DNA of 64,000 nt from Oopsacas minuta (Eukaryota; Animalia; Porifera). Both the position numbers and the translations under genes were made by a program. This document shows positions 1-64,000 of the stretch, one piece after another (within the stretch, counting starts at the first letter, position 1; every line of letters begins with the position of its first letter). The stretch is taken from assembly GCA_024704765.1 (NCBI GenBank), contig JAKMXF010000144.1, positions 124,001 to 188,000 on the forward strand. The letters run 5' to 3'. Under the pieces are notes generated by a model. It was not told the origin of the DNA. It saw only the letters and a program-made list of their open reading frames with translations, and did not search any database.

Positions 1-613
1 TTTCCAAGTAAATATTATATATACAATTTTTGTCAGTTGTATTTACACTCGAGCATGTTAGTGTAAATATAAATATAAATACAAATAGATTCCTGTAGTC
101 TTTCGCGTCATTTCTTGTATACCGCTTTCAGTATATAAATTTAGTAATTATGTTGTCATTGTAGACATTTATAATCTTTGATTTACGTAAACACCAATGC
201 TTCTTTGGTTTCTGTTTACACATAAGGATGTATGTCTATTCCACCCTTCTGTTCTCCACATTCTTGAATGTTTCCCTAGCAACAGCACCCTTTAAACAGG
301 GCTAATACTGAACTGGTCTTACTAACCCTTTTCTAACCCTGTAAAAATGGCCCAGGTGACCCATAGTCTCTGATTAAGATCCTAGATTGGTTCGCTCCCC
401 CCTAACCACCTGGACGCCTCCTACATATATGAATATGAAATCGTGGCATCATTTTGTGATATCCAAATTCTCCATTCCATATACCACTAATCGTATCCAA
501 GTTTAGTAATATAATATTCACTGGGTGGTTACATGATACCATCCTAGTTAGGCTTACTTCTATGGCATAGTTCCTATAATTAGTTCCAGTTTGAAATTAA
601 GTAGATTTTAGCA

Positions 614-4655
<4,042 letters not shown>

Positions 4656-4822
4656 AAAGGTGTGAAGATTAGAGTGACTAACCATATGTATATATTCTAG
4701 TGTATATTTTGGAAATTGTTGAGATCCAAATTTTATATATTTTAGCTATTAATAGAGAATATATATACTGTACCACTTGTCAAATATTGTGCCACTTCCC
4801 ACACTGAGGCGTGCTACATGGG

Positions 4823-5087
4823 TTCATATTTTAACACCCTTGGACAGGGGATATAGTATACAGTAGAACTCGGATAAGACGTACACTCGGTTAAGACGTA
4901 CTTATTTCTGTTTCCCGAGGGGGTACGTCTTATCCGAATTCTACTGTATTATCATATACCATGATTCATAGCATTCTATACATGAATATATTCAGCAACT
5001 CCCTAACGTGCTTCTGTGACGTGTTATGTCTCAGTTTCCATGGTTACCTCGTTGGTATTTGGCTACACCCCTCATCGAGGGAGGCGA
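4823..5087 (-). repeat. Dispersed repeat R1, copy A (about 165 bp, interrupted by an 86-bp MITE)
   Basis: Reverse complement matches 8285-8450 and 26898-27055 (GAGGGGTGTAGCCAAATACC..GAGGTAACCATGGAAAC..CAAGGGTGTTAAAATATGAA). Confidence 0.8.
4861..4946. mobile_element. Tc1/mariner(pogo)-type MITE, 86 bp
   Basis: 24-bp TIRs CAGTAGAACTCGGATAAGACGTAC (4861-4884) and GTACGTCTTATCCGAATTCTACTG (4923-4946), 1 mismatch. TA on both flanks (4859-60, 4947-48). Internal subterminal copy CTCGGTTAAGACGTAC. Confidence 0.85.
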
Positions 5088-5365
5088 TTATCTACATTTT
5101 GCTCCCTCTATGCAAACTTGGAACAAAGTTTCCATCAAATCCCCGCCTGTATTTATAAATACATTCCACCTGACTTTCCATAGCAACCAAAATCTCCCTC
5201 ATTACGAGCACAATTATACCGTCTAATATGGCGCCTAATTAGGAAGTGTTATAACTATAATGCGTCTACCAGTTATGCCACCTGGAAGCCAGTTGTATAA
5301 TCAATACAGTAGTCAATACAATAATTAATGAATTCCTTATAAGTATCCATAGCAACCATCTTGAA

Positions 5366-8145
5366 ATGAATCAAGTAGCTGAACTAACGCTTGACCAATT
5401 GGCGGGGGGTAATCAAAACCATTATACAAATCTTTGGAGGAAGTACTGTGACCTTCCGGCACAGAAGGTAGGAGCACAAATGGGGGCGAGCCTCTTGAAG
5501 ACCTCGGGGCTAAATGAGGTTATTCTGAGGGACATTTGGGACCTGTCGGACTACCTTAAGGTAGGAGCACTTGATCAGAAGGGGTTCTTCCTCGCCATTC
5601 ATTTGGTGGCGCTAGCTCAGAGTGGGAAGACACCAAACCTCCAGAATGTCTCTCCCCTCACCCCACCCCCTCGCTTCTCAGATCTTAGTGACAATATGTC
5701 CCCCACTGAGTGGGCTGAGTATGAAAATAAGTTCCAAGAACTTCCTCAACAGGACGGATTCCTCAGTGGAAACTCTGTAAAGCCATTAATGATGAAATAT
5801 GGTCTCCCACCCTCAGCACTAGCTAGGATATGGCAGATGGTAGACACGGATTCTGATGGGAAATTAAGAGTCAATGAATTCTGCGTAGCTTTATTCCTAA
5901 TCAAACAGTGCTCAAGTGAGTTTATTATTAGTCAGCAAAGTGTTAGATGAAGGACAAATAACTACAGACAACCACTTTGATATACCGATGGAATATACGT
6001 TACTTTGTGTGGGGACCATATTTGTACGATTTCACACTTGGATATAAGCGGGTTTTTTGGGGGGTTTTATTGTATTATTATGATTATTATACCTCTCCAG
6101 ATGGACAGCTGCTCCCACAGAACATCCCCTCCTCCCTGTTCATAAAACCGTCCTCTCTGAGCTCGGGGCCTGTCCCATCGGGCGCCAAACGGCCAGACGA
6201 GTTCACCCTCTCCCTCGCGTCAAAGAACAAGTACGATGTCACTTTCCAGCAGTACGCTAAGAGTGGTGACGTCATATCGGGACAGGAGGCAAGGGAAGTA
6301 TTCAAACTTAGCAAACTGCCCGTGGCAACGCTAGCTGATATTTGGAATTTATGTTCTAAGAAGAAACCAGGATTCCTGACTAATAATGAATTTTCTTTAG
6401 CAATGCACCTGATAGAGGGTAAGCTACAGGGAAGAGAGATACCCTCTTCAATCTCCCCTGACTTCCTTCTGCTCTCTACCAAGAGCTCCACCCCTCTGCC
6501 AAGCATACCGCCTACATCATTGGGTCCCTTGGACTACAGTTCTATCAAGGAGTTGGACGGATTTGAGAACGAAGTTAAGAGTATGGACCAACAGGTTGAG
6601 ACCCTCCAGAATGAAGTCACGACAACTCAGATGGCAGTTGCACACAAAACAGCTGAGATGACAGAAATACAGGTGAGGGATAGGTGTGAAAATTGTGTCA
6701 CGAATTAATTGTGTCCTCGTAGGCTAAGCTGAATGTAGCGACAGATCAACGCGTCCAATTAGAGAGGGTACGGTCTGAACTGTCCAGTCGTCTACAGGAG
6801 GTGGACCAGAACCAAGTGGTGTTGTCCAAGAGCCTCCAAGAGGTGAATGAGAGATGCAGGAATGAGGAAGAGGAGATCAAAGGGTTGGAGAGAGAGCTTC
6901 TGGAGAGGGAGACCACCTTTAAAGCTAAACAAGACCAATTAGACGAAATGAAGAGATACATTTCATCACTCAAGGGACAGCAGGACGAGATGGAAAAACA
7001 GGTAACACCTCTTCATGCCACTTTAGTGCCACTTTACACCACTTAACACTTATGTCGACAGGTTGAAGATATGAAATCTAAAATAGCAGACATAAACCAG
7101 TCAATGGAAGAAGCTCAGAAGGAATTAGCTAAGGAACACAACAAGCTAAAGACCCTCCAGGAAGAGGAGGGCTCTCTGTCCGCTCAGATGAAACAGCTGG
7201 TGATCTTAGAGGCACAGACGAAGGACACCGATGGACAGATTGTTAACCTCGGAGAGACTGACAATCTCCCGGTAGACTTCATTAGTAAAGAAGGTGATTT
7301 AAATTCAGTGCGAGCGACCGCTGGTTCCTCTCCGGTCTCTTCTATCTCTAACGTAAGTGCCGGGTCCGCTCCCCAGCTGGATGATCACACTATTGAGGAC
7401 GATTTTAACACGCGTCAGAATAGGACAAGAGACAATGGGATCCTCAAGGGTGCAGGAGGGATCACTGACCGTACGGTTAAATTTGCAGATGAGATTGATC
7501 AGGTAGAGAGTATTTATTAAATTTTGGTAATTATTGAATTTAGAATTTATTTCATATTTTTAGACCTCTCGTCCCGACCCTCAGGGGGCTCCTTCTGGAG
7601 TGGACCCTTTCAAATCTGACCCATTCCCAGAATCAGTTGTTGATCCTGCTTCAGACCCATTTCTAATGGACCCATTCAGCTCCAGTGCTCAGACACAGAA
7701 TGCTGGAAGCTTTGACCCCTTCCTCACCACGGATAAGTCCTCATTCCCCGGGGGTATCAATCCCTTCCTCTCTCTAGACACTCTCCCCATGACTCAAGAA
7801 ACCGCTCAGTTCAAGTCAGACCCCTTTGGACAAGATCAGACCAATATTGCCCCTGTAAACGACCCATTCGGACAGGATCAGACCAATATTGCCCCTGTAA
7901 ACGACCCATTCGGACAAGATCAGACCAATATTGCCCCTGTAAACGACCCATTCGGACAAGATCAGACCAATACTACCACTGGGAATGATCCTTTCAAAGA
8001 TGCTACAAATCTAGACCCCTTTGGTGCTGACCCTTTCAAGACTCAAGCCCCTACCTTCAAACAAGGACCTGACCCATTTGATACTGACCCCTTCGCTGGT
8101 ACAGAAGGATCTGATCCCTTCGCTTCAGATCCTTTTAATAACTAA
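5366..8145 (+). CDS. EPS15: EPS15-like endocytic adaptor (3 EH domains, coiled coil, DPF tail), 5 exons
   Basis: Exons 5366-5915, 6101-6672, 6723-7001, 7062-7502, 7564-8145. Three EH signatures (ILRDIWDLSD, ALARIWQMVD, TLADIWNLCS), a heptad region and 16 DPF motifs. Confidence 0.9.
7819..7972 (+). repeat. 42-bp coding tandem repeat (DPFGQDQTNIAPVN x about 3.7) in EPS15
   Basis: Units start at 7819, 7861, 7903 and 7945 (partial); near-identical DNA. Confidence 0.95.
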
Positions 8146-8284
8146 TAATATTTAGCATTTTGACATTCTAATCTTTGTGCTGTACTCTCTCTCTCTCTCT
8201 CTCTGTATTTGGTATGTAAAGAATTACTTTCATTAATTAGATTAGTAGACTGTTTATTCAATTAGAACCAATTGGATGATTGTC

Positions 8285-8450
8285 CTCTCCCTAGCTGGAG
8301 GGGTGTAGCCAAATACCTACGAGGTAACCATGGAAACGGGACATAACACGTTGGTGAATATATTCACGCACTGAATGCTATGATTCATGGTGTGTGGTAT
8401 GTGATAATATATGTCATCTGTACAAGGGTGTTAAAAATATGAATAATCAA
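8285..8450 (+). repeat. Dispersed repeat R1, copy B
   Basis: Direct match to 26898-27055 and inverted match to 4823-5087. Lies between the convergent EPS15 and PLCB stop codons. Confidence 0.8.
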
Positions 8451-8501
8451 TAGTAAACAAGTAATCAACAATATTAACAAACAATCAAATAAACATTCAA
8501 A

Positions 8502-11500
8502 CTAACTGTCAAATTGTTCAAATTTTAATTCCAGTTCCTTGACGTCACGTTCCAGCTGTTTCAAAATATTAATAGACTCCTTTTCAAACATATTATTCTC
8601 CTGAGACTGTAACCTCTCCAATTCGGTGGTCTGGTGATGCACGAACACTTTAACGGTGGTTTGTGTGGCTTTTTGAGAACAGAGGGTCCCAGTCTTACCC
8701 AATAGGTCATTGATTATGTCCAACTTCTTGACTTCTATCTCCTTTTCAACTGATTTCTTCTCAACTTCTTGAACTTTTTCTAATATTTGTTGTCTCTGGT
8801 TTTGATGAGCTGCCTTTAGTAAGGGGAGAGTCATTAATTTTAATTCTCTACAACTGTCCAACTCCATCTGTGCCTCCTCTCTCTCCTGCTTACACCGGAT
8901 ATGCTCTATCTCCCTCATAGCCTGCTCAGATACCCCTGATAATTTAAGGTCTTTCATCTCCAAGAGTCTCTCCTTCTGCCCTTGTAACTTAGCTCTCTCC
9001 TCCTCGCCTATCCTCCGTGTCTGTCCCTTGACAACCTTTTGAATTTCTTTATCATAGTTAGATGTAATATCTCTTATCCTTTTGTCTCTGTCCTGTTCAT
9101 ATGTTTCAATCTGTTTCTGATTCGCTCTGGAGTTTGTTGTCAATTCTCTCCTTTGCTTGTCTTGTTTACTGATAAGACTTTTGGTAGTTAAGATCACTGC
9201 TTCGACGCTCTGGGGGACAATTGGCTCACGATTTTGTATCGATTTTATTGTGGGGATATATTCAGAGTTGAAACCCTGGGGTTCTAACACATTCTTTCTC
9301 GGTTTGGCGAGGTTCTCGTAATCGAATGAGCTCGTGAAGCTAGTAGGGGTCTTGGGGCGTGTTGGGCTCGATGGGTCGTAAGTCCCATCGTCTGAATTAA
9401 CAGATAAACTATGAGAAACCTTCACACGTAGTAATGACTTTCCAGTTATAGTATTTGTTGCAGAAGTAGCCCGTGTCTTATCTATTCCGTTAATAATATC
9501 CTGTAGCTCTTGATCTATAGGCTCTCCCTTTCCTTCCATCAAGGACAGCATCGATTTTCTCTTAAATGCACTTGACTCTAATCTCATAACAGTTCCCTTC
9601 TGTCTCCCTCTGGCCAGCTGTTCAGGGTTCTTCAAAACATTCGCGTAACCCTCAAGTCCATCCGCTACAAAATCTTCCATCCTGACCTGCACGAATAGGG
9701 AGGCTAGGCCCATGGGGAGGTTGTACTTGTCCCTCATATAAATATGTCTGTACCCATTTTGTAGGAGGGACAGGGGGAGGATGCGATGGGCAATTATGTT
9801 ACTCCCTTCATCCAAAATATTAATTTTAAGCAATGCTAAGTCCTGAGAGAAAATTCCTTCAAACCAAATCCATTTCTCTTCATCCCACATAGCTCGTAGT
9901 CCGTTATAGTTAGTGAACCGTGATGTGTTGTCCTTGTTACGTCTATGGGTGTCAGCTGGGAGGCCAAACATCTCTGCTTGAACCATCAGCTCGCATTGAT
10001 ACGGCCCTAGGAAGTGGGCGGATATAACTCGTATCCCACAATTGGTGGGGATAGTATGCTCCGGGGGTGTTTGTGTGAATGGTTCTAACACATTTCTATC
10101 AGTCTTCTCTACTCGGAGTATATCCGGTTTTAAAAGATACCCACAGTTGCCCGCTAGTTCGAACTTAGCCTGATTTATCTGCATAGGTAGGTCAGGTGTC
10201 TGATAGTTAAGTGCTACCATCTGACATCCCACATTCCAGTAGATTTGTGGCATATAGTTAGAGGAGGATATTCTGGACCCAGCTGGGTAGATGCGAGACG
10301 TATGACTACTGTTGTACCGAATGAATTTAGCACCCTCGTGTTGTAATAATACAAGCCCCCTTACCTCAGAAAATGAGGACATTTCACAGTTTCTCTCCTT
10401 CTCCAAACTATCATCAAATGATTTGAACTTAACAGGTTCCACATAGTTTACCAAATCTGATAGTGACATATCCACCTCACCCTCATTGGTTCCGTCCCAT
10501 TCCTCGGAGGCAGTTTGGTCGAGAAGAATTTCTGGATTGGTAGCTTTTCTCACTCTTACGAGATCAACTTTATTTATGGCGCTAGAAGACCGTGCGACAC
10601 ATTCTAGAACCCTCTTGTTCTTGATGAGGATCTTACCCCTCAGGCTGGAGGGAGAGGGTAGCTTCACACCTGGATCGGTAGGATGTGAGGGGAGCAGGGT
10701 ACAGAGAGAGGATCCTAAGTACTTCACACAAAATTGTGCCATCAACTGTTGCTGGTTTTTAGAACAATGATTCTCAAAGGACAAAATAACTGGAGTGTCC
10801 GTTTTCAGAAACGCAAACTCTCCGATAACTCGTATAACCTCCTCAAAAGATATCTTGGTACAGAGGGTGTTACCGTGTGTGATAACAGGTTCCCCGGTAC
10901 TCGAGTCCCAACAGTCCAATTCGATACAACGTGCTCCAAGCAACAGCGCCTGAATATACATTTCCACAGTAGAATTGCTTTTGAGTTGATTTCCAGTTAG
11001 ATAGGTGTTATGTGAAGAATTAATAAAATAGTCACAGAGGGGGTGTGACATGGCACGGGGACACTTTAGCTCCCCTGGCGTAACTATGGAGTTGAGAGAA
11101 CTATGCAAATATTTATAAAAATCATTCAGAGAAATGGAATTATCTTCGTTTGGTAATATTGAAATAGATTGGAGTATTCCTTTCAAGGATCTAATTTTCA
11201 ATTTTTGTACCAGCTGATCATTGACTCTGGGGTCCCATTGGGTGTTATTTATGAACTGGAGGAGGGATGAGTAGGAGAGGAACTCAACTTGACTTTTCTC
11301 AACTGCCAACAGACCCAAAAATATTTTATCCAAATCAGGACGCGGACACAATTCCATATAAATTATCCACATCAGCTGTTCGGTGAGTTTATCCACCGAC
11401 ACCTCGATGCCACTCTCTTCCAGGAGGCTCATCTTTCCCAATACACCCTCCAACACCTTCTCTTGATCCCGTGGCAGTCCCATGAGTCGAGTTATCTCAC

Positions 11501-12020
11501 TGCACTTAACCGTATTACCAGCTGATTCTAATAACAGCTGACACTTAACCTTTCTTAGGTAACAGAATATATCACCATTAATATGTAGCTGATTGAAGCT
11601 CAATGGATTTACATTGGAACACCACTTGTCTATAATTTTAGGGTCTGAATGAAGGAAATATGTGTAAGTTGGTGATACAAAATAGTGCACAGTTGAATCC
11701 TGGGAGGGCTGGCGGAACACAAGACAAAAATAATTGTCCTCATAAGAAGTGGCAGACTCAAACGAAAGAAGTTCCATTAGTTTGTCTAGCTGTCGACACC
11801 TCCGTATACGGCCAGAAGATAGGTCACTCACTAATACAAGATCATAAGTCCGAGCCTTCGCTTCTCCGATCAGAGATTGTTGTAACGGCTCTTCATACAC
11901 GAAAAAACCTTCAGGGTCAACCGTCAATCGGACAGGAGAGAAGATCCCATCCCCCTCCCTCCATTTTTGGAACTCATCAGAGAGTAGTGAACCAATATTA
12001 TTAGTAAAAGCAACAGACAT
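8502..12020 (-). CDS. PLCB: Phospholipase C beta, intronless, 1172 aa
   Basis: PH/EF region, X box (INSSHNTYLTGNQL, ELDCWD, HGNTLC), Y box (SRIYPAGSRISSSNY..CQMVALNYQT), C2, post-C2 YANVLKNP resembling the Gq-binding helix, C-terminal coiled coil. Confidence 0.93.
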   Translation of the reverse strand: MSVAFTNNIGSLLSDEFQKWREGDGIFSPVRLTVDPEGFFVYEEPLQQSLIGEAKARTYDLVLVSDLSSGRIRRCRQLDKLMELLSFESATSYEDNYFCLVFRQPSQDSTVHYFVSPTYTYFLHSDPKIIDKWCSNVNPLSFNQLHINGDIFCYLRKVKCQLLLESAGNTVKCSEITRLMGLPRDQEKVLEGVLGKMSLLEESGIEVSVDKLTEQLMWIIYMELCPRPDLDKIFLGLLAVEKSQVEFLSYSSLLQFINNTQWDPRVNDQLVQKLKIRSLKGILQSISILPNEDNSISLNDFYKYLHSSLNSIVTPGELKCPRAMSHPLCDYFINSSHNTYLTGNQLKSNSTVEMYIQALLLGARCIELDCWDSSTGEPVITHGNTLCTKISFEEVIRVIGEFAFLKTDTPVILSFENHCSKNQQQLMAQFCVKYLGSSLCTLLPSHPTDPGVKLPSPSSLRGKILIKNKRVLECVARSSSAINKVDLVRVRKATNPEILLDQTASEEWDGTNEGEVDMSLSDLVNYVEPVKFKSFDDSLEKERNCEMSSFSEVRGLVLLQHEGAKFIRYNSSHTSRIYPAGSRISSSNYMPQIYWNVGCQMVALNYQTPDLPMQINQAKFELAGNCGYLLKPDILRVEKTDRNVLEPFTQTPPEHTIPTNCGIRVISAHFLGPYQCELMVQAEMFGLPADTHRRNKDNTSRFTNYNGLRAMWDEEKWIWFEGIFSQDLALLKINILDEGSNIIAHRILPLSLLQNGYRHIYMRDKYNLPMGLASLFVQVRMEDFVADGLEGYANVLKNPEQLARGRQKGTVMRLESSAFKRKSMLSLMEGKGEPIDQELQDIINGIDKTRATSATNTITGKSLLRVKVSHSLSVNSDDGTYDPSSPTRPKTPTSFTSSFDYENLAKPRKNVLEPQGFNSEYIPTIKSIQNREPIVPQSVEAVILTTKSLISKQDKQRRELTTNSRANQKQIETYEQDRDKRIRDITSNYDKEIQKVVKGQTRRIGEEERAKLQGQKERLLEMKDLKLSGVSEQAMREIEHIRCKQEREEAQMELDSCRELKLMTLPLLKAAHQNQRQQILEKVQEVEKKSVEKEIEVKKLDIINDLLGKTGTLCSQKATQTTVKVFVHHQTTELERLQSQENNMFEKESINILKQLERDVKELELKFEQFDS

Positions 12021-12723
12021 GAATTTTAATAATTCCTATTAAGTTTTCTATTTAAGCTTTTCAATTGAAATCAATACTCAGTTGACATCACAAAAGCCTT
12101 ACAATACAAACATGGAGAATCTGTTTGGTAGCTAGATGAGCTTGTGGTGCACACATAGACATATCTTTAGGTGTTGAAACTGATATAAGAAAGAACAATA
12201 GCAAAACCTTGATTGTGTCCACAAGTGGATTATATATATATATATATATAGCATAAATGTCCATATATGGAATTAAATAAATGAAAGGAGTGTACATGAA
12301 ATAAGAATAATATTAATCTGCAAATTTGTAGTTTCATATTTCCTCTAAAATGTGTTAAAACTATACATTACAATAGGTATAGTAGTAATGATATAACCTG
12401 TGTGAGGTGTTATACATGGCATATACAGCTGGGATACATCATATAGGATAGAACACGGCAGTATTTGTGATTAGAAATAATATAAGAGATTCTTGGTGGG
12501 ACATAGCAGAAAAGTAGGACAATTAGTTTGATGGCTTGTTAGGCTCTTGCCCTGAGGATAGATTTACTGGCTTCATAATATAACAAACACCTCCCTTAAC
12601 AATAGTTGTTACTAGTTGTATAATATAAAATAAACATACATACAATTCGAGTTCAATATTGAGTGATTATAATAGTAAAATATACGTGTAAGTAGTTAGT
12701 AAGAGGACAGGAGGACAGGAGGA

Positions 12724-15700
12724 CTAGTAAGAGATCGGCTTGTCTGTGGGGTCATGAAATACTGTAGCGTAAGATGTCTTCAAGAACTGAATATAACTCT
12801 GCATACTCTTAGCTGAAGAATTTGCTTGTTCTAGTTTGTCTTTCATCTCAGCAATCCTTGTTGTATAACTACAAAGAAATAGATTCCAATAAATACTTCA
12901 CATAGCCTTACATGCACAGTAACGGGTTTGAATGAATGAAAAGTATTTTCATTCAATTCTCACGTGTATAATTGTCCCATTTATCCATTAATTGGTTTGT
13001 GCTAATCTAGATGAGATAGAGGAGCACATGTGTTTACGGATAAAGAGTTAATGGAATGATGAAAACTGGGAAAGACGAGATTATGAGATAGGAATGTCAG
13101 AATGAATGGTAAGTACACGGACTGTATTCTGAATTAGTATATAATAAGCTGGATAATTGCATAATAAACACAAATAATAATATTTATTAATTAGATAATC
13201 TAAACAGAACTAAGGTGTGAATAATATTATTACTGATTGGAGTTATGAAAACATATTTATAACGATTTCCAAATAATTACTTTAGATATTCAATTCAAAA
13301 TGAGAGTTTCTTTCATTATTTTGTTGATTGGAGTATTTTCGATAGTTTCACAGCTCAAAGCCCGTGGATTAGAAGGATCAGATAATACCCAGCTGGAAGG
13401 ATCAGATAATACCCAGCTGGAAGGATCAGATAATACCCAGCTGGGAGGATCAGATAATACCCAGCTGGGAGGTACAAACTGTACTGAAATCTGCGAAAAT
13501 TATGAATATGACACCAGGTACAGTTTTTAAACAAAATTAATAATATTTAGCATAAATTTACAATATTTTCATTTTTTAGTGTGATAGATTTTCTAGGAGA
13601 AATCTGCAATGTAACAGAGAATGAATGTGATAAAGAGTTAAGTTATTAATTAAATATATAACTAATACCAAATAATTACAAATAATTCTATTTTTAGTAT
13701 TTCACAATTCATTACTGGAGTCTGCATTGATATCTGCACAGTGATTGAAGATAATATTCGTGGTATATCCACAGAATACCCTACCTATTATCCAAATTAC
13801 TCATCCCAATACCCTACCTACTATCCATCCCAGTACCCTACCTACTATCCATCCCAGTACCCTACCTACTATCCATCCCAGTACCCTACCTACTATCCAT
13901 CCCAGTATCCTACCTACTATCCATCCCAGTACCCTACCTACTATCCATCCCAGTACCCTACCTATTATCCATCCCAGTACCCTACCAATTACCCATACTA
14001 CACGGAGTATCCCTACGCTGAGGAACTTCAAGAGTAACCAACACAATGTATCAAGACATTAATCTAGGCGCTAACTCAGTATCTTAGGCGCTATTTGAAT
14101 ATCTTAGGACAGAGTAAGATGTATTGATATAATTATTATCAGAATAAAGTAATTATACTAGAGTATTTGGTATATATTAATTCAGTGATTTCACTGAGGG
14201 TACTCTCAATTGGATCATAATAAATGGTCCAAGACTGGGCTGGGGTTATAATACAAGTAATAGAATCCTCTATTATCCGGATTATGTGTGAAACGAACTC
14301 ACCGTCGTTCTGCATCATCTTTATTCCTCTTAAGTTGTGAGTTAGTCACACCTAACTGTGCTACTTGTGCTTCCAAATCAGCAACATTACTTTGTAAGGC
14401 TCGGTCCCTTGAAGAGAGCTTCTCTCTCATCTGCTCCACTTGTCGCCTAGATTCTGTTCTGCGGGATTCATATTGTCTTGACAGATTTATATTTTCATTT
14501 GTTACTTCTTCTAGTCGTGTTTGTACACGCTGTAGTGCCTAAACAAACAGGCAACACAGCTGTATTATGCCTATTACACATTCCAGAGTATGTTACTTAG
14601 CTACCTCTTCTTTCTTGCTTGATATGTTGATAAGATCTCTATTCTGTTGATCACATTCAATAACTCTTCTCTCCAGCTCTGACACACGATCTTGAAATAC
14701 CTTATTCTCCCCAGACACGTGGAATAATCTCTCTCTTGTGTTGTCGTTAAGTGTCAAATGGCCTTTCTCACGCTCAGAAAAGTCTGTTATTGTTAGTGTC
14801 TGTTTTGATAGCAAATCTTCCAGAGACTTCACCTATAAAATTTGGTGTCATGACCACCCTATAATGTCACTTTATAAAATATTCACACCTTTTCTCTAAG
14901 GCCCAGTATATGTGAATCTTTCTCACGAATAAGTTCAGGAAGTGGTTCCATTTCTGCCACTTTAGTTTGGGATCTAATCTTCTCTAATTCGACACTATTT
15001 CTCTGTTCATCTCTCAATATTTCTAGATTTCCATCCTTTCTGGTTAGTTCATTTTGAAGTGTCATATTCTCTCTTTTCAATTCGTCTATTCTACTTTTGT
15101 ATTCTATTATTAGTGCTTCGAAATTTCCGATAGAAATCTAACAAATTGAGTGTTAAATAATTGTGTCACAATTCACTAAATGACACCTTACTTGTAATTG
15201 TGTCGCTTCTGAGTTGGCACTTTGTGCCCTGGTGTCTGCCATTTGTTCCTGCTGTGACAATCTGTCCTGCAGTCCTGCCACTCTAGCCTCTAGCCTTTGT
15301 TTGTCGATATGAGAGGTGTTGAGGTCCTGTGTGGTTTCTAAGAGACGCTTAGAGAGTGAGTCGAGGGAAGTTTTAGCGGTGTCCTTGCTCTGAAATAGTG
15401 TCGCTTCCAGCTCTGCCACTTTATCTCTGTAGAGACTACAGTCTGTCTCCAGCTGTGCCTTCCCTCTCACCAACTGAAGTAGCTTATTATAAATCATATG
15501 ATATTAAATAACATAAATTCCTATGTGATACTATGGTTACCATAACAGTGGAATATGCAAAACAATGAAATAATCTATAATTAGAACTCAAATTAATCTT
15601 ATAATTATCCTTAGTAAGCTCAATCATATAAAAGCTAGCGTAAGTTATGTAGAAACTAAAAAGACTTCTAAAATGGCGTCTAGATATATGACTGGTTTAA

Positions 15701-18700
15701 TTGAAGAAATACAAATATACAATAACAAGCCACAAGTAATTGACGATTTTCTGACTAATAATACCAGTATAGATGTTAATGAGATAGATACAACTGGTAG
15801 AACACCACTATTCTATTGTGTAGACACATTTGATAAGAAGAGACAGGATTATATCCTGGAGAGTGACTCATCTAAATGGCCTCGGTTCGTACGAATCGCT
15901 GAAATTCTAATCAAACACGGCGCAGATATCAAGAAGCCGGTATTAACTGGATGGACAGTGTTACACGAAGCAGCGCGACATGGCGATATGCCACTTATAC
16001 AATTGCTGATGCGACACAAAATGGATTCTACAACTGACACTGACGTAGGTGGCCAGCTACCCGCAGAAGTGGCAGGCTCACATAACCACATAAATTGTGC
16101 CATTCTCCTCGACTCATACACACTCTCTCTCAAACGACAATGTAGATACGTGTTACTAAAATTAGGAATGGGTCCTAAAATAGCACAACTTCCAATTCCA
16201 ATTCATCTCAAACTATTTTTGAATTATCAAAACCCATTCAAAGGTTTCAAATGGGTTTTGACACCTCAAAGGCCATTTTATGACACACAAATAGCCAACA
16301 AACAGATTGAAGCAAATACAGTCATTGAATTTGTACGGTCACACGCTAACGACGAGTTTGTCAAAAGGAATGCTGACATATTGAATGGGAAAAAAGATTT
16401 AAATTCTGTTTCTAAAGAAGTACCACAAGGTGCAAATTGTCTCCAGAACACTTCCTGTGAGGAACCAAAAGTGTCAGACCTGATACAGCTGATGAATCAG
16501 ATGTACACAGAAGGAGCATTCCAATGTATCGATTATACAGAACCACTTCCAAGACCACCTCGGTACTCAATGGATGAAATATAAATTGATACTATTTTTA
16601 GAACATTATTATCATAGCAACCAATAACTAACTTGAGAATGTTTGTTTTGATACTCTATAATATGCTCATTAAGTCTTGACACCTCTTCATTTTTGTGTC
16701 TAACATCTCGTGACAGTTTTTCCCTGGCCTGTTGAGCTGTGTCACATTGTGTCTGTGTGGTGTTTAGTGTAGTTTTGATTGAATTAATCTCTAACTCAGA
16801 GGAATTGACTTTACTTTTTAATTCGTCTTCTTTTATACGAAACGTACGCATATTCTCATCTGCCATCCTCTCGTTAGCCAATAGGATTTCTCGCAGCTTA
16901 TCAATCTCCCGATGACTTTCATTCAACTATTTTATGTACATAATAACATACATAACGTATTGGACAGTGGTTATCAACCTTTTATACCCATGGACTGCAA
17001 TACAATTTTGAGATCATGTGGGCCCCCTGCTGTTGTCAGTGACCACCAAGTGGTCTATAGACCCCTGTTTAGGAACCGCTGATAAATGGGTAACCAGCTG
17101 CTGTGAAATTTAGCTACACGACGCACCTGCATAGCAACTGGAATGGCTTAATGGTATGTGTCATGTGAGTATTATTTTTTTTTAATATAAAAGTAAGAAT
17201 ATGCACATTAAGGTTAGTCATGGCTTCAGTCAAGTTATCATTTCACAATATTGAACTAGGATGTGTATAATATGGAACTAACACCTAACCTGTACTTCCA
17301 TCCGTTGTATATTATCAGAATTAACATCAAATTGTCTATCTACACTTTTCAGTGTATTCTTAGCACTTCTTAGATCAGAATTCAAGAGTTCATTCTCTCT
17401 AAGTTGATTAATGAAATTGTCCTCTGTCTCCTTCAACCTGGACAACAGGAGTTCCTGTTGTGTGAGTGCTTGCTTGACCCTCCCCTCCTCTTGATGTTGA
17501 TCCCTTAGCATCCGTCTAAGAGCCGCGTTACATGCGTCAAACTCTACCAGAGTCTTCAGGAGTTCATCTCTGAGCTCGGTCAGATCCTGAGCTACTCCTT
17601 GGCCATATGATCCTATAGGGTTATAGTGGGGTAACTAGCTTTGAGGCAGATGGGGGTAATCTCCCCCTCGCCCTATTTTAAGAGCCAATTTAATAATTCA
17701 TATACTTGGCTTCCTCGCGATGAAACAATTACCCCTTACCAAATATGCAGTAAAATCTTAATACAAATAAAACCAGTTCAATTAATAAACAAACAAACAA
17801 ACAAACAAACAAACAAACAAACAAATAAATAAACAAATAAACAAGTGAAATTATAAAGTGTTTTGCTTCTTTGGAAGTTGTTTACGAGTAAGAGAAGAAT
17901 ATATAGAATTTGTTACTTGTTTTGTTTTAAAAATATCTGACACCTTGATAAAACTCTCTGTCATGTGCATCTCATAAGCGAGGTTATCCTGATACAGCTT
18001 ACTGTGGTCTACATTGGACTCTAGACCCCTCAGAATGTTCCGTCCGTCGACCACGTCATCTGGACGTTTCTCCATCCACGTGGTTATAAATATGACAATA
18101 AACAGGAGGGGATACTGCGGAGGGGTCTTAGCGAATGCGTAATTATTTGATAAATTGTCCTTAGATTCCAAAACTAATTGTTTTATGTGTTTTAACTTAA
18201 CTTGGCTGTGTAATTGGAACTGTAACAGGAACTTAAAGTATGTCTTTATGAACTGTAAATAGTCGAAATTGATTGGTCGATGTGTGTTAATGAAAAGCAG
18301 ACACTCAAAACAGGCTTTGACACCTTCCACACCAAAATCCAAGATTCGCTGAGGGGCGATTGAATCGATTTTGTGGCAGAAACGTCCTAATTGTGGCATC
18401 AAGAGCCACATGTACTCTTTTAGTGTCCTGATGCCCAAAATAGAATCCAAAAGTGTCACTGCTAACAAGGAACGTTTCTGGACATCTGATTGGTTCATTT
18501 TATGGTGAGTATATTGCTCCGATGTGATTGGGACTCCATGCTTAATTGATGCTAAAAATAGATTATTCATATCCGGTTTTTTGGCGCTAAATTCCTTGAG
18601 AAGACGCATTTCTACGATGTCATGACAACGGATGGTAACAGGAAATATGTCAGTTAAGGTGTTAATCCCAGTTGACAAGTTCTTGATCTGATAAAGCGTT

Positions 18701-20828
18701 ATAGGAGAGAGGTTGTAGTTATTTTTAGAATATAAGGTGCCAGGTCTAGTAAAGTATTTGTTGAATACTGAAACCGATTTCAAATCTGAGAAATTCTCCA
18801 CAACTCTGCCACTTATTTGTGAAGAATTGTAAGTGGTTGTTTCCCAAAATAGTGGCGGTCCCGGTGTCATAATGTGGTATGGCGTATTCCCAACTGAATC
18901 ACCCAGTTCGACATTAGCCCCCATATTTATCAAATAGCGAATGACGTTGACAATTTTAATCGATAAATCAGGTGATTTGGAGTTGGCGTATTGGAATGCC
19001 AAGTGGTGAAGTGGTGTAATACCATATTGGTCAGGAAGTGTCACTTTATGAACAAATTGTCCTGTCATGTCCAGATGTTTCTTGAATGGAATATTCTTGT
19101 CCTCTCTCGCCAGATAATTAACAACAACTTGTTCCATATTAATATTTTAACAGATATGAATTTTCATCCAATATTTATACCTAAAATGTGGCATACTTTC
19201 ACTTGTAAAATTTGAATTTAATTAATATAGGAACTAAGAAATTGGATAGTTGCAATTCAAATAAATTACAAGAAATAGTTTCAACTATAACCTCGAGGGG
19301 AACTTGATAGCTAGAAGATAGCTAGAAGTGTTGGAATTGTGTCACGCCATCCACCATTGTTTCCATATAGAAACATTATATTAATAATTCTAGAAATATA
19401 GAATTCAAAGTTTATGAAAGAATAGTGTCCTTCAATTGTGTCCTTCAACTGCTGTCTTTGGTTAGAAGAAATAGCGGATGGTGAGCACCAATTATGGATA
19501 CAGTTACACTTTCTAGTTCACTGTTACTTCAGTCAGTATATACGATACCTCCAGATAAGGAGTACATATGTGTACGGGCCCTAGGGTACTTACAGCTTAC
19601 CGTCCGTTGGTGTTGTTTTACCTATGGGCCCCCCATTGTATTAACTGATATGGACCTCTCTCAATTTAGAAGTACATACAACTCTGCTTAATAAGGACAC
19701 TGGAAACTTCTACCATTCCGTTTCAACCAATTCCCGCACCCAAATCGTGATTTTAGCACCTTTTTGACGTCATAAAATCACACATTTTCCACGAAGAATT
19801 CGTTTAAAATTGCGTCATATTTTATAGGAAATTTCTTGAATTAAATATTATTGTTTACTTCTAATTTTAGAATATTTATATTTATATTTATATTTATATT
19901 TATAGCGTAATTAGAGTGTTTACCTTATTACTGCCTAAGGAACTGCAAAACTAAATAAAGTACGTGTTATGGAATGTGATTAATCGAAGAAGAATTTCGA
20001 ATATCTAAACAAGGTGACGAATGTGTCGACCTATAATATATTAACTAACCATTGGATGACTTTTCTCGCTCAACCCTCTGTACAATTCTCCTTAACTTAT
20101 CAGACAATTTGGAACTATCAGCTGATAATAGTTCCGTTTCTAACAACTTTCTCAAAATGCCTTCTCTACTATCTTGCAAATATCTAATCGAATCAAGTCC
20201 ATCTCTTGTCTGTTGACGAATCAAATTAGAGTCTTGTTTAGTCCTATAAGAGGTGTTAGCAAGATCGAGACCCGATAAATCCCCACCCAATTTTTCTCTC
20301 TCCTCCACACGACGAATAGTTCTCTCCAGCTCAACCTAGCAACCGATAGTATGATAAATTATGTGGCTATGTGTAAAACTATTCTTGGAAATATGACTTA
20401 GCAACCAATGGGAGTATAAGGTATGTACTAACCTCAGATTCTAGTTCTTTTATTCTATTCTTAGCATCAATCAGCTGTTCATGAGTTCCACCTGTTTCTG
20501 GTGTTTCTAAAATTAGCTCAGTGGTCTTGCCTTTCACACCTCCACTTCCGGTTAGTTCCGATAACTCGAGGCTCGGTCCAGCTCCATCAGGGGTCCGGAT
20601 TGAGAAACGATTGGGGGTCTGAATTTGGAGAGTGTGAGTGGGACTGTTCCAAGTGAGGCGTGTCGGTTTATTCAAAGACTCCTGGGCGCGCAAACTCGGC
20701 CGTCCCGCGCTCATTTCTGAGAAAGATTTAGATATTTTAGCTGCTTTGGCGCTCAATTTCTTTTTAGCATCTGTCACATGTAAATGTATCGGTGTATCTT
20801 TACCCACGTGTACATGAAGTGGATCCAT
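12724..20828 (-). CDS. ODF2: Outer dense fiber protein 2 / cenexin, 9 exons, about 812 aa; hosts three nested genes
   Basis: Exons 20828-20433, 20335-20050, 17612-17290, 16926-16633, 15473-15192, 15137-14889, 14832-14605, 14538-14303, 12868-12724; phases are consistent (2439 nt). N-terminal [15 protein letters not shown] and C-terminal [17 protein letters not shown] match cenexin (LHVHVDENTPVHVHI; SMQNYVQFLKSSYANVF). Confidence 0.9.
13300..14037 (+). CDS. Orphan secreted repeat protein (signal peptide, GSDNTQL[E/G] x4, 6-Cys module, YPTYYPSQ x7), nested antisense in ODF2 intron 8
   Basis: Exons 13300-13517, 13580-13636, 13698-14037 (phase 2/2, 615 nt, 204 aa). Hydrophobic N-terminus [21 protein letters not shown]. 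Confidence 0.75.
13372..13467 (+). repeat. 24-bp coding tandem repeat x4 (G[A/G]AGGATCAGATAATACCCAGCTG)
   Basis: Units start at 13372, 13396, 13420, 13444. Confidence 0.95.
13810..13977 (+). repeat. 24-bp coding tandem repeat x7 (TACCCTACCTACTATCCATCCCAG) with degenerate flanking units
   Basis: Seven consecutive units encoding YPTYYPSQ. Confidence 0.95.
15673..16584 (+). CDS. Ankyrin-repeat and SOCS-box (ASB-like) protein, intronless, nested antisense in ODF2 intron 4
   Basis: Ankyrin motifs [28 protein letters not shown]; SOCS-box-like [25 protein letters not shown]. Confidence 0.8.
   Translation: MASRYMTGLIEEIQIYNNKPQVIDDFLTNNTSIDVNEIDTTGRTPLFYCVDTFDKKRQDYILESDSSKWPRFVRIAEILIKHGADIKKPVLTGWTVLHEAARHGDMPLIQLLMRHKMDSTTDTDVGGQLPAEVAGSHNHINCAILLDSYTLSLKRQCRYVLLKLGMGPKIAQLPIPIHLKLFLNYQNPFKGFKWVLTPQRPFYDTQIANKQIEANTVIEFVRSHANDEFVKRNADILNGKKDLNSVSKEVPQGANCLQNTSCEEPKVSDLIQLMNQMYTEGAFQCIDYTEPLPRPPRYSMDEI
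16965..17081 (-). mobile_element. hAT-like MITE, degenerate copy, in ODF2 intron 3
   Basis: Ends CAGTGGTTATCAACC and GTTTAGGAACCGCTG. Its reverse complement aligns with 28812-28900 (CAGCGGTTCCTA..CTTGGTGGTC..GACAACAGCAGGGG). No TSD recognised. Confidence 0.6.
17787..17843. repeat. (AAAC)n microsatellite
   Basis: Direct reading; just beyond the stop of the 428-aa ORF. Confidence 0.9.
17851..19137 (-). CDS. 428-aa protein with N-terminal ankyrin-like repeats, intronless, nested on the same strand in ODF2 intron 2
   Basis: Uninterrupted ORF with [12 protein letters not shown] and [20 protein letters not shown]2 exons 2 and 3 join contiguously around it. Confidence 0.7.
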   Translation of the reverse strand: MEQVVVNYLAREDKNIPFKKHLDMTGQFVHKVTLPDQYGITPLHHLAFQYANSKSPDLSIKIVNVIRYLINMGANVELGDSVGNTPYHIMTPGPPLFWETTTYNSSQISGRVVENFSDLKSVSVFNKYFTRPGTLYSKNNYNLSPITLYQIKNLSTGINTLTDIFPVTIRCHDIVEMRLLKEFSAKKPDMNNLFLASIKHGVPITSEQYTHHKMNQSDVQKRSLLAVTLLDSILGIRTLKEYMWLLMPQLGRFCHKIDSIAPQRILDFGVEGVKACFECLLFINTHRPINFDYLQFIKTYFKFLLQFQLHSQVKLKHIKQLVLESKDNLSNNYAFAKTPPQYPLLFIVIFITTWMEKRPDDVVDGRNILRGLESNVDHSKLYQDNLAYEMHMTESFIKVSDIFKTKQVTNSIYSSLTRKQLPKKQNTL

Positions 20829-21043
20829 AAGGACACAATTCCAACAGCTAATTATAGTGCAAAGATATTTACAATAAAGTACTACATATGATTGAACCGG
20901 AACTATAATATACTTAGTTCCTTTTCAAAGTGGAACTATTGAGAAAGTCAATCTACTTCTATGCATTCCTGTTTAAATATCTAAGGTATAAACAGGTTGC
21001 TATGCTATGATTGCTAATACATGATAAATAAGAAAAAAGTGAA

Positions 21044-21943
21044 CTATTTAGAATATACGAATGATTTTACATTTTTGTACCATTTCTCGAGTGCCACATC
21101 GTGTGCCATCATATCCTTGAATGTGTCTAACCCCTCTATACTAGTAATCACTCCATAAACTGACATGTCAGCTAAATTGGGCTCACTGCCACCTAGAAAT
21201 GGCCTGTTGTCACCTATTGCCTTCATCCACTTCCGACTGTCTTTATAAATACTCTCACGGACATCACCTTCGATGTGGTGACGCTTTATGAGACGCTTAG
21301 CAACAAAATACATCGACACAGCACCGATATACTTTCCAAGGAACTTTTGTGTCGAGGTGAATCCCTCTACCCTCATTATGTACTCAAAAGCCAATAAGGC
21401 CTCTCTGGGGCTACGGTATATGTTCACAGGAAATTTATGGACATATGTCTCGTCGACCCATTCACGCCACTTCGCCTCTTCACGCCTAGCGTCTAAGTTG
21501 TCGGCATTACCGTACGCTACTACGAATTTATTCATAATCTCCTTGACAACAGACTTACCCTGTTGGGATGTTACTGTTGGGAAATAAGACATAATTGTGT
21601 CGATGGGTTTCCCTGACACCCTCAGTGACTCTAGGACACTAATTATCAGAGAAGAGTCTCCAATTTGTCTGTTACCATTAATCATAAGAAGTGGCACCTT
21701 ATTATAGGAACTGAACTTCATTTGGCGCTTAAACACAGGATCCACTTCTACTGTCTCATAGGGGATATTTCTTGCGTCCAAATATGTCCTTACTTTACAA
21801 CAAAATGGACAAGTGTTATACTGATAAAGTGTTAATTGTCCTAAAGTGTGTCGCGGAGTGGATTCTTCACAAGTGACATGATTGAGAAAAGAGCTGAGAA
21901 GTATTTTGGAAGCATATTGGAAGTATGAAATGGAACTATGCAT
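21044..21943 (-). CDS. PTGES2: Prostaglandin E synthase 2 (mPGES-2, glutaredoxin/GST fold), intronless
   Basis: LTLYQYNTCPFCCKVRTYLD, YETVEVDPV, SYNKVP, GDSSLIIS, FLGGSEPNLADMSVYGV. Confidence 0.92.
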   Translation of the reverse strand: MHSSISYFQYASKILLSSFLNHVTCEESTPRHTLGQLTLYQYNTCPFCCKVRTYLDARNIPYETVEVDPVFKRQMKFSSYNKVPLLMINGNRQIGDSSLIISVLESLRVSGKPIDTIMSYFPTVTSQQGKSVVKEIMNKFVVAYGNADNLDARREEAKWREWVDETYVHKFPVNIYRSPREALLAFEYIMRVEGFTSTQKFLGKYIGAVSMYFVAKRLIKRHHIEGDVRESIYKDSRKWMKAIGDNRPFLGGSEPNLADMSVYGVITSIEGLDTFKDMMAHDVALEKWYKNVKSFVYSK

Positions 21944-22189
21944 TCTAATACGGAACTAAACATAAATAAATACAATTCACACATTTTAACACCAATTTAC
22001 AAGGTGTATATTTCTGTGCCACATTCCCGCGACACATTAATTAACACCTCTTATAACTACATGATGTAATAAATATACATAAATTTCTATGTTAAAGTAT
22101 TCCTAATTGAATTAAAATTCCATCTTTCATTCTTCTTTCCTTCTAACTAAAAATAAAAGGTGTGAATTAAGAGGCGATATTATGCCACT

Positions 22190-23291
22190 TCAGCTACCCC
22201 ATGGGGTGTCAAAATATATGAGTAACTCACCAGGTACATTAACAGTCCATAAGATCCTGTTTAACACATATCCCATGAAGGTAAATAACAATAACAACAA
22301 GGTAAGGAATATGAAGAATACAGGTATCAGAGGTTTAGGCATGACAGCTAGTAGAGGATACACCCACTTATCTGTCATAGTGAATACTAATAGCACCCTA
22401 TGTAAATAAGTAACTGTTATTGTTTGTTTGTTTGTTTGTTGTTTGTTGTTTGTTGTTTGTTGTTACTTACCATAACACATACAAACTAGCTCCAAAACAA
22501 ACCATATATGCAGTTGGCATAAGTGGCATATATTCATGTGGCATGAGGACACATTCTGAAAGTATCAAGACTCCTACAGCTGTATGCTACAAATAGGATT
22601 AATAAGTAACCATATTAGGTGTGAAAAGCGGCACACTTACCCACAAGTGGTTAAGAAGTGGTGGGAGATGGTCTGCTATGACTTTAGGCCATATCAGCTC
22701 TGGATCCACCCAGTATACTCCCCAGAAAGTTACCATCACAAACTATAATAGGAACCAAACATAAATTAGTTCCAATTACACACACAAAAATGGTGTGAAA
22801 ATAATCATACTATTCCTAACGGGAAAGCAAAACAACTGTAGATGAGGTGTGTCAGTCTCCGAAGCTTAGGTGTCAACGGACTAGCTGGTACCACATCAGT
22901 GAAGAACGCCAAAAAGAAGTACAAGAACTGTATCCACTAAAAATAACATATATAAGAGGCCCGTTACCATGGTTACCACAAGAATGTAGCTAACCAAATT
23001 AATATAAGTCAGGTATTTCCATCTGGCGCCAAAAGTCTGCCAACCAGTGAATGACGTGTTAATGACGTCAGCTGGAATTCCTTTAAATATAGTTGCCTCG
23101 TATGTTTTAATACCCACGTAGACAGCCAATGAGAAGCAATGGAATGTGGATTGTGTGAAAGGCGAGGCCCGTTTTGTGAGAGTATTTGTTATAGTCCCAG
23201 AAGGAACTGGACCCTCGTCTTCAGAACTGGAACTAGAATCCCATAGTTCCTCTTGATCGTCCAAACCATCTGGAACTAATTTAGTAGTCAT
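22190..23291 (-). CDS. AIG1: AIG1/ADTRP (FAR-17a) family membrane hydrolase, 5 exons
   Basis: Exons 23291-22995, 22936-22811, 22742-22641, 22586-22471, 22397-22190. RWKYLTY (catalytic Thr), FWGVYWVDPELIWP, NHLWHT (catalytic His), WVYPLL. An alternative in-frame ATG exists at 23318. Confidence 0.85.
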
Positions 23292-23398
23292 TCTAATTAT
23301 ATAATGTAAATGCCACATTTATTAATATGTCATAATTACAAAAATACACAAATAGGATATATTATACTCGTGGAGATAGATCCTGTTGTTCACACCTC

Positions 23399-23785
23399 TC
23401 ATAATACATTCCATTTCCCATTGTGTTGGTAAGCTGTGTACATTTTACGCGCCTTTTTTCTAACATTCTTGTCCTTATCATTGTACCTCTTCTCCAGAAC
23501 TTCTAGTATCCGATATTCCAGAGATTTGGGCGATCCGTCACCCAAGTTGTGGAGAGCCTGGTCACGTACAATTGGATCCTCATCGTCTGTCATCTCGATG
23601 ATCCGGTCCCAGAGCATGTCGACCTCCGCTAAAGTCTGACAGGGACACATCTCATGTAGTGCACGCCGCCTCTCCTTTGGGTCTGGATGTCTGCTGAGGT
23701 TCAGAATCTCATCGGGTGTCTGATCGCCACATTTTTTGGGCAGAGGTGGTATTACGAATCTGGAGGAGCGTTTCTTGTGTGCCAT
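23399..23785 (-). CDS. Small HEAT-repeat protein with CPC motif, 128 aa, intronless
   Basis: DPKERRRALHEMCPC, DEDPIVRDQALHNLGDGSP, DKDKNVRKKA, ending GKWNVL. Confidence 0.8.
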   Translation of the reverse strand: MAHKKRSSRFVIPPLPKKCGDQTPDEILNLSRHPDPKERRRALHEMCPCQTLAEVDMLWDRIIEMTDDEDPIVRDQALHNLGDGSPKSLEYRILEVLEKRYNDKDKNVRKKARKMYTAYQHNGKWNVL

Positions 23786-24071
23786 TTTACTATCAAGCTA
23801 AACTGTAATTGAATTCTGTAAATACTCAATATATTTATAGAAGAGAATATTCTATTAATAGACATATTCTAAAAATAACTATTCTATTAGTATTTGATTT
23901 TGTACTATTTTAGCCAATAAATGGCGTGAAAATTAATCATATTAGCTGAAGGGATATTTCTCCGTAACCATGGTAAATTCTAAGGAATTCAAACTATTGT
24001 AACTTATGTGAGTCTACTGCATTGATAGATAATTACATCATAGTATACATTATATAATAATTCCATTGCGG

Positions 24072-24724
24072 TTATGTGGTTGTTAGGGAAGAGAGCTGTT
24101 CTCTAATCTTATTCAAACCTAGCAGCATAGTGTCCAGGTTCTCTTTTGTCATTTCCAAATTGTGTACTTTTCTTTTTTCTCGACTTAGTTCCGGTTGTGA
24201 CACCTTTAGTTCCAATAAGCAAGTTGGTACTTGGAGTCTTGTTAACGCGTCACTGCCAGACTTCACATCGATCCTCCAATCAAATTCCTTTAATCTTGGA
24301 AGTGACACCTGATGGTTTGTCGCCTCTTCGCGCCACGTGGCCAAGTTCTGACCAATCGTCTTAGAGAGACCTGCTTTGAGATTTTCAGGGGTCTCTTCTC
24401 TGAAGTAGCCAATCAGGGCCTGGTTGTCCTGAGGGTTGCCGCCCAAAATCTCCTGGAATGTAAGTCTCAAAATGTGTCGCAGGACACAATGCGACACATT
24501 TCTATATCTAATTCAACAAATGAATAGTTTACCTTGATAATCTTTGCTAGTTCCAAAAAAACATCTTTTGCATCTTTAGTTCCAATTTCAAGTTCTCCAG
24601 CTAGCCATTTAGTGGCATGTTCCGACACAAACTCACCATTTGATTGTACAGCTGAGAGAAATGCTTGCTGACAAGTACATATTATTGTTTCTTTTGATTT
24701 TGATTTTAATAATAAATCTACCAT
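24072..24724 (-). CDS. COMMD9: COMM domain-containing protein 9, 2 exons
   Basis: Exons 24724-24533 and 24452-24072. LLKSKSKETI..CQQAF; QVSLPRLKEFDWRIDVKSGSDALTRLQVPTCLL; LDTMLLGLNKIREQLS. Confidence 0.9.
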
Positions 24725-24872
24725 TTTAACACCTAATTGGAACTAAAATATGAGTTTTAGGAAGGTTGGAATTTTGCGTATTCCGAGGTGGCAAGTGTGT
24801 CATATGGAAATGAGGCACATTATAGTATACAAACACATACACACAATAAGTAATCATGAATTATAGAATAAA

Positions 24873-24998
24873 CAGTAGACTCTGCCCAATAGGGTCACTC
24901 CAGCAGGATTAACCGTAACTATTTAACACTATTTGTATGGTTCTGTTTCTGACCAAGTGACCCTATGACCCTGTCAGCCTATTAAGCTGGGTCTACTA
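24873..24998. mobile_element. Possible degenerate Tc1/pogo-type MITE
   Basis: Imperfect terminal inverted repeats CAGTAGACTCTGCCCAATAGG versus the reverse complement of CCTATTAAGCTGGGTCTACTA. No clear TSD. Confidence 0.35.
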
Positions 24999-25186
24999 TA
25001 ATTAATATGAGACACTCACGACATGATGTCGCTCTGAGTATTAATATAGCATATAGCTACCCATAATTACATTCCATAGAACTAGAACTAACCTCATTCC
25101 TATTCTGGAACTAGTAACATTCACTAAACAGTCTTCTGAACAACAATTGAGAAGAGGGACACAATGCCAAAGATAAGACTCTGCTT

Positions 25187-25229
25187 AATAGTGTCACATC
25201 GGGACCAAGCCAGTGATCCGATTAACCGG
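25187..25229 (+). repeat. Short dispersed repeat R2 fragment
   Basis: GTCACATCGGGACCA.GCCA..TGA.CCGATTAACCGG is shared with 52331-52375; a weaker inverted relative lies near 31361-31428. Confidence 0.55.
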
Positions 25230-25487
25230 AGTATTCTATAGTCACCTGTCTCCCTTTGGAGGTGTTATGCGATCATTTAAAGACTCCAATGAACCTGGAA
25301 GACAATATATAGGCGTGGGTACAATACTGTCCCAGTAGTTGGCACAACACAAGGTTTGACACCTGGAGGAAGGAGGACAAATACCCTCTGTAACTTAATT
25401 ATCTCAAATGAATAACATATACTCAAGTTAATTAAAGGTTAATATAGAACAGCATACCAATGAAGTGTACGGGTTACCATGGTGATA

Positions 25488-28400
25488 TTAAAATATGGCA
25501 TCTTGTGAATATATAACTTTAGAGACACGTTTCTCTAAAGAATGTATAGCATTCTGTGACACTTTTGGACAATTTGATATGTCTATTTCTTTCAAACTGA
25601 GGAGACCTGATCGAATTGACTTGATGGCGTTGTCTGAAAGGTGTTTGCAGCCACTCAGCTTAAGTGTCCTCACATAGCGACACCCTTGTGATACATAGTC
25701 CATACTGTTGTCTGTTAATTGGATGCAATTTGATAGATCAAGCGACACCAGGAATCTAGAGGTGTGAAAATGTCATTAATCATTGATGATATGTAAAGTT
25801 AGTCAAATAGTAAAAGATGTGAGTATACACATATCTACAAACCAAATATGTGCTACTTACCCACAGAAGAATGCCACATTCTTCACAGCTGTATTATTAA
25901 TCCCTCGGCAATATGACAAATCCAAATAACTCAAATGTTTCGCGTTAGAACAAAACTTCTCAATACCGAGATCTGTCAAATTCACACATTCTGAGAGTGA
26001 TACATATTTGAGGATACTGTACTCCCCCAGGGAAGCGATCCCTGAGTCTGTTATGTTACACCCCGAGAGGTTTATGCCACTGAGTTTTGAAAGAGAGCAT
26101 ACCAATTCTACACCCGCGTCGGTAAGGAACTCACAATAACAAAACGATACATATGATAAATTAACGAGGTGTTGATTCATTCTTAACAACGTGACGTCAC
26201 TAATACGCACTAAATTAGTTAGTGTCAGTTCCATAATGCGTGTCTTAGAGTCCCCTTCGACTACCTGACGGATACCAGCGTCACCTATCTTGATACAATC
26301 TGCTACATTTATGATCTAAAACAACCTTAATTACTATAGCAGATTATCGTAGTTATGTAAAATGAAGTAACTGGAACTATTAATGATTTGTGCCATTTCT
26401 CACCTGTAAATGTTTGAGGTGTTTCAGAGCTTTGAGGGAAAGGTCTCCCAGTCTGCCACAATTCGCCACATGGATGTGTGACAACTGGACACATGCTTGT
26501 GCCAGTGTTTTAAGTGCCACATCAGTCACATTTTGATTATCCTCCAATTTGAATACTTTCAATTCTCTGTTTTGAATTGCAAGAGCCTTAACACCTAAAT
26601 CAGTGATAGATCGACAACCAATCAGATTCACGTGTCGCAAATGGTGACAGGTGGCAGAGAGCCCAATTAATGCATCATCTGATAGAGAATGAATATTTGA
26701 TAGAATTATAGTTTGGAGTTGAGGTGTCGCTTTCCCGAGGTATACGAGATAATCAGGTGTTAATTGGACACAACCAGAGAGATCCACGTGGACTAGCTTG
26801 TGGCAGCCTTTTCCCTCTGCCATGTGTAGCATACCCTGTAGAATCATAAAATTAATAGCGACACAATAATGTGGCACAAAAGGTGTCAGTTGTCTCTTCG
26901 CCTTCCTCGTTGAGGGGTGTAGCCAAATACCTAGGAGGTAACCATGGAAACGGGACAACACGTTAGGGAGTTGGTGAATATATTCATGTATGGAATGCTA
27001 TGATTCATGATATGTTATGTCCCCTGTACAAGGGTGTTAAAATATGAATAATCAACCTGACTAGTATTCGTGGTAATATAGTATATACATAACTGAAACT
27101 GAAACTAACCTGAGTAGTGAATTCGAGACAGTGCGCAAGGGATAGGAACCTTAAATTGATACAGTGTCTCGACAGAGCTCTAAGAAGATTGTCCCCACAA
27201 TCCGTGTACGAGATATTCAGGTACAATAGACTGGGACAGTTCTGACAGAGAGACGCTAGTGCCTCGTCGTTTATTGAAGGAATCTCTGATAGATTGAGGT
27301 CTTGTAGATTACGACATGAGGACACATTCTTGAGACCCACTTTAGTTATGGAATAGCAGCCTCTGATACTTAAGTGGCCGAGGAATGGACGACACTTTGA
27401 AAGGACACTTGACAGAGCTTTGTCTGTCACTTGTGATCTGAATTGTGATAAATTTATGTGTCTCCATAGAGAAGATTCCTGGGTGAGAAGCTTCCAAGCT
27501 CGAGACACACGAGCACACCTTTAAAACAAACAAATAAACAAACAAACAAGCAAACAAACACTCACCTAGCAAGACTCTTGAAATCAAGGTGTGAAAATAT
27601 CTTTGCTACCAGCTGTTTACCATCTACCATGTGTCCCTCTAGTCTTGTATCGAACACAACCACATTAACCACTAACTTCCCAATTTCATCCACAACATTA
27701 TCAGCTGTTTCATCATCAGCTGGGTAGTCTGGGTCACTCGTCGTTTGTGTCATTAGCCTCTTCATCCATAGACTCTGTTTCCTGGATTGTCTGGCATCCA
27801 CCCGCCATGCCCTGATAACAGCTGATAGCAGTCTATTCTGATCTATAGAGTAGAGTATTACTGCTCCTTTAGCATGCTGTCTCGTCACGTAGCGAGACCA
27901 CTCCAACCACTTTGAAAACACCTATAACAATATATCATGATAATACTGCCACTTTTAATATAGTTTCATATTGGTATGACATATTGGAACTAACCCTAGC
28001 ACATAGTTTCTTATTGAATACACTACGCGCCATATGGAACCTAATCTGCTCAACTCGTCTCTTCTCAATCTGTCTAACTCTCCACTGTCTGAACCCTAGC
28101 ATACTATCGGTCAATAGCTTAGTCTTGTAGTGAGTATAAGCTGTCATATACATATCAGCTGATGGCTCTAAAGCCTGCTCTTCCTTCTCTATTAACCGGA
28201 TCAAGCCTAGGGTGTTAAAATATGATTAATTAACCCGCGGAAATGTTTTGAATTTTTATGAAATTCAAATTTTACACAAATCACCTCCTTCAGTTCGGAC
28301 AGGAGGAGGTGAAGACACATTTGTAGACTCATAATATCAAGTAAAAATGGCTCAAAGTGTCTAAAAATAGAAGTTGTACCTTTCGGGAATATTCTCTTCT

Positions 28401-28626
28401 GAAGAGTTGCATCTTCTGGTACAAACATATTCCAAGAATAAGCTCCTTTTCTGGTCTTTAGTTCAGATAATCTGTCCCCCAAATAATCCCAAGGTTCTGG
28501 TGGTAGGTTAGCAACCAGTCCGGTTACTAAGCATTCGAAAATATCACAAAATTTTGTGTCGCTGACATATTTGAGTAATGACTGTTCCGCTTCGAAGAGA
28601 TAATTCGATCCATTTATATCTGACAT
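25488..28626 (-). CDS. FBXL13: F-box/LRR protein 13 (dynein regulatory complex subunit 6), multi-exon
   Basis: N-terminal dimerisation-like segment (IFECLVTGLVANLPPEPWDYL), F-box (KIFSHLDF..SRAWKLLTQESSLWRHINLS) and many Cys-containing LRRs in ORFs 27005-27508, 26380-26961, 25857-26234, 25488-25748. Not all exon boundaries resolved. Confidence 0.85.
26898..27055 (+). repeat. Dispersed repeat R1, copy C (inside a FBXL13 intron)
   Basis: Matches 8285-8450 directly and 4823-5087 inverted. Confidence 0.8.
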
Positions 28627-28811
28627 TCTAACTGGTTAAGATATGTAATAATTTTCACACCTTTTAAATAAGATAATAATCTGATAGATCGACACATTTG
28701 ACACCTTTTCACAGATATGTATCATGGGTAACCAGATACTTAGATAAATGGTACAAATAATTGGTTTAAATGAATCCCATATTTTAGTAGGCGAGGGGCA
28801 AGACCTTATAG

Positions 28812-28900
28812 CAGCGGTTCCTAGCAGGGAGTCCATGGAATCCTTGGTGGTCCTCTGACGACAGCAGGGGTCAACAGGTGAATAAGGTTAGGAACCGCTG
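28812..28900 (+). mobile_element. hAT-like MITE, 89 bp
   Basis: 14-bp TIR CAGCGGTTCCTAGC / GTTAGGAACCGCTG (13/14). Same family as 16965-17081. An 8-bp TSD is not convincing. Confidence 0.7.
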
Positions 28901-28924
28901 CCTCTGACCAGTTCCCCAATCAAC

Positions 28925-29035
28925 TTGTACTGTTGCGTGTCAGAATTGCTACCTGTAATCCGATTACACCTCATGATTTATGAATATCCATGGTACCAGT
29001 AATACAGGTAGCAATTCTGACACGCAACAGGACAA
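28925..29035. repeat. Long inverted repeat (28-bp perfect stem, 45-nt loop)
   Basis: 28930-28957 is the exact reverse complement of 29003-29030; extends to 33 bp with one mismatch. Confidence 0.9.
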
Positions 29036-29072
29036 CAAATACGCGCCAAGGAATGTGACAAATCTAAAATAA

Positions 29073-31833
29073 TTAATCAGAACATAACTCATAAATTTGT
29101 ATGTAAGCTTCCGACAAAGAAATCATTTCCGGTAACAAATCCGTGACATGTAAATCCTGCATTTCAAACCAATGTTTAGCACCTTTATGCTGCAAATGTA
29201 TTCTATAACTACCGCCATTCGGCATTCCATCGTGTACCACGTTAGCAACCAAGTTATATATGCCTAAAAAGTCGCTATTTTTAGGCACAAACTCTGATAA
29301 GTCCAGCTGTTTGATCGGAAAATTCACAATTGTTGGATTTTTTTCTGTGTAAAAAATATTTTTGGTAAACCTTTTGATGTATAATATGAGATATTTCGGG
29401 AGTTTTGTTATCTCAAAACGACGGAAGATTGTTTCCTTATTAGTTCTGTATTCCTTTTGGGTCTTGGTATCAAATTTGGAGAACAGCTCACTCAGTGACA
29501 CCTAAACAGATAATATTACATTCAGTATACCCCAGGACAATGTCTTACACCCTGAGATCGTCACTGCAGTCAGGGTCGATATTATGAAAATATCTTGGAT
29601 CCCAAATGGTACACAGACCCTTAGTGGTCCATGAAAGGGGCTGACAGTAACTAAAAATGTAATACAGTTTATGGGAGGGGGTCTAGGTGTGATAAAGGTT
29701 GGGAAGCGCTATCATATCATGAACCAAGCAACAGGTCCCATTAATGTTCCCATATGATTTGTAGTCCCATTCTTATGAACAATATTTGGGTATCCTGATG
29801 GTTTACAATGAGCAACAATGATTATATTTCCAGTTCTATATCTGACGTGATAAACTGTAACACGAATAACAACCTGTGGGATACTATTCCTGTCCATCTC
29901 ATCTCCAAACAGAGGAGGAGGCGGTACATCTAGGGTGAGATACAGGAAGGGACATTCCTCACACACCTCTTCTGCCTCTAGTAATAGGAGTGTTTGGGCT
30001 ATTGGATCTATCTCCGTATCATCTGTTGAATTAGGGAGCCGCTTAGAATACATCTAGTTATAGCAACAAAATAATTAACTCATATTCGAAAATCAGAATG
30101 AATCGCCCGCCAAAATCAGGACAATAACAAGTATGTTATACTTCCCTAACAACCTTAAGATGTCCTTGGAATGTCCGTGTGATTACAGTCTGTGTTTTCT
30201 TTGATCCACCTAACGCTATGTGGAGAGAGTTTAACAACCAAGCTAGGAATTCTATCGCGTCTCCTTGTCGCGTAATCTGGAACCTCTTCCTAGAGACATG
30301 TACGACAGCTTGTAACATTTCGTGAGGGGAGACATGAGCCTTGAAGTTGCGCTTGTTCCAAAGTTTACGAATTAACCCGCCAAATTGTGTGACTAGCAGA
30401 AACAGCTGATCGCCAGGGGGACGCTTTATACCGCCATAGTTGCATTCCTAGAGAATTGATTGGTTAAACATACAGCTGATAAGGAATTACAGATTAAGAC
30501 AAGTGTGAAGTTAAGGCGCCAATTATGAGGTCAATAAATCAGGCGCCAAAAGGAGGTTATGAAACTAAAAATTTCTGAATTCTGATATAGAATATTTGGT
30601 GCGTTTGGATCTGCCACTTAATGTGACAATTCCAGAGATTGAGTTTTGGTGGCAACCTACAGAACCAAATAGTCTTAACTCTGACACGTAGAGGTGTTAA
30701 GAAGTGTCATACCTGTAGGAAGTAATCACGTATAGCAGTCACATGAGATAAACTTTGTAACACGACATTCATGTAATCATTTGATTTAATATTATTAAGA
30801 CCAACTACTCCAGGTAGGTACAAGACCCCTGTCAGACTACGAGACCAATCCTCCCCTGTGTCAAGTGTAGCAATGTCCTCAGGTGTGAATTTAGGGTCCA
30901 GCTGATGTTTAATGTCGGCAAGAGAGGTGTCGTGTATCTCATAATTGTCAGGTAGACAGAAGAACCGGTGCGTGTTGAGATTTAGGAACACGTGGTGGCC
31001 AACATGTACCGAGTGGGTATAGGCGTGAGAACGGGGGCCTCGACCCTACAACACACAATGATACTATAAATAGAATTGTGGCAGACAGCATTTAATACTA
31101 TAAGTCAACGCCCGTTACATCGAAACTCAAGGAACCGCTAATATTAATTCGATATACCCGATGGAATAAGTGTTACTTTGTGTAATTTCGCCCTTCGATA
31201 TCAGCTGGTATTTCTATATCTGTGTTAGATATAACAGGAGATGACAGGAGAGTATTTTGATATATGAAAATGAGGACACATTAGAATCCACTGAATAGAT
31301 ATAACGCTTAATCTGGTTACTTGACCAGAAACACAACAATACAAATAGTGATACATTACTCGGGTTAATCAGGTAACACCTGTAATCCGGTAAATCAGGT
31401 CAAATTGTCCTCTTCATGATGAGACCCTATTATCTCTCCAATCGGATATCTCTAGCGCCAAAATATACTAAAATTAGAATGTGCTATATTTAGAATTGTA
31501 TCTTACTTGGAAATACTTGCCGCATACCAAACACGCATACACGTTGTTATTGGTGAGAGAAATTGAACATAACTTTTCAAAATCAAAATCTAAAACAGCT
31601 CTGTCTATTGTGTCGAGGTAAGGACACCTTATCATGCCACTTGAGGTGTTTGTTTCCAGGTTGTCATTAGTTTCAGTCCCGGAATGGAGGCGAGCTCGTT
31701 TGGAGCTTGGCTCATCGCTTTCAGAGGGTTCAGCGGCATTATTAGAGCCACTTTTCGTGGTGTTAGTGGCAATTGTGTCCTCATTAATGGCAGTAGTGGG
31801 AGACCCAGCTCCTGGAGTGTCACGTATAGACAT
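29073..31833 (-). CDS. USP39: U4/U6.U5 tri-snRNP protein USP39/SAD1, multi-exon
   Basis: ZnF-UBP (CPYLDTIDRAVLDFDFEKLCSISLTNNNVYACLVCGKYFQ|GRG), GLNNIKSNDYMNVVLQ, QGDAIEFLAWLLN, YNLVANVVHDG, WFEMQDLHV. Confidence 0.93.
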
Positions 31834-31961
31834 AAAATGCTGTAATTTTATTGGTTACAAATGAGTAATTGAAAATGTAAATTGGAACTAATTAAGGATC
31901 CACTACGACACAATTCTCCCCAATTTCCATTCTGTGTATTTCATTTTGTATAATTGAATTA

Positions 31962-33230
31962 TTAATAATAATAAATAAATATTATAAACAAGAAAATATT
32001 CGTAAACCCATCAATATTATGACACACAACTACTAAATTTAGATCTTTTGTTAGAGCTAGTCCTTGTGGGGAGATTTCCGGTCTATATTGTCCTCTTTCT
32101 ATTTCTATAGTGTGAATGAGGATTCCTTCTTTATTGAATATCTTTACATTACCTGGTGAGTAATCAGTGATAATTATATTCTTTGCTGCGTCTAGACAGA
32201 AGAAACCAGAATTGAAAACATGCCCCGTTATACGCATAGACACCAGAGAACGGAGTCTCTCTCCCGCGTGAGATAGCACCAGTACACGGGGATTGTCCTG
32301 ACAGAGCACGTAGACCTCATCAGCTGTTAGTTTTATGTCATGAGGGTTCTGAATTGGCTTTTTAGTGAGGTTACGTATGGGTTGTAGAGAGCTGTTGAGG
32401 ATCTGGATTCTGTGGTTATGATAATCTGTAACGTATACGTCTCCGTTAGTAGAGACAGCGAGGTTATGAGGATAGTTAAACTCTCCTATCTGAGTTCCTC
32501 TAGTCCCTAGCTTAGCGATTAGAGGAAAGCTAGTCTCCATTTTGAAGAGGAACACTGCATGTACTTTCATATCTGTGACGTACACATTATCCTCGTGTAT
32601 AGCTATGCCGAGGGGAGCTAGCAGGTCCTTATGGGTAAAGCTGTTTAGGTAGTCTCCTCTCTCTGTAAAGATGGAGATACGTTGGTGTGAGTCAAGTATG
32701 CTTAGTGCCCCCTCTGTAACAAAAATCCTGTTGGTATTATAGTCAATAGCTACAGCGTGAGGAATATCCAACTCTCCAGGAGCTCTCCCTTTCTTCCTAA
32801 CAGCTACTACCTCTCTCATAGCTTGGTAATTGGGTATGATTGGTACCTCCTCCTCTAGGACCTCTCCTAGTTCTGCAATCAGCTGCTCTAGGGGTTCGGA
32901 TTGGTTCCTGAATACAATATGGGTCTCAGGCTGGTGTGTATTAACCTCTGCTAATTTTAGCTCTATATCAGCTATCATTCTCTCCTGCAGCTCTCGGAGG
33001 TCATTCATTTGGAGGCGACGCTCCGTATCGGCCTTCATTCCGACCAGCTCCTCAAACTTTTTAATTCGGTCTGATCTCCTCGCTGCCTTTTCGACAGGTA
33101 GTTCGTGGTACCTGTTTAGGAGAGCTGCCCGTCTCTGGTTGAGGCGATAAACCATCCAATCGAATAGCTCATTGATTTGTCTCTCGATAGGGTCTACGGG
33201 GGCAATTACTGGGGCGTTATAACCTGCCAT
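31962..33230 (-). CDS. Coiled-coil plus NHL-repeat (TRIM-NHL-like, no RING) protein, intronless
   Basis: N-terminal heptads followed by NHL repeats (GELDIPHAVAID, PLGIAIH, GEFNYPHNLAVSTNGDVYVTD, PQGLAL). Confidence 0.85.
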   Translation of the reverse strand: MAGYNAPVIAPVDPIERQINELFDWMVYRLNQRRAALLNRYHELPVEKAARRSDRIKKFEELVGMKADTERRLQMNDLRELQERMIADIELKLAEVNTHQPETHIVFRNQSEPLEQLIAELGEVLEEEVPIIPNYQAMREVVAVRKKGRAPGELDIPHAVAIDYNTNRIFVTEGALSILDSHQRISIFTERGDYLNSFTHKDLLAPLGIAIHEDNVYVTDMKVHAVFLFKMETSFPLIAKLGTRGTQIGEFNYPHNLAVSTNGDVYVTDYHNHRIQILNSSLQPIRNLTKKPIQNPHDIKLTADEVYVLCQDNPRVLVLSHAGERLRSLVSMRITGHVFNSGFFCLDAAKNIIITDYSPGNVKIFNKEGILIHTIEIERGQYRPEISPQGLALTKDLNLVVVCHNIDGFTNIFLFIIFIYYY

Positions 33231-33953
33231 TTGTTGTTATTTGTTTCTAAATTATGAAAAGATAAACAGTTAGAGAATTGCTATAAACAAATATTCTTGT
33301 GTCTTATACTAGCAGAGCTGTCTTAACTAAATTGTGACATCTCTAGTGTCACTAATATTAATCTAATTATTGGATTATGAAACTAAACTGTAATTAGTTC
33401 CTTAAAAGGAATTTTCCAGAGAGAATGTGTATCGAGACTTATGTCAGAGCTAGGTGGTGGAATGTGGCGTCAGTTTGTGTCCCGCCTATTCTGATGCACA
33501 TGGTTACTCTCCACCCAGTCAGGAATGTTAGGAAAGGAAATACTTGAATTTGTAAGTAATCTAACACTTCTCATAGTTCTTACAGAGATAGCTCTGCTAG
33601 GATACCAGATAGCTCACAAGGAATGTGGCATATCTAATGAATGGCACAAGAATTCCTTTCTTAAACATGCAAGAGAATCGGTTTTCTTATAAATATTTTA
33701 ATCAGAAAATAACTTCAGCGCCACATGGCATTACAACCATCTAACAGACACTTAATCTCGTTATCCTATTGGCTAACAGATTAAGCTCAGCCGACCGTGA
33801 TAATTAAAGTGGCAGAGTATTAGATACGACACTTTTATGACACATTAGGTAAAGGACAAATAACTACAGATAACTCCGGTGATATCTAAGCTCAAGGGCC
33901 ACTTCAAAAGATAATTGTGAGGGCCAAAGGCCCGAAAAAGCATTCTGTAGGAA

Positions 33954-34081
33954 CTAGCAGCAACAGCCGCCCAGAGGGCGGCGTTGCGGCTAGCCATCAA
34001 TAAATGTAGATATTTTGACGCTTTCGCGTTTGTAAACAATAAGCTATAACTCTATCAGCTGATGCTATAGCTTATTGTTTA
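33954..34081 (-). mobile_element. Possible non-autonomous Helitron-like 3' end with two hairpins
   Basis: Minus strand: GC-rich hairpin GCAAC-GCCGCCC-TCT-GGGCGGC-T-GTTGC (33987-33960) followed 2 nt later by CTAG then T (33957-33953). A perfect 16-bp inverted repeat lies at 34033-34048 / 34066-34081. Confidence 0.4.
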
Positions 34082-34279
34082 TCCAAGTACTATTTTGTAT
34101 GAGCTTACATGTAATTCCTAGAAATAAGCTTCATACGACAAACCAACTCCCTGCTGACTGGGATTGTACTCTAGATAGCAGTTAATTTTACGGAGACTTG
34201 GCAGCACTGCCCGACACTGGGTTAGCGGGTATTTGGATATTAGTTAATCATATTTTCACACCTTTTTGACAATAGCAAA

Positions 34280-35658
34280 ATGAATGAAATGGAGAAGATC
34301 AGAATAGTTGCTCAATTCCTCTACGAGCACAATTATGAAACCACTTTAAAATCATTGTTGAATGAAAGTGGCACTGAATTTGTGGCAGAAAGTATGGTCC
34401 ACAAAACGGGAGAATTGGAACTAATTTTGGACGAGCATTACCTCCAAAAAAATAAAACAAAATCACCTTTGACCTTATTTGATAGATTCCCAAAAGGTGA
34501 CAAGTTACGACACATTCTGCCATCTCGTGTTTTGTGGCGGATTGAAGATATGACGTGTGGTAAGAATGTAATTGTATCGCGTTTAAGACAAGATGGCACA
34601 CTTTTTGTGGCAGCCTCAGATGCTCTCTTATATAAAGTGAATTTAGGCGTGGAATTAGATAAAGTGGCACCCGACATTTTAACCACAATTGATAAAGAAA
34701 TGCCACTAAATGAGCCACTTATTAAACCATTAACACCTATACCAACCACTTACAATATACACAAAGGCGCCATTTTGAGTATAGATATACATCCATGCCA
34801 TCCAGACATAATTGTGTCGAGTTCAATGGATAGAAGTGTCGCTATTTGTGACACATCGCTTTACCCAGAAGACACAAATCTGATAAAACAAATTTTCAGA
34901 GATCATGTCAAATATGTGGTAGGTGTTAAGTGGTCTCCAAGTGGCGCGTATTTCGCTAGTGTCGGATACGATTCGGAACTTAATGTGTACTTTGGTTCTA
35001 TATCTGCCACTTACGACACTAATTTCAAAAAAGTTTTCCACGAGACCCATAAAGGCGCCATAGAAGGTATAGCATTTGCCCGCCATAAAGATTTGTTGGC
35101 TACTTGCTGTCGCGATGATTTCCTTATCCACCTCTATCAGATGGCAGTGCCACCTGGTAAGTGACAACGACACATTAAGTGGCATAGTTAGACACAATAT
35201 AACTTATTTTCTATTCTACAGATGGCTCAGATGACACATTTTCAGGTGGCGTTAGTAAAGTGGCAGAAATAAACTTGAATTCGTTAGGTGACGATTTCAT
35301 ATCAATGACGCCAATGTATGTGTCTTTCAGTCCAGACGATAAACACATTTTAGTGTCCACAGACCGTGACAGACTAATTATATTATCTGTTGAAGGTGGT
35401 GAAGTGGTAGCGACACTTTATGGCGCATCTAGTGACGGGTTTTCTCAGCCAAAAAACAGCTGGCACGAATCTAGCGCCTATATTTATGGGACATCTCAGG
35501 ACAACACGGTTTGTGTCTGGGAAGTGGTTTCTCAGAAAATTGTGTCCAAACTCAATGGGCACAAGGGTAGAATTAGAGATTTACAAATTGTGTCCTATCA
35601 AGAGCGACAACTTATGATAACTGGTGCTTTTGATGCCACAGTTTGTATCTGGTGCTAA
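34280..35658 (+). CDS. LisH and WD40-repeat protein, 2 exons
   Basis: Exons 34280-35156 and 35222-35658 (phase 1). LisH-like IVAQFLYEHNYETTLKSL; WD repeats HKGAILSIDIHP, HVKYVVGVKWSPSG, GHKGRIRDL, TGAFDATVCIW. Confidence 0.85.
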
Positions 35659-35950
35659 AAATAGAATTCTTTGTTACTATATTTAGAATAGTTGTGAATA
35701 TCCTTATTATCACTAGTTCAATTATAAGCCAATCATATTGTAAAGGGTGGCACAGTCTCAGGTGTCAAAAGGGTTTTACGTACTCGATACAATCGGATTT
35801 TGAGGGTGTTACGTGGCAGTTTATGATAAGCACCCAATGGCTACTTTTTAGAGTTTGAAACTCACTGAACTATGAATGTAAACACAATGTATTACCGACA
35901 CAATGGGCCACTTGAAATATTTAATATTAGACACTTTATTAGCCAATTAA

Positions 35951-38181
35951 ATGCGAGGGTCTTATAGAGACCCAAGGGTCCCACATCACCTTTTAAGCAA
36001 ACCAGGGGGAGATATTCCCTGGCAGAATCATCATCCATTCCAACCAACACGACACAATTACATTCATGTGCCACAACCAAGACACCCGCTTCTGCCACTT
36101 CCAACCACTTCACCTCGTGACATAGGAGATGTGTCTCTTCCCAATTTGTTACATAAGGATGCTAAAGGGTACCTGATGAACCTGCCCCCTCAGAATAGGT
36201 GTCGGGCTGTTCTGACAGCTATAAACTTGTTCTTATTTAAACACGATTCAAGAGGTATGCCACTTTTAATTGTGTCGTATAATCGCCTATATGATATTCA
36301 ATGTATATACAAATTCGGGATCTGGCGCCCAATGTTAGGGGGATAATAAATCTATTATCAAAAACAGTGCGTCATAGTTCGAAAACTTATTTTGATCAAT
36401 CTCAATACTCATGTGTGTACTCATAGTTAACACAATGTGGTTCAACTATAACGTTTCTGTAAGTAACAAAAGTATCCGGTATCTGGCCGGATAACCGGAA
36501 AATTAGAAGCCGGATATCTTACCTGGCTGGATGGGAGATTTTCATATCCGGTCATCTCTAGAACGATGTAATGTATCCCTTAGATCCCATTGAGAAACTT
36601 CTGTCATTGGCTGATGAATTCTTACTTGGAATAAAAGGTGATAAGTTGTCAAGTTGTGTCGAGTTACTGAATCTGGATGAAATAGCCACATTCCTAGCAG
36701 GTTAGTTCCTTAACCACCTGACACTTTAGCAACAGATCAAAGTGATAGTTATTCATTTAACAGGTCTCTCTTCACTGGAAAACAGACTCACATTATTTGA
36801 TGCACTCTTCTCATGTGCTAGGAGAGACCCAAACCAATCTGTTGCTCAGAGCCGTGAAGTGGTTTTGTGTCGTTTGGTGAGCTTAGCAGTTTGTGCGCCA
36901 TATCCATCTATACTGGAACTATCTGCTTATATCATGCAAGACCAATCAGATACAGCTAAAAGCATCGCCAGGTGGTTTACAGGCTCCACTTAATTGGGAC
37001 ACATTTCAGGGCTCAGGTCCACAAAATTATGACCAAGCATTTGGAACCAATTGAATGCTTAATTGAGTGGTCTGTAGCCATGTGTCCTGGTTAATTGGAG
37101 TCAGCTGATATTTAAGATCATGTGTTGGTATTAAACCCCGGGCAAATTGGGTGCTATAAAATGTATTTGATAATTGTGTCGTTTGAGCCACTTTATGCCA
37201 CTAGATCTCTATACCACGACTACTTCCAATTACTGCCATCTGCCTCCAAACCACTTGAAGTGGTCTACCAACACTCAACCAGTTTCGCAGCTCAGTTATT
37301 AATCGCTTACACAAAGTTATATCCAATCTTCCAAGCAAATATCCACTCTGCCATGTCTATGTCACCTGGATGTTTGTCACCTATAAACCAACCACCTATG
37401 CCACTTATAAGCATGATAGCCACTTGGATGAATAAACGACCAGATTTGTGCCACATCCGGGCGCCACATATCCCTGAGTCTTTGCCACTTCTGCATCAGA
37501 GAAGTTCTGTGACACAAATTCAAAATACTCCACTCACAGGTAAAGAGTGTCTCTCCATTTTCATAAATTTTGGATTATTATTATCCATGGTTCCATAGGT
37601 ATTATCGCTTGGACTACTTTAGCGCCACTTCTACAAGGTTTGAGAACCTCGACACACAACACAAGTGGCACAGAAAGTGACGAGCTGGATTTCTACTCAC
37701 AAATTCACGTCAATATGCTATCAGCTGTCCATCAGTATAAATCTAATTCTGTCACCAAAGGTGAGACAATTTAACCTCCAATTAATTTGAATTTTGGCGA
37801 TAATCAATTTTCACACCTTTGGCCATAATTCAGGTGATCCCCTGAGACAGGTGACCGCCCCCTTAATGATAATCCCATGTATGTATAAATTGACCAATGA
37901 ATCTATCTGCAGGCATCCAATGCATTTCCTCAGAAGACCTCTCAACAGTTGTCGCTAATCTGATTGGTCTAGCGGGATTTGTAGGCATAGCTCAGCCTGG
38001 ATCGGAACACTTCACACTTCTCCACGACAGTATTGACCGTATAGCTCAATCCATTCAAATGTGTCTCTTCGCTGATCTCCTCCACCTGTCACGTGACCAC
38101 CTGGCCTCCATAGCTGCCACTTTACCCAGAAACTCATTGCTCGATATTGTTATAGAACATCATACACATAATTGGAACTAA
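35951..38181 (+). CDS. INTS15: Integrator complex subunit 15 (C7orf26), multi-exon
   Basis: Segments align to INTS15: VLCRLVSLAV..ILELSAYIMQ, PPMPLISMIATW, TPLTG..WTTLAPL, YSQIHVNML, SIDRIAQSIQ..LPRNSLLDIVI. First exons 35951-36254 and 36584-36700; later boundaries approximate. Confidence 0.75.
36471..36560 (-). mobile_element. Solitary hAT-like transposon end in INTS15 intron 1
   Basis: Reverse complement starts TAGAGATGACCGGATA and carries several CCGGA subterminal motifs. No partner end seen. Confidence 0.35.
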
Positions 38182-38318
38182 TTAGTTCCATATTGTATCA
38201 ATTTTAATTATAATTAGCTGGATAATAGGCGACAATCTATTTGTGCCACTTTGTGTCGAGGTGTGTATTAGATAGTTCCATATTAACCTTAGTTCCAAGT
38301 GTTATCACCTAATTAGAT

Positions 38319-38822
38319 ATGTGGACAGTTATACTCTTATTCACTCTATTCACACAATCAACTTCAAGCTATTGTAACATCACTTCACTATATCCGACAC
38401 AATTTTTGTGTCGCGAAGTGGTAGTGGACAATATTTCTCAATCAGCTGTGAACTGTACTTCAGACAGAATTGTGTCTGTGCCATGCTATCCCAGAAGAGG
38501 TGTTATATGTGGTGGAGTGGCATATGACGGCGACACAATTGGTTTTTACAAGAATGTCACCTGTCGATACGTGAATGGCACAAGATACCATTATGGTGTC
38601 GCTTTGGGTTTGTCGGTATTTTTCGGATTCCTTGGGTTGGACAGGTTTTACTTAGGATACGCAGCCATCGGTCTCCTCAAATTCTCAACGATGGGATTCT
38701 TCTTGCTCGGACACTTAGTTGACATAATCCTGATAGGACTGCAAATAGTAGGTCCAGCAGACCAGTCTGATTATTATATTGGATATTGGGGACCAGTTTT
38801 GGAAGGTGTTGAAATAAATTGA
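38319..38822 (+). CDS. TM2D1: TM2 domain-containing protein 1, intronless
   Basis: Signal peptide; ALGLSVFFGFLGLDRFYLGY..GLLKFSTMG..VDIILIGLQIVGPADQSDY. Confidence 0.9.
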   Translation: MWTVILLFTLFTQSTSSYCNITSLYPTQFLCREVVVDNISQSAVNCTSDRIVSVPCYPRRGVICGGVAYDGDTIGFYKNVTCRYVNGTRYHYGVALGLSVFFGFLGLDRFYLGYAAIGLLKFSTMGFFLLGHLVDIILIGLQIVGPADQSDYYIGYWGPVLEGVEIN

Positions 38823-38920
38823 ATTATATTTGTATATATTATGAGTGTATCTTTATATTCATATTTTCACACCTAATGAGAAACATGAAATAGTTGGCAT
38901 CTCATTTAAGATTATTTTAG

Positions 38921-39724
38921 ATGTTTTCACCATATTTAGCTATTTTCATTTTTATCCATTTTGTGATATATTTGGACGCGAGGACACAATGTGATGACTG
39001 TCGTAATTTAGTGGCAGACTTCCACAGAGGTGTTGATGGCACAAAAGATGGTGGATTTCTTGGTGGCGATGTGTTTTGGGAAGAATTAAATTTGAAAAAT
39101 TACGCAAAAAGTGAGCTAAGATTTATAGAAATTTTGGAAAAAGTTTGTGAAAATGGAAAATTTGGTTGTTTGAAAATTCTAGAAAAACATGAAGATGATC
39201 TCCTAGAGTGGTGGGAAGGTGACAGAAAAGTGGAATTATTTGAGTGGTTTTGTGTCGGTAAAGTGGCACAATGTTGTCCAGAGGGTACATATGGACCGGA
39301 GTGTTTACCTTGTTTAAAGTGGCACGATAAAATTTGCTCTGGGTATGGAAAATGTGTTGGAAGTGGCACACGTGGCGGAGATGGATCATGCCACTGTGAT
39401 ACAGGCTACCGACACGATAACTGTACACTTTGTTCACACGGATATTATAAAATGAACATTGATGACAATTTTTCTTGTGTCAAGTGTGACACAAAATGCA
39501 ATGGTTGCGATGGTCCAGGTGCTAGTGGCTGTGTGGCATGCTCAAGTGGCTTCAGAATGGCAGACGGCAAGTGTGAAGATATAGATGAATGCGACACCAA
39601 TGAAATTTGCCTGGAAAATGAAGTTTGTTCAAATACAGATGGCTCTTACAGTTGTGAATGTATCCCTGGTTACCAAAGAGGTGGAAAGGAATGTGTAGAA
39701 GATTCAGCAAAAGAAGATTTATAG
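38921..39724 (+). CDS. CRELD2: CRELD-family protein disulfide isomerase (soluble, KEDL end), intronless
   Basis: Signal peptide, CDDC, SELRFIEILEKVC, WFC..CCPEGTYGPEC, EGF/furin repeats, cbEGF DIDEC, C-terminal KEDL, no transmembrane segment. Confidence 0.88.
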   Translation: MFSPYLAIFIFIHFVIYLDARTQCDDCRNLVADFHRGVDGTKDGGFLGGDVFWEELNLKNYAKSELRFIEILEKVCENGKFGCLKILEKHEDDLLEWWEGDRKVELFEWFCVGKVAQCCPEGTYGPECLPCLKWHDKICSGYGKCVGSGTRGGDGSCHCDTGYRHDNCTLCSHGYYKMNIDDNFSCVKCDTKCNGCDGPGASGCVACSSGFRMADGKCEDIDECDTNEICLENEVCSNTDGSYSCECIPGYQRGGKECVEDSAKEDL

Positions 39725-40232
39725 TTTTAGGAATTGTTACTATTATTAGCATAGATTAGGCGCCAATTAAACTTAATTATTGCAGTACCAAGGGAATTGA
39801 GAGGTGTCAATGCATGGATAAATTGTGCCACTAGGGAAAGGTGTGAAAATATACACATTAGAAAAATTTCAAATCTCAGGTGCACAACTAGATGTCACTG
39901 CAAGTACACATGCCAAATTTGGTGTCTTAATCTCTAAAGGTGTGAACAGCAGAGCGAAAACATAATAACAACAATCACAAATACTTTCAGAAGCCTGATC
40001 TTAACTTTAATAGTATTTGTGTCTGCTAATATTTGGCCTCATAATTGCCCCCTTAGGCTTCACCCCGTGTTACCCAAATGCCTCGTCCAACCAGATTAGA
40101 GTGTTTACTCACAAAACTGATTGAATCCTATCAATGATAATTTAATTAACGAAGTAAACAAACAATAACAATCAATAACAAATATCAAAATGCAAACTAC
40201 GAATTGTGGTGGTTGAAAAGAGATTATTGGTG

Positions 40233-43200
40233 TTACTTTATACACAAAATCCCACGTAATTTTGGTAGTTCCCTCTCCAATGCGTTGCCAAACGCGATGA
40301 CTGATTTCTTGGACGGACTCTGTTGATGGAGTTCCGGATTAAGGTGTGAAAATATTTCTGTTAGTCTGTCACTAAAACATTTGTCCTGTGTGTCGAGTAT
40401 TCTTTGGATAATCTCGCTGTATGTAGTTGGATTTCCTAGCACGAGGTAGAAAAGTGTCTCAGCTGCCGATGAGACAAGGTCCATGTCAAAATTCTCATCA
40501 ATTAGAAACTTAAATATCACACTTAAAAGGTGCCGCAATTGTGTCGCCATAAGCTGAGTCAAATTCGATTGGTTTTGTTTACCGAAAATAGCGAGAGACG
40601 AAACAGCGTCTAGACAATACTTCCCAACATCTGAGTCATATTGGAACAGCCCAATTTCAAGGAGACTCGCTAAAGTGTGAAATACACCCATGGGGAGATT
40701 AGCTACCCTATCTGGATACGTTTCACAGATAAGTGTTAACAAATTAAAGAATTTATTGCATAAGGAAGGGTAGGATAAAAACTGTTTCGCCATAAAATGT
40801 AACACCACATCAAGACCATAAAACACTACATCGCCAGACTGGACCTTTGTAGAATTTGAGACAAAAGTCTCTTCGCTCAGTTCTACAAAATCCCACGACA
40901 TTAGAGATATCAAAATGTCCATAAGTTGTACCAAATCTGCATACCTGTCCTCCTCGAGATGGGGATGGCTCTGGATAGAGAGACCCTTATTCAGCGAACT
41001 GAACAGCTCGAGGACTTTAAGTGATAGATTATACATTTTGAAGAGTACAGGTTCTGAGAAATATGTGAGACAACTTTCTGCTATGTCCGCTAGAAGCGAT
41101 AGGAGGCTACTGACAATTTCTGGGGTTTTAAGACAGTCCGTTATTTGGTTAAGTGTCGCGAAAATCACCTCTAGAAAAGTGTCCGCTCGAGATGAAGGAC
41201 ACATTCTTGCGATACCAGACAGTGCGGATAATAGCGAATCAGTCTCTATGATTATATTTGCCATATTCGCATCTTTGGTCAACACGACTATGCGGGCACA
41301 AATTTGACCTATCACCTTTGAGTTCAAATCCTCCCAATTGTTCTTTGCCATGGATTTACCGATGAACCCAGCGAGTGACAATTGTACCTCTGGGGATAGC
41401 TTTTTCAGAACTTCAGCACCCGAACCGAATTGCTCCACCAATTCCCAAAACATGGGTCCTGAGGTGACAACTTTGTGTCGCTGTGGGGAACGAATCAATA
41501 TCGACAAAAGTTCTAAACTGTCGCTTTGGATTTGATCCTGTCCTGACCATTGATGGATATTACTGATTGCCTTCTCAACAAGGAAACTCAACAACGAATT
41601 GGAATGCATACCATCTCCACTGAATGAATCCTGCCATACGCCACTTGTGTCTTCATAATCCGACACATTATAGAACAAATATGGTTGTGACCAGTGTAAG
41701 AAGAACCACATGATGTCGCTTGCCACCTGAGGGCTCAATTTTAGCATTTGTCCGGATTTTATCAAAAGCGTTTCAACTTTCGCCCACTTGCACATAATCA
41801 CTACAATTCGTATAATTGGATCAAATTCGGTTTGATCGGTATTACTTGATTGTAGCTCAATTAATTGTGGCCAATTAGTGGCAGAGTGGACACTAGATTG
41901 GACAGAAAACGAATATTTTCGGATTTCGCTTGGAATTTGAACTTCTTCCCCTTCCGCAATGTCGACACAAATATGCCCGATAAGTAGAATCAGCCAATGA
42001 AAGTCCTCAAAAAGGCTCACTGGTACTTTATCACCTTGACCGACAAAATTCAAAATCTGATCGCCACATTTCTCAAGCAGCTCGCATGCCATTGGTAGAG
42101 CATTTGAGCAAATGGTACGAGCTATGGTTGCGATGGAACTCAGGTGTTCGATGAAAATATCCCGGTCATCCTCTTCCAACTCATCAATTTCTTTCGGTTC
42201 TGTCGAATCCTGCGCTGGCCTAGATCCGCCACTTAAGATTGTTAAGCGGAACTTTAAAAAGGCGCCAAACAGCTCTGGACCAATCACATTGAACCATCCA
42301 AGCGCGTAAATGTCCCCACCCATTTCACTCAAAAGTGTCACCCATGCCAATAAGAGTAGCTCAAACGCTTCTAAATATGGAGCGCCATCAACACCTAATG
42401 TGTCCTCTATTGTGGCTCTCTCAGCACAGTGTATCGTCAGTTTTGCTAGACCTCTTAGAAATGACTCAACAACTTCTTGCCGAATATTTGCGAAAAGTCG
42501 GATAGGGAAAGATGACATCATTTGACTTATGACACCAGCAAAACCAGCGGTTTCTTGAGGTGTCAATTCAAATTGTGTCGCGAATTCCAGGAAATTCTCA
42601 ATGAACTTTTTTAGATATTCGGATTTGTCACTATCATCCCCAAACACTTCTCCGTTAAGCGATGCCATCTGGATGAAACATAAAAGTGTCAGCTGACACA
42701 ATGATTCAACATTCCTGGTTTCCCCATGGATACGATATAGCAGATGAAGAATGCTACCGTCTAGCAATATATCCTTCCACTCGTTGGGGGGCTTGAATGC
42801 GATCGCTTGGACCCCGGTTTTGAAGAGATTCATGGTGGCAGATTTTGTCACGTTAGGTGTGAAATTCCAAGTGACAACATGGTTTAAAATATTCAAAGAT
42901 TTGGACAAAATCTCATTTCTCATATTTCCTTGGGATAATTGTTCTGACAATTTTTTCAAAAAATTCAGGTTTATAACGCAAAATTTTAACATATAATATT
43001 TTTCAAAAACCACTTTACACCTGAGATGTATTTCCCATGGCATGCCAAATCGAGATGAATGTGCCAACGAGCCAAATTCCACCATCAAGCTGACAATACT
43101 CGAGCAGGACACTAAATTGTAATGTGGTGCTGTGTCACTTATTAGTGACTCAAGACGTTGACATAATTTATCCAATAATGTGTTTTCTGGTTTGGCGATT

Positions 43201-43631
43201 TTTGTCATGTTTTCAATTTCGTTGTCACCTCCTCCTGGCGCCGAAATATCATCAATTAGCTTCCGTTTGATAAGTACCGACACTGCAAGGATCAGCTGTT
43301 CGCGTACATAATTCTCAATTTTATTTTGCGACAATAAGAATGCCATCAAATAGGAGAGCAGCTCCTCCAAGCCACTTTCCGTCACAATAACCCACTTCCT
43401 GACCATATGCTCGATCATAGCCGATACCGCTTCAAACTGGACAAGTGGCACTTCAGTATTTTCTAACACATATTTACAAAGTGGCAGTGGATCAGCGAGC
43501 CCTCGTAACTGCACGAATTTTTTCTCTTGCAATTTCCTTTCATCGTTCGATATTATTTCTGGACCTGCCAACAATTTTTTGGCGGAGGCATTCAATTCGT
43601 GAAGAAGGTGTTTGCACTGAAATTCATCCAT
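40233..43631 (-). CDS. XPO4: Exportin-4, intronless, 1132 aa
   Basis: CKYVLENT..LVQFEA, YVREQLILAVSVLIKR, FGMPWEIHLRCKVVFE, FEDFHWLILLIGH, YPSLCNKFFNLLTLICE. Confidence 0.9.
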   Translation of the reverse strand: MDEFQCKHLLHELNASAKKLLAGPEIISNDERKLQEKKFVQLRGLADPLPLCKYVLENTEVPLVQFEAVSAMIEHMVRKWVIVTESGLEELLSYLMAFLLSQNKIENYVREQLILAVSVLIKRKLIDDISAPGGGDNEIENMTKIAKPENTLLDKLCQRLESLISDTAPHYNLVSCSSIVSLMVEFGSLAHSSRFGMPWEIHLRCKVVFEKYYMLKFCVINLNFLKKLSEQLSQGNMRNEILSKSLNILNHVVTWNFTPNVTKSATMNLFKTGVQAIAFKPPNEWKDILLDGSILHLLYRIHGETRNVESLCQLTLLCFIQMASLNGEVFGDDSDKSEYLKKFIENFLEFATQFELTPQETAGFAGVISQMMSSFPIRLFANIRQEVVESFLRGLAKLTIHCAERATIEDTLGVDGAPYLEAFELLLLAWVTLLSEMGGDIYALGWFNVIGPELFGAFLKFRLTILSGGSRPAQDSTEPKEIDELEEDDRDIFIEHLSSIATIARTICSNALPMACELLEKCGDQILNFVGQGDKVPVSLFEDFHWLILLIGHICVDIAEGEEVQIPSEIRKYSFSVQSSVHSATNWPQLIELQSSNTDQTEFDPIIRIVVIMCKWAKVETLLIKSGQMLKLSPQVASDIMWFFLHWSQPYLFYNVSDYEDTSGVWQDSFSGDGMHSNSLLSFLVEKAISNIHQWSGQDQIQSDSLELLSILIRSPQRHKVVTSGPMFWELVEQFGSGAEVLKKLSPEVQLSLAGFIGKSMAKNNWEDLNSKVIGQICARIVVLTKDANMANIIIETDSLLSALSGIARMCPSSRADTFLEVIFATLNQITDCLKTPEIVSSLLSLLADIAESCLTYFSEPVLFKMYNLSLKVLELFSSLNKGLSIQSHPHLEEDRYADLVQLMDILISLMSWDFVELSEETFVSNSTKVQSGDVVFYGLDVVLHFMAKQFLSYPSLCNKFFNLLTLICETYPDRVANLPMGVFHTLASLLEIGLFQYDSDVGKYCLDAVSSLAIFGKQNQSNLTQLMATQLRHLLSVIFKFLIDENFDMDLVSSAAETLFYLVLGNPTTYSEIIQRILDTQDKCFSDRLTEIFSHLNPELHQQSPSKKSVIAFGNALERELPKLRGILCIK

Positions 43632-44287
43632 TTTATGTCATAAAAGTGAGAACAAATGAATCTAACAGTCATTAGCAGTTTATATAAGCTAGCCGCTTAC
43701 ACGAATGGTATGCGCCTATTCAAACTCGAATCCCACTGGCTGCTGCAAATGTGATTGTGTCGCAAAGCGCGGGTTTAATTATATATTTTGTGTCATAAAT
43801 GGCAGAGAGAATCCAAATTGTTAGTTGAATATTAGTTTATGAATAATCATAATTCCTATAATTCCTATAGCAAATTCCTAAGTTGTATAACTTCCAATAT
43901 GAATTAGCAATAATTATATTTTAGTAACAAAATGTTGTACTTAACAAGTTTCACTGAATTATAATGTCTTGTAAATCTTCTGCCATAATTTTTATCTCAA
44001 AACTAAACCAAGGAAAGCTCGAATACAGTGAGATTCCTAGAAATGTGAGATTCGTTTTACAAGGCCTGTACCCGCTCCAATTTGTTCTAAAAATATGACT
44101 GCTTGTATACAATAATTGGTAATACCACCGTCATACAACTTTTGGCTGTGGGTCGTTAATTAATTAAATTTTCACTCAAATACGTAACTAGTCATTACCA
44201 TGCCATGACCATTCAACTAGTGGCTATATGCAATGACCTAGCCAAGTCGCTGGCTCTGACCTCCCAACCGATGGTCAAGAGTTATGT

Positions 44288-44385
44288 CAATGACCAGTGA
44301 TCAAGCCCTGCCATGACCAGTCAAGCGGTGGGCATGATCAGCCAGCCGCCTGCCATGACCATCGAAGTAGTAGATCATAATCAGC
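44288..44385. repeat. Degenerate 21-22 bp minisatellite built on CATGACCA
   Basis: CAATGACCA, CCATGACCA, GCATGATCA, CCATGACCA, TCATAATCA spaced 21-22 bp; looser copies at about 44202 and 44231. Confidence 0.5.
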
Positions 44386-44689
44386 GAAGATATTCAATTA
44401 TTGCCCGCTGGTTTGTTTAGTAAAATGGGGGGTAACTTGTGGCTATATGGAATTCTCAATGTTTGAACATAAGTGGTATGAATAACGACAGTTTTGCAAA
44501 CAAATATATTTTCCAGACACATTTGTGGTTTCTGTACCCCGATATAGTTTAACATTCCAAATATGGTATATGGTTACCACCCAATTAGGGAGGAGATTAT
44601 AAAAGTAGGAATAATTATTATAATTTGACTTTTCCGCTTTTATACTTTTCCGTACGCCTACTTATAACTCTCGGTTTTGATTGGTTAGC

Positions 44690-46419
44690 ATGACTGACCG
44701 TCTGAAAAGTTTCAAGAACAAGGGTAGAGACGATGAAGCGGAGTTTAGACGTCGTAGGACAGAAGTTACAGTTGAGCTGCGAAGGAACAAACGCGACGAA
44801 CATCTTCAGAAGCGGCGTAACGTCCCCATAGATCATCAAGGAGACCTCCAGGTGGATACGTCAGTTGGCGGGTATGACTTTTCGTTCTCTGACGCTGGCC
44901 TAAATGAAGTGCGTGACAAACTAAGGGGTCTTGTTGTGAACGCACAATCAGAGGACCCTACCATAAAATTACAGGCGGTCCGTTCCGCTCGAAAGATCCT
45001 CAGTAAGGACAAGAATCCGCCAATTGATGAGCTCATAATATCTGGCATAGTTCCAGTACTGGTAAGTGTGACACAATTCATAGTTCCAGTTTTAAATATT
45101 TATTTATATTTCAAATATTTTCATATTATATAGGTGACATCACTGCGTTGTCATGACAACCCAAATATTCAGTTTGAAGCAGCTTGGGCACTAACTAATA
45201 TAGCAAGTGGTACATCTGAACAGACACGGGTGGTTGTACAATGTGGCGCTGTGCCACTTTTCATCGAATTATTATCATGCCCTATGCAGTATGTATGTGA
45301 ACAGGCTGTTTGGGCTCTCGGAAACATCACAGGGGATGGTCCAGAGTGTCGCGATTTTGTGATATCACATGGCATAATTCCACCACTTCTCACATTTATA
45401 AATCCACATACACCGATCTCATTCCTTAGGAATGTGACATGGACTATTTCTAATTTGTGTCGCAACAAAAATCCTCCACCACCTTTTGAATCTGTTTGTC
45501 AGTGCTTGCCTGCCCTTTTGGAACTAGTCAGACATGAAGATGTGGAGGTTAGTTCCCTATTATAACACCTTATATATATATATCTATAGTTTCAATTAAC
45601 TATCCTTGTGGTTCCATATTATAACACCTATTCTAGGTTAAGGTGGATGCTTGTTGGGCACTCTCTTTCCTGGCCGATGGATTACACGCTCAAATCCAAG
45701 TGGTTATCAATTCTGGTGTCATTCCCTTTCTCGTGCCACTTCTGGAACATCATGAGGTTAAAATTGTCATGCCAGCTTTAAGGACACTCGGGAATATCGT
45801 GACTGGAAGTGACGAACAGACACAAGTGGTTATTGACAATGGTATTCTACATAAACTACAATCTCTTCTCACTCACCACAAGGAGAACATTGTCAGAGAG
45901 GCCGTGTGGACCCTATCCAATATTACAGCCGGTTCAAGAGAACAGGTCCAAGCGGTCATTGATTCAGGTCTCATCCCCCCACTTGTTGAGGTGTTAGGTA
46001 ACGGGGAGTTCAAAACCCAGAAGGAGGCGGCATGGGCTGTGTCCAATTTCACAGTTGGTGGCACACCTGACCAGATAAAATACCTAGTGTCACAAAAAGC
46101 CATCTCTCCCTTATGCTCACTCTTAGAAGTGAAAGACTCCCAGGTTATACAAGTGGTTCTAGATGGCCTCCTCAACATCCTACGTCACTCCAGCGAAGAG
46201 CAGATCAACGTGGTAAATTCTATAGAAGAATCTGGTGGCTTAAACACTATTGAACTCTTGCAGCGACACAATTCACCAGTCATCTACCAACTGGCTTATA
46301 CCATTATCGATCAATATTTCCCAAGTGATGATGAAATTGGTGGTTTGGCGCCTGACGGAGGTGACAATCAATACCTCTTTAATGTGCAACATGGACAGTA
46401 CATGAATTTTCAGTTCTAG
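44690..46419 (+). CDS. KPNA4: Importin alpha, alpha3 clade (KPNA3/4-like), full length, 3 exons
   Basis: Exons 44690-45061, 45134-45547, 45637-46419. [40 protein letters not shown]; ARM motifs [33 protein letters not shown]. Confidence 0.95.
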
Positions 46420-46956
46420 GTGTGAAAAAGTGTCGCGATGTGAGAGAGCAAAGTCTGATGTGAACCAATAAGTGTCCTATTGTGTCAGACTAATTTGATA
46501 ATTATGTTTACATATAAATAAACCAGTTCCCATTTCAACCAATGAGGTTCTGTGCTATTTTAGTTACATCAGATATAATAGAATATAACATTCCAATCTA
46601 TCTTACATTAGCAACCGATTTATGGGGTAATTCAAGCTATTTTTGTTTGTATATTCGGCGACACAATTTTCACACCTTTTGCCAATATCTCAAAGGTTTC
46701 GATTCGATGGTTAATTTCAAATCTCAGATATATAGAATAACATTCCGATTATCGTATGTGGTTACCACATAAAGTATAAAAGTATAAGAATTGTTATAAT
46801 TCGAATTTTCCGCTTTTATACTTTCTATACACCTACTTAGAACCCTCTGTTTTGATTGGTTGCAGACCCTAAGTAACAGAAGTGGGACGAAACAAACTTA
46901 ACGGACATCTTCAGAAACGGCGTAACATACCCATTGATAATCAAGGCGACTAATAT

Positions 46957-48458
46957 ATGGATGTGTCAGCTGGAGGACACGACTCTGCCACTTCGGAAGT
47001 TAATCTGAATAAGTTATGTGATAAACTAAGGTGTCTTATTGTGACCGCTCAATCAGACGATCAAATAGCGCAATTAGAAGCGATCCGTTCCGCTCGAAAG
47101 CTCCTCAGTAAGGAAAATGCACTAATCGATGAATTCATTAAATCTGGCATAGTTCCAATACTGGTGAGTGTAACACATTCATAGTTCCTGTTTCAAATGT
47201 TTATTCATATTTTATAGGTGGAATCACTACGTTGTCATGACAACCCAAATATTCAGTTAGAAGTAACCTGGGCACTAACTAATATAACAAGTGGTACTTC
47301 TCAACAAACACGTGTGGTGATAGAATGTGGCGCTGTGCCACTTCTAATCGAATTATTGTCATCTCTCAATCAGGACTTATGTGAACAAGCTGTTTGGGCT
47401 CTCGGTAACATAGCAGCTGATAACCCAGAGTGTCGCGATCTTGTGATATCACATGGCATAATTCCACCACTTCTCATATTTATAAATCCACATACACCGA
47501 TCTCATTCCTTAGGAATGTGACAAGGACTATTTGTATTTTGTGTCGCAACAAAAATCCTCCACCACCTTTTGAATCTGTTTGTAAGTTTCTGCCTTTCCT
47601 TTTGGAACTAGTCAGACATGAATATAATGAAGTTAGTTTCATTTAATATTCTTATAGTTCCAGATTATAAACCTATTCTAGGTTAAAGCGGATGCTTGTT
47701 GGGCGCTCTTTTTCCTGTCTGATGGATTAGACGTTCAAATGCAAGTGGTTATCAATTCTGGTATCATTCCCTTTCTCGTGCCACTTCTGGAACATCATGA
47801 GGTCAAAATTGTCATGCCAGCTTTAAGGACACTCGGGAATATCGTGACTGGAAGTGACGAACAGACACAAGTGGTTATTGACAATGGTATTCTACATAAA
47901 CTACAATCTCTTCTCACTCACCACGAAGAGAACATTGTCAGAGAGGCCGTGTGGACCCTAACCAACATCACAGTAGGTTCGAAGGAACAGGTCCAAGCGG
48001 TCATTGATTCAGGTCTCATCCCCCCACTTGTCAAATTGTTAGGTAACGAAGAGTTTATTATATTGAAGCATGCCGCAGAGGCTGTGTCCAATTTCACATT
48101 TTCTGGCACACCTAACCAGATAAAATACCTAGTGTCACAAGAAGCCATCCCTCCCTTATGCTCACTCTTAGAAGTGAATGACTTGGAGGTTATACAAGTG
48201 GTCCTAGAAGGCCTCCTTAATATCCTACGTCACTCCGGTGAGGAGCAGATCAAGGTGGTAAATTCTATAGAAGAATCTGGTGGCTTAAACACTATTGAAA
48301 ACTTGCAGCTACACGATTCACCAGATATCAACGAACCGGCTAATACCATTATCGATCAATATTTCCCAGGCGGTGATGGAATTGATGGTTTGGCGCCTGA
48401 CGGAGGTAACAATCAATACTTCTTGCAACATGGAGAGTACATGAATTTTCATTTCTAG
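46957..48458 (+). CDS. Tandem importin alpha3 paralogue lacking the IBB domain (465 aa; functional gene or young pseudogene)
   Basis: Exons 46957-47163, 47218-47631, 47682-48458 are open and in phase. The original ATG and about 70 bp are deleted, an in-frame TAA sits at 46951-46953, and the ATG at 46957 corresponds to GTG in copy 1. Confidence 0.75.
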
Positions 48459-48620
48459 GTGTCAAAAGTGTCACATGACTAACCTTTTATATATTAATAT
48501 TTGTGACAAATATTTTTCAAATATCAAACACTGCGTGTCTGCAGGGTCTCATTTTTATTTTGCAGGTTGTAACCTTTTTGCTTATTTATTTTTGTGATTC
48601 ATTTTAGTTAATATTCTAGC

Positions 48621-51600
48621 ATGTCAAACTGCCCAAGATGTGGTAAACCAGTTTTCTTCGGTTTGTTTGTTTATTTGTTTGGTAAATATGAATATTTTAT
48701 GAAAGTCCCTTTCGGGAGCCCTTGAAACACCGTGATCCCCTGGGTGTTTGCGAATGACCTTGTGGTGCTGTATCTCTATGTAATTAGAATAATACTTGAT
48801 AGTTCCATATATAACAATAAAATATGAAAATGTATCGGTTGTGTTTTAACCATTATCTTATGAATTTCTCTTTGATTTCTAACTTTTATGTTTCTTTTTG
48901 TTATTCTACCTTTGAATTACCACTTTTGGTTATTTACATATTTCTGTCTGAAAGATAAGAACCACTTTTGTCACTTTGATGTTTCATACAATATTCATTT
49001 ATTGATTTGATTACAGTTTTAATGAAAGTTATTTGGCGCTTGAATTATCTATACCCCGCATTCCCCCGCTTAAATCTTACATCTCTCCCCTAAGCACATT
49101 ATTTACGCGCCTTTAATCCAATTTCTTTTAGCTGAGCGAAGACAATCATTGGGCAAGCATTGGCACCCTTGGTGTCTAAAATGTGAACTATGTGGCAAGA
49201 CACTAAATCCATCTCGACATTCCGAGGTAACCATGACAACCATTGAAATATTAATCATATATTGTAACCATAGCGACCATTAAACTATTTTATTCTATTT
49301 TTAGCATAAAGGTATGCCATATTGTGATGTGCCATGTTATAGTGCTTTATTTGGGCCAGGTGGCTTTGGGCGAGGTGGCACAGAATCTCACAAGGTGTTT
49401 GGATGTGTCGAGGACCTTGATAAGAAGACACATAGGTGGTGGTTTGTGGATATTAACACTTTAATGATACTTTTTATGACAATTTTTGTTATTTTTAGAA
49501 ATGAATTGATTCGGAAACTCAAGCTTTACAATGCAACACTAGCAAATTCAAAATTAACACTTAACTATTCAGAGGTAGCGACACATTAGTGCCACTTAAC
49601 ACCTTTGCCAAGGATTGTAGCACAAATATTTTACCATAAGTCCCCACTCAGATGGCTGGCGACACTTTTATGCCATTTAATCATGGTGTATTCGTATTCA
49701 TTTTATTCATAAACTGAGAGTAAAACTTCACAAAATTCGGTATTCATATATTTCATAATTCACACCTCTCCACACTATTAACATATTTGCAATCTAATCT
49801 TGATTGGATTTTGAGCGCTGAAATATTCATTTAACACTTCGGTGGAAAATTTCTAACATTCCTGTAAACCTTAAATATTTCGGTGAATTCCTTTTAAGCA
49901 TTTCTGTTGTTATGCATTTTTCATTTGATCATGTGTGTTTACACATCAATTTGATTCGTCGATTAGAGGTCCAATTATAGCATCTGTATATGGAAATTGT
50001 GTCACAAATGTGTCATATTGTGTCCTTAACATGAAGTTATAAAGTTTGAAGTATTCGCATAATTATTATTCCATTATATCCATTAGTAATGTGTCGCCAT
50101 TCAATTGGACATATGTTACATTCCAAATGACCTTCCATGTTACCATTCAAATTTCTTTTACAGTTGTATTGCCTCGTAGTTGGACAGGTTAAAGGGGTCT
50201 CTTGGTTCTGAAAGACCGCTTTTATGATTGTTATCCAAATTCCGTTAGCTAAAATTGGCCCAATTAAGCGTTGTCCCCTGTATTATATATATTTTCACAC
50301 CTTTTGCAACTTCAGGCTAACCATGAGGTATTCTATGAAGGAGTTCTGCGTATTCATTGGCTGGTTAAGAAGCCAATCAAATTGCTGCGAAGATCTTCAC
50401 TTGTACCTCAAAACTATAAGAAGACCAATCAACAAAAGGTGTGAATTCTTATTTGGCCCTTCAGGGGGGCGAGGGGGCTTATTCAGATGGCAAATTGGTC
50501 CTACTTTGAACCTCATAAGGCAGACTATTAATTAGTTAATTAGATTAGCTAATTTAATAAAATTATTATCTCCTAATAATTCCTTGTAATTACATTCCAT
50601 CAGTTCTCTAAGGTAACTAAGATAATTTCGTCACCTGTGAAGATGAGTTCTCCTTCACCTGAGCAGAAAACAAGAATGAGACTCAAGACGAGTGGATTCT
50701 CATTGGTCAGACATATCCCAGAGCCACATTTCAATTGCCAGGTTAGGTGTGAATGTGGCATAAATGTGTCGCATTTGTATTGTGTCGTTCAGCTATCTCT
50801 CAGAATTGGGTAATCAAGTTGGCATTTGAATGATGTCGCAATCAAATGAATGGCAGCCTTATGGCGACACATTTACGACACAATTGTGACACAATGGTTT
50901 CTAAATTTGATGTGAAATCGTATTAGAATGCAAACTATGAATAATTCACATTTTGTTGTTCTTGAAAAGTAAACAATTATTGGTAATTGTGTTTGTTTAT
51001 TTATAGTCAGAATTATTTACACCTGACGAAACAATAATAACAAATGTGTTTACTACTGGTGTCGCTAAATCACATGAAGTATTGACACAAATATTCAAGA
51101 AATATCAGGTTGTTTGTTTATTTGTTTGTTTGTTTATTTGTTTGTTTGTTTGTTTGTTTGTTTGTGTGTTTAGATAGCAGATTCTTCTTCAGAATTTATC
51201 CTATGTGTCAGCTATGATAACGGAGGTGATTACTAGCATAGGTGTCAAAATAGTGACACATGTTATATATATTTTGTGTAGATGGTTTTTTGTCTGGAAT
51301 TGATTGAGGAACTGGTAAGAGCTACGAACTTGAAATATGGCATGAGTGTGGAATGTGATTAATCTTGGAACCATTTCTAATATCTAAGCGATATCTCATA
51401 AACCCTCTGAGATAGGTGTCAAATGTATTGACCGATCAGGTTCTTGGTTTTTACCAATTGTGCACACAAGAAAGTAAAGCTTGCTTGTATATTTCATACG
51501 CCACTTTAATGCCATAAATACGCCACTTTAATGCCATATATCAGCTACTTAGCGACACATTTAAAATATTTGTTCTATGCGAATCTTTACTGATACATCA

Positions 51601-52874
51601 TACATGGCATAAACTAATGATGACACAATTATGTGACACAATATGATAGCGACACAATTCATGTAACCTAAAGTTATCAAAACTGATAAAACACATTCCA
51701 TAATTGAATTATCTACCTACACAGGAATTTGATTTGTTAATTACAAACAGCTGGTTTCAAGTCTTGAATGTGATTAGTTGAAACCTTGAATGAAAATATT
51801 TTAGAGATATGGCATTTTAAACAGGTGTGAAGTGGCGTAAACAACGACCACTTTATAGGTTTTATCGAAGACTGGAATGTGTAAAATGGCGCAGAACTAT
51901 CTCTTACGATTGGGTTAATTGTGCCACTTTTCAGAGGACACAATATATTATGCTATGTCATGTCAAAACTCCAAATCCATTCCGAATTCCTTTTAACCAA
52001 AATTATCACAAAATATTTATTAATTCATAGACAAAAGTTTAATTGCAATTGTTATACCAAACAATAGATTCCCAATAGTTATAATTAAATTATACATTCC
52101 TTTGATCTACAAATTAGAATTTAATACAGTTGTTATTAACCAATTTTGGAATTGAGTCTAATGTCTAATGGGACAATGCCACAATTTTAAAACCGAATTA
52201 CAGTCTCAGATAGGTGTTAATAATGGCACAAACCACTACAGATAATTTAACCAGTAGAATATCAGTGTATAAACCCTCAAATCTTATAGGTCAAGACACT
52301 TCTCACCTTTTTGGAAATACACTCCCCGGTTAATATGGTCACATCGGGACCAGGCCATTTTGACCCGATTAACCGGTGTCTACTTTATGTGAAATATGTC
52401 CTTTGGTCAGGGTATCCTCTCCCCTCATAATATGTGTCTCTTATAGGTATTCGTATCTTGGAGAGGGATGATTATCCTCTACAAATAAGAGTTAATCTGG
52501 GTCCAACTGATGGATATGGGAGGATATCTATTATGCACTGTGAGGACGATAAGGACACTAGACTGTCATTCCAGGTATATGTATATAGGATTTATGCCAC
52601 TTTTGTGCCACTTTTGAACTATCATGTACAACTTTATGGTACTGGCTCTGAACACACTTTTTGAGATTTTTAGGCTGCTCAATACGCGTGCTTGTCTCTG
52701 CCACAATTAGAAATGTGTCTCCACGACATAGAGTGTGAAGAACAAGAACTAATCCAAATGTTGAGAGAAAAGTAAGATGGCAGATTGTAACTTACACTAA
52801 GGTGTTAATCATGTTCTATTTTTAGATATAAGAATATTCGTGTGCTAATTGAAGAAATGATTCCAACTGAATGA
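48621..52874 (+). CDS. RASSF2: LIM (CRIP-like) + RA + SARAH protein, RASSF2/4-type, 11 exons, 343 aa
   Basis: Exons 48621-48660, 49132-49226, 49305-49435, 49499-49574, 50316-50438, 50604-50741, 51007-51108, 51174-51225, 52447-52574, 52674-52771, 52826-52874 (1032 nt, phases consistent). [24 protein letters not shown]; [11 protein letters not shown]; EGVLRIHW; LFTP..TNV; DYPL..LGP; SARAH AAQY..LPQL..EEQE. Confidence 0.88.
51109..51170. repeat. (GTTT)n microsatellite forming almost an entire 65-nt RASSF intron
   Basis: Direct reading between donor 51109 and acceptor 51173. Confidence 0.9.
52331..52375 (+). repeat. Short dispersed repeat R2 fragment
   Basis: Matches 25187-25229. Confidence 0.55.
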
Positions 52875-53027
52875 TGGCTAGCCGATCACAAATTTGGAAT
52901 TATATGTCACTATTTTTCTATATTTATCACTTTATTAGTTCCAGTTTACTTTTTATAAGGTGTCAAAAGTGTCCCTAAGTTATTCCCATAAATTAATATA
53001 CCATTATACACATTCTAGCTTGTTGTT

Positions 53028-53600
53028 ATGGCAACCAAACTCCCATTAATGGAATGCATCCTCCATCAATCAATCACTATCTCTGATAAGAAATATTTCA
53101 TATATTTTGATATCAAAGAAACAAAGATTAGTATTATAGTCACGAATGTCTCAAATACCTGGCATACCGATGCGTTGCCTAGCAACGTATTCCCTGTACT
53201 AAAAATAGATTCGATAAAAGGCTTAAAGGAATTTCTTACAAAGAATCTACAGATGGCTGTTAAAATGTCTTTTGAGGATCCAAAACTTTATTTGCAAATT
53301 GGAACCAAACAATTGTTGAAACTGGAACTTAATGAAATTTCAGATTCCAGGAATGTTCTATTTGAGGTTTTAGAGAATGTGTCACAGCAATCCCATAAAG
53401 TGGAGATGCATTGCGACACATTACAATTAAAAGTGTCGAAACTAGAAAGTGACTTTTTGAAAGGTGACACAAATCCTATGCCACTTCCTGAACGCAGAAA
53501 AGGACGCCAACCTAAGATAAAGTGTCCTGAAGGCGCCAGCTTAATAAACCCATCTTCCAAGCGCAAAAAATTGGCAAAAGGTGTCAATTTTGATGATTAA
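53028..53600 (+). CDS. PAXX: PAXX (XRCC4/XLF paralogue), intronless
   Basis: XRCC4-like head and coiled coil; C-terminal KCPEGASLINPSSKRKKLAKGVNFDD resembles the PAXX Ku-binding motif (CPGESLINPGFKSKKPAGGVDFD). Confidence 0.8.
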   Translation: MATKLPLMECILHQSITISDKKYFIYFDIKETKISIIVTNVSNTWHTDALPSNVFPVLKIDSIKGLKEFLTKNLQMAVKMSFEDPKLYLQIGTKQLLKLELNEISDSRNVLFEVLENVSQQSHKVEMHCDTLQLKVSKLESDFLKGDTNPMPLPERRKGRQPKIKCPEGASLINPSSKRKKLAKGVNFDD

Positions 53601-53695
53601 CCGACACAATATTAGAATTTATTAAATTTCATATTTTAACTTTTGCTATAAATATTTGAGTTAATTACGCACTTTTTTGTAAACTTAGAATTCCA

Positions 53696-54205
53696 ATGTC
53701 AACACCCAGTAACCAAGTTCCCAACATTCCAGAGGAATACCTTAGCTACACAGTTATACACAACTATTCGCCAAACTCTGAATTGGAACTAAAGGATGCA
53801 TTAAACCAGAACTATGACGTGATACTTCTGAGTGACATCACTCTAGGCAAGCGAGTTTGTAATTGGGTACAATTGGGGAATATTCTACACAAATTCGGTG
53901 TCATTTCCGGTGTCTCAAGTTTGTTACTAAATATAGCTACACAAACAGCTGATTGGTTGACGGGCTGTATTAGCGTTTGTTCTATTATTAGTATCACTAT
54001 ATATAACACAGTTTGGCGCCCAGATATTATGTCGTGTTACCAGCTTGACACCAGAGGTGATTTTGTGGCGCAAATGCCACTTTCAAGTGTGAAAAGTCAG
54101 AGTTTGATGGTTCTAGTAAAGCAGGACGATAAGTACAGGCGATTTCTACACAATCTGATTGGCTGTTTCTTGTTAATCCAGTTTGGACTTAAACTTCGAA
54201 ATTAA
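53696..54205 (+). CDS. TMEM11: Mitochondrial transmembrane protein 11, intronless
   Basis: YTVIH, ELKDALNQNYDVI, WVQLGNILHK, YQL, VLVKQDDKYRRFLHN. Confidence 0.88.
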   Translation: MSTPSNQVPNIPEEYLSYTVIHNYSPNSELELKDALNQNYDVILLSDITLGKRVCNWVQLGNILHKFGVISGVSSLLLNIATQTADWLTGCISVCSIISITIYNTVWRPDIMSCYQLDTRGDFVAQMPLSSVKSQSLMVLVKQDDKYRRFLHNLIGCFLLIQFGLKLRN

Positions 54206-54279
54206 ATAATTACTTTAATATTTATTTTCAGTTTAAAAGGTGTTAAAATTATAGTTCCATATAGATTAAATATAGTATA

Positions 54280-57200
54280 ATGAAGCGGAACAGATCTCGT
54301 AAGACATGGGACCAATCTACTACTGAAACTAAACAAGCATTCCTTGTACAACAACCCGTAACTAAGCTAAATAAGGAGTACAATTTGATACGTGAAGATA
54401 TCCCACCTCGTTATGGAGACTATTTGACACAATTGGAACGCAAAAATAAAGAGAAAAGGGAACTGAATCTGATCCAAGGGCCTAAGGATCCAAGGGAGGA
54501 GGGGTTCAGTTTATATTTTAACGGGACGCATGCTCAGAAAGGGCGCGCTCGTGCTAAAACAGGCGGGCAAACTGATGCCACTAAAACTAAACCGAATAAG
54601 GTAATGTTTATAACCATGGATTAATGACGAATAAAATATTTGGGATGAATAATTGAGCCACTTTAAAAGTGGTTTGTGCCACTTTATATCATTTAAACTG
54701 GGCCAATTCTATTTTAGATCCTTAACGACACAGATAGCCTACTCCCTCAGACTGCGCCAAATAAAAGAAAGGGCTGGAAAGTGGTCTCAAATGTGTCGCT
54801 TAAAACTGAGGACGGAAACCACTTAAAAGTGGAACTATCACCTAAAATAACAGGACTATATGAGGATGATTTTGAGAATGGTGTCACGAAACACGCGCCA
54901 ATAAATGTGTCCTCAGGTGGCAGTGATTCAGAGGTATGCCACTTCTGAATTGCCCAATAAGAATGAGTTAATTTTTCTATTTTAGATAAGTGACCACTGT
55001 GAAGAGGATTTGAACACTTCTATCAGTAAACCACTTCATAGAGCGCCACAAGAAATGTGTCGCGTTCCACCTGCAAGTAGCAGAGGACCATCTCGGACCA
55101 CTTCTACCTGCTCTGTCACTAGTGTCCGCGTGAGACAAGATTTGGATGAAAGTGTCGCTGATTTACAGAAAGCCATATCAGCCATACAAAAGGAAAATTC
55201 TGACATATTTGTGAGTTTATGGTTATTCATATCTTCACACCTTTTAAACTTGTCTATAGTACAATGAATCTCCTCTGCCTGATGATCAGCCAATGAGAGA
55301 CAGTCTTGAGACAACATTCATCGACACAGAGTGTGCCACCCAACCACTTAACACCTCCCAGGATTACTGGCGGAAACATTCTATGTTTGGAGAAATTGAT
55401 ACTTTAACAGGTGTCGCCGTACAACTGGAAGTGTCATCTAACTGGGGACACAATTCACATCTGGGTCTGACTGAAGTTGAATTCTTTACGACACAAAATA
55501 AAAAGGTGTGGCTAAGTGGTACACGTGTTAAAGTACAAGGACACATCGACACTTTTGAAATCGACCACATTCTGAATGGAAAAACAAATACTACTCATGA
55601 CAAGCATATGTGGTCAGCTGGGTATAGACCACATAGGAGGGTTAGGTTCCATTTCTTAGTTCCAATTGGAACTAAACAAGAAATGGGAGGTGTTAGGATA
55701 TGGAACTATAACAAACCAAGCTGTCTAGATGCTGGTATCAGAAATGTGAAAATTATGGTAGAAAATGTGTCGGTCTGGGAAGGAGAGGTTCCGAAAGGTT
55801 CTGGAACTAAATCAAATGATTACGCATATTTGGTTAGAATCAACATTCCTGAGTCGTCTCCTAGCAACGCTTCTATGAGTGATTCTGACGTAAGTTTGCC
55901 ACCTGAAAAACCTAATTTGATTCGTCAATCAAATCAGCTGACTAAGAAAAGGATTCCTTACAATCCCTTCAAGTCGCCAAATCTTGTAACAACCAGCGAG
56001 CCCACTACGCCACTTCAGAAGACCACCTCGACACAATATAAGCCTCACACCTCTCCCCAGCTGACTAATAACCAAGCTAAATTACATCATCAGTTGTCTG
56101 ATCAATTAGCCAATCAATTGTCTTATAAGACGACCAATCAGCTTGCTATCAAACTATCCAATCAACTGCCAGAAAAATTAACCAATCAACATTCTGTGAA
56201 ACTAATCAATCAGCTGGTCAACAAACCTACCAATCAGCTGATCAACAAGCTACCCGATCATTTACCTAACCAGCTGATTAGAAGAGCTGCTCCTAGATTA
56301 AAGCAGTCAGTCAGTCAGAATTTTTTGCTAGATTATCTCTTCTCTCCTCCACCCAATCAGCTGTTAGAGAAGTCTCACAGTGAAACGGAACTAAGTAAGT
56401 TCCTGTCAGCTGATAGTCCTACTTGTCAGGCGCCAAAATATGGCAGAAGATCTCAGATGAGGCTTGGAACAGCTGTTACCGGGATAGCCCGCCCAGAACT
56501 CCCAGATGCTGAGCTGACTGATATTACTCATTTATACAATTCTAAAAATAGATCTAGTCCTATTCTCTCTCATTCCAGAGCGTATCCTAGCAACGCGCCA
56601 TCTCTTAAATCCAGCCAAACAGAACCAGTCATTTCAGGCGCCAAAGCTGTGCCATCTTTGGAAGAAATGTTACAATCATTGGCCACATTCCAGCACTCCC
56701 ATAGAGGGAGAATTGTGGACCTGGAAGAGGACAGTTTGGACCAATTCCTAGAGGAGCAGTCTCGCACCAGAACCTCCCCTCTCAAACTGGAACCAATATT
56801 AGAACCAGAATTCGTGATACCTGAATTACCCTATGGCAAGTCCCTGTCCTTTATCATAACCTCCACCTGGGGGGACCGATACTATTTGGGTCTGAATGGG
56901 ATAGAAGCGTTCTCTAGCAATGGGAGTAAGATAGAAATATGTGATATAGTAGCTGATCCTCCAGACATCAATATCCTACCGGGGTAAGTTATTATTTATT
57001 ATTTTATTGTTTGTATTCATATTTTCACACCTTTAGATACGGCTCAGACCCTCGTGTTGCTCAGAATTTGACAGATGGTGTCAACAGGACACGAGACGAT
57101 CTCCACATGTGGCTGACACCATTTACACCTGGACAGCCCCACTTGATCGACTTGGAGTTTTCGTCACCTTCCAAACTGGCCATGTTAAGGATTTGGAATT

Positions 57201-58669
57201 ACAATAAATCTCGTATCCACTCACATCGTGGCGCGCGACACATTCGGATAGAGCTAGATGGCACACCAGTATTTGTGGGAGAAATTACGCGGGCAAGTGG
57301 TGGACTACTTGGTGGCACAGAATCTTTTGGCGACACAATTTTATTCACAGAAAATGAGAATATTCTGGCGCTCATTTCTGAGAATGATGAGACATACCTT
57401 GGAGACCTGAGTGACGAAATGGAATGTGACTTAGATTGTGTCATCGATGATTCATTTGTGTCGCGACCTGACACCTCTGACAAGGAGAGACCTTTTACCA
57501 CAGCTGGAGTGGCACACGAAGTGGCAGATATTAGTTTAGGTGATGAAATCGTGGCACAAAAAGTATCATTGTGTCTCTTATCAAATTGGGACACATCTGG
57601 ACTCATGGGGCTGACTGGTGTGACACTTTTGGCGCCTGACTCTTCTCAAATTGAATTAACACCTACCCAACTTGTTATGTATAAGGTAGCACAAGATGGC
57701 ACACGTGTGCCACTTAAAGTCGACACAAACCACCTATTAACCGACAATTTAACGCAGGAAGAGGAGGGTATGCTTGTTTGGGAATTAGAAGATGGTTGTC
57801 AGACACTTTTGGAAATTATTCTCCCAGGTCCTCTACCACTTGGTGGCATATCAATATGGAACTATAATCTAACACCTGAGGACACATATAATGGAGTTAT
57901 GCAACTTGACATTCTATTAGATGACACATTTCTGTCAGATTACCCGTTTATTTTAAGAAAGGCGCCAGGACACTTGAGATACCAATTCGGACAAGAAATT
58001 ATGTTCTCAGAGGACTCAACGACAACTTTCACACCCGACACAATCGAGCTCAGTTCACTCATGCCACTTTTCACACCTGAATTAGCACCTACTGGATTCG
58101 TTGTCGAACTACAGATCCTCTCCACTTGGGGTGACGTCTATTATGTCGGTTTAAGTGGCATACAATTATTCGACACAAACGGACACAGTATAAATGTGTC
58201 GCCTAAAAATGTGGCAGCTTTTCCAGAGAGTATAAATATTCTAGAAGGTGTCGAAGGGGATCTAAGGACACCTGATAAATTGGTCGATGGAGTACACCTC
58301 TTAGAAGATGGCACACATTCGTGGCTCGCGCCACTTCTCCCAAATACAACCACTTCTGTATATTTCATATTTGATACTCCAAATTCCTTCTCTGCCATTA
58401 GAATATGGAACTATTCTAAGAACCAAGACAGAGGTGTTAAGGAATTCTCTATCTTGATTGATGACTTAATTGTGTATCATGCCACAATGCCACCTGCCAA
58501 GCCACTTGACACGCAAAGTGACACAGTGGCGCCTTATATGGCCCTCCTACTTGACCAATCACGTTTTGAGAACTCCTGCGACACATCTCGTGCCACTTCA
58601 GAGGTGATGTTGTGTGGTGACCCAATGTGTCGTCCTTTCACAAGTCTAACAGAATACCAGAAATTCTAA
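54280..58669 (+). CDS. KATNIP: Katanin-interacting protein (KIAA0556), 5 exons
   Basis: Exons 54280-54600, 54718-54933, 54986-55210, 55260-56983, 57037-58669. EEGFSLYFNG; repeated modules SNWGHNSHLGLTEVEF, STWGDRYYLGLNGIE, SNWDTSGLMGLTGV, STWGDVYYVGLSGIQ, IRIWNY. Confidence 0.92.
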
Positions 58670-58881
58670 AAATAGTACATTATCATACTTGTTGCTAAAG
58701 TCAATTCAAATAAAGGTCTTACAACTATTAAGTAGCAGATTGTGTCGTCTAGGGGACACATTTGAGGGTGTTAAGTGGTAATGTGTATCTAGAGACAGTT
58801 TTTATATAATTCCTGTTAAAAAATAATCTCAACTCATGACATAAAGGTGTGAAATACTCATATTAATAGGTGTTAAAAATA

Positions 58882-59968
58882 TCATATAATACATGAATAA
58901 CCGTAACAATAAGATGCCTCTAGGTCCCGTGTGGCACCAGGTGGCAGAATGAAGGGGTCCAGACTGATATTAGGATCCATGGTGAGAGGAAGTGACTCAA
59001 GTTGTCGCGCCTTCTGGAGACACTGTGCCACTAATGCCACTAAAGCCTCCTCCACATTTATATAATCTTTCGCACTCGTCTCAATGTAATCCAATAAATG
59101 TCTATCCCTCAATAACTAGAAAAATACCACATAATTGCGTCATCGACGACACAATTCACACCTTCAAGGAGTGGTTCATATATAAATAGGTACCCAAGAT
59201 CCTCCTCTTAGGTGTGAAGTTAATCATATGAACTAACCTCAATTTCCGAAGGATCTGTTCTTGTTTCCAAATCACATTTGTTACCGATTAATATCATCGA
59301 AGCATCAGTGCTACTATAAATAGAAATAAATCGTACCACTTGACACCTTTTCTAGCCATATAATAGTGGCTTAATGGCCTCTTTTTAGAAGGCTCAAAGG
59401 TGAGAAAATATACATATACTCACCCTTTCTCCTCAAACTCTCGTATCCAAGTGTTACACACACTCTGAAAGGTGTTTGGCTGATTGATATCAAATACGAA
59501 CAGGACTCCGTGAGCGTCCCTGAAATATGTCCTGGTGAGTGACATGAACCTCTCCTCCCCAGCTGTGTCCCATAGCTGTAACTACACAATTGGAACTATA
59601 AACTGGAACTATAGATAACTCTTCCACGCTAAGGAAGTGGTTAATAAGCAGATGGTAAATTTGGTTACAGTAATTGCAAAAATGATAATATTATGTGGCA
59701 TAATTGTGTCATAACGTATCACCACCTGTCGTGAAGTGGCATATATATTACAAAATGGGTTCCCATTGTGTCGTATTAGTGGCAGAAAGTGGCAAACCTT
59801 AATTTTCTTGGTTCCTATCTCTATGTCTCTTAAGTGGAATCCAAATCCAATTGTTCCAGCTGTTTTTTCATTGAAAGTGTTACCAGTTAATCGACCAATC
59901 AGAGAGCTCTTCCCAACCATCTTGTCACCTAATACTATTATCTTGAAGCTGTAGTCATATGTGTCCAT
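58882..59968 (-). CDS. Divergent Rab-family GTPase, 4 exons
   Basis: Exons 59968-59798, 59581-59424, about 59313-59238, about 59118-58882. GDKMVGKS, TIGFGF, WDTAGEERF, GNKCD, ETSAK; C-terminus YCYGYSCII. Confidence 0.85.
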
Positions 59969-60057
59969 TGTGTCACTAAACTATAGTTCATGAATTTACA
60001 CCTATTTTTCTGTATAAAATATATTAGATTCCAATACTCGTAATTCGGTGCTAGGAT

Positions 60058-62868
60058 ATGGCAGAGGTGGATATAAATCTTAACACTTTGTCGGACAAGT
60101 TAAAAACTACAAAAGTGTCGACACGACACTATAAAACCACTCGTGCCACTTCTGATCAAGAGAAAAGACGGAAAGTTTCATTAGCCAATCAGCGTTGCAA
60201 ACGAAGTGATCTTTTTGATTTAAGGCGCCAAATAGAACCACTTCTAAAAATAGAACATGAATATACCCTAATGTGGTCTGAGTGGTTTCAAGATGTGCCA
60301 CAAGACTTCGACACTTTATGGCGGATGATAATATGTCCAAATGGCAAACGCTCATTAATAATTGCAAAGTCTGGTGTCACAAAAGTGTACTCAAGAAAAG
60401 GTGTCCTTGTTAACACCTTTCAAAGTGGTCTACCAGGTGGAAATCGTAGTTGTTACTCAGGTGTCACGGTGTTAGATGCCATATTCTGTCGGGACCAGAG
60501 AACATACTTCCTGTTGGATATAATGACATGGAATGGACACACACTTATAGAGTGTGAAACAGAATTCAGGTTAGTTACACAAATGTAGAATTGGTATGTC
60601 ATCATGTAGCCAGACCTCCAATCAAATTACAGGATTTAATTTTTGGCAAAATGTGGCACTTAACCACTTCTAGGACGATTCAGAGGCAGTCGATATTGCC
60701 ACTTCTGAGTGCCACACCTATTCAGATCCATTTCTATATTGGTAAATTTCTAAAAATAGAATATTTTAGGTTTTATTTTTTGCGCGCCAAACTTGAAGAA
60801 ACAATGGAACTAACAGAACTGAGTTCAACCAATCAATTCATCTTCACTCTTTTGATGAATTATCCATGTCAACAGGACACATTATGTGCAATTATGTCAC
60901 ATTCTGTGCCATATGGCATAGATGGTTTATTGTTCTACCACCTGCAGGGACACTATACACCAGGAGAGACCCCTCTAGTCCTCTGGATGACACCTAATAT
61001 GTCACCTGACTCTATTGGGTAAGTTCTCAAAATAGAATTTGGGATTTATCCGTTTGTGAGGGAAATTCCTTTTAAATGTGTTAAAATATGAATATTGTAT
61101 ATTCATGTGAGGATTACATATTCTTTGTTCTCCTAAGCCAATCAATATACAGCCTCAGAAAGGTGTGAAAATGTGTATAAACCACCAAATAACTTTAACC
61201 AATAAATCTCAGCTTACATACTAATATACTTTCAAATCTGATCGGTAAACACATTTCCTACCTGTCTTAAAAAGTGTCAATATTTGTGACACAATATCCA
61301 ACCACCTGGCGATCAGGTGTTTGTCTACCACTTAAATGTGCCATTCCAGGAGAGTGTCGCTGGATAGAGCTCTGCCGGTAGCATAATACCACTAACACCT
61401 TTCATTAAATGTACTATCCTTATACCAGCACAAACAGACATAGCAAATGAATACACAACACAATTAGCACATTCTGTTTATTTTCTTATTCAGTTTGTTT
61501 ACTTTCGTGTTTACGTTCTCTTGTTTATCATATATACGATCTAACTTCTTGTTAGAGTCGTCTATCTGGTCTCCTAATTGAAGAGCCATCTCGCTAAGAA
61601 TATCCAATCCGTTGTCTATTTGATCTAAGTTCTGGTCTACAACAGTTTTTGGTTCCGGTTTCCCCCTAGCAACCACTGGAACGCTGGATTGTAGCTTAGG
61701 AATTTCTTTATTTGCAGGCTGTGTGCTATTTTCAGAATTTTTCAGTGTAGACTTCTCTCTTTTGAAATAATTCACTACTCCACCGAATACTGTTTGTATT
61801 TGTGTCAGTTCCCTAAATGAATATGATAAAGTGGCAGAGTGGTCTTTATAAATATCCCAGTGGCGAGGTGGCAGGGATTGGAATGCCCGCCCTGTCTTAT
61901 GGAACCGAAACCAATGAATATTTGACAAAACTAAAGTCGATTTTTTGGAAAATTATCTGAACTGAACTTCCGCGGCTAATTGGAACTGAAACTATTCCCA
62001 ATTAACAGTGTCGAATACATGTCACTATTATTAACACACAAGGTAACAAATAGTGTCCTATAATAAACTACAAGGTGTAAAAATTGTGTCGCGCTGCCAC
62101 TTACCTATCAGCTTTCCCACAACTGCTATCGATATTATCCAAATTAACTTCAATATTGCCCAGCTGTTCGTTTTGTTCATCTAACATTTTCCCCGCCTCA
62201 GCCCCTGACTGGTAGGCCTCATCAATGTGTCGGAGACTCCTAGCAGTGCTTTCTGCCATTTTCTGTTCATACATGCTAATCTTTATTCGGCATTCCTCTG
62301 CTTCATTACGGTATCCCTCGTAGCTCATTGCTATATATAGTAATAGGCTTATAAGTTATATAAATAGACAACAATTGGCGCTCCTAGGGGGAAATGGGGC
62401 ATTTGTCTAGGTGTGAATATCCTGGAAGTGGCTGAGAGATCTTGGAACCGTCACATGGTCACAACGGTCTGAGACGATCAGCGGATTCAATCCTATATCT
62501 GATAGGCTAAATTGGACGTTCTAGTTTTTAGTGCCATCAATGACAACTAGGGAACCACTTTGATATGGAATAGGACAACAAGAGAAGTGGTCGTGCCACT
62601 TCTCTTAATAATTTCTAGAAATTTATGGCTGATTAATATATATGAAACATGTTACTAAATTTAGAATTGTATTTGCCTAATATCTGAAGTATAATACTTG
62701 TATAGAATAGTGCCAAGTGAAGAGTTCTTATCAAGCCACTTCCCTGACAGCGACACAATACACCACTCTAAGAAAAAGGCGTGTAAAAAGGGACACCCAA
62801 TGGAGACAGATGAAATTCAAAATGGAACTAAGTTGGTTCCAGATTCTGAGATTATGAGCGACCAATGA
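60058..62868 (+). CDS. SNUPN: Snurportin-1, 3 exons; last intron hosts SNAP29
   Basis: Exons 60058-60569, 60770-61018, 62706-62868 (phase 2/2). IBB-like QEKRRK..QRCKRSD, LMWSEW, CPNGKRSLI, LPGG, LDIMTWNG, DGLLFYH..HYTPGETPLVLW. The last exon is inferred from phase match, acceptor and AATAAA at 62870. Confidence 0.8.
61464..62328 (-). CDS. SNAP29: SNAP-29-like Qbc-SNARE, 2 exons, nested antisense in SNUPN intron 2
   Basis: Exons 62328-62105 and 61812-61464. ESTARSL..EQNEQLGNIE; QIQTVFGGVVNYFK; second SNARE motif IDNGLDILSEMALQLGDQIDDSN. No palmitoylation Cys cluster. Confidence 0.85.
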
Positions 62869-63293
62869 AAATAAAGTAAACATTTTTATTGAATTAATTA
62901 TTCTATTTTTAGAAACTTGTGTTGCTATGGTGATTTCTCTGGAATGTTTGTATGTGAATTCTCAATTCTCTCTACAATCTTTCTCAAGAGACGGGAATCT
63001 TAAATAAAATACAAAAATGTATCGATTTGACACGTGAATATTGACACTAATTATAGTAACAATGTATTGAATATTTCCTTTATTGCCTAATTCGAAAGTG
63101 GAACGTTTGGAGAGGCTAATGGTCCAATTATTGCACTCATAGGGGGACATTTAGAGGGACAATGGTCGACTGAAATGCAAGTGTTGGGTCTTTATCTACA
63201 TATAGCATATTTCTTCACTTGTTATTAATTTACTAACTAACATTTCTGGCCAATCAAAAGCTTTAGCTCGTGACAGCTGTGCCATTCAACCAC

Positions 63294-64000
63294 ATGGCGG
63301 GTAATTTCTGGAAGAGTTCACACTATGAGGAATGGCTCCTGCACCCACAGGAATTGGAACTAGGCCGCAGAGAGGATTGTGAGGTTCTGACTAAGGAGCA
63401 ATTATTGAAATTACATATTTTCTACGCTAATTTTATACAAACATTAGGAGAACATGCTCTTCTGAGACAACAGGTATTATGTGACACATTTGTGACACTT
63501 TTTGGTGGCACAAATGTATAGGGAATGTGTCCTAGGCTTCTGCCACTTTTTACGATTAATTAATTAATTTAGTTCCGGTTGAATTAGCATTAAATGCACA
63601 TAGTTCCATATAATAACACTTTCCTCAAGGTAATCGCTACAGCATCAGTATACTTCAAACGATTCTATGTGAGGAACTCTCTGAGATCTGTAGACCCCCT
63701 CCTCATGTCCCTGACCTCTATACACCTAGCTGCCATAGTGGAGGAGTGTGACATGCAGACCGGCTCTAAATTGACACAAGCATACTCGGGAGCTGTCAAA
63801 TCAAAATTCAGAGACTATTTCAGTGTGGAATGCCCCTTCAATTATCAGACGGTTAGTATAAACAGAACTAACACCTTATAGTTCCAGTTTAGTGGTATAT
63901 GATTAGGGATATGGGTATAGGCTTCTGTGGTTCATTTTTGTAGTTTATAGTTACAGTTATAGGTTCTGGAATGTGAATTCCTTCTCCTCGAAATGATGGA
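63294..64000 (+). CDS. CCNC: Cyclin C (truncated by the window end)
   Basis: Exons 63294-63473, 63630-63851, 63963-64000. MAGNFWKSSHYEEW, LRQQ|VIATASVYFKRFY, DPLLM, VLECEFLLLEMMD. Confidence 0.93.

Follow-up and report, generated by a model that had tools for sequence, protein, structure and literature searches.

A conserved head-to-tail array of unrelated genes and a mapped spliced-leader acceptor in the glass sponge Oopsacas minuta

We analysed a 64-kb stretch of the Oopsacas minuta genome (the window), in which nine genes lie head-to-tail on the minus strand in the order NHL, USP39, FBXL13, COMMD9, HEAT, AIG1, PTGES2, ODF2 and PLC. A sequence-only reading of this DNA had described them as nine unrelated genes on one strand, and the open reading frames (ORFs) place all nine on the minus strand. 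Pfam searches, run exon by exon for the multi-exon genes, identified eight of the nine. The ODF2-like gene itself had no match in the local Pfam search and is named from precomputed ODF2_C matches on the orthologous ORFs of relatives. The features are as follows.

33231..34279, no strand: divergent switch region between NHL (minus) and a WD40/LisH gene (plus)
31962..33230, minus strand: NHL-repeat gene, head of the array (Pfam NHL, E=2e-20)
29073..31833, minus strand: USP39-like gene, multi-exon (Pfam zf-UBP and UCH, on single exons)
28925..29035, no strand: MITE-like inverted repeat in the USP39-FBXL13 spacer, 33-nt arms, 97% complementary
25488..28626, minus strand: F-box/LRR gene (FBXL13-like), multi-exon (Pfam F-box-like, LRR)
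24907..25230, no strand: dispersed repeat inside the 763-bp FBXL13-COMMD9 spacer
24072..24724, minus strand: COMM-domain gene, COMMD9 (Pfam COMM_domain, E=2.8e-16)
23399..23785, minus strand: small HEAT-repeat gene, single exon (Pfam HEAT_2)
23292..23398, minus strand: HEAT-AIG1 spacer, with AATAAA at 23318-23323 and the spliced-leader acceptor AG at 23293-23294
22127..23291, minus strand: AIG1/FAR-17a gene, 6 exons (Pfam Far-17a_AIG1)
21044..21943, minus strand: prostaglandin E synthase 2-like gene, PTGES2, single exon (Pfam GST_N_3, Glutaredoxin)
12724..20828, minus strand: ODF2/cenexin-like coiled-coil gene, about 10 exons (exon ORFs), host of nested genes
17851..19137, minus strand: 428-aa gene, an ORF in an ODF2 intron on the host's strand
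15673..16584, plus strand: ankyrin-SOCS-box gene in an ODF2 intron (Pfam Ank_2, SOCS_box)
13300-14037, plus strand: repeat ORF in an ODF2 intron
8502..12020, minus strand: phospholipase C gene (beta-like), single 1172-aa exon, end of the run (Pfam PI-PLC-X, PI-PLC-Y, PH_14)

RNA evidence refined several of these gene models. In AIG1, four introns are backed by RNA joints and the corrected stop ends at 22127. A fifth intron probably lies at about 22412-22469, as the sequence and a Pfam-matching exon suggest; it holds a simple repeat (22413-22470) that was left out of the read analysis. Introns with RNA support were also found in the FBXL13-like gene (between 25292 and 25456 and between 25755 and 25861) and in COMMD9 (between 24451 and 24532), and an RNA contig end near 24017 may be the 3' end of the COMMD9 mRNA. 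The first intron of ODF2 is marked by RNA loose ends at 20337 and 20430. The closest named relatives of the PTGES2-like protein are prostaglandin E synthase 2 proteins. The picture of a one-way run holds for the nine genes but not for everything between them, since the ODF2 introns contain a further minus-strand gene, the tenth, and a pair of ORFs on the plus strand. Both nested genes are conserved: four other assemblies have the 428-aa gene, at 51-66% identity, and four carry the ankyrin-SOCS gene nested and antisense as it is here.

The ORF coordinates reproduced the previously given spacers of 128, 446, 763, 286, 107, 215 and 703 bp, but the AIG1-PTGES2 spacer measures 183 bp and not 246 bp, because an RNA-supported intron (22147-22230) removes the stop used earlier. 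Repeats had been suspected in the longer spacers and are indeed present, as a dispersed repeat in the 763-bp spacer and an inverted repeat between USP39 and FBXL13. The dispersed repeat gave 47 reported genome matches, its own locus included, and DNA depth in the corresponding bin (24900-25099) was raised about 10-fold. At the head of the array, the WD40 ORF (34280-35164, plus strand) diverges from NHL, an arrangement also found in the relatives L032, L033 and L058.

L033 retains the gene order and L032 and L058 most of it; in L058, PLC likewise comes after ODF2. NHL is absent from L058, where USP39 is the head gene and adjoins the divergent WD40 gene. USP39 is missing from L032, in which a copy of NHL stands in inverted orientation with COMMD9 on one side and HEAT on the other. 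The most distant assembly has HEAT on a separate contig, and its AIG1 comes after an NHL-like gene, with PTGES2 6.8 kb away; this AIG1 retains the same acceptor behind a different neighbour. Under random orientation of 16,340 genes, about 32 runs of at least nine genes are expected, so that the nine-gene run is not significant by itself. In a 258-kb sample, 60-70% of neighbouring long ORFs were on the same strand, and same-strand pairs outnumbered opposite-strand pairs by 23 to 10 (p=0.035) or by 28 to 19 (p=0.24), in a test that uses ORFs as a proxy and is weak and inflated by multi-exon genes. The array as a whole is ordinary for the O. minuta genome.

The AIG1 mRNA is made by spliced-leader (SL) trans-splicing. 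Joined at ttAG/aATG, one RNA contig has the last 11 nt (plus AG) of the leader that this genome encodes. The corresponding loose end in X4, an RNA-like public run, lies at 23294 on the minus strand and reads AAAAAACTTAC, which equals the 3' end of the SL exon. Trans-splicing thus occurs in this cluster, since the leader end is joined to AIG1 one base before the ATG; the join comes from one gene and one contig, with six of the approximately 170 X4 loose ends listed. The 11-mer does not occur in the window, even with one mismatch allowed. In the whole genome (61,460,524 bp in 365 contigs), it is followed by a GT donor at nine places, compared with two in total for a control pattern read backwards, and all nine occurrences fall within one conserved family of SL RNA genes. 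The genes contain ...AAAAAACTTACAG/GTAAGTTGG and are dispersed, with nine exact and at least 18 related copies; all have a GATATAAGTA box upstream and the conserved start TTGCTTTAC in common. Judged by the TATA box and this start, the O. minuta leader would be about 40-46 nt long. Two short hairpins are predicted in the SL RNA, two pairs of which are maintained by double (compensatory) changes, and AATTATTG and ATTTTTG resemble an Sm site, for which they are candidates. No matching family was found in Rfam.

Upstream of the AIG1 acceptor, which is conserved in five assemblies, an AATAAA lies at a distance of about 25 nt and the HEAT stop at one of 105 nt. A similar configuration is present before USP39, where AATAAA (31847-31852) stands 6 nt before a candidate acceptor AG (31840-31841). 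At these two junctions AATAAA and acceptor are so close that a promoter could not fit between the 3' end of the upstream gene and the acceptor. Elsewhere the acceptors are candidates: PTGES2 has an AG at 0 to -2 of its ATG in five assemblies, and FBXL13 has an acceptor-like AG before its ATG at -1, -3 and -13 in three species. The sequence-only reading had pointed to a YAG before each ATG. Acceptor-like sites do occur at all of them, but a bare YAG says little, as an AG stands no more than 25 nt from the ATG in 61 of 70 long ORFs. More telling are the enrichment of AG at -1 to -3 of the ATG (27 observed against about 15 expected) and its conservation near the ATG across species for AIG1, PTGES2 and FBXL13. 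PTGES2, FBXL13, COMMD9, ODF2 and USP39 probably use the same type of acceptor just upstream of the ATG. For COMMD9, trans-splicing was also considered from a contig break at 24715-24745; the DNA runs X2 and X3 are interrupted there as well, pointing to a polymorphism rather than to trans-splicing. A contig end at 22048 proved to be adapter-joined, and its reading as an RNA end was not sustained.

We infer every promoter described here from sequence conservation. AT-rich spacers readily yield TATA-like words, and TATAAA can double as a poly(A) signal. Putative TATA boxes precede NHL (TATAAG, 33303-33308, conserved at -71 to -79 in three species), HEAT (TATAAA, 23834-23839, conserved at about -45 to -74 in five assemblies) and the nested 428-aa gene (TATAAA at about 19175-19180, conserved at -38 to -50 in five assemblies). 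In L032 there is no AG between the HEAT TATA box and the HEAT ATG. An operon would have no internal promoter, whereas candidate promoters stand before both HEAT and the nested gene. In several species, clusters of the word TAGTTCC sit at the 5' ends of AIG1 and PTGES2; a general role in core promoters was rejected, the word being only modestly concentrated upstream of ATGs and regional. Among other candidate promoter words, AGGTGT, GTGTC and GTGGCA were no more frequent in spacers than in coding sequence, and AGGTGTKAA is enriched everywhere, coding sequence included, which makes it uninformative on promoters.

No contig bridging two genes was found by the tool's criterion among the listed contigs of the one RNA-like run. 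In this run, depth fell to a minimum of 203 in the COMMD9-HEAT spacer bin and reached 12,000-30,000 over HEAT. RNA contigs tile the whole FBXL13-COMMD9 spacer at a depth like that of the FBXL13 exons and extend only 10 nt into COMMD9. Apparent depth, a weak measure, was higher over PTGES2 and ODF2 than over AIG1 upstream of them. Homologous contigs, considered as possible transcripts, proved to be genomic (L034, and L059 with an intron) and carried neither a 5' leader nor a two-gene RNA.

We consider that this locus is probably a conserved head-to-tail array of unrelated genes in a compact genome, read as several transcription units and not as one operon. The layout is operon-like and not that of a demonstrated operon, because several genes appear to keep their own promoters and no two-gene RNA was seen. 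The previous proposal of polycistronic units resolved by trans-splicing is borne out for trans-splicing at AIG1. Its polycistronic part is still a hypothesis: no listed contig spans a gene pair, TATA boxes are conserved, and relatives have the array broken at several junctions. In the arrangement that we favor, NHL, HEAT and the nested 428-aa gene would start from their own TATA promoters, and the other genes probably from small TATA-less promoters in or near the spacers. Short outrons at these TATA-less genes would be removed by trans-splicing, which may also render upstream read-through harmless. Co-orientation would be a general habit of the genome, inherited with synteny.

It is possible, at a lower level of confidence, that the array includes a few true small operons such as HEAT-AIG1(-PTGES2-ODF2), NHL-USP39 and FBXL13-COMMD9, each transcribed from a promoter at its first gene, with the upstream mRNA cleaved and polyadenylated and the downstream one receiving a spliced leader, in the manner of nematode or tunicate operons. 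The genes with TATA boxes, NHL and HEAT, are exactly the proposed first genes, and both the depth minimum and the inverted insertion of L032 fall at the proposed COMMD9-HEAT boundary. The trans-splice site of AIG1 is 1 nt from the ATG, with the HEAT stop only 107 bp and an AATAAA about 25 nt upstream; the candidate USP39 acceptor comes 6 nt after AATAAA; AG abuts the ATG of AIG1 and PTGES2 in five assemblies; and RNA tiles the FBXL13-COMMD9 spacer. However, none of the listed contigs joins one gene to another, the most distant assembly has HEAT and AIG1 apart with the AIG1 acceptor unchanged, and USP39 works as a head gene in L058. The conserved motif clusters at the 5' ends of AIG1 and PTGES2 and, as a weak measure, the apparent depth of PTGES2 and ODF2 above that of AIG1 also speak against it. 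With a poly(A) signal 6-25 nt upstream of the acceptor, HEAT-AIG1 (107 bp) and NHL-USP39 (128 bp) stay candidates for two-gene operons. We hold it doubtful that HEAT-AIG1, and perhaps NHL-USP39, are genuine two-gene operons in which the poly(A) site and the SL acceptor nearly touch. If true, they would be the first shown in a sponge. The sequence-only reading was aware of no operons in sponges, in agreement with PMC7986045, where none is reported.

That co-orientation is due to chance or history, with trans-splicing unrelated to the layout and fully independent genes free of read-through, seems improbable: the number of runs expected by chance and the modest orientation bias in the sample agree with it, but poly(A) signals nearly touch acceptors at two junctions and the order is held in four other assemblies. 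A single kinetoplastid-like polycistronic unit covering the whole 25-kb run from the divergent region at 33.3-34.2 kb is very hard to credit: nine genes on one strand diverge from one switch region with acceptor-like sites before every ATG, but the run contains conserved putative internal TATA promoters, an approximately 150-fold difference in RNA depth between the COMMD9-HEAT spacer and HEAT and an opposite-strand gene, and relatives show a mid-array inverted gene (L032) and genes lost or moved. Kinetoplastid units share with the array the long one-way blocks leading off switch regions and the coupling of trans-splicing to polyadenylation. They differ in that O. minuta has cis-introns, individual TATA boxes, a nested opposite-strand gene and uneven RNA. 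Kinetoplastid transcription starts only at strand-switch regions; in the O. minuta array the candidate internal TATA boxes, the nested antisense gene and the uneven depth suggest otherwise.

Operons resolved by spliced leaders are known in nematodes, tunicates, chaetognaths and a few other animal groups. In Caenorhabditis elegans they are of an SL2 type with spacers of about 100 nt and of an SL1 type in which the poly(A) and trans-splice sites adjoin. The O. minuta array resembles them in its unrelated co-oriented genes, in spacers of about 100-130 bp at two junctions, in an acceptor beside the ATG and in a poly(A) signal near the acceptor. In contrast to C. elegans, it has no known leader class for downstream genes, no bridging RNA among the listed contigs, putative TATA boxes at several internal genes and a linkage that is lost in a distant relative. 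As with the tunicate operons of Ciona and Oikopleura, the animal's genome is compact, the leaders form a single family and intercistronic regions are short or absent, whereas the O. minuta spacers are mostly 183-763 bp and contain repeats, and none of the listed contigs spans a gene pair. Should a glass sponge have operons, the connection of trans-splicing with compact genomes and operons would reach one of the earliest-branching animal lineages. The leader sequence, the SL RNA gene family and the mapped acceptor supplied here may be used for testing operons in O. minuta, for which HEAT-AIG1 is a good junction.

SL trans-splicing is already published for glass sponges (PMC10282587), the hexactinellid work being that of Douris et al. 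(2010), as cited in a passage of PMC7986045; the O. minuta genome paper leaves trans-splicing unmentioned. What is new is the O. minuta SL RNA gene family and a specific mapped acceptor. In the hexactinellid systems, as here, mRNA 5' ends acquire a short leader supplied by a distinct small RNA. Many leader variants are likewise a shared feature, and the leader of Aphrocallistes vastus, at about 37 nt (PMC10282587), is similar in length to that deduced for O. minuta. The O. minuta system differs in that its SL RNA genes and a specific acceptor have been identified.

AIG1, one of the nine minus-strand genes arrayed at 8502-33230, is expressed as a trans-spliced mRNA. In X4, a public RNA-like sequencing run kept as contigs and taken as RNA on its behaviour (GT..AG joints, uneven depth), one contig joins 11 letters foreign to the window at 23294; on the minus strand it reads AAAAAACTTAC and then AG|AATGACT, the AIG1 start. 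This joint was obtained by inspecting 6 of about 170 loose contig ends. The 11-mer is absent from the entire 64-kb window, even at one mismatch. Followed by a GT donor, it had nine matches in the genome of the glass sponge Oopsacas minuta (Hexactinellida; 61,460,524 bp, 365 contigs), compared with two in total for a backwards-read control, and all leader-pattern matches fell within one conserved small gene.

In this gene a GATATAAGTA box precedes a conserved start, TTGCTTTAC, which lies about 46 nt upstream of the donor; ...CTTCATAAAAAACTTACAG|GTAAGTTGG comes next, and downstream of the donor there are two short predicted hairpins, one of them kept via compensatory changes. A similarity search yielded 20 dispersed copies, 18 of which have the donor, in several leader classes (...AAAAAACTTACAG, ...ATATATTTACAG, ...AATAAACTACAG and ...AAATTTGCAG), and the upstream box is present in each copy. 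At least 18 copies (loci L010-L027) lie on contigs C10, C16, C19, C41, C133, C166, C313, C335 and C348. The Rfam search with the gene returned no matching family. These conserved small genes are spliced-leader (SL) RNA genes, and the AIG1 mRNA bears their leader. The acceptor of AIG1 (ATTAG, CTAG or TTAG at 0 to -4) was found in all five assemblies compared.

Trans-splicing to spliced leaders in hexactinellids has already been published, according to a passage in PMC7986045 that cites Douris 2010, and the leader of A. vastus is about 37 nt long (PMC10282587). The O. minuta genome paper makes no mention of trans-splicing or of an SL RNA family. The present analysis contributes the leader gene family, one mapped acceptor, a comparison of each junction in five assemblies and a revised model of AIG1. 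At 23318, in frame and 27 nt before the AIG1 start, is an ATG that overlaps an AATAAA; the leader acceptor at 23293 cuts this ATG off, so the trans-spliced mRNA has its start codon at 23291. At the other end, X4 joints define an intron at 22147-22230. Seven of the eight spacer lengths listed by the sequence-only reading were reproduced from ORF coordinates, but the spacer from AIG1 to PTGES2 is 183 bp rather than 246, because this intron removes the stop that had been used and the frame ends at 22127. The repeats it described in the long spacers were confirmed. One X4 contig ends at 22048, within a AGGTGTTAA word 79 nt past the AIG1 stop, and continues straight into Illumina adapter; either a defined RNA end or a library artefact could account for this.

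The array and the genes nested in it are as follows.

Features of the minus-strand array, in window positions
8502-12020, minus: phospholipase C (X, Y and PH_14 domains, Pfam)
12724-20828, minus: ODF2-like gene (precomputed ODF2_C matches on orthologous ORFs of relatives)
15673-16584, plus: ankyrin-SOCS gene nested in an ODF2 intron
ODF2 intron, plus: repeat ORF
17851-19137, minus: 428-aa gene (ORF) nested in an ODF2 intron
21044-21943, minus: PTGES2-like gene (Pfam; closest named relatives are prostaglandin E synthase 2)
22127 (frame end) to 23291 (start codon), minus: AIG1/FAR-17a gene (Pfam)
23399-23785, minus: small HEAT-repeat gene (Pfam)
Next in order, minus: COMM-domain gene, COMMD9 (Pfam)
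Next in order, minus: F-box/LRR gene, FBXL13 (Pfam)
Next in order, minus: USP39-like gene (zf-UBP and UCH, Pfam)
31962-33230, minus: NHL gene (Pfam)

Pfam scans, run on single-exon genes and exon by exon on multi-exon genes, matched eight of the nine genes; the search with the window's own ODF2-like gene gave no match. The sequence-only observation is partly confirmed: all nine genes are there, but the run is impure, with extra nested genes that include plus-strand ones. The 428-aa and ankyrin-SOCS genes have the same nested placement in four further assemblies of glass sponges, and the ODF2-like gene keeps both, the former on its own strand and the latter on the opposite one, even in the most distant of these (L057:11820-20782). 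The nesting is an old arrangement. Contigs of two DNA runs (X2, X3) and of the RNA-like run break at 24715-24745, just upstream of the COMMD9 ATG, probably because the sequenced sponge is heterozygous there.

With random orientation of 16,340 genes, about 32 runs of nine or more genes are expected, and a nine-gene run is by itself not significant. Neighbouring long ORFs in 258 kb of contig C144 are co-stranded in 60-70% of pairs, a weak test (same to opposite strand 23:10, p=0.035, with a 250-aa minimum; 28:19 with a 200-aa minimum), and the window consists of one-way blocks in alternation. The YAG that the sequence-only reading saw before the ATG of each downstream gene is nearly universal by chance, since an AG lies within 25 nt of the ATG in 61 of 70 long ORFs. 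An AG at -1 to -3 occurs more often than expected (27 against about 15) and is also conserved across species for AIG1, PTGES2 and FBXL13.

Syntenic loci of other glass sponges preserve the array to different degrees. Gene order in L033 is as in O. minuta. In L058 NHL is absent (350-650) and USP39 is the head gene, directly adjoining a divergent WD40 gene, and in L032 USP39 is missing from its place and an inverted NHL copy (8015-9274) lies between COMMD9 and HEAT; NHL, duplicated in L032, is unstable across species. In the most distant assembly (L030, L057) HEAT is found on a different contig with other neighbours, and AIG1 comes after an NHL-like gene, with PTGES2 6.8 kb further on; of the array, the stretch from PTGES2 to ODF2, nested genes included, is all that is retained. 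This NHL-like gene (L057:1-511) is a distant one (33% identity) standing in NHL's stead.

The earlier proposal of polycistronic units resolved by polyadenylation and trans-splicing is partly supported: trans-splicing of AIG1 is established, and operon status is unproven. We consider it possible, though somewhat doubtful, that the array contains one or more true small operons. An AATAAA lies at 23318-23323, about 25 nt ahead of the AIG1 acceptor, and another at 31847-31852, 6 nt ahead of the candidate USP39 acceptor. The 3' end of the upstream gene must therefore all but abut the acceptor of the next, and any promoter of AIG1 or USP39 must lie inside the 3' UTR or coding region of the upstream gene. 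The putative first genes are exactly those of the array that bear conserved TATA boxes: NHL (TATAAGACAC at -71 to -79 in three species) and HEAT (at about -45 to -74 in five assemblies; in L032 no AG lies between this box and the ATG). Contig depth is a poor measure, and we rely on a single contrast, the X4 minimum of 203 in the COMMD9-HEAT bin against 12,000-30,000 over HEAT; this minimum and the L032 insertion coincide at the putative unit boundary. RNA contigs also fully tile the 763-bp spacer from FBXL13 to COMMD9, at depths like those of FBXL13 exons. That the entire 25-kb run is a single transcription unit is very improbable, given this drop in depth, the TATA boxes within the run (the nested 428-aa gene has a further one, at -38 to -50 in five assemblies), the interruptions in L058, L032 and the most distant assembly, the opposite-strand gene inside it and the finding that, under the bridging criterion of the reads tool, none of the listed X4 contigs joins two genes.

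Two short motifs are strongly over-represented in the window: AGGTGTKAA, similar to a T-box half site (56 against 1.66 expected), and TAGTTCC, with the extended form WTAGTTCCAnWT (66 against 8.4). Both occur on both strands and in spacers, introns and coding sequence alike, with no flanking repeat and no constant distance to ATG or stop. Density was compared among the window, sampled contig pieces (L037-L046 against L047-L056) and L032, L033, L058 and L057. Both motifs are dense in C144:1-240 kb and near-absent in the pieces sampled from 248-438 kb; the relatives' syntenic loci are again rich in them, whereas unrelated loci from other sponges are not. AGGTGTKAA looks like a domain-specific DNA motif. 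TAGTTCC (for example at 20899-20938, 21932-21958, 23229-23278, 24739-24745 and 31884-31890) often lies less than 100 nt from gene starts. Convergent spacers carry it at lower density than divergent and tandem spacers do, and in several species it clusters at the AIG1 and PTGES2 5' ends; an AIG1 intron in L033 holds a 37-bp tandem array bearing it (L033:11231-11821). After the HEAT stop, three assemblies have the block GAGGTGTGAACAACnGGAACTA (the O. minuta copy differs by one change, in its final word), and L032 has a degenerate form of it. Near the start of contig C144, long ORFs have identical upstream sequences in L037 (1-10000) and L039 (40001-50000), and likewise in L038 (20001-30000) and L040 (60001-70000), which suggests a segmental duplication whose two copies are separated by about 40 kb.

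Follow-up and report, generated by a model that had tools for sequence, protein, structure and literature searches.

Conserved, helically spaced GTGKC/GMCAC words in a glass-sponge genome: candidate binding sites of a putative DNA-binding protein

The pentanucleotides GTGTC and GTGGC, counted on either strand (the family GTGKC/GMCAC), occur 573 times across the window, by which is meant the whole 64-kb stretch of DNA analysed. We put at about one half the probability that these words are selected binding sites of a putative protein that binds double-stranded DNA cooperatively. Sites are kept beyond the needs of the encoded proteins, they recur at helical spacing and they have altered proteins; together this favours a DNA-binding reader over a mutational quirk, and a purely mutational attractor is not supported.

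Results

Abundance of the words in the window

There are 522 words in positions 14001..64000, and the density rises from 3.6/kb (1-14000) through 7.4/kb (14001-21000) to 10.9/kb (21001-64000), where an order-1 Markov model predicts about 2.8/kb. A preliminary description of this DNA had put the regional excess at about 10-fold; the excess itself is real, but its size is about 4-fold over 21-64 kb and 2.5-3.7x for coding DNA when the null takes codons into account, and a value of about 9x to 10-fold is reached only in the top exon and solely against base composition. The individual counts in that description were reproduced closely: 44 words in 57001-58680, exactly as claimed, 16 in the RASSF intron 51226-52446, again as given, 5 rather than about 4 in PLCB 8521-10200, and 51 and 44 CpGs in the two exon samples for which similar counts of about 45 each had been stated. 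Enrichment among the 16 GTGNN words is restricted to GTGTC (3.9x) and GTGGC (3.8x), with 1.7x as the highest value of the rest, so the degenerate word GTGKC was correctly chosen. The strand symmetry claimed earlier is perfect, with 236 GMCAC and 234 GTGKC on the + strand of 21001-64000, and orientation relative to the coding strand is balanced (130:106, p=0.13); this symmetry points to a reader of the duplex and not of RNA. Words are found in all three reading frames, at 11.8/kb in ORFs and 9.1/kb outside them.

The word-rich stretch (14001..64000), in which most genes carry 8-26 words/kb, is not the contiguous regional domain first proposed. The pattern is specific to genes and segments, with densities from 0 to 37 words/kb, and word-poor islands lie within the stretch. 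The densest segment is the C-terminal exon of KATNIP (DUF4457; 57011..58669, + strand), with 44 words at 26.5/kb. A second dense block at 34001..40000 (13.5-18.5 words/kb) holds LisH-WD40, INTS15, TM2 and CRELD-like genes, and the single-exon XPO4 ORF (40233..43631, - strand) carries 32 words (9.4/kb). The PLC-beta ORF (8502..12020, - strand), a word-poor control, is near chance at 4.5/kb; an NHL-repeat ORF inside the dense stretch (31962..33230, - strand) has only 1.6/kb, and a segment of KATNIP ORF1 (56001..57000) has only 3 words in its kilobase. This last segment, poor in GTGKC, is rich in CAGCTG, CCAATCA and GGCGCC, and so shows that separate words hold separate territories; GTGKC is a family apart from the other words of the genome, and locally the most abundant.

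Shuffle tests and word flanks

In the ORFs beyond 14 kb, synonymous shuffles that keep protein and codon usage give 96±8 words where 236 are observed (z=17), and codon-order shuffles give 63±7 (z=24). A codon-preserving shuffle had been named beforehand as the refuting test, and the excess persists in it. After GACAC comes A-W-T-T, and before it often CG; the context of GCCAC is T-G-CCAC-T-T, that is, AAGTGGCA on the opposite strand. Of the A/T-tract flanks initially reported, an A/T-rich 3' flank is seen, but the two forms prefer different flanks. Flank information is about zero beyond ±3 bp of the word. An origin as copies of a dispersed repeat or transposon was rejected, as the flanks share no similarity beyond the word and the contexts are unrelated.

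Conservation of single words among glass sponges

The same genes are word-rich or word-poor in four other glass-sponge assemblies. When 173 5-mers were ranked by identity in all species of a four-species alignment (about 69% nucleotide identity), GCCAC/GTGGC came first (38%) and GACAC/GTGTC third (34%), compared with 10% overall. Identity of words is 51% in coding DNA, against 12-16%, and 15% outside it, against 5-7%. The conserved footprint is the exact 5-mer, without extension into the flanks or the A/T tail. Synonymous third positions in one region are 78% conserved within words and 39% elsewhere (Fisher p=4e-12), and the codon-stratified odds ratio for synonymous conservation in words is 6.5 (p=3e-9). 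The protein is no better conserved at word sites than elsewhere, its conservation there being average. XPO4, aligned under protein guidance, served as an independent replicate: 27 of its 32 words are common to relative L008, and its synonymous third positions are 63% conserved within words and 18% outside (p=4.5e-9).

Of 87 single changes between orthologues at the degenerate position, 58 are A<->C transversions by which one family member becomes the other, so that GACAC and GCCAC substitute for one another at orthologous sites, and only 2 are C>T; these in-family swaps point to readout of the bases themselves. None of the 34 differences listed for a relative about 96% identical hits a word. 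Polymorphism between two haplotypes is weakly and not significantly lower in words (1.25% versus 1.57%). About 60% of the words in the aligned region are isolated, and their conservation is 37%, compared with 44% for phased words.

Density is a heritable property of genes, kept across species and neighbourhoods by KATNIP-2, CRELD, WD40 and PLCB. The densest KATNIP exon has orthologues with 23-32 words/kb in four other assemblies; at 76-78% nucleotide identity, these match the codon column of 28-29 of its 44 word starts, and 14 word columns are common to all five species. The exon keeps its density in a different neighbourhood (relative L005), and the kilobase homologous to 56001..57000 is GTGKC-poor in all species compared; poor and rich sub-genic segments are kept between species. 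The LisH-WD40, INTS15, TM2 and CRELD-like genes have 20-36 words/kb in L008, L009 and L010. PLCB is also poor in L006 (6.2/kb) and L007 (6.9/kb), and the Ank/SOCS gene beside it has 11 words/kb in the window and 27 and 23/kb in these two relatives. NHL genes, whose location varies between species, have 4.8-9.9 words/kb in L005, L009 and L010. EPS15 exons are word-poor in the window and rich in L006 and L007.

Effect on the encoded proteins

The words have altered the proteins encoded. Dipeptides produced by words number 3.5-4.9 per 100 amino acids in KATNIP of glass sponges and 1.28±0.43 in 94 outgroups, a 3-4x excess over these other animals. In this measured sense the early statement that the words override coding sequence is supported. 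XPO4 shows a moderate shift and word-poor PLCB none; the excess is confined to glass sponges, being absent from 94 and 119 outgroup orthologues. The commonest word translations are DT, VS, VA, AT and xPL, much the bias already noticed (DT, VA, VS, PL). Separately, some other words match protein motifs, for example TGGAACTA, which encodes WNY in KATNIP.

Helical spacing and arrays

Spacing periodicity, a check put forward in the preliminary description, gave a clear result: same-orientation pairs peak at 8-13 bp (64 versus 20 expected, P=8e-15) and again at 19-22 bp (34 versus 14 expected), with a trough at 14-18 bp. Head-to-tail pairs therefore lie one and two helical turns apart, at 9-13 and 19-22 bp, mixing GACAC and GCCAC freely. 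The peaks recur in 8 of 8 data sets, although the most distant species offers only 4-6 such pairs, and the pattern is absent from control 5-mers located outside microsatellites and free of overlap with the words. Compared with 1-14 kb, the word-rich part has a stronger 10-11-bp periodicity of WW dinucleotides; no consistent period of nucleosome scale was seen.

Most of the words in the window are isolated or paired with unrelated spacers. Three-unit head-to-tail arrays occur outside long ORFs at 50866..50892 (+ strand, GACAC, 11-bp step) and 49999..50024 (- strand, 10-11-bp step), and within coding sequence at 58481..58505 (+ strand, KATNIP exon) and 39525..39550 (- strand, CRELD-like ORF). 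In the spacer after KATNIP, the three units (GACAC, GCCAC, GCCAC) of 59019..59040 (+ strand) are all identical in the 4 of 4 aligned species. A 22-bp tandem repeat at 51496..51550 (+ strand) has a GCCACTT word in its unit. Another three-unit array (59768..59793, - strand) precedes the snurportin ORF by about 270 bp, and a two-unit GTGTC pair (59961..59975, + strand) lies about 85 bp upstream of its start; in the place of this pair relatives have an expanded array, of 22 bp x8.2 in L001, 10/21 bp x7-15 in L004 and 23 bp x2.3 in L003.

Altogether 25 word-bearing tandem arrays were found in 10 loci, only 2 of them, both short, in the window. Periods of 20-23 or 61-63 bp characterise 17 of these 25 and 13 of 68 other arrays (p=2.5e-5), the words of relatives expanding into 20-23-bp minisatellites. 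Word-bearing arrays grow and shrink at the same site between species, and several are placed a short distance upstream of a start codon (snurportin in three species, PAXX, INTS15). Because duplication also makes words in such minisatellites, part of the spacing signal could be mutational.

Discussion

A putative reader of the words

In the model that we favour, GTGKC/GMCAC would be the 5-bp core recognised in glass sponges by a putative sequence-specific protein or small protein family, which would accept either A or C as the second base of GMCAC and favour an A/T-rich 3' flank. Binding would be cooperative, with the molecules head to tail along a single face of the helix, and for this reason sites would stand one and two turns apart. 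Selection would retain many sites over particular genes regardless of exon, intron or spacer, which would bend codon choice and even amino acids. New sites may arise by local tandem duplication, as 20-23-bp minisatellites that later decay into phased pairs, and arrays just upstream of starts may act as promoter-proximal clusters. The role is likely at the level of chromatin, where binding would keep a set of ancient genes, probably with broad expression, open, insulated or active in a very compact genome. Reading by a protein, its cooperation and its effect are all putative steps of this model.

The words have sequence features expected of a homotypic cluster of protein-binding sites: a defined core of limited degeneracy, base-specific conservation of individual sites, indifference to orientation in the duplex and a preferred spacing. 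The early suggestion of a dense code read by a chromatin or DNA-binding protein agrees with the conservation of the 5-mer, the A<->C swaps, the symmetry, the helical spacing and the indifference to coding status and frame; the other suggestion, a domain-specific mutational attractor, is not supported, as density follows a gene to a new neighbourhood, PLCB stays poor beside a rich neighbour in three species and sites seem to be under purifying selection. Against binding sites, five base pairs is little for a specific reader to recognise and the conserved footprint stops at the 5-mer, 10-30 sites/kb over whole exons is far above ordinary transcription-factor sites, and polymorphism is only weakly lower in words. 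The words may resemble THAP or NK-2 sites; the exact 8-mers were absent from the literature searched.

Alternative explanations

Mechanics encoded in the DNA sequence, as in PATCs, is an unlikely alternative, in which a G/C core and A/T tail every 10-11 bp would bend DNA or set nucleosome rotation and the "reader" would be the histone octamer or supercoiling rather than a sequence-specific protein. The spacing at one and two turns, the A/T-rich 3' flank on each unit, the stronger WW periodicity and the origin and expansion as minisatellites of about two turns would all be expected from it. However, only 2 of 16 GTGNN words are enriched, the footprint is the 5-mer and not the tail, isolated words are conserved nearly like phased ones, the in-family swaps indicate base readout and a consistent nucleosome-scale period is not seen. 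For the PATCs (periodic An/Tn clusters) of C. elegans, an origin from minisatellites reshaped to fit the helical repeat has been reported, as has a protective effect against gene silencing (bioRxiv 10.64898/2026.08.08.743475; PMC4947018). Like GTGKC words they are abundant and strand-symmetric, have a 10-bp helical periodicity (here in pairs and in array periods of 20-23 bp) and mark particular genes, which for PATCs are germline-expressed ones. They are, however, A/T tracts without a specific word, in introns and spacers and not exons, for which a mechanical action is proposed, whereas GTGKC is a specific G/C-rich 5-mer, conserved base by base, no less dense in exons than in other DNA, and has altered proteins. 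A wordless A/T tract confined to non-coding DNA is thus not what is found here.

It is also improbable that a biased DNA process without function makes and keeps the words, old resident DNA simply filling up; this is the earlier mutational attractor made genome-wide, through birth and spread of minisatellites, through mismatch repair or gene conversion with a bias toward the word, or through a mutation rate that is low in particular contexts. Bacterial very-short-patch repair, which shapes word frequencies, is a precedent. Such a process would account for arrays that expand and contract in place, for unequal overall densities among lineages (19.6/kb in L001, compared with about 12/kb over the corresponding part of the window), for the EPS15 exons and for the poverty of young- or mobile-looking DNA (MULE transposase 1.9/kb, NHL paralogues 1.6-9.9/kb). 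It would not explain why PLCB, an old gene, is at chance in three species beside neighbours 3-5 times richer, why density moves with the KATNIP exon, why poor and rich sub-genic segments are conserved and why different words hold different territories, nor would repair bias yield head-to-tail helical spacing of isolated, non-identical units.

A signal in transcripts, such as a splicing enhancer, an RNA-binding-protein site or a small-RNA target, seems very improbable. Words are dense in the exons and introns of transcribed genes, the genes of this genome are arranged in compact chains on the same strand and trans-splicing occurs in glass sponges (PMC10282587); but orientations are balanced, spacers are equally dense in words and arrays stand beside genes in both orientations. 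A by-product of base composition, codon usage, dipeptides or dispersed-repeat copies is hardly credible, being refuted by the synonymous shuffles, the flank information, the density outside ORFs and a dipeptide excess specific to glass sponges, even though the amino-acid sequence carries about one third of the coding excess (96 versus 63 in the two shuffles) and some other words coincide with protein motifs.

Likeness to known systems

If the words are indeed sites of a DNA-binding protein, the CGATA clusters of BEAF-32 and the DREF sites of Drosophila, which serve insulator and housekeeping-promoter proteins, offer a likeness: a clustered 5-bp core, a multimeric reader and densely packed, broadly expressed genes. 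They differ in being much sparser and placed at promoters and domain boundaries instead of through coding exons, and in lacking a fixed helical head-to-tail spacing. PhoB/OmpR boxes and the Plasmodium SPE2 arrays bound by PfSIP2 are tandem direct repeats at 10-11-bp spacing, with a 5-7-bp core and A/T-rich spacer one turn apart, which tandem domains or dimers read head to tail; these elements are local, of the operator or subtelomeric type, and do not cover whole gene bodies. Bacterial words (HIP1, DNA uptake sequences, Chi, KOPS) are likewise short, far above chance and present in coding DNA in all frames. They are, however, single exact words, genome-wide, often palindromic or strand-polarised, with known machineries (uptake, RecBCD, FtsK), whereas GTGKC is degenerate, strand-symmetric, gene-specific, phased and animal; a genome-wide iterated word of the bacterial type was rejected on the degeneracy of GTGKC and its uneven density of 0 to 37 per kb.

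A T-box element (AGGTGTGA half-site; GGTGT core, A/G before, GA after) was also rejected: the C required after GACAC for GGTGTC is found in about 20% (A 51%, T 24%), GTGGC cannot fit the core, and AGGTGTCA accounts for a minority, 26 of about 370 GACAC/GTGTC words. GTGKC density shows either no correlation or a negative one with E-box, CCAAT and CRE words, and GTGKC has no fixed spacing to other words save a weak link at +7 to +11 bp to the T-box-like word. Those other words of the same genome (T-box-like AGGTGTKA, CAGCTG, CCAATCAG and TGACGTCA) are likewise short, spread over exons, introns and spacers and common to glass sponges, and their 5-mers are also among the most conserved in the four-species alignment.

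The word in coding and non-coding DNA

The density of GTGKC/GMCAC (GTGTC or GTGGC on either strand) rises from 3.6/kb in positions 1-14000 to 7.4/kb in 14001-21000 and 10.9/kb in 21001-64000; an order-1 Markov model predicts about 2.8/kb. The hand counts of the preliminary description were correct for 57001-58680 (44 words) and 51226-52446 (16), and a recount of 8521-10200 gave 5. It is clear that the degenerate word was well chosen, since among the 16 GTGNN words only GTGTC (3.9x) and GTGGC (3.8x) are enriched, the runner-up reaching 1.7x; the strand symmetry was also recovered, with 236 GMCAC and 234 GTGKC on the + strand. The gene names proposed at the same time were borne out by Pfam for PLC-beta, the EH domains of EPS15, KATNIP (DUF4457), the CRELD-like, importin-alpha and NHL-repeat genes, snurportin, PAXX, INTS15 and TM2, and by PF28490 for XPO4.

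The two cores differ in flank preference: GACAC lies in (G)(C/T)GACAC-A-W-T-T and GCCAC in T-G-CCAC-T-T, which is AAGTGGCA on the opposite strand. Flank information is zero past about 3 bp from the word and the surrounding contexts are unrelated; these are therefore short words, and their derivation as copies of a longer repeat is ruled out. The CG of CGACAC/GTGTCG accounts for 106 of the 1012 CpGs in 21001-64000 (genome CpG observed/expected 0.60); a CpG is also kept in several words of the genome's vocabulary, a point of possible importance should the genome be methylated.

Two nulls were applied to the ORFs beyond 14 kb, where 236 words are observed. When synonymous codons were permuted inside each ORF, keeping protein and codon usage, 96±8 words were expected (z=17), so that the excess outlasts an amino-acid- and codon-preserving shuffle; permutation of codon order gave 63±7 (z=24). 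The coding excess is thus 2.5-3.7-fold, reduced yet persisting, and the roughly 10-fold excess first claimed is not upheld in coding DNA. Words occur in all three frames and on both strands (commonest translations DT, VS, VA, AT, GV and RH), and their density in ORFs (11.8/kb) was judged equal to that outside (9.1/kb). Together, the two shuffles and this equal density rule out an artefact of composition or codon use.

Gene-specific density

The enrichment had been described as a regional domain spanning 21000-64000, but it is not a contiguous chromosomal domain; density is gene-specific and poor islands lie inside. The NHL gene of this "dense" region has 1.6 words/kb, and the bin 56001-57000, inside the first KATNIP ORF (55293-56987), holds 3 GTGKC words along with 7 CAGCTG, 6 CCAATCA and 4 GGCGCC-type words; GTGKC occupies other territories than the E-box, CCAAT and CRE words do. 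A 24-bp tandem repeat is found in this GTGKC-poor kilobase at 56199-56260, and its counterpart in two loci of other glass-sponge assemblies, L001 (9043-9221) and L004 (8418-8832), is a 24-bp x7.5 or 36-bp x11.5 array with E-box and CCAAT words, that of L001 lying inside a called ORF.

Syntenic loci were found in four other ENA assemblies (ERZ25072740, ERZ25766962, ERZ25072730 and ERZ20067936) through their KATNIP, PLC-beta and XPO4 orthologues; 63-86% protein identity and conserved gene order led us to take them as glass sponges. The KATNIP C-terminal exon (57011-58669 in the window) carries 23-32 words/kb in all four, including locus L005, where it is rich despite different neighbour genes and flanks of 1-5/kb. 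In three species the density in PLC-beta stays close to chance (4.5, 6.2 and 6.9 words/kb), while the Ank/SOCS gene adjoining it has 11, 27 and 23 words/kb in the same three. CRELD (20-31/kb) and a WD40 gene (30-36/kb) are rich everywhere examined. Some lineage drift is also seen; the EH exons of EPS15 are poor in the window and carry 12-23/kb in two relatives.

Word-poor sequences include a MULE transposase fragment (L009, 22866-23402; 1.9/kb) and the NHL paralogues (1.6-9.9/kb). The position of the NHL-repeat genes varies by species (window 31962-33230; L009 14032-15249, between XPO4 and CRELD; L005 14197-15429 and 17464-18702; L010 16707-17945 and 21505-22743), and they look like young or mobile paralogues. 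In the tandem importin-alpha duplicates of the window (44681-46419 and 47218-48458), GTGKC and other words recur at corresponding places, such as 45252/47336, 45734/47779 and 45455/47539.

Conservation of words and constraint on synonymous sites

Conservation in the KATNIP exon was scored on a codon alignment guided by protein. Of the 44 window words, 28-29 share their start column with three species of 76-78% nucleotide identity and 17 with a species of 66% identity; 14 word columns are common to all five species. In a four-species nucleotide alignment of 52980-63900 (MAFFT, faster mode; about 69% identity), 51% of the word 5-mers in coding DNA are unchanged across the three other species, compared to 12-16% of non-word 5-mers with equal G+C. 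Outside long ORFs the values are 15% and 5-7%; in such DNA the nucleotide alignment may be biased towards matching words, a bias that is absent from the protein-guided alignments of XPO4 and KATNIP. When the 173 5-mers that occur 25 times or more are ranked by conservation, GCCAC/GTGGC comes first and GACAC/GTGTC third, the remaining top ranks being taken by other vocabulary words.

The constraint extends to synonymous sites. Where the amino acid is identical in all four species, third positions are unchanged at 64/82 sites inside words (78%) and at 346/897 outside (39%; Fisher p=4e-12), with a Mantel-Haenszel odds ratio, stratified by codon, of 6.5 (p=3e-9). Protein-guided alignment of XPO4 repeats this result (63% conserved inside words and 18% outside, p=4.5e-9). 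A preference of the words for more conserved protein segments was considered and ruled out, the identity to 14 outgroups being 0.36 vs 0.395 (not significant).

At the degenerate position, A<->C exchanges make up 58 of the 87 orthologous single changes and C>T only 2, while transitions dominate at the non-degenerate positions; the two cores, GACAC and GCCAC, thus act as alternative states of a single site.

Two weaker sets of data agree with this conservation. The first comes from "organism B", of which a 2024 run (run X5) matches the window at about 96% identity over 55000-60900; this makes it either a close relative of the source species or a population that has diverged from it. Of the 34 differences listed between the two, none falls in a word, where about 2.4 would be expected among the 29 of the fully listed stretch (p ~0.08; 40 of 225 differences were listed). 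Polymorphism between the haplotypes L001 and L002 is 1.25% in words and 1.57% outside, a difference in the expected direction that is not significant.

Helical spacing and tandem arrays

Spacing was compared to the 30-70 bp background; figures are for the window alone, because orthologous loci do not give independent counts. Words in the same orientation are paired at 8-13 bp 64 times (20 expected, P=8e-15) and at 19-22 bp 34 times (14 expected), with no excess at 14-18 bp. The effect is weaker for opposite orientations (33 and 19). All eight data sets repeat the pattern of same-orientation pairs, although the most distant species has only 4-6 of these, and control 5-mers that neither overlap the word nor lie in a microsatellite show no such pattern. 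The two cores mix freely, with 20 and 19 pairs in the pure classes and 25 mixed.

The window contains seven three-unit chains, three of them inside coding ORFs, and phased chains are found at 1.15/kb in ORFs and 1.01/kb outside. All three units of the non-coding triple at 59019-59040 are identical across four species. Two units lie just upstream of the snurportin start (59961-59975), where the counterpart in other loci is a 22-bp array x8 (L001), a 10/21-bp array x7-15 (L004) or a 23-bp array x2.3 (L003). Across ten loci, 25 tandem arrays carry the word in their unit, and a period of 20-23 or 61-63 bp is found in 17 of these vs 13 of 68 word-less arrays (p=2.5e-5). Arrays also lie immediately before the start codons of PAXX and INTS15, and others between convergent gene ends or in introns. 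No consistent periodicity of word positions was seen on a nucleosome scale: the periods of single loci range over 134-269 bp and most are not significant.

Effect on encoded proteins

The words had also been said to bias dipeptides. In five glass-sponge KATNIP exons the four commonest in-frame word dipeptides (DT, VS, VA and AT) reach 3.5-4.9 per 100 residues, compared to 1.28±0.43 (maximum 2.56) in KATNIP of 94 other animals; the reversed dipeptides are at 0.7-1.1 vs 1.35. In XPO4, where the words are one third as dense, the shift is moderate, with a word/reversed ratio of 1.5-2.2 vs 1.11±0.39 in 119 outgroups; these came from an exhaustive protein search, the word-indexed search having matched glass-sponge orthologues only. 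Word-poor PLC-beta shows no shift (1.1-1.55 vs 1.30 in outgroups). The claim thus stands for KATNIP and, moderately, for XPO4, and the DNA word has reshaped proteins in proportion to its density.

Discussion

The simplest joint account of these results is a putative reader of the DNA duplex, which would make base-specific contacts and bind cooperatively, head to tail; we give it about an even chance (roughly 0.5). It is suggested by the strand symmetry, the indifference to coding and frame, the base-by-base conservation of a 5-mer that tolerates degeneracy at one position, the synonymous constraint, the helical head-to-tail spacing and the heritable, gene-specific density. The words may resemble the THAP site of the P element, NK-2 sites and the CGATA clusters of BEAF-32. 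Arrays beside start codons might act as promoter-proximal clusters. Further, since the words spread over the whole bodies of old resident genes and are sparse in transposon and young-paralogue DNA, they may serve in licensing, insulation or anti-silencing in a genome whose spacers are very short. More tentatively, a small vocabulary of such words across gene bodies, exons included, of which GTGKC is the commonest here, could form a putative and hitherto unrecognised sequence-encoded gene-marking layer, read by cooperative duplex-binding proteins that license or insulate a defined set of old resident genes in a very compact genome; selection on the DNA code would then be strong enough to override synonymous choice and to rewrite dipeptides in conserved proteins.

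Alternatively, the words could have a purely mechanical role, like that of the periodic An/Tn clusters (PATCs) of C. elegans. The periodicity and a minisatellite origin would fit, but base-specific conservation and exonic location would not, and we regard this as rather unlikely. Functionless molecular drive also seems improbable; array dynamics and lineage drift are what it would produce, whereas the conservation of both rich and poor genes and the phasing of unrelated units are hard to reconcile with it. That the words act as a signal in RNA is very improbable given their strand symmetry, and a compositional artefact is already refuted.

Neither of the two published papers on glass-sponge genomes mentions words of this kind, the exact word 8-mers were not found in the searchable literature, and a search for glass-sponge motif papers gave nothing relevant. 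New here are the exact boundaries of the family, the interchangeability of its cores, the synonymous-site tests, the helical spacing, the word minisatellites and the dipeptide shift. If a DNA-binding reader exists, glass sponges show an extreme regulatory or architectural load in coding sequence (10-30 selected sites/kb, synonymous-site constraint and measurable rewriting of proteins), which bears on overlapping codes ("duons") and on the placement of control information in very compact animal genomes. If the gene-marking reading is also true, this would be a second code over the genetic code, at a density undescribed in any animal. Synonymous sites are not neutral in these genomes, so dN/dS and molecular dating are affected, and hexactinellid protein alignments contain DNA-driven dipeptide biases. 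The phased-array design is simple and could be used as a probe to fish out the putative reader protein.

Other words of the genome

Word families of like kind in this genome are the T-box-like, the E-box/CCAAT and TGACGTCA words. GTGKC words show no fixed spacing to TAGTTCCA, CAGCTG, CCAATCA or ACCACTT; the T-box-like word has a small excess 7-11 bp downstream of them. The T-box-like octamer TCACACCT occurs at 34256, 38867, 55235 and 57025 (+) and at 27587 (-), in sense orientation with ATATTT before it, and by eye several ORFs or exons begin 20-80 nt downstream of it. Instead of a T-box site it could be a signal for an acceptor, an outron or a core promoter.

In the KATNIP exon (57011-58669) and its orthologues, a DNA word coincides with a protein motif: TGGAACTA codes for (I)WNY(N), which is repeated in DUF4457. 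Relatives have tandem arrays based on TAGTTCC (L001 16951-17162, 22 bp with CGACAC x9.6; L004 20114-20340, 12 bp x19). Finally, many contigs of the source runs break or enter unrelated sequence at 57005-57036, 59397-59419 and 59541-59580, as short dispersed repeats about 30 bp long might cause.

Follow-up and report, generated by a model that had tools for sequence, protein, structure and literature searches.

Two importin-alpha genes lie within the 64,000-nucleotide stretch of the Oopsacas minuta genome analysed here (the window; contig JAKMXF010000144.1, positions 124,001 to 188,000 of the forward strand), and the second of them has shed its IBB domain. Does such a copy persist as a gene with a role of its own, or is it a duplicate on its way to decay? 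An initial sequence-only reading had proposed that it is either an early pseudogene or an ARM scaffold or decoy without import activity, perhaps with a dominant-negative, antiviral or germline-conflict role. Our analysis addresses the origin of the copy, the state of its binding surfaces, the traces of selection in its coding sequence, and its likeness to IBB-less importin-alphas known from other organisms.

Tandem importin-alpha genes beside exportin-4

The two genes have the same orientation and are separated by 440 bp, within a tightly packed run of plus-strand genes. Copy 1 (44690-46419, plus strand) encodes a canonical importin-alpha3-type protein of 522 amino acids, a model based on an exon check, Pfam and solved relatives; its best natural relative among solved (PDB) structures is importin-alpha3. 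Its three exons encode the IBB, linker and ARM1 (44690-45061), ARM2-4 (45134-45547), and ARM5-10 with the tail (45637-46419), and exons 2 and 3 have 93-99% identity to single-copy orthologues located beside XPO4 in other assemblies. Copy 2 (coding region 46957-48458, plus strand) has a stop-free frame of 465 amino acids, also in three exons: exon 1 (46957-47163; 69 codons) contains a new start codon (GTG to ATG), the linker and ARM1; exon 2 (47218-47631; 138 codons) contains ARM2-4; and exon 3 (47682-48458; 258 codons plus stop) contains ARM5-10 and the tail. Exon 1 is the most diverged segment of the gene (dS 0.57); it is stop-free, with a single 3-nt deletion. The gene-model check agrees with the sequence-only reading that the three exons and their splice sites are intact over 465 open codons, and all four introns of the two copies are in phase 0 with GT..AG borders. 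An intronless exportin-4 gene is found upstream on the minus strand (40233-43631), and a small LIM-type gene starts downstream at 48621.

The homology between the copies extends beyond the coding region. The duplicated unit (46740-48480, plus strand) is homologous to approximately 44540-46440 by pairwise alignment and per-region statistics, and in the pairwise DNA alignment takes in about 125 bp of sequence before the former start codon and about 20 bp beyond the stop codon. Pfam Arm and Arm_3 matches are present in both copies (in copy 2, Arm with E 3e-27 and 4e-38, and Arm_3 with E 1e-14); the Arm_3 score is 53.9 bits in copy 2 versus 63.5 bits in copy 1. Copy 2 is sister to copy 1 with 100% support in a codon tree, and this position, together with the Arm and Arm_3 domains, marks it as a descendant of the importin-alpha family; two defining features of the family, the IBB domain and complete NLS arrays, are missing from it.

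Related loci were collected as exon-sized reading frames from four ENA assemblies; searches were run exon by exon, and codon statistics use concatenated exon alignments. The order XPO4, single importin-alpha, LIM gene is found in three species: A (L001, L002 and L003), B′ (L005) and D (L006, a fold-back or chimeric contig of which the clean part alone was used). No second importin-alpha copy is present at the syntenic XPO4/importin-alpha/LIM loci of species A, B′ and D. The start of the LIM gene could be placed in two of these three (A and B′), where only about 290-380 bp lie between the importin stop and the LIM start (L002 and L005). From gene order and phylogeny, we read copy 2 as the product of a tandem DNA duplication of copy 1 confined to this lineage.

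Synonymous divergence to the other species is saturated. Between copy 1 and copy 2, dS has a mean of 0.23 and is very uneven, at 0.6-0.9 in exon 1 and about 0.04 in a probable gene-conversion tract (47721-47945, plus strand) that is almost identical to copy 1; in the second haplotype, recovered from runs of the source sample, the tract extends two nucleotides more (47925 and 47927). The patchiness of dS (0.04 to 0.9) indicates gene conversion laid over an older duplication, and copy 2 may still be swapping tracts with copy 1. By parsimony, the two copies have accumulated nearly equal numbers of purely synonymous changes (11 versus 10), and amino-acid-changing differences fall about 10:1 on copy 2. 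A nucleotide ML tree gave copy 1 a zero-length branch; synonymous change being symmetric, this was put down to a model artefact and not to hypermutation of copy 2.

Orthologues of copy 2 were also sought in word searches. With exons 2 and 3, no protein retrieved had copy 2 rather than copy 1 as its nearer relative, and exon 1 retrieved no match at all; full-length annotated proteins (465 or 522 aa) fall just outside the length range of the longest exon query (258 aa x 1.75 = 451), and given this range the missing matches say little.

The phase 0 introns also permit a different use of the second copy, in which its exons 2 and 3 are alternative 3′ modules of copy 1: a read-through splice from copy 1 exon 1 to copy 2 exon 2 would be in frame, and its product would be an importin-alpha that combines an IBB with a cargo groove unlike that of copy 1. 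The co-orientation and close spacing of the genes, in a dense plus-strand run, are consistent with such splicing. However, copy 2 has preserved its own exon 1, donor site and in-frame ATG, which are needless under this model, and an AATAAA lies about 100 nt past the copy 1 stop codon; we consider a chimera of this kind very unlikely.

The missing IBB domain and the altered NLS groove

The Pfam IBB domain (PF01749) is matched by copy 1 exon 1 (E 1e-20), and a search for it in copy 2 exon 1 gave no match; the first residue of copy 2 aligns with position 55 of copy 1. What is left of the IBB coding sequence (46867-46956, plus strand; presumably 5′UTR now) has lost 58 nt, including the old ATG, and a further 12 nt. 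These 70 nt correspond to the start codon and approximately 70 bp that the sequence-only reading had described as deleted. The TAA that it placed at 46951, closing the remnant, is in frame (46951-46953), and a second in-frame TAA (46870-46872) stands in place of one Arg codon of an RRRR cluster. The proposal that a new ATG at 46957 is the first AUG is likewise confirmed: the remnant is ATG-free, and this is the sole ATG across 46780-46960. It is derived from GTG, within a 9-nt patch in which seven bases differ, and is in frame with the ARM body and the sole ATG downstream of the retained promoter motifs. One element of the earlier description had to be abandoned: the hexamer ttgcag (46861-46866) is not callable as a retained acceptor, because four orthologues have no AG there and the hexamer sits at the deletion junction.

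The IBB remnant has a JC distance of 0.36 to copy 1, approximately the neutral expectation since duplication. Upstream of it (46775-46859, plus strand), copy 2 retains the motifs TATAAAAG (46775-46782), CGCTTTTATAC (46811-46821) and GATTGG (46854-46859), all three of which are conserved 5′ of the orthologues in four other assemblies. Retention of these motifs would fit neutral drift too, and a working promoter is still plausible. An apparent surplus of kept conserved upstream bases (P = 4e-4) was considered as a sign of promoter constraint and rejected as an ascertainment artefact, because columns conserved in all orthologues leave out copy-1-derived changes; 3 of the 43 conserved upstream columns are changed in copy 2, as the neutral expectation predicts.

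In importin-alpha, the P3 pocket is formed by W231 and W184 and the NLS backbone is held by N235; the P2′ pocket is lined by W357 and W399, and the P2′ arginine is bound by E396 and S360 (PMC4474859, PMC3946659). The substitutions that had been read from the DNA are found at exactly the codons given for them: W to R (codon 47524) and N to I (47536) in ARM4, and E to H (codon 48069) and W to E (48078) in ARM8. Their assignment to W231/N235 and E396/W399 in mouse numbering was checked via alignment ranges to the full-length chain 3tpo_A and is correct; other W/N/D/G landmarks are likewise at the expected offsets. Additional contact residues are changed in copy 2, namely A148T and G191A in exon 2 and H283D and S360T in exon 3, and S234C (codon 47533) adjoins N235.

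Eight of the 38 contact residues taken from the literature are changed in copy 2, and 30 are unchanged. G150, T155, D192, W142, N146, W184, N188, W273, R315, N319, W357, N361 and N403 are all kept, and the major-site P2 lysine pocket (G150, T155 and D192) is intact. The claim that key residues of both NLS sites are lost is correct (W231R/N235I and E396H/W399E); with 30 of 38 contact residues unchanged, and most of the groove kept, both sites are damaged rather than erased. Changes are not enriched at NLS-contact residues (21% changed, approximately neutral; P = 0.66, or P = 0.14 for conserved columns only), and the pattern looks like relaxation rather than directed remodelling.

The last ARM10 helix of copy 2 contains a cluster of changes, comprising several substitutions, one of them to proline. 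This helix faces CAS and Nup50 in canonical importin-alpha. Judged by their residues, all three classical interfaces (importin-beta, NLS and ARM10) are degraded in copy 2. The term "non-importing" derives solely from the loss of the IBB; the intact P2 pocket of the major site makes some NLS binding by copy 2 likely.

Selection and decay in copy 2

The orthologues and copy 1 are strongly constrained (omega 0.02-0.05; background omega 0.02). The copy 2 branch has a dN/dS of 0.87 with free branch lengths and of 1.26 under a local clock that gives both copies equal neutral length; neither value is different from 1 (P = 0.64 and P = 0.16, respectively), and the branch is far from the background (P = 3e-60). 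The excess over 1 under the local clock is not significant evidence of positive selection, and an MK-type table (108:32 versus 1:2) is not significant either (P = 0.14). A dN/dS near 1 with randomly placed changes had been named beforehand as the signature of a pseudogene. Copy 2 has that ratio, but the placement of its changes is non-random, with conserved columns avoided.

Several features of the coding sequence point to past constraint. The 465 codons are stop-free despite approximately 150 copy-2-derived substitutions; when 100-160 substitutions were placed at random on the ancestral frame, neutral simulation predicted 3.6-7.5 stops, and an open frame had P = 0.0005-0.02. Indels in the coding sequence number 2 per 183 substitutions, both in frame, versus 10-11 per 65 in the non-coding parts of the duplicated unit, so that frameshifts and indels are depleted in the frame (Fisher P = 1e-4 to 4e-4). 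With column conservation scored on 66-91 distant importin-alphas, the changed fraction in copy 2 is 27% of variable columns versus 8.5-12.5% of moderately conserved ones (Fisher 4e-5). This avoidance persists when labels are shuffled only within 10-40-codon blocks so as to take account of conversion tracts (P about 6e-4 to 1e-3); in the most conserved class of columns the changed fraction is back up to 19%, because the pocket residues belong to that class.

The disabling lesions of the duplicated copy (one frameshifting deletion and two TAA codons) are all located inside the IBB remnant, with none in the ARM frame (Fisher 0.002 versus the whole coding sequence, 0.04 versus exon 1 alone). This gathering of lesions in the remnant, with none in the equally old coding part of exon 1, indicates long-lasting protection of the ARM frame at a time when the IBB could already decay freely. 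On these comparisons strict neutrality is rejected for copy 2 despite a dN/dS of approximately 1, and the ratio may represent an average of constrained fold positions and surface positions that change freely or under selection.

A long-dead pseudogene could nevertheless have stayed open by chance, or have been repaired repeatedly by conversion from copy 1. The patchy dS and near-identical tracts testify to conversion between the copies, and 7 of the 9 second-haplotype variants in copy 2 equal the copy 1 base, a match that could reflect derived alleles of recent origin or conversion tracts that are still segregating. The selection tests, however, are conditioned on differences that are still visible and hence unrepairable by conversion: approximately 150 substitutions have produced zero stops (P <= 0.02), there are 2 in-frame indels against about 20 expected, and conserved columns are avoided even inside the 10-40-codon blocks. 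That copy 2 has long been dead is thus very unlikely.

These tests bear on the history of copy 2 and not on its present state. A paralogue that was functional and fast-evolving for most of its history could now be dead or untranscribed, with an ARM frame that is lesion-free so far; the branch dN/dS indistinguishable from 1 and the damage to the importin-beta, NLS and ARM10 interfaces are both consistent with such a young or silent pseudogene. No RNA run with copy 2 was found in one run search, in which the matches were DNA-like runs of the source sample and of one related organism; this negative result is weak evidence. A run of the related organism B, about 5% diverged, has good coverage of copy 1 and almost none of the copy 2 body. 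In one organism B contig the copy 2 upstream flank (46633-46777) is followed by a 5′ coding region that resembles copy 1 and lacks the deletion; the contig represents either a second copy homogenised by conversion or a chimera. It conflicts with the old age inferred for the IBB loss and gives a hint that the start codon may have been deleted only recently.

Against recent death, the IBB remnant has diverged neutrally and acquired lesions, whereas the equally old exon 1 coding sequence and the rest of the frame are free of them. Both haplotypes are open, the second having two synonymous differences, one codon change (E/K) and no indel in copy 2, and the first AUG is the in-frame one gained at 46957. 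We hold a young or silent pseudogene to be possible rather than probable. If copy 2 is one, it would be an ordinary decaying duplicate, and its lesson would concern the length of time for which tandem copies prone to conversion can pass for living genes.

Between the options of the sequence-only reading, the open frame, the depletion of frameshifts, the avoidance of conserved sites and the confinement of lesions favour a retained IBB-less coding paralogue; the dN/dS of about 1, the lack of enrichment at contact residues and the negative RNA run search weigh on the other side. We lean slightly towards a copy 2 that is a retained, fast-evolving IBB-less paralogue, binding basic motifs via a partly rebuilt groove and acting outside the importin-beta cycle. 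Selection would then be keeping it as a gene for a 465-aa IBB-less armadillo protein, whose translation could start only at 46957, downstream of the destroyed IBB. Lacking the IBB, the protein would neither bind importin-beta nor possess the autoinhibitory KRR segment, so its NLS groove would always be open and would have no link to the classical import cycle. Given a rebuilt P3 pocket (W231 and N235), a rebuilt minor-site P2′ pocket (E396, W399 and S360) and an intact P2 lysine pocket, it has probably kept an ability to bind basic motifs, though less tightly and with a changed specificity. Its role may be that of an importin-beta-independent binder, a sequestering factor or a competitor of NLS-like cargo, rather than an import adaptor.

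IBB-less importin-alphas in flies, constructs and sponges

Copy 2 has the 10-ARM architecture and the Arm_3 C-terminal repeat of canonical importin-alpha3 (KPNA4/KPNA3 type), and differs from it in having no IBB, in the replaced W/N/E positions of ARM4 and ARM8, and in an omega of about 1 versus 0.02. With ARM1-10 and no IBB, it resembles a natural version of engineered delta-IBB importin-alphas, such as mouse importin-alpha 70-529 and human delta-IBB importin-alpha1 (PMC4319847). In these engineered proteins every NLS pocket residue is retained, and the NLS is bound more tightly than by the full-length protein (PMC4319847), whereas copy 2 has W231R, N235I, E396H, W399E, S360T and an altered ARM10. 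Its protein would be a natural experiment, with no autoinhibition, P2 intact, and P3 and P2′ rebuilt, and would be useful for asking which pockets matter in importin-beta-independent functions.

IBB-less importin-alpha duplicates are known in Drosophila as alphaKap4, alphaKap5, alphaKap6 and alphaKap2A-H (Phadnis et al. 2012, cited in Mirsalehi et al. 2021, PMC8645118). They are mostly full or partial retrogenes, reported to be testis-enriched, and importin-beta-independent roles are proposed for them that are possibly tied to meiotic drive (PMC8645118). The fly genes and copy 2 are alike in being lineage-specific duplicates (several of the fly ones from alpha3) that have kept the ARM repeats, lack the IBB and evolve fast, and the fly genes have recurrent, independent origins, as do the sponge copies.

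Copy 2 has the structure that defines an IBB-less importin-alpha paralogue of the Drosophila kind. Unlike the fly retrogenes, it is an unprocessed tandem DNA duplicate that has kept both introns, the parental promoter motifs and 125 bp of upstream sequence; the two parental introns and the tandem arrangement do not agree with an origin by retroposition. Its IBB was lost by deletion and nonsense codons, whereas the fly IBB was lost by 5′ truncation at retroposition.

Two further importin-alpha copies in a second assembly (Ca and Cb, described below) raise the tentative suggestion that glass sponges repeatedly make and keep IBB-less importin-alpha3 paralogues, which would work outside the importin-beta cycle, binding or sequestering cargo in a groove that is retuned and never closed. 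If true, the sponge copies would parallel, outside the bilaterians, the testis-specific alphaKaps of Drosophila. IBB-less importin-alpha duplicates are so far described as recurrent in Drosophila and are discussed there under male-germline genetic conflict. A retained sponge copy and an independent second case would place the same move at the base of the animals, by tandem DNA duplication followed by 5′ decay, and the shedding of the IBB would turn out to be a widespread way, taken again and again, for importin-alphas to gain new functions rather than a fly peculiarity. Sponges have no testis; examples of functions that might be served are gametogenesis, syncytial tissue, and conflict with nuclear parasites.

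In the second assembly (ERZ20067936, species C), the canonical gene is linked to XPO4 (L007), and the copies Ca and Cb are located on a different contig (L004). This locus is non-syntenic, and the codon tree indicates with 100% support that Ca and Cb arose independently within the species C lineage. Like copy 2, both are derived from the same alpha3-type gene, and Ca is without an IBB: its frame starts at the same linker position as copy 2, with M-D-V, and no IBB coding sequence is detectable at E <= 10 within 7 kb upstream of it, a check that covers Ca, the 5′ end of Cb lying off the contig. Ca and Cb differ from copy 2 in being older (dS 0.5-0.65), in having a clearly constrained common stem (omega 0.24; below 1, P = 0.044, and above background, P = 5e-10), and in having stops near the C-terminus, by which the final 16-29 residues are cut off. 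As a parallel case with a constrained stem they speak for a retained copy 2, and the recurrent fly duplicates do so as a precedent. The tips of Ca and Cb now have an omega of about 1.2, and these tips, with their premature stops, lend some weight to the possibility that copy 2 is itself a young or silent pseudogene. Cb carries W399R.

Origin of the new start codon and possible exchange between the copies

A 9-nt patch at window 46948–46959 gives rise to the TAA as well as to the new ATG of copy 2 (the tandem importin-alpha duplicate lacking the importin-beta-binding (IBB) domain; window 46957–48458, forward strand). The patch reads CTCCAGGTG in copy 1 (the canonical importin-alpha3-type gene; 44690–46419, forward strand) and TAATATATG in copy 2, with seven positions different. 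It looks like a single complex mutational event rather than separate point changes.

The sequenced sample carries a second haplotype in which seven of the nine variants inside the copy 2 unit match the copy 1 base (observed over window 46747–47927), and in which the near-identical tract shared by the copies extends 2 nt further (47925 and 47927); these copy-1-like variants may represent segregating gene conversion. In sequencing run X5, from a related organism approximately 5% diverged, the body of copy 2 is almost uncovered, and one contig joins the upstream flank of copy 2 (46633–46777) to a 5′ coding region (44602–44772) that resembles copy 1 and lacks the deletion. This join reflects either conversion in the lineage of the related organism or a contig chimera.

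Importin-alpha copies at a non-syntenic locus

Two extra importin-alpha3-derived copies (L004:1727–2419 and L004:6949–10777) were identified at a non-syntenic locus of species C (ERZ20067936); IBB coding sequence is absent from the one whose 5′ end lies on the contig. One of the two carries W399R (a minor-site NLS residue, mouse importin-alpha numbering), and in both the reading frame ends prematurely, close to the C-terminus. Omega is 0.24 on the stem of these copies and approximately 1.2 on the tips.

Gene order and a candidate core promoter

An intronless exportin-4 (XPO4) gene of 1132 aa (window 40233–43631, reverse strand) is oriented head-to-head with copy 1. The order XPO4, importin-alpha, LIM is kept in three assemblies, with synonymous sites saturated relative to the O. 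minuta genome; in a fourth, that of species C (locus L007), the XPO4/importin-alpha pair alone was seen. Within one contig of ERZ26869290 (L006:1–8044), importin-alpha and XPO4 pieces recur in inverted orientation; the contig is probably an artefact of long-read assembly, either folded back or chimeric.

Upstream of importin-alpha, TATAAAAG, CGCTTTTATAC, and GATTGG are conserved between species with saturated dS, the last lying within 5–10 nt of the ATG. The motif regions comprise window 44598–44689 (copy 1) and 46775–46866 (copy 2), together with the upstream regions of the importin-alpha loci L001 (species A), L005 (species B′), L006, and L007. Together, the three motifs are a candidate core promoter of the importin-alpha gene in glass sponges.

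In the LIM-type gene that lies downstream of copy 2, an acceptor-like ttctag is followed at once by C and ATG (48615–48623), and copy 1 has the same arrangement (ggttag, C, ATG), which fits a spliced-leader pattern.
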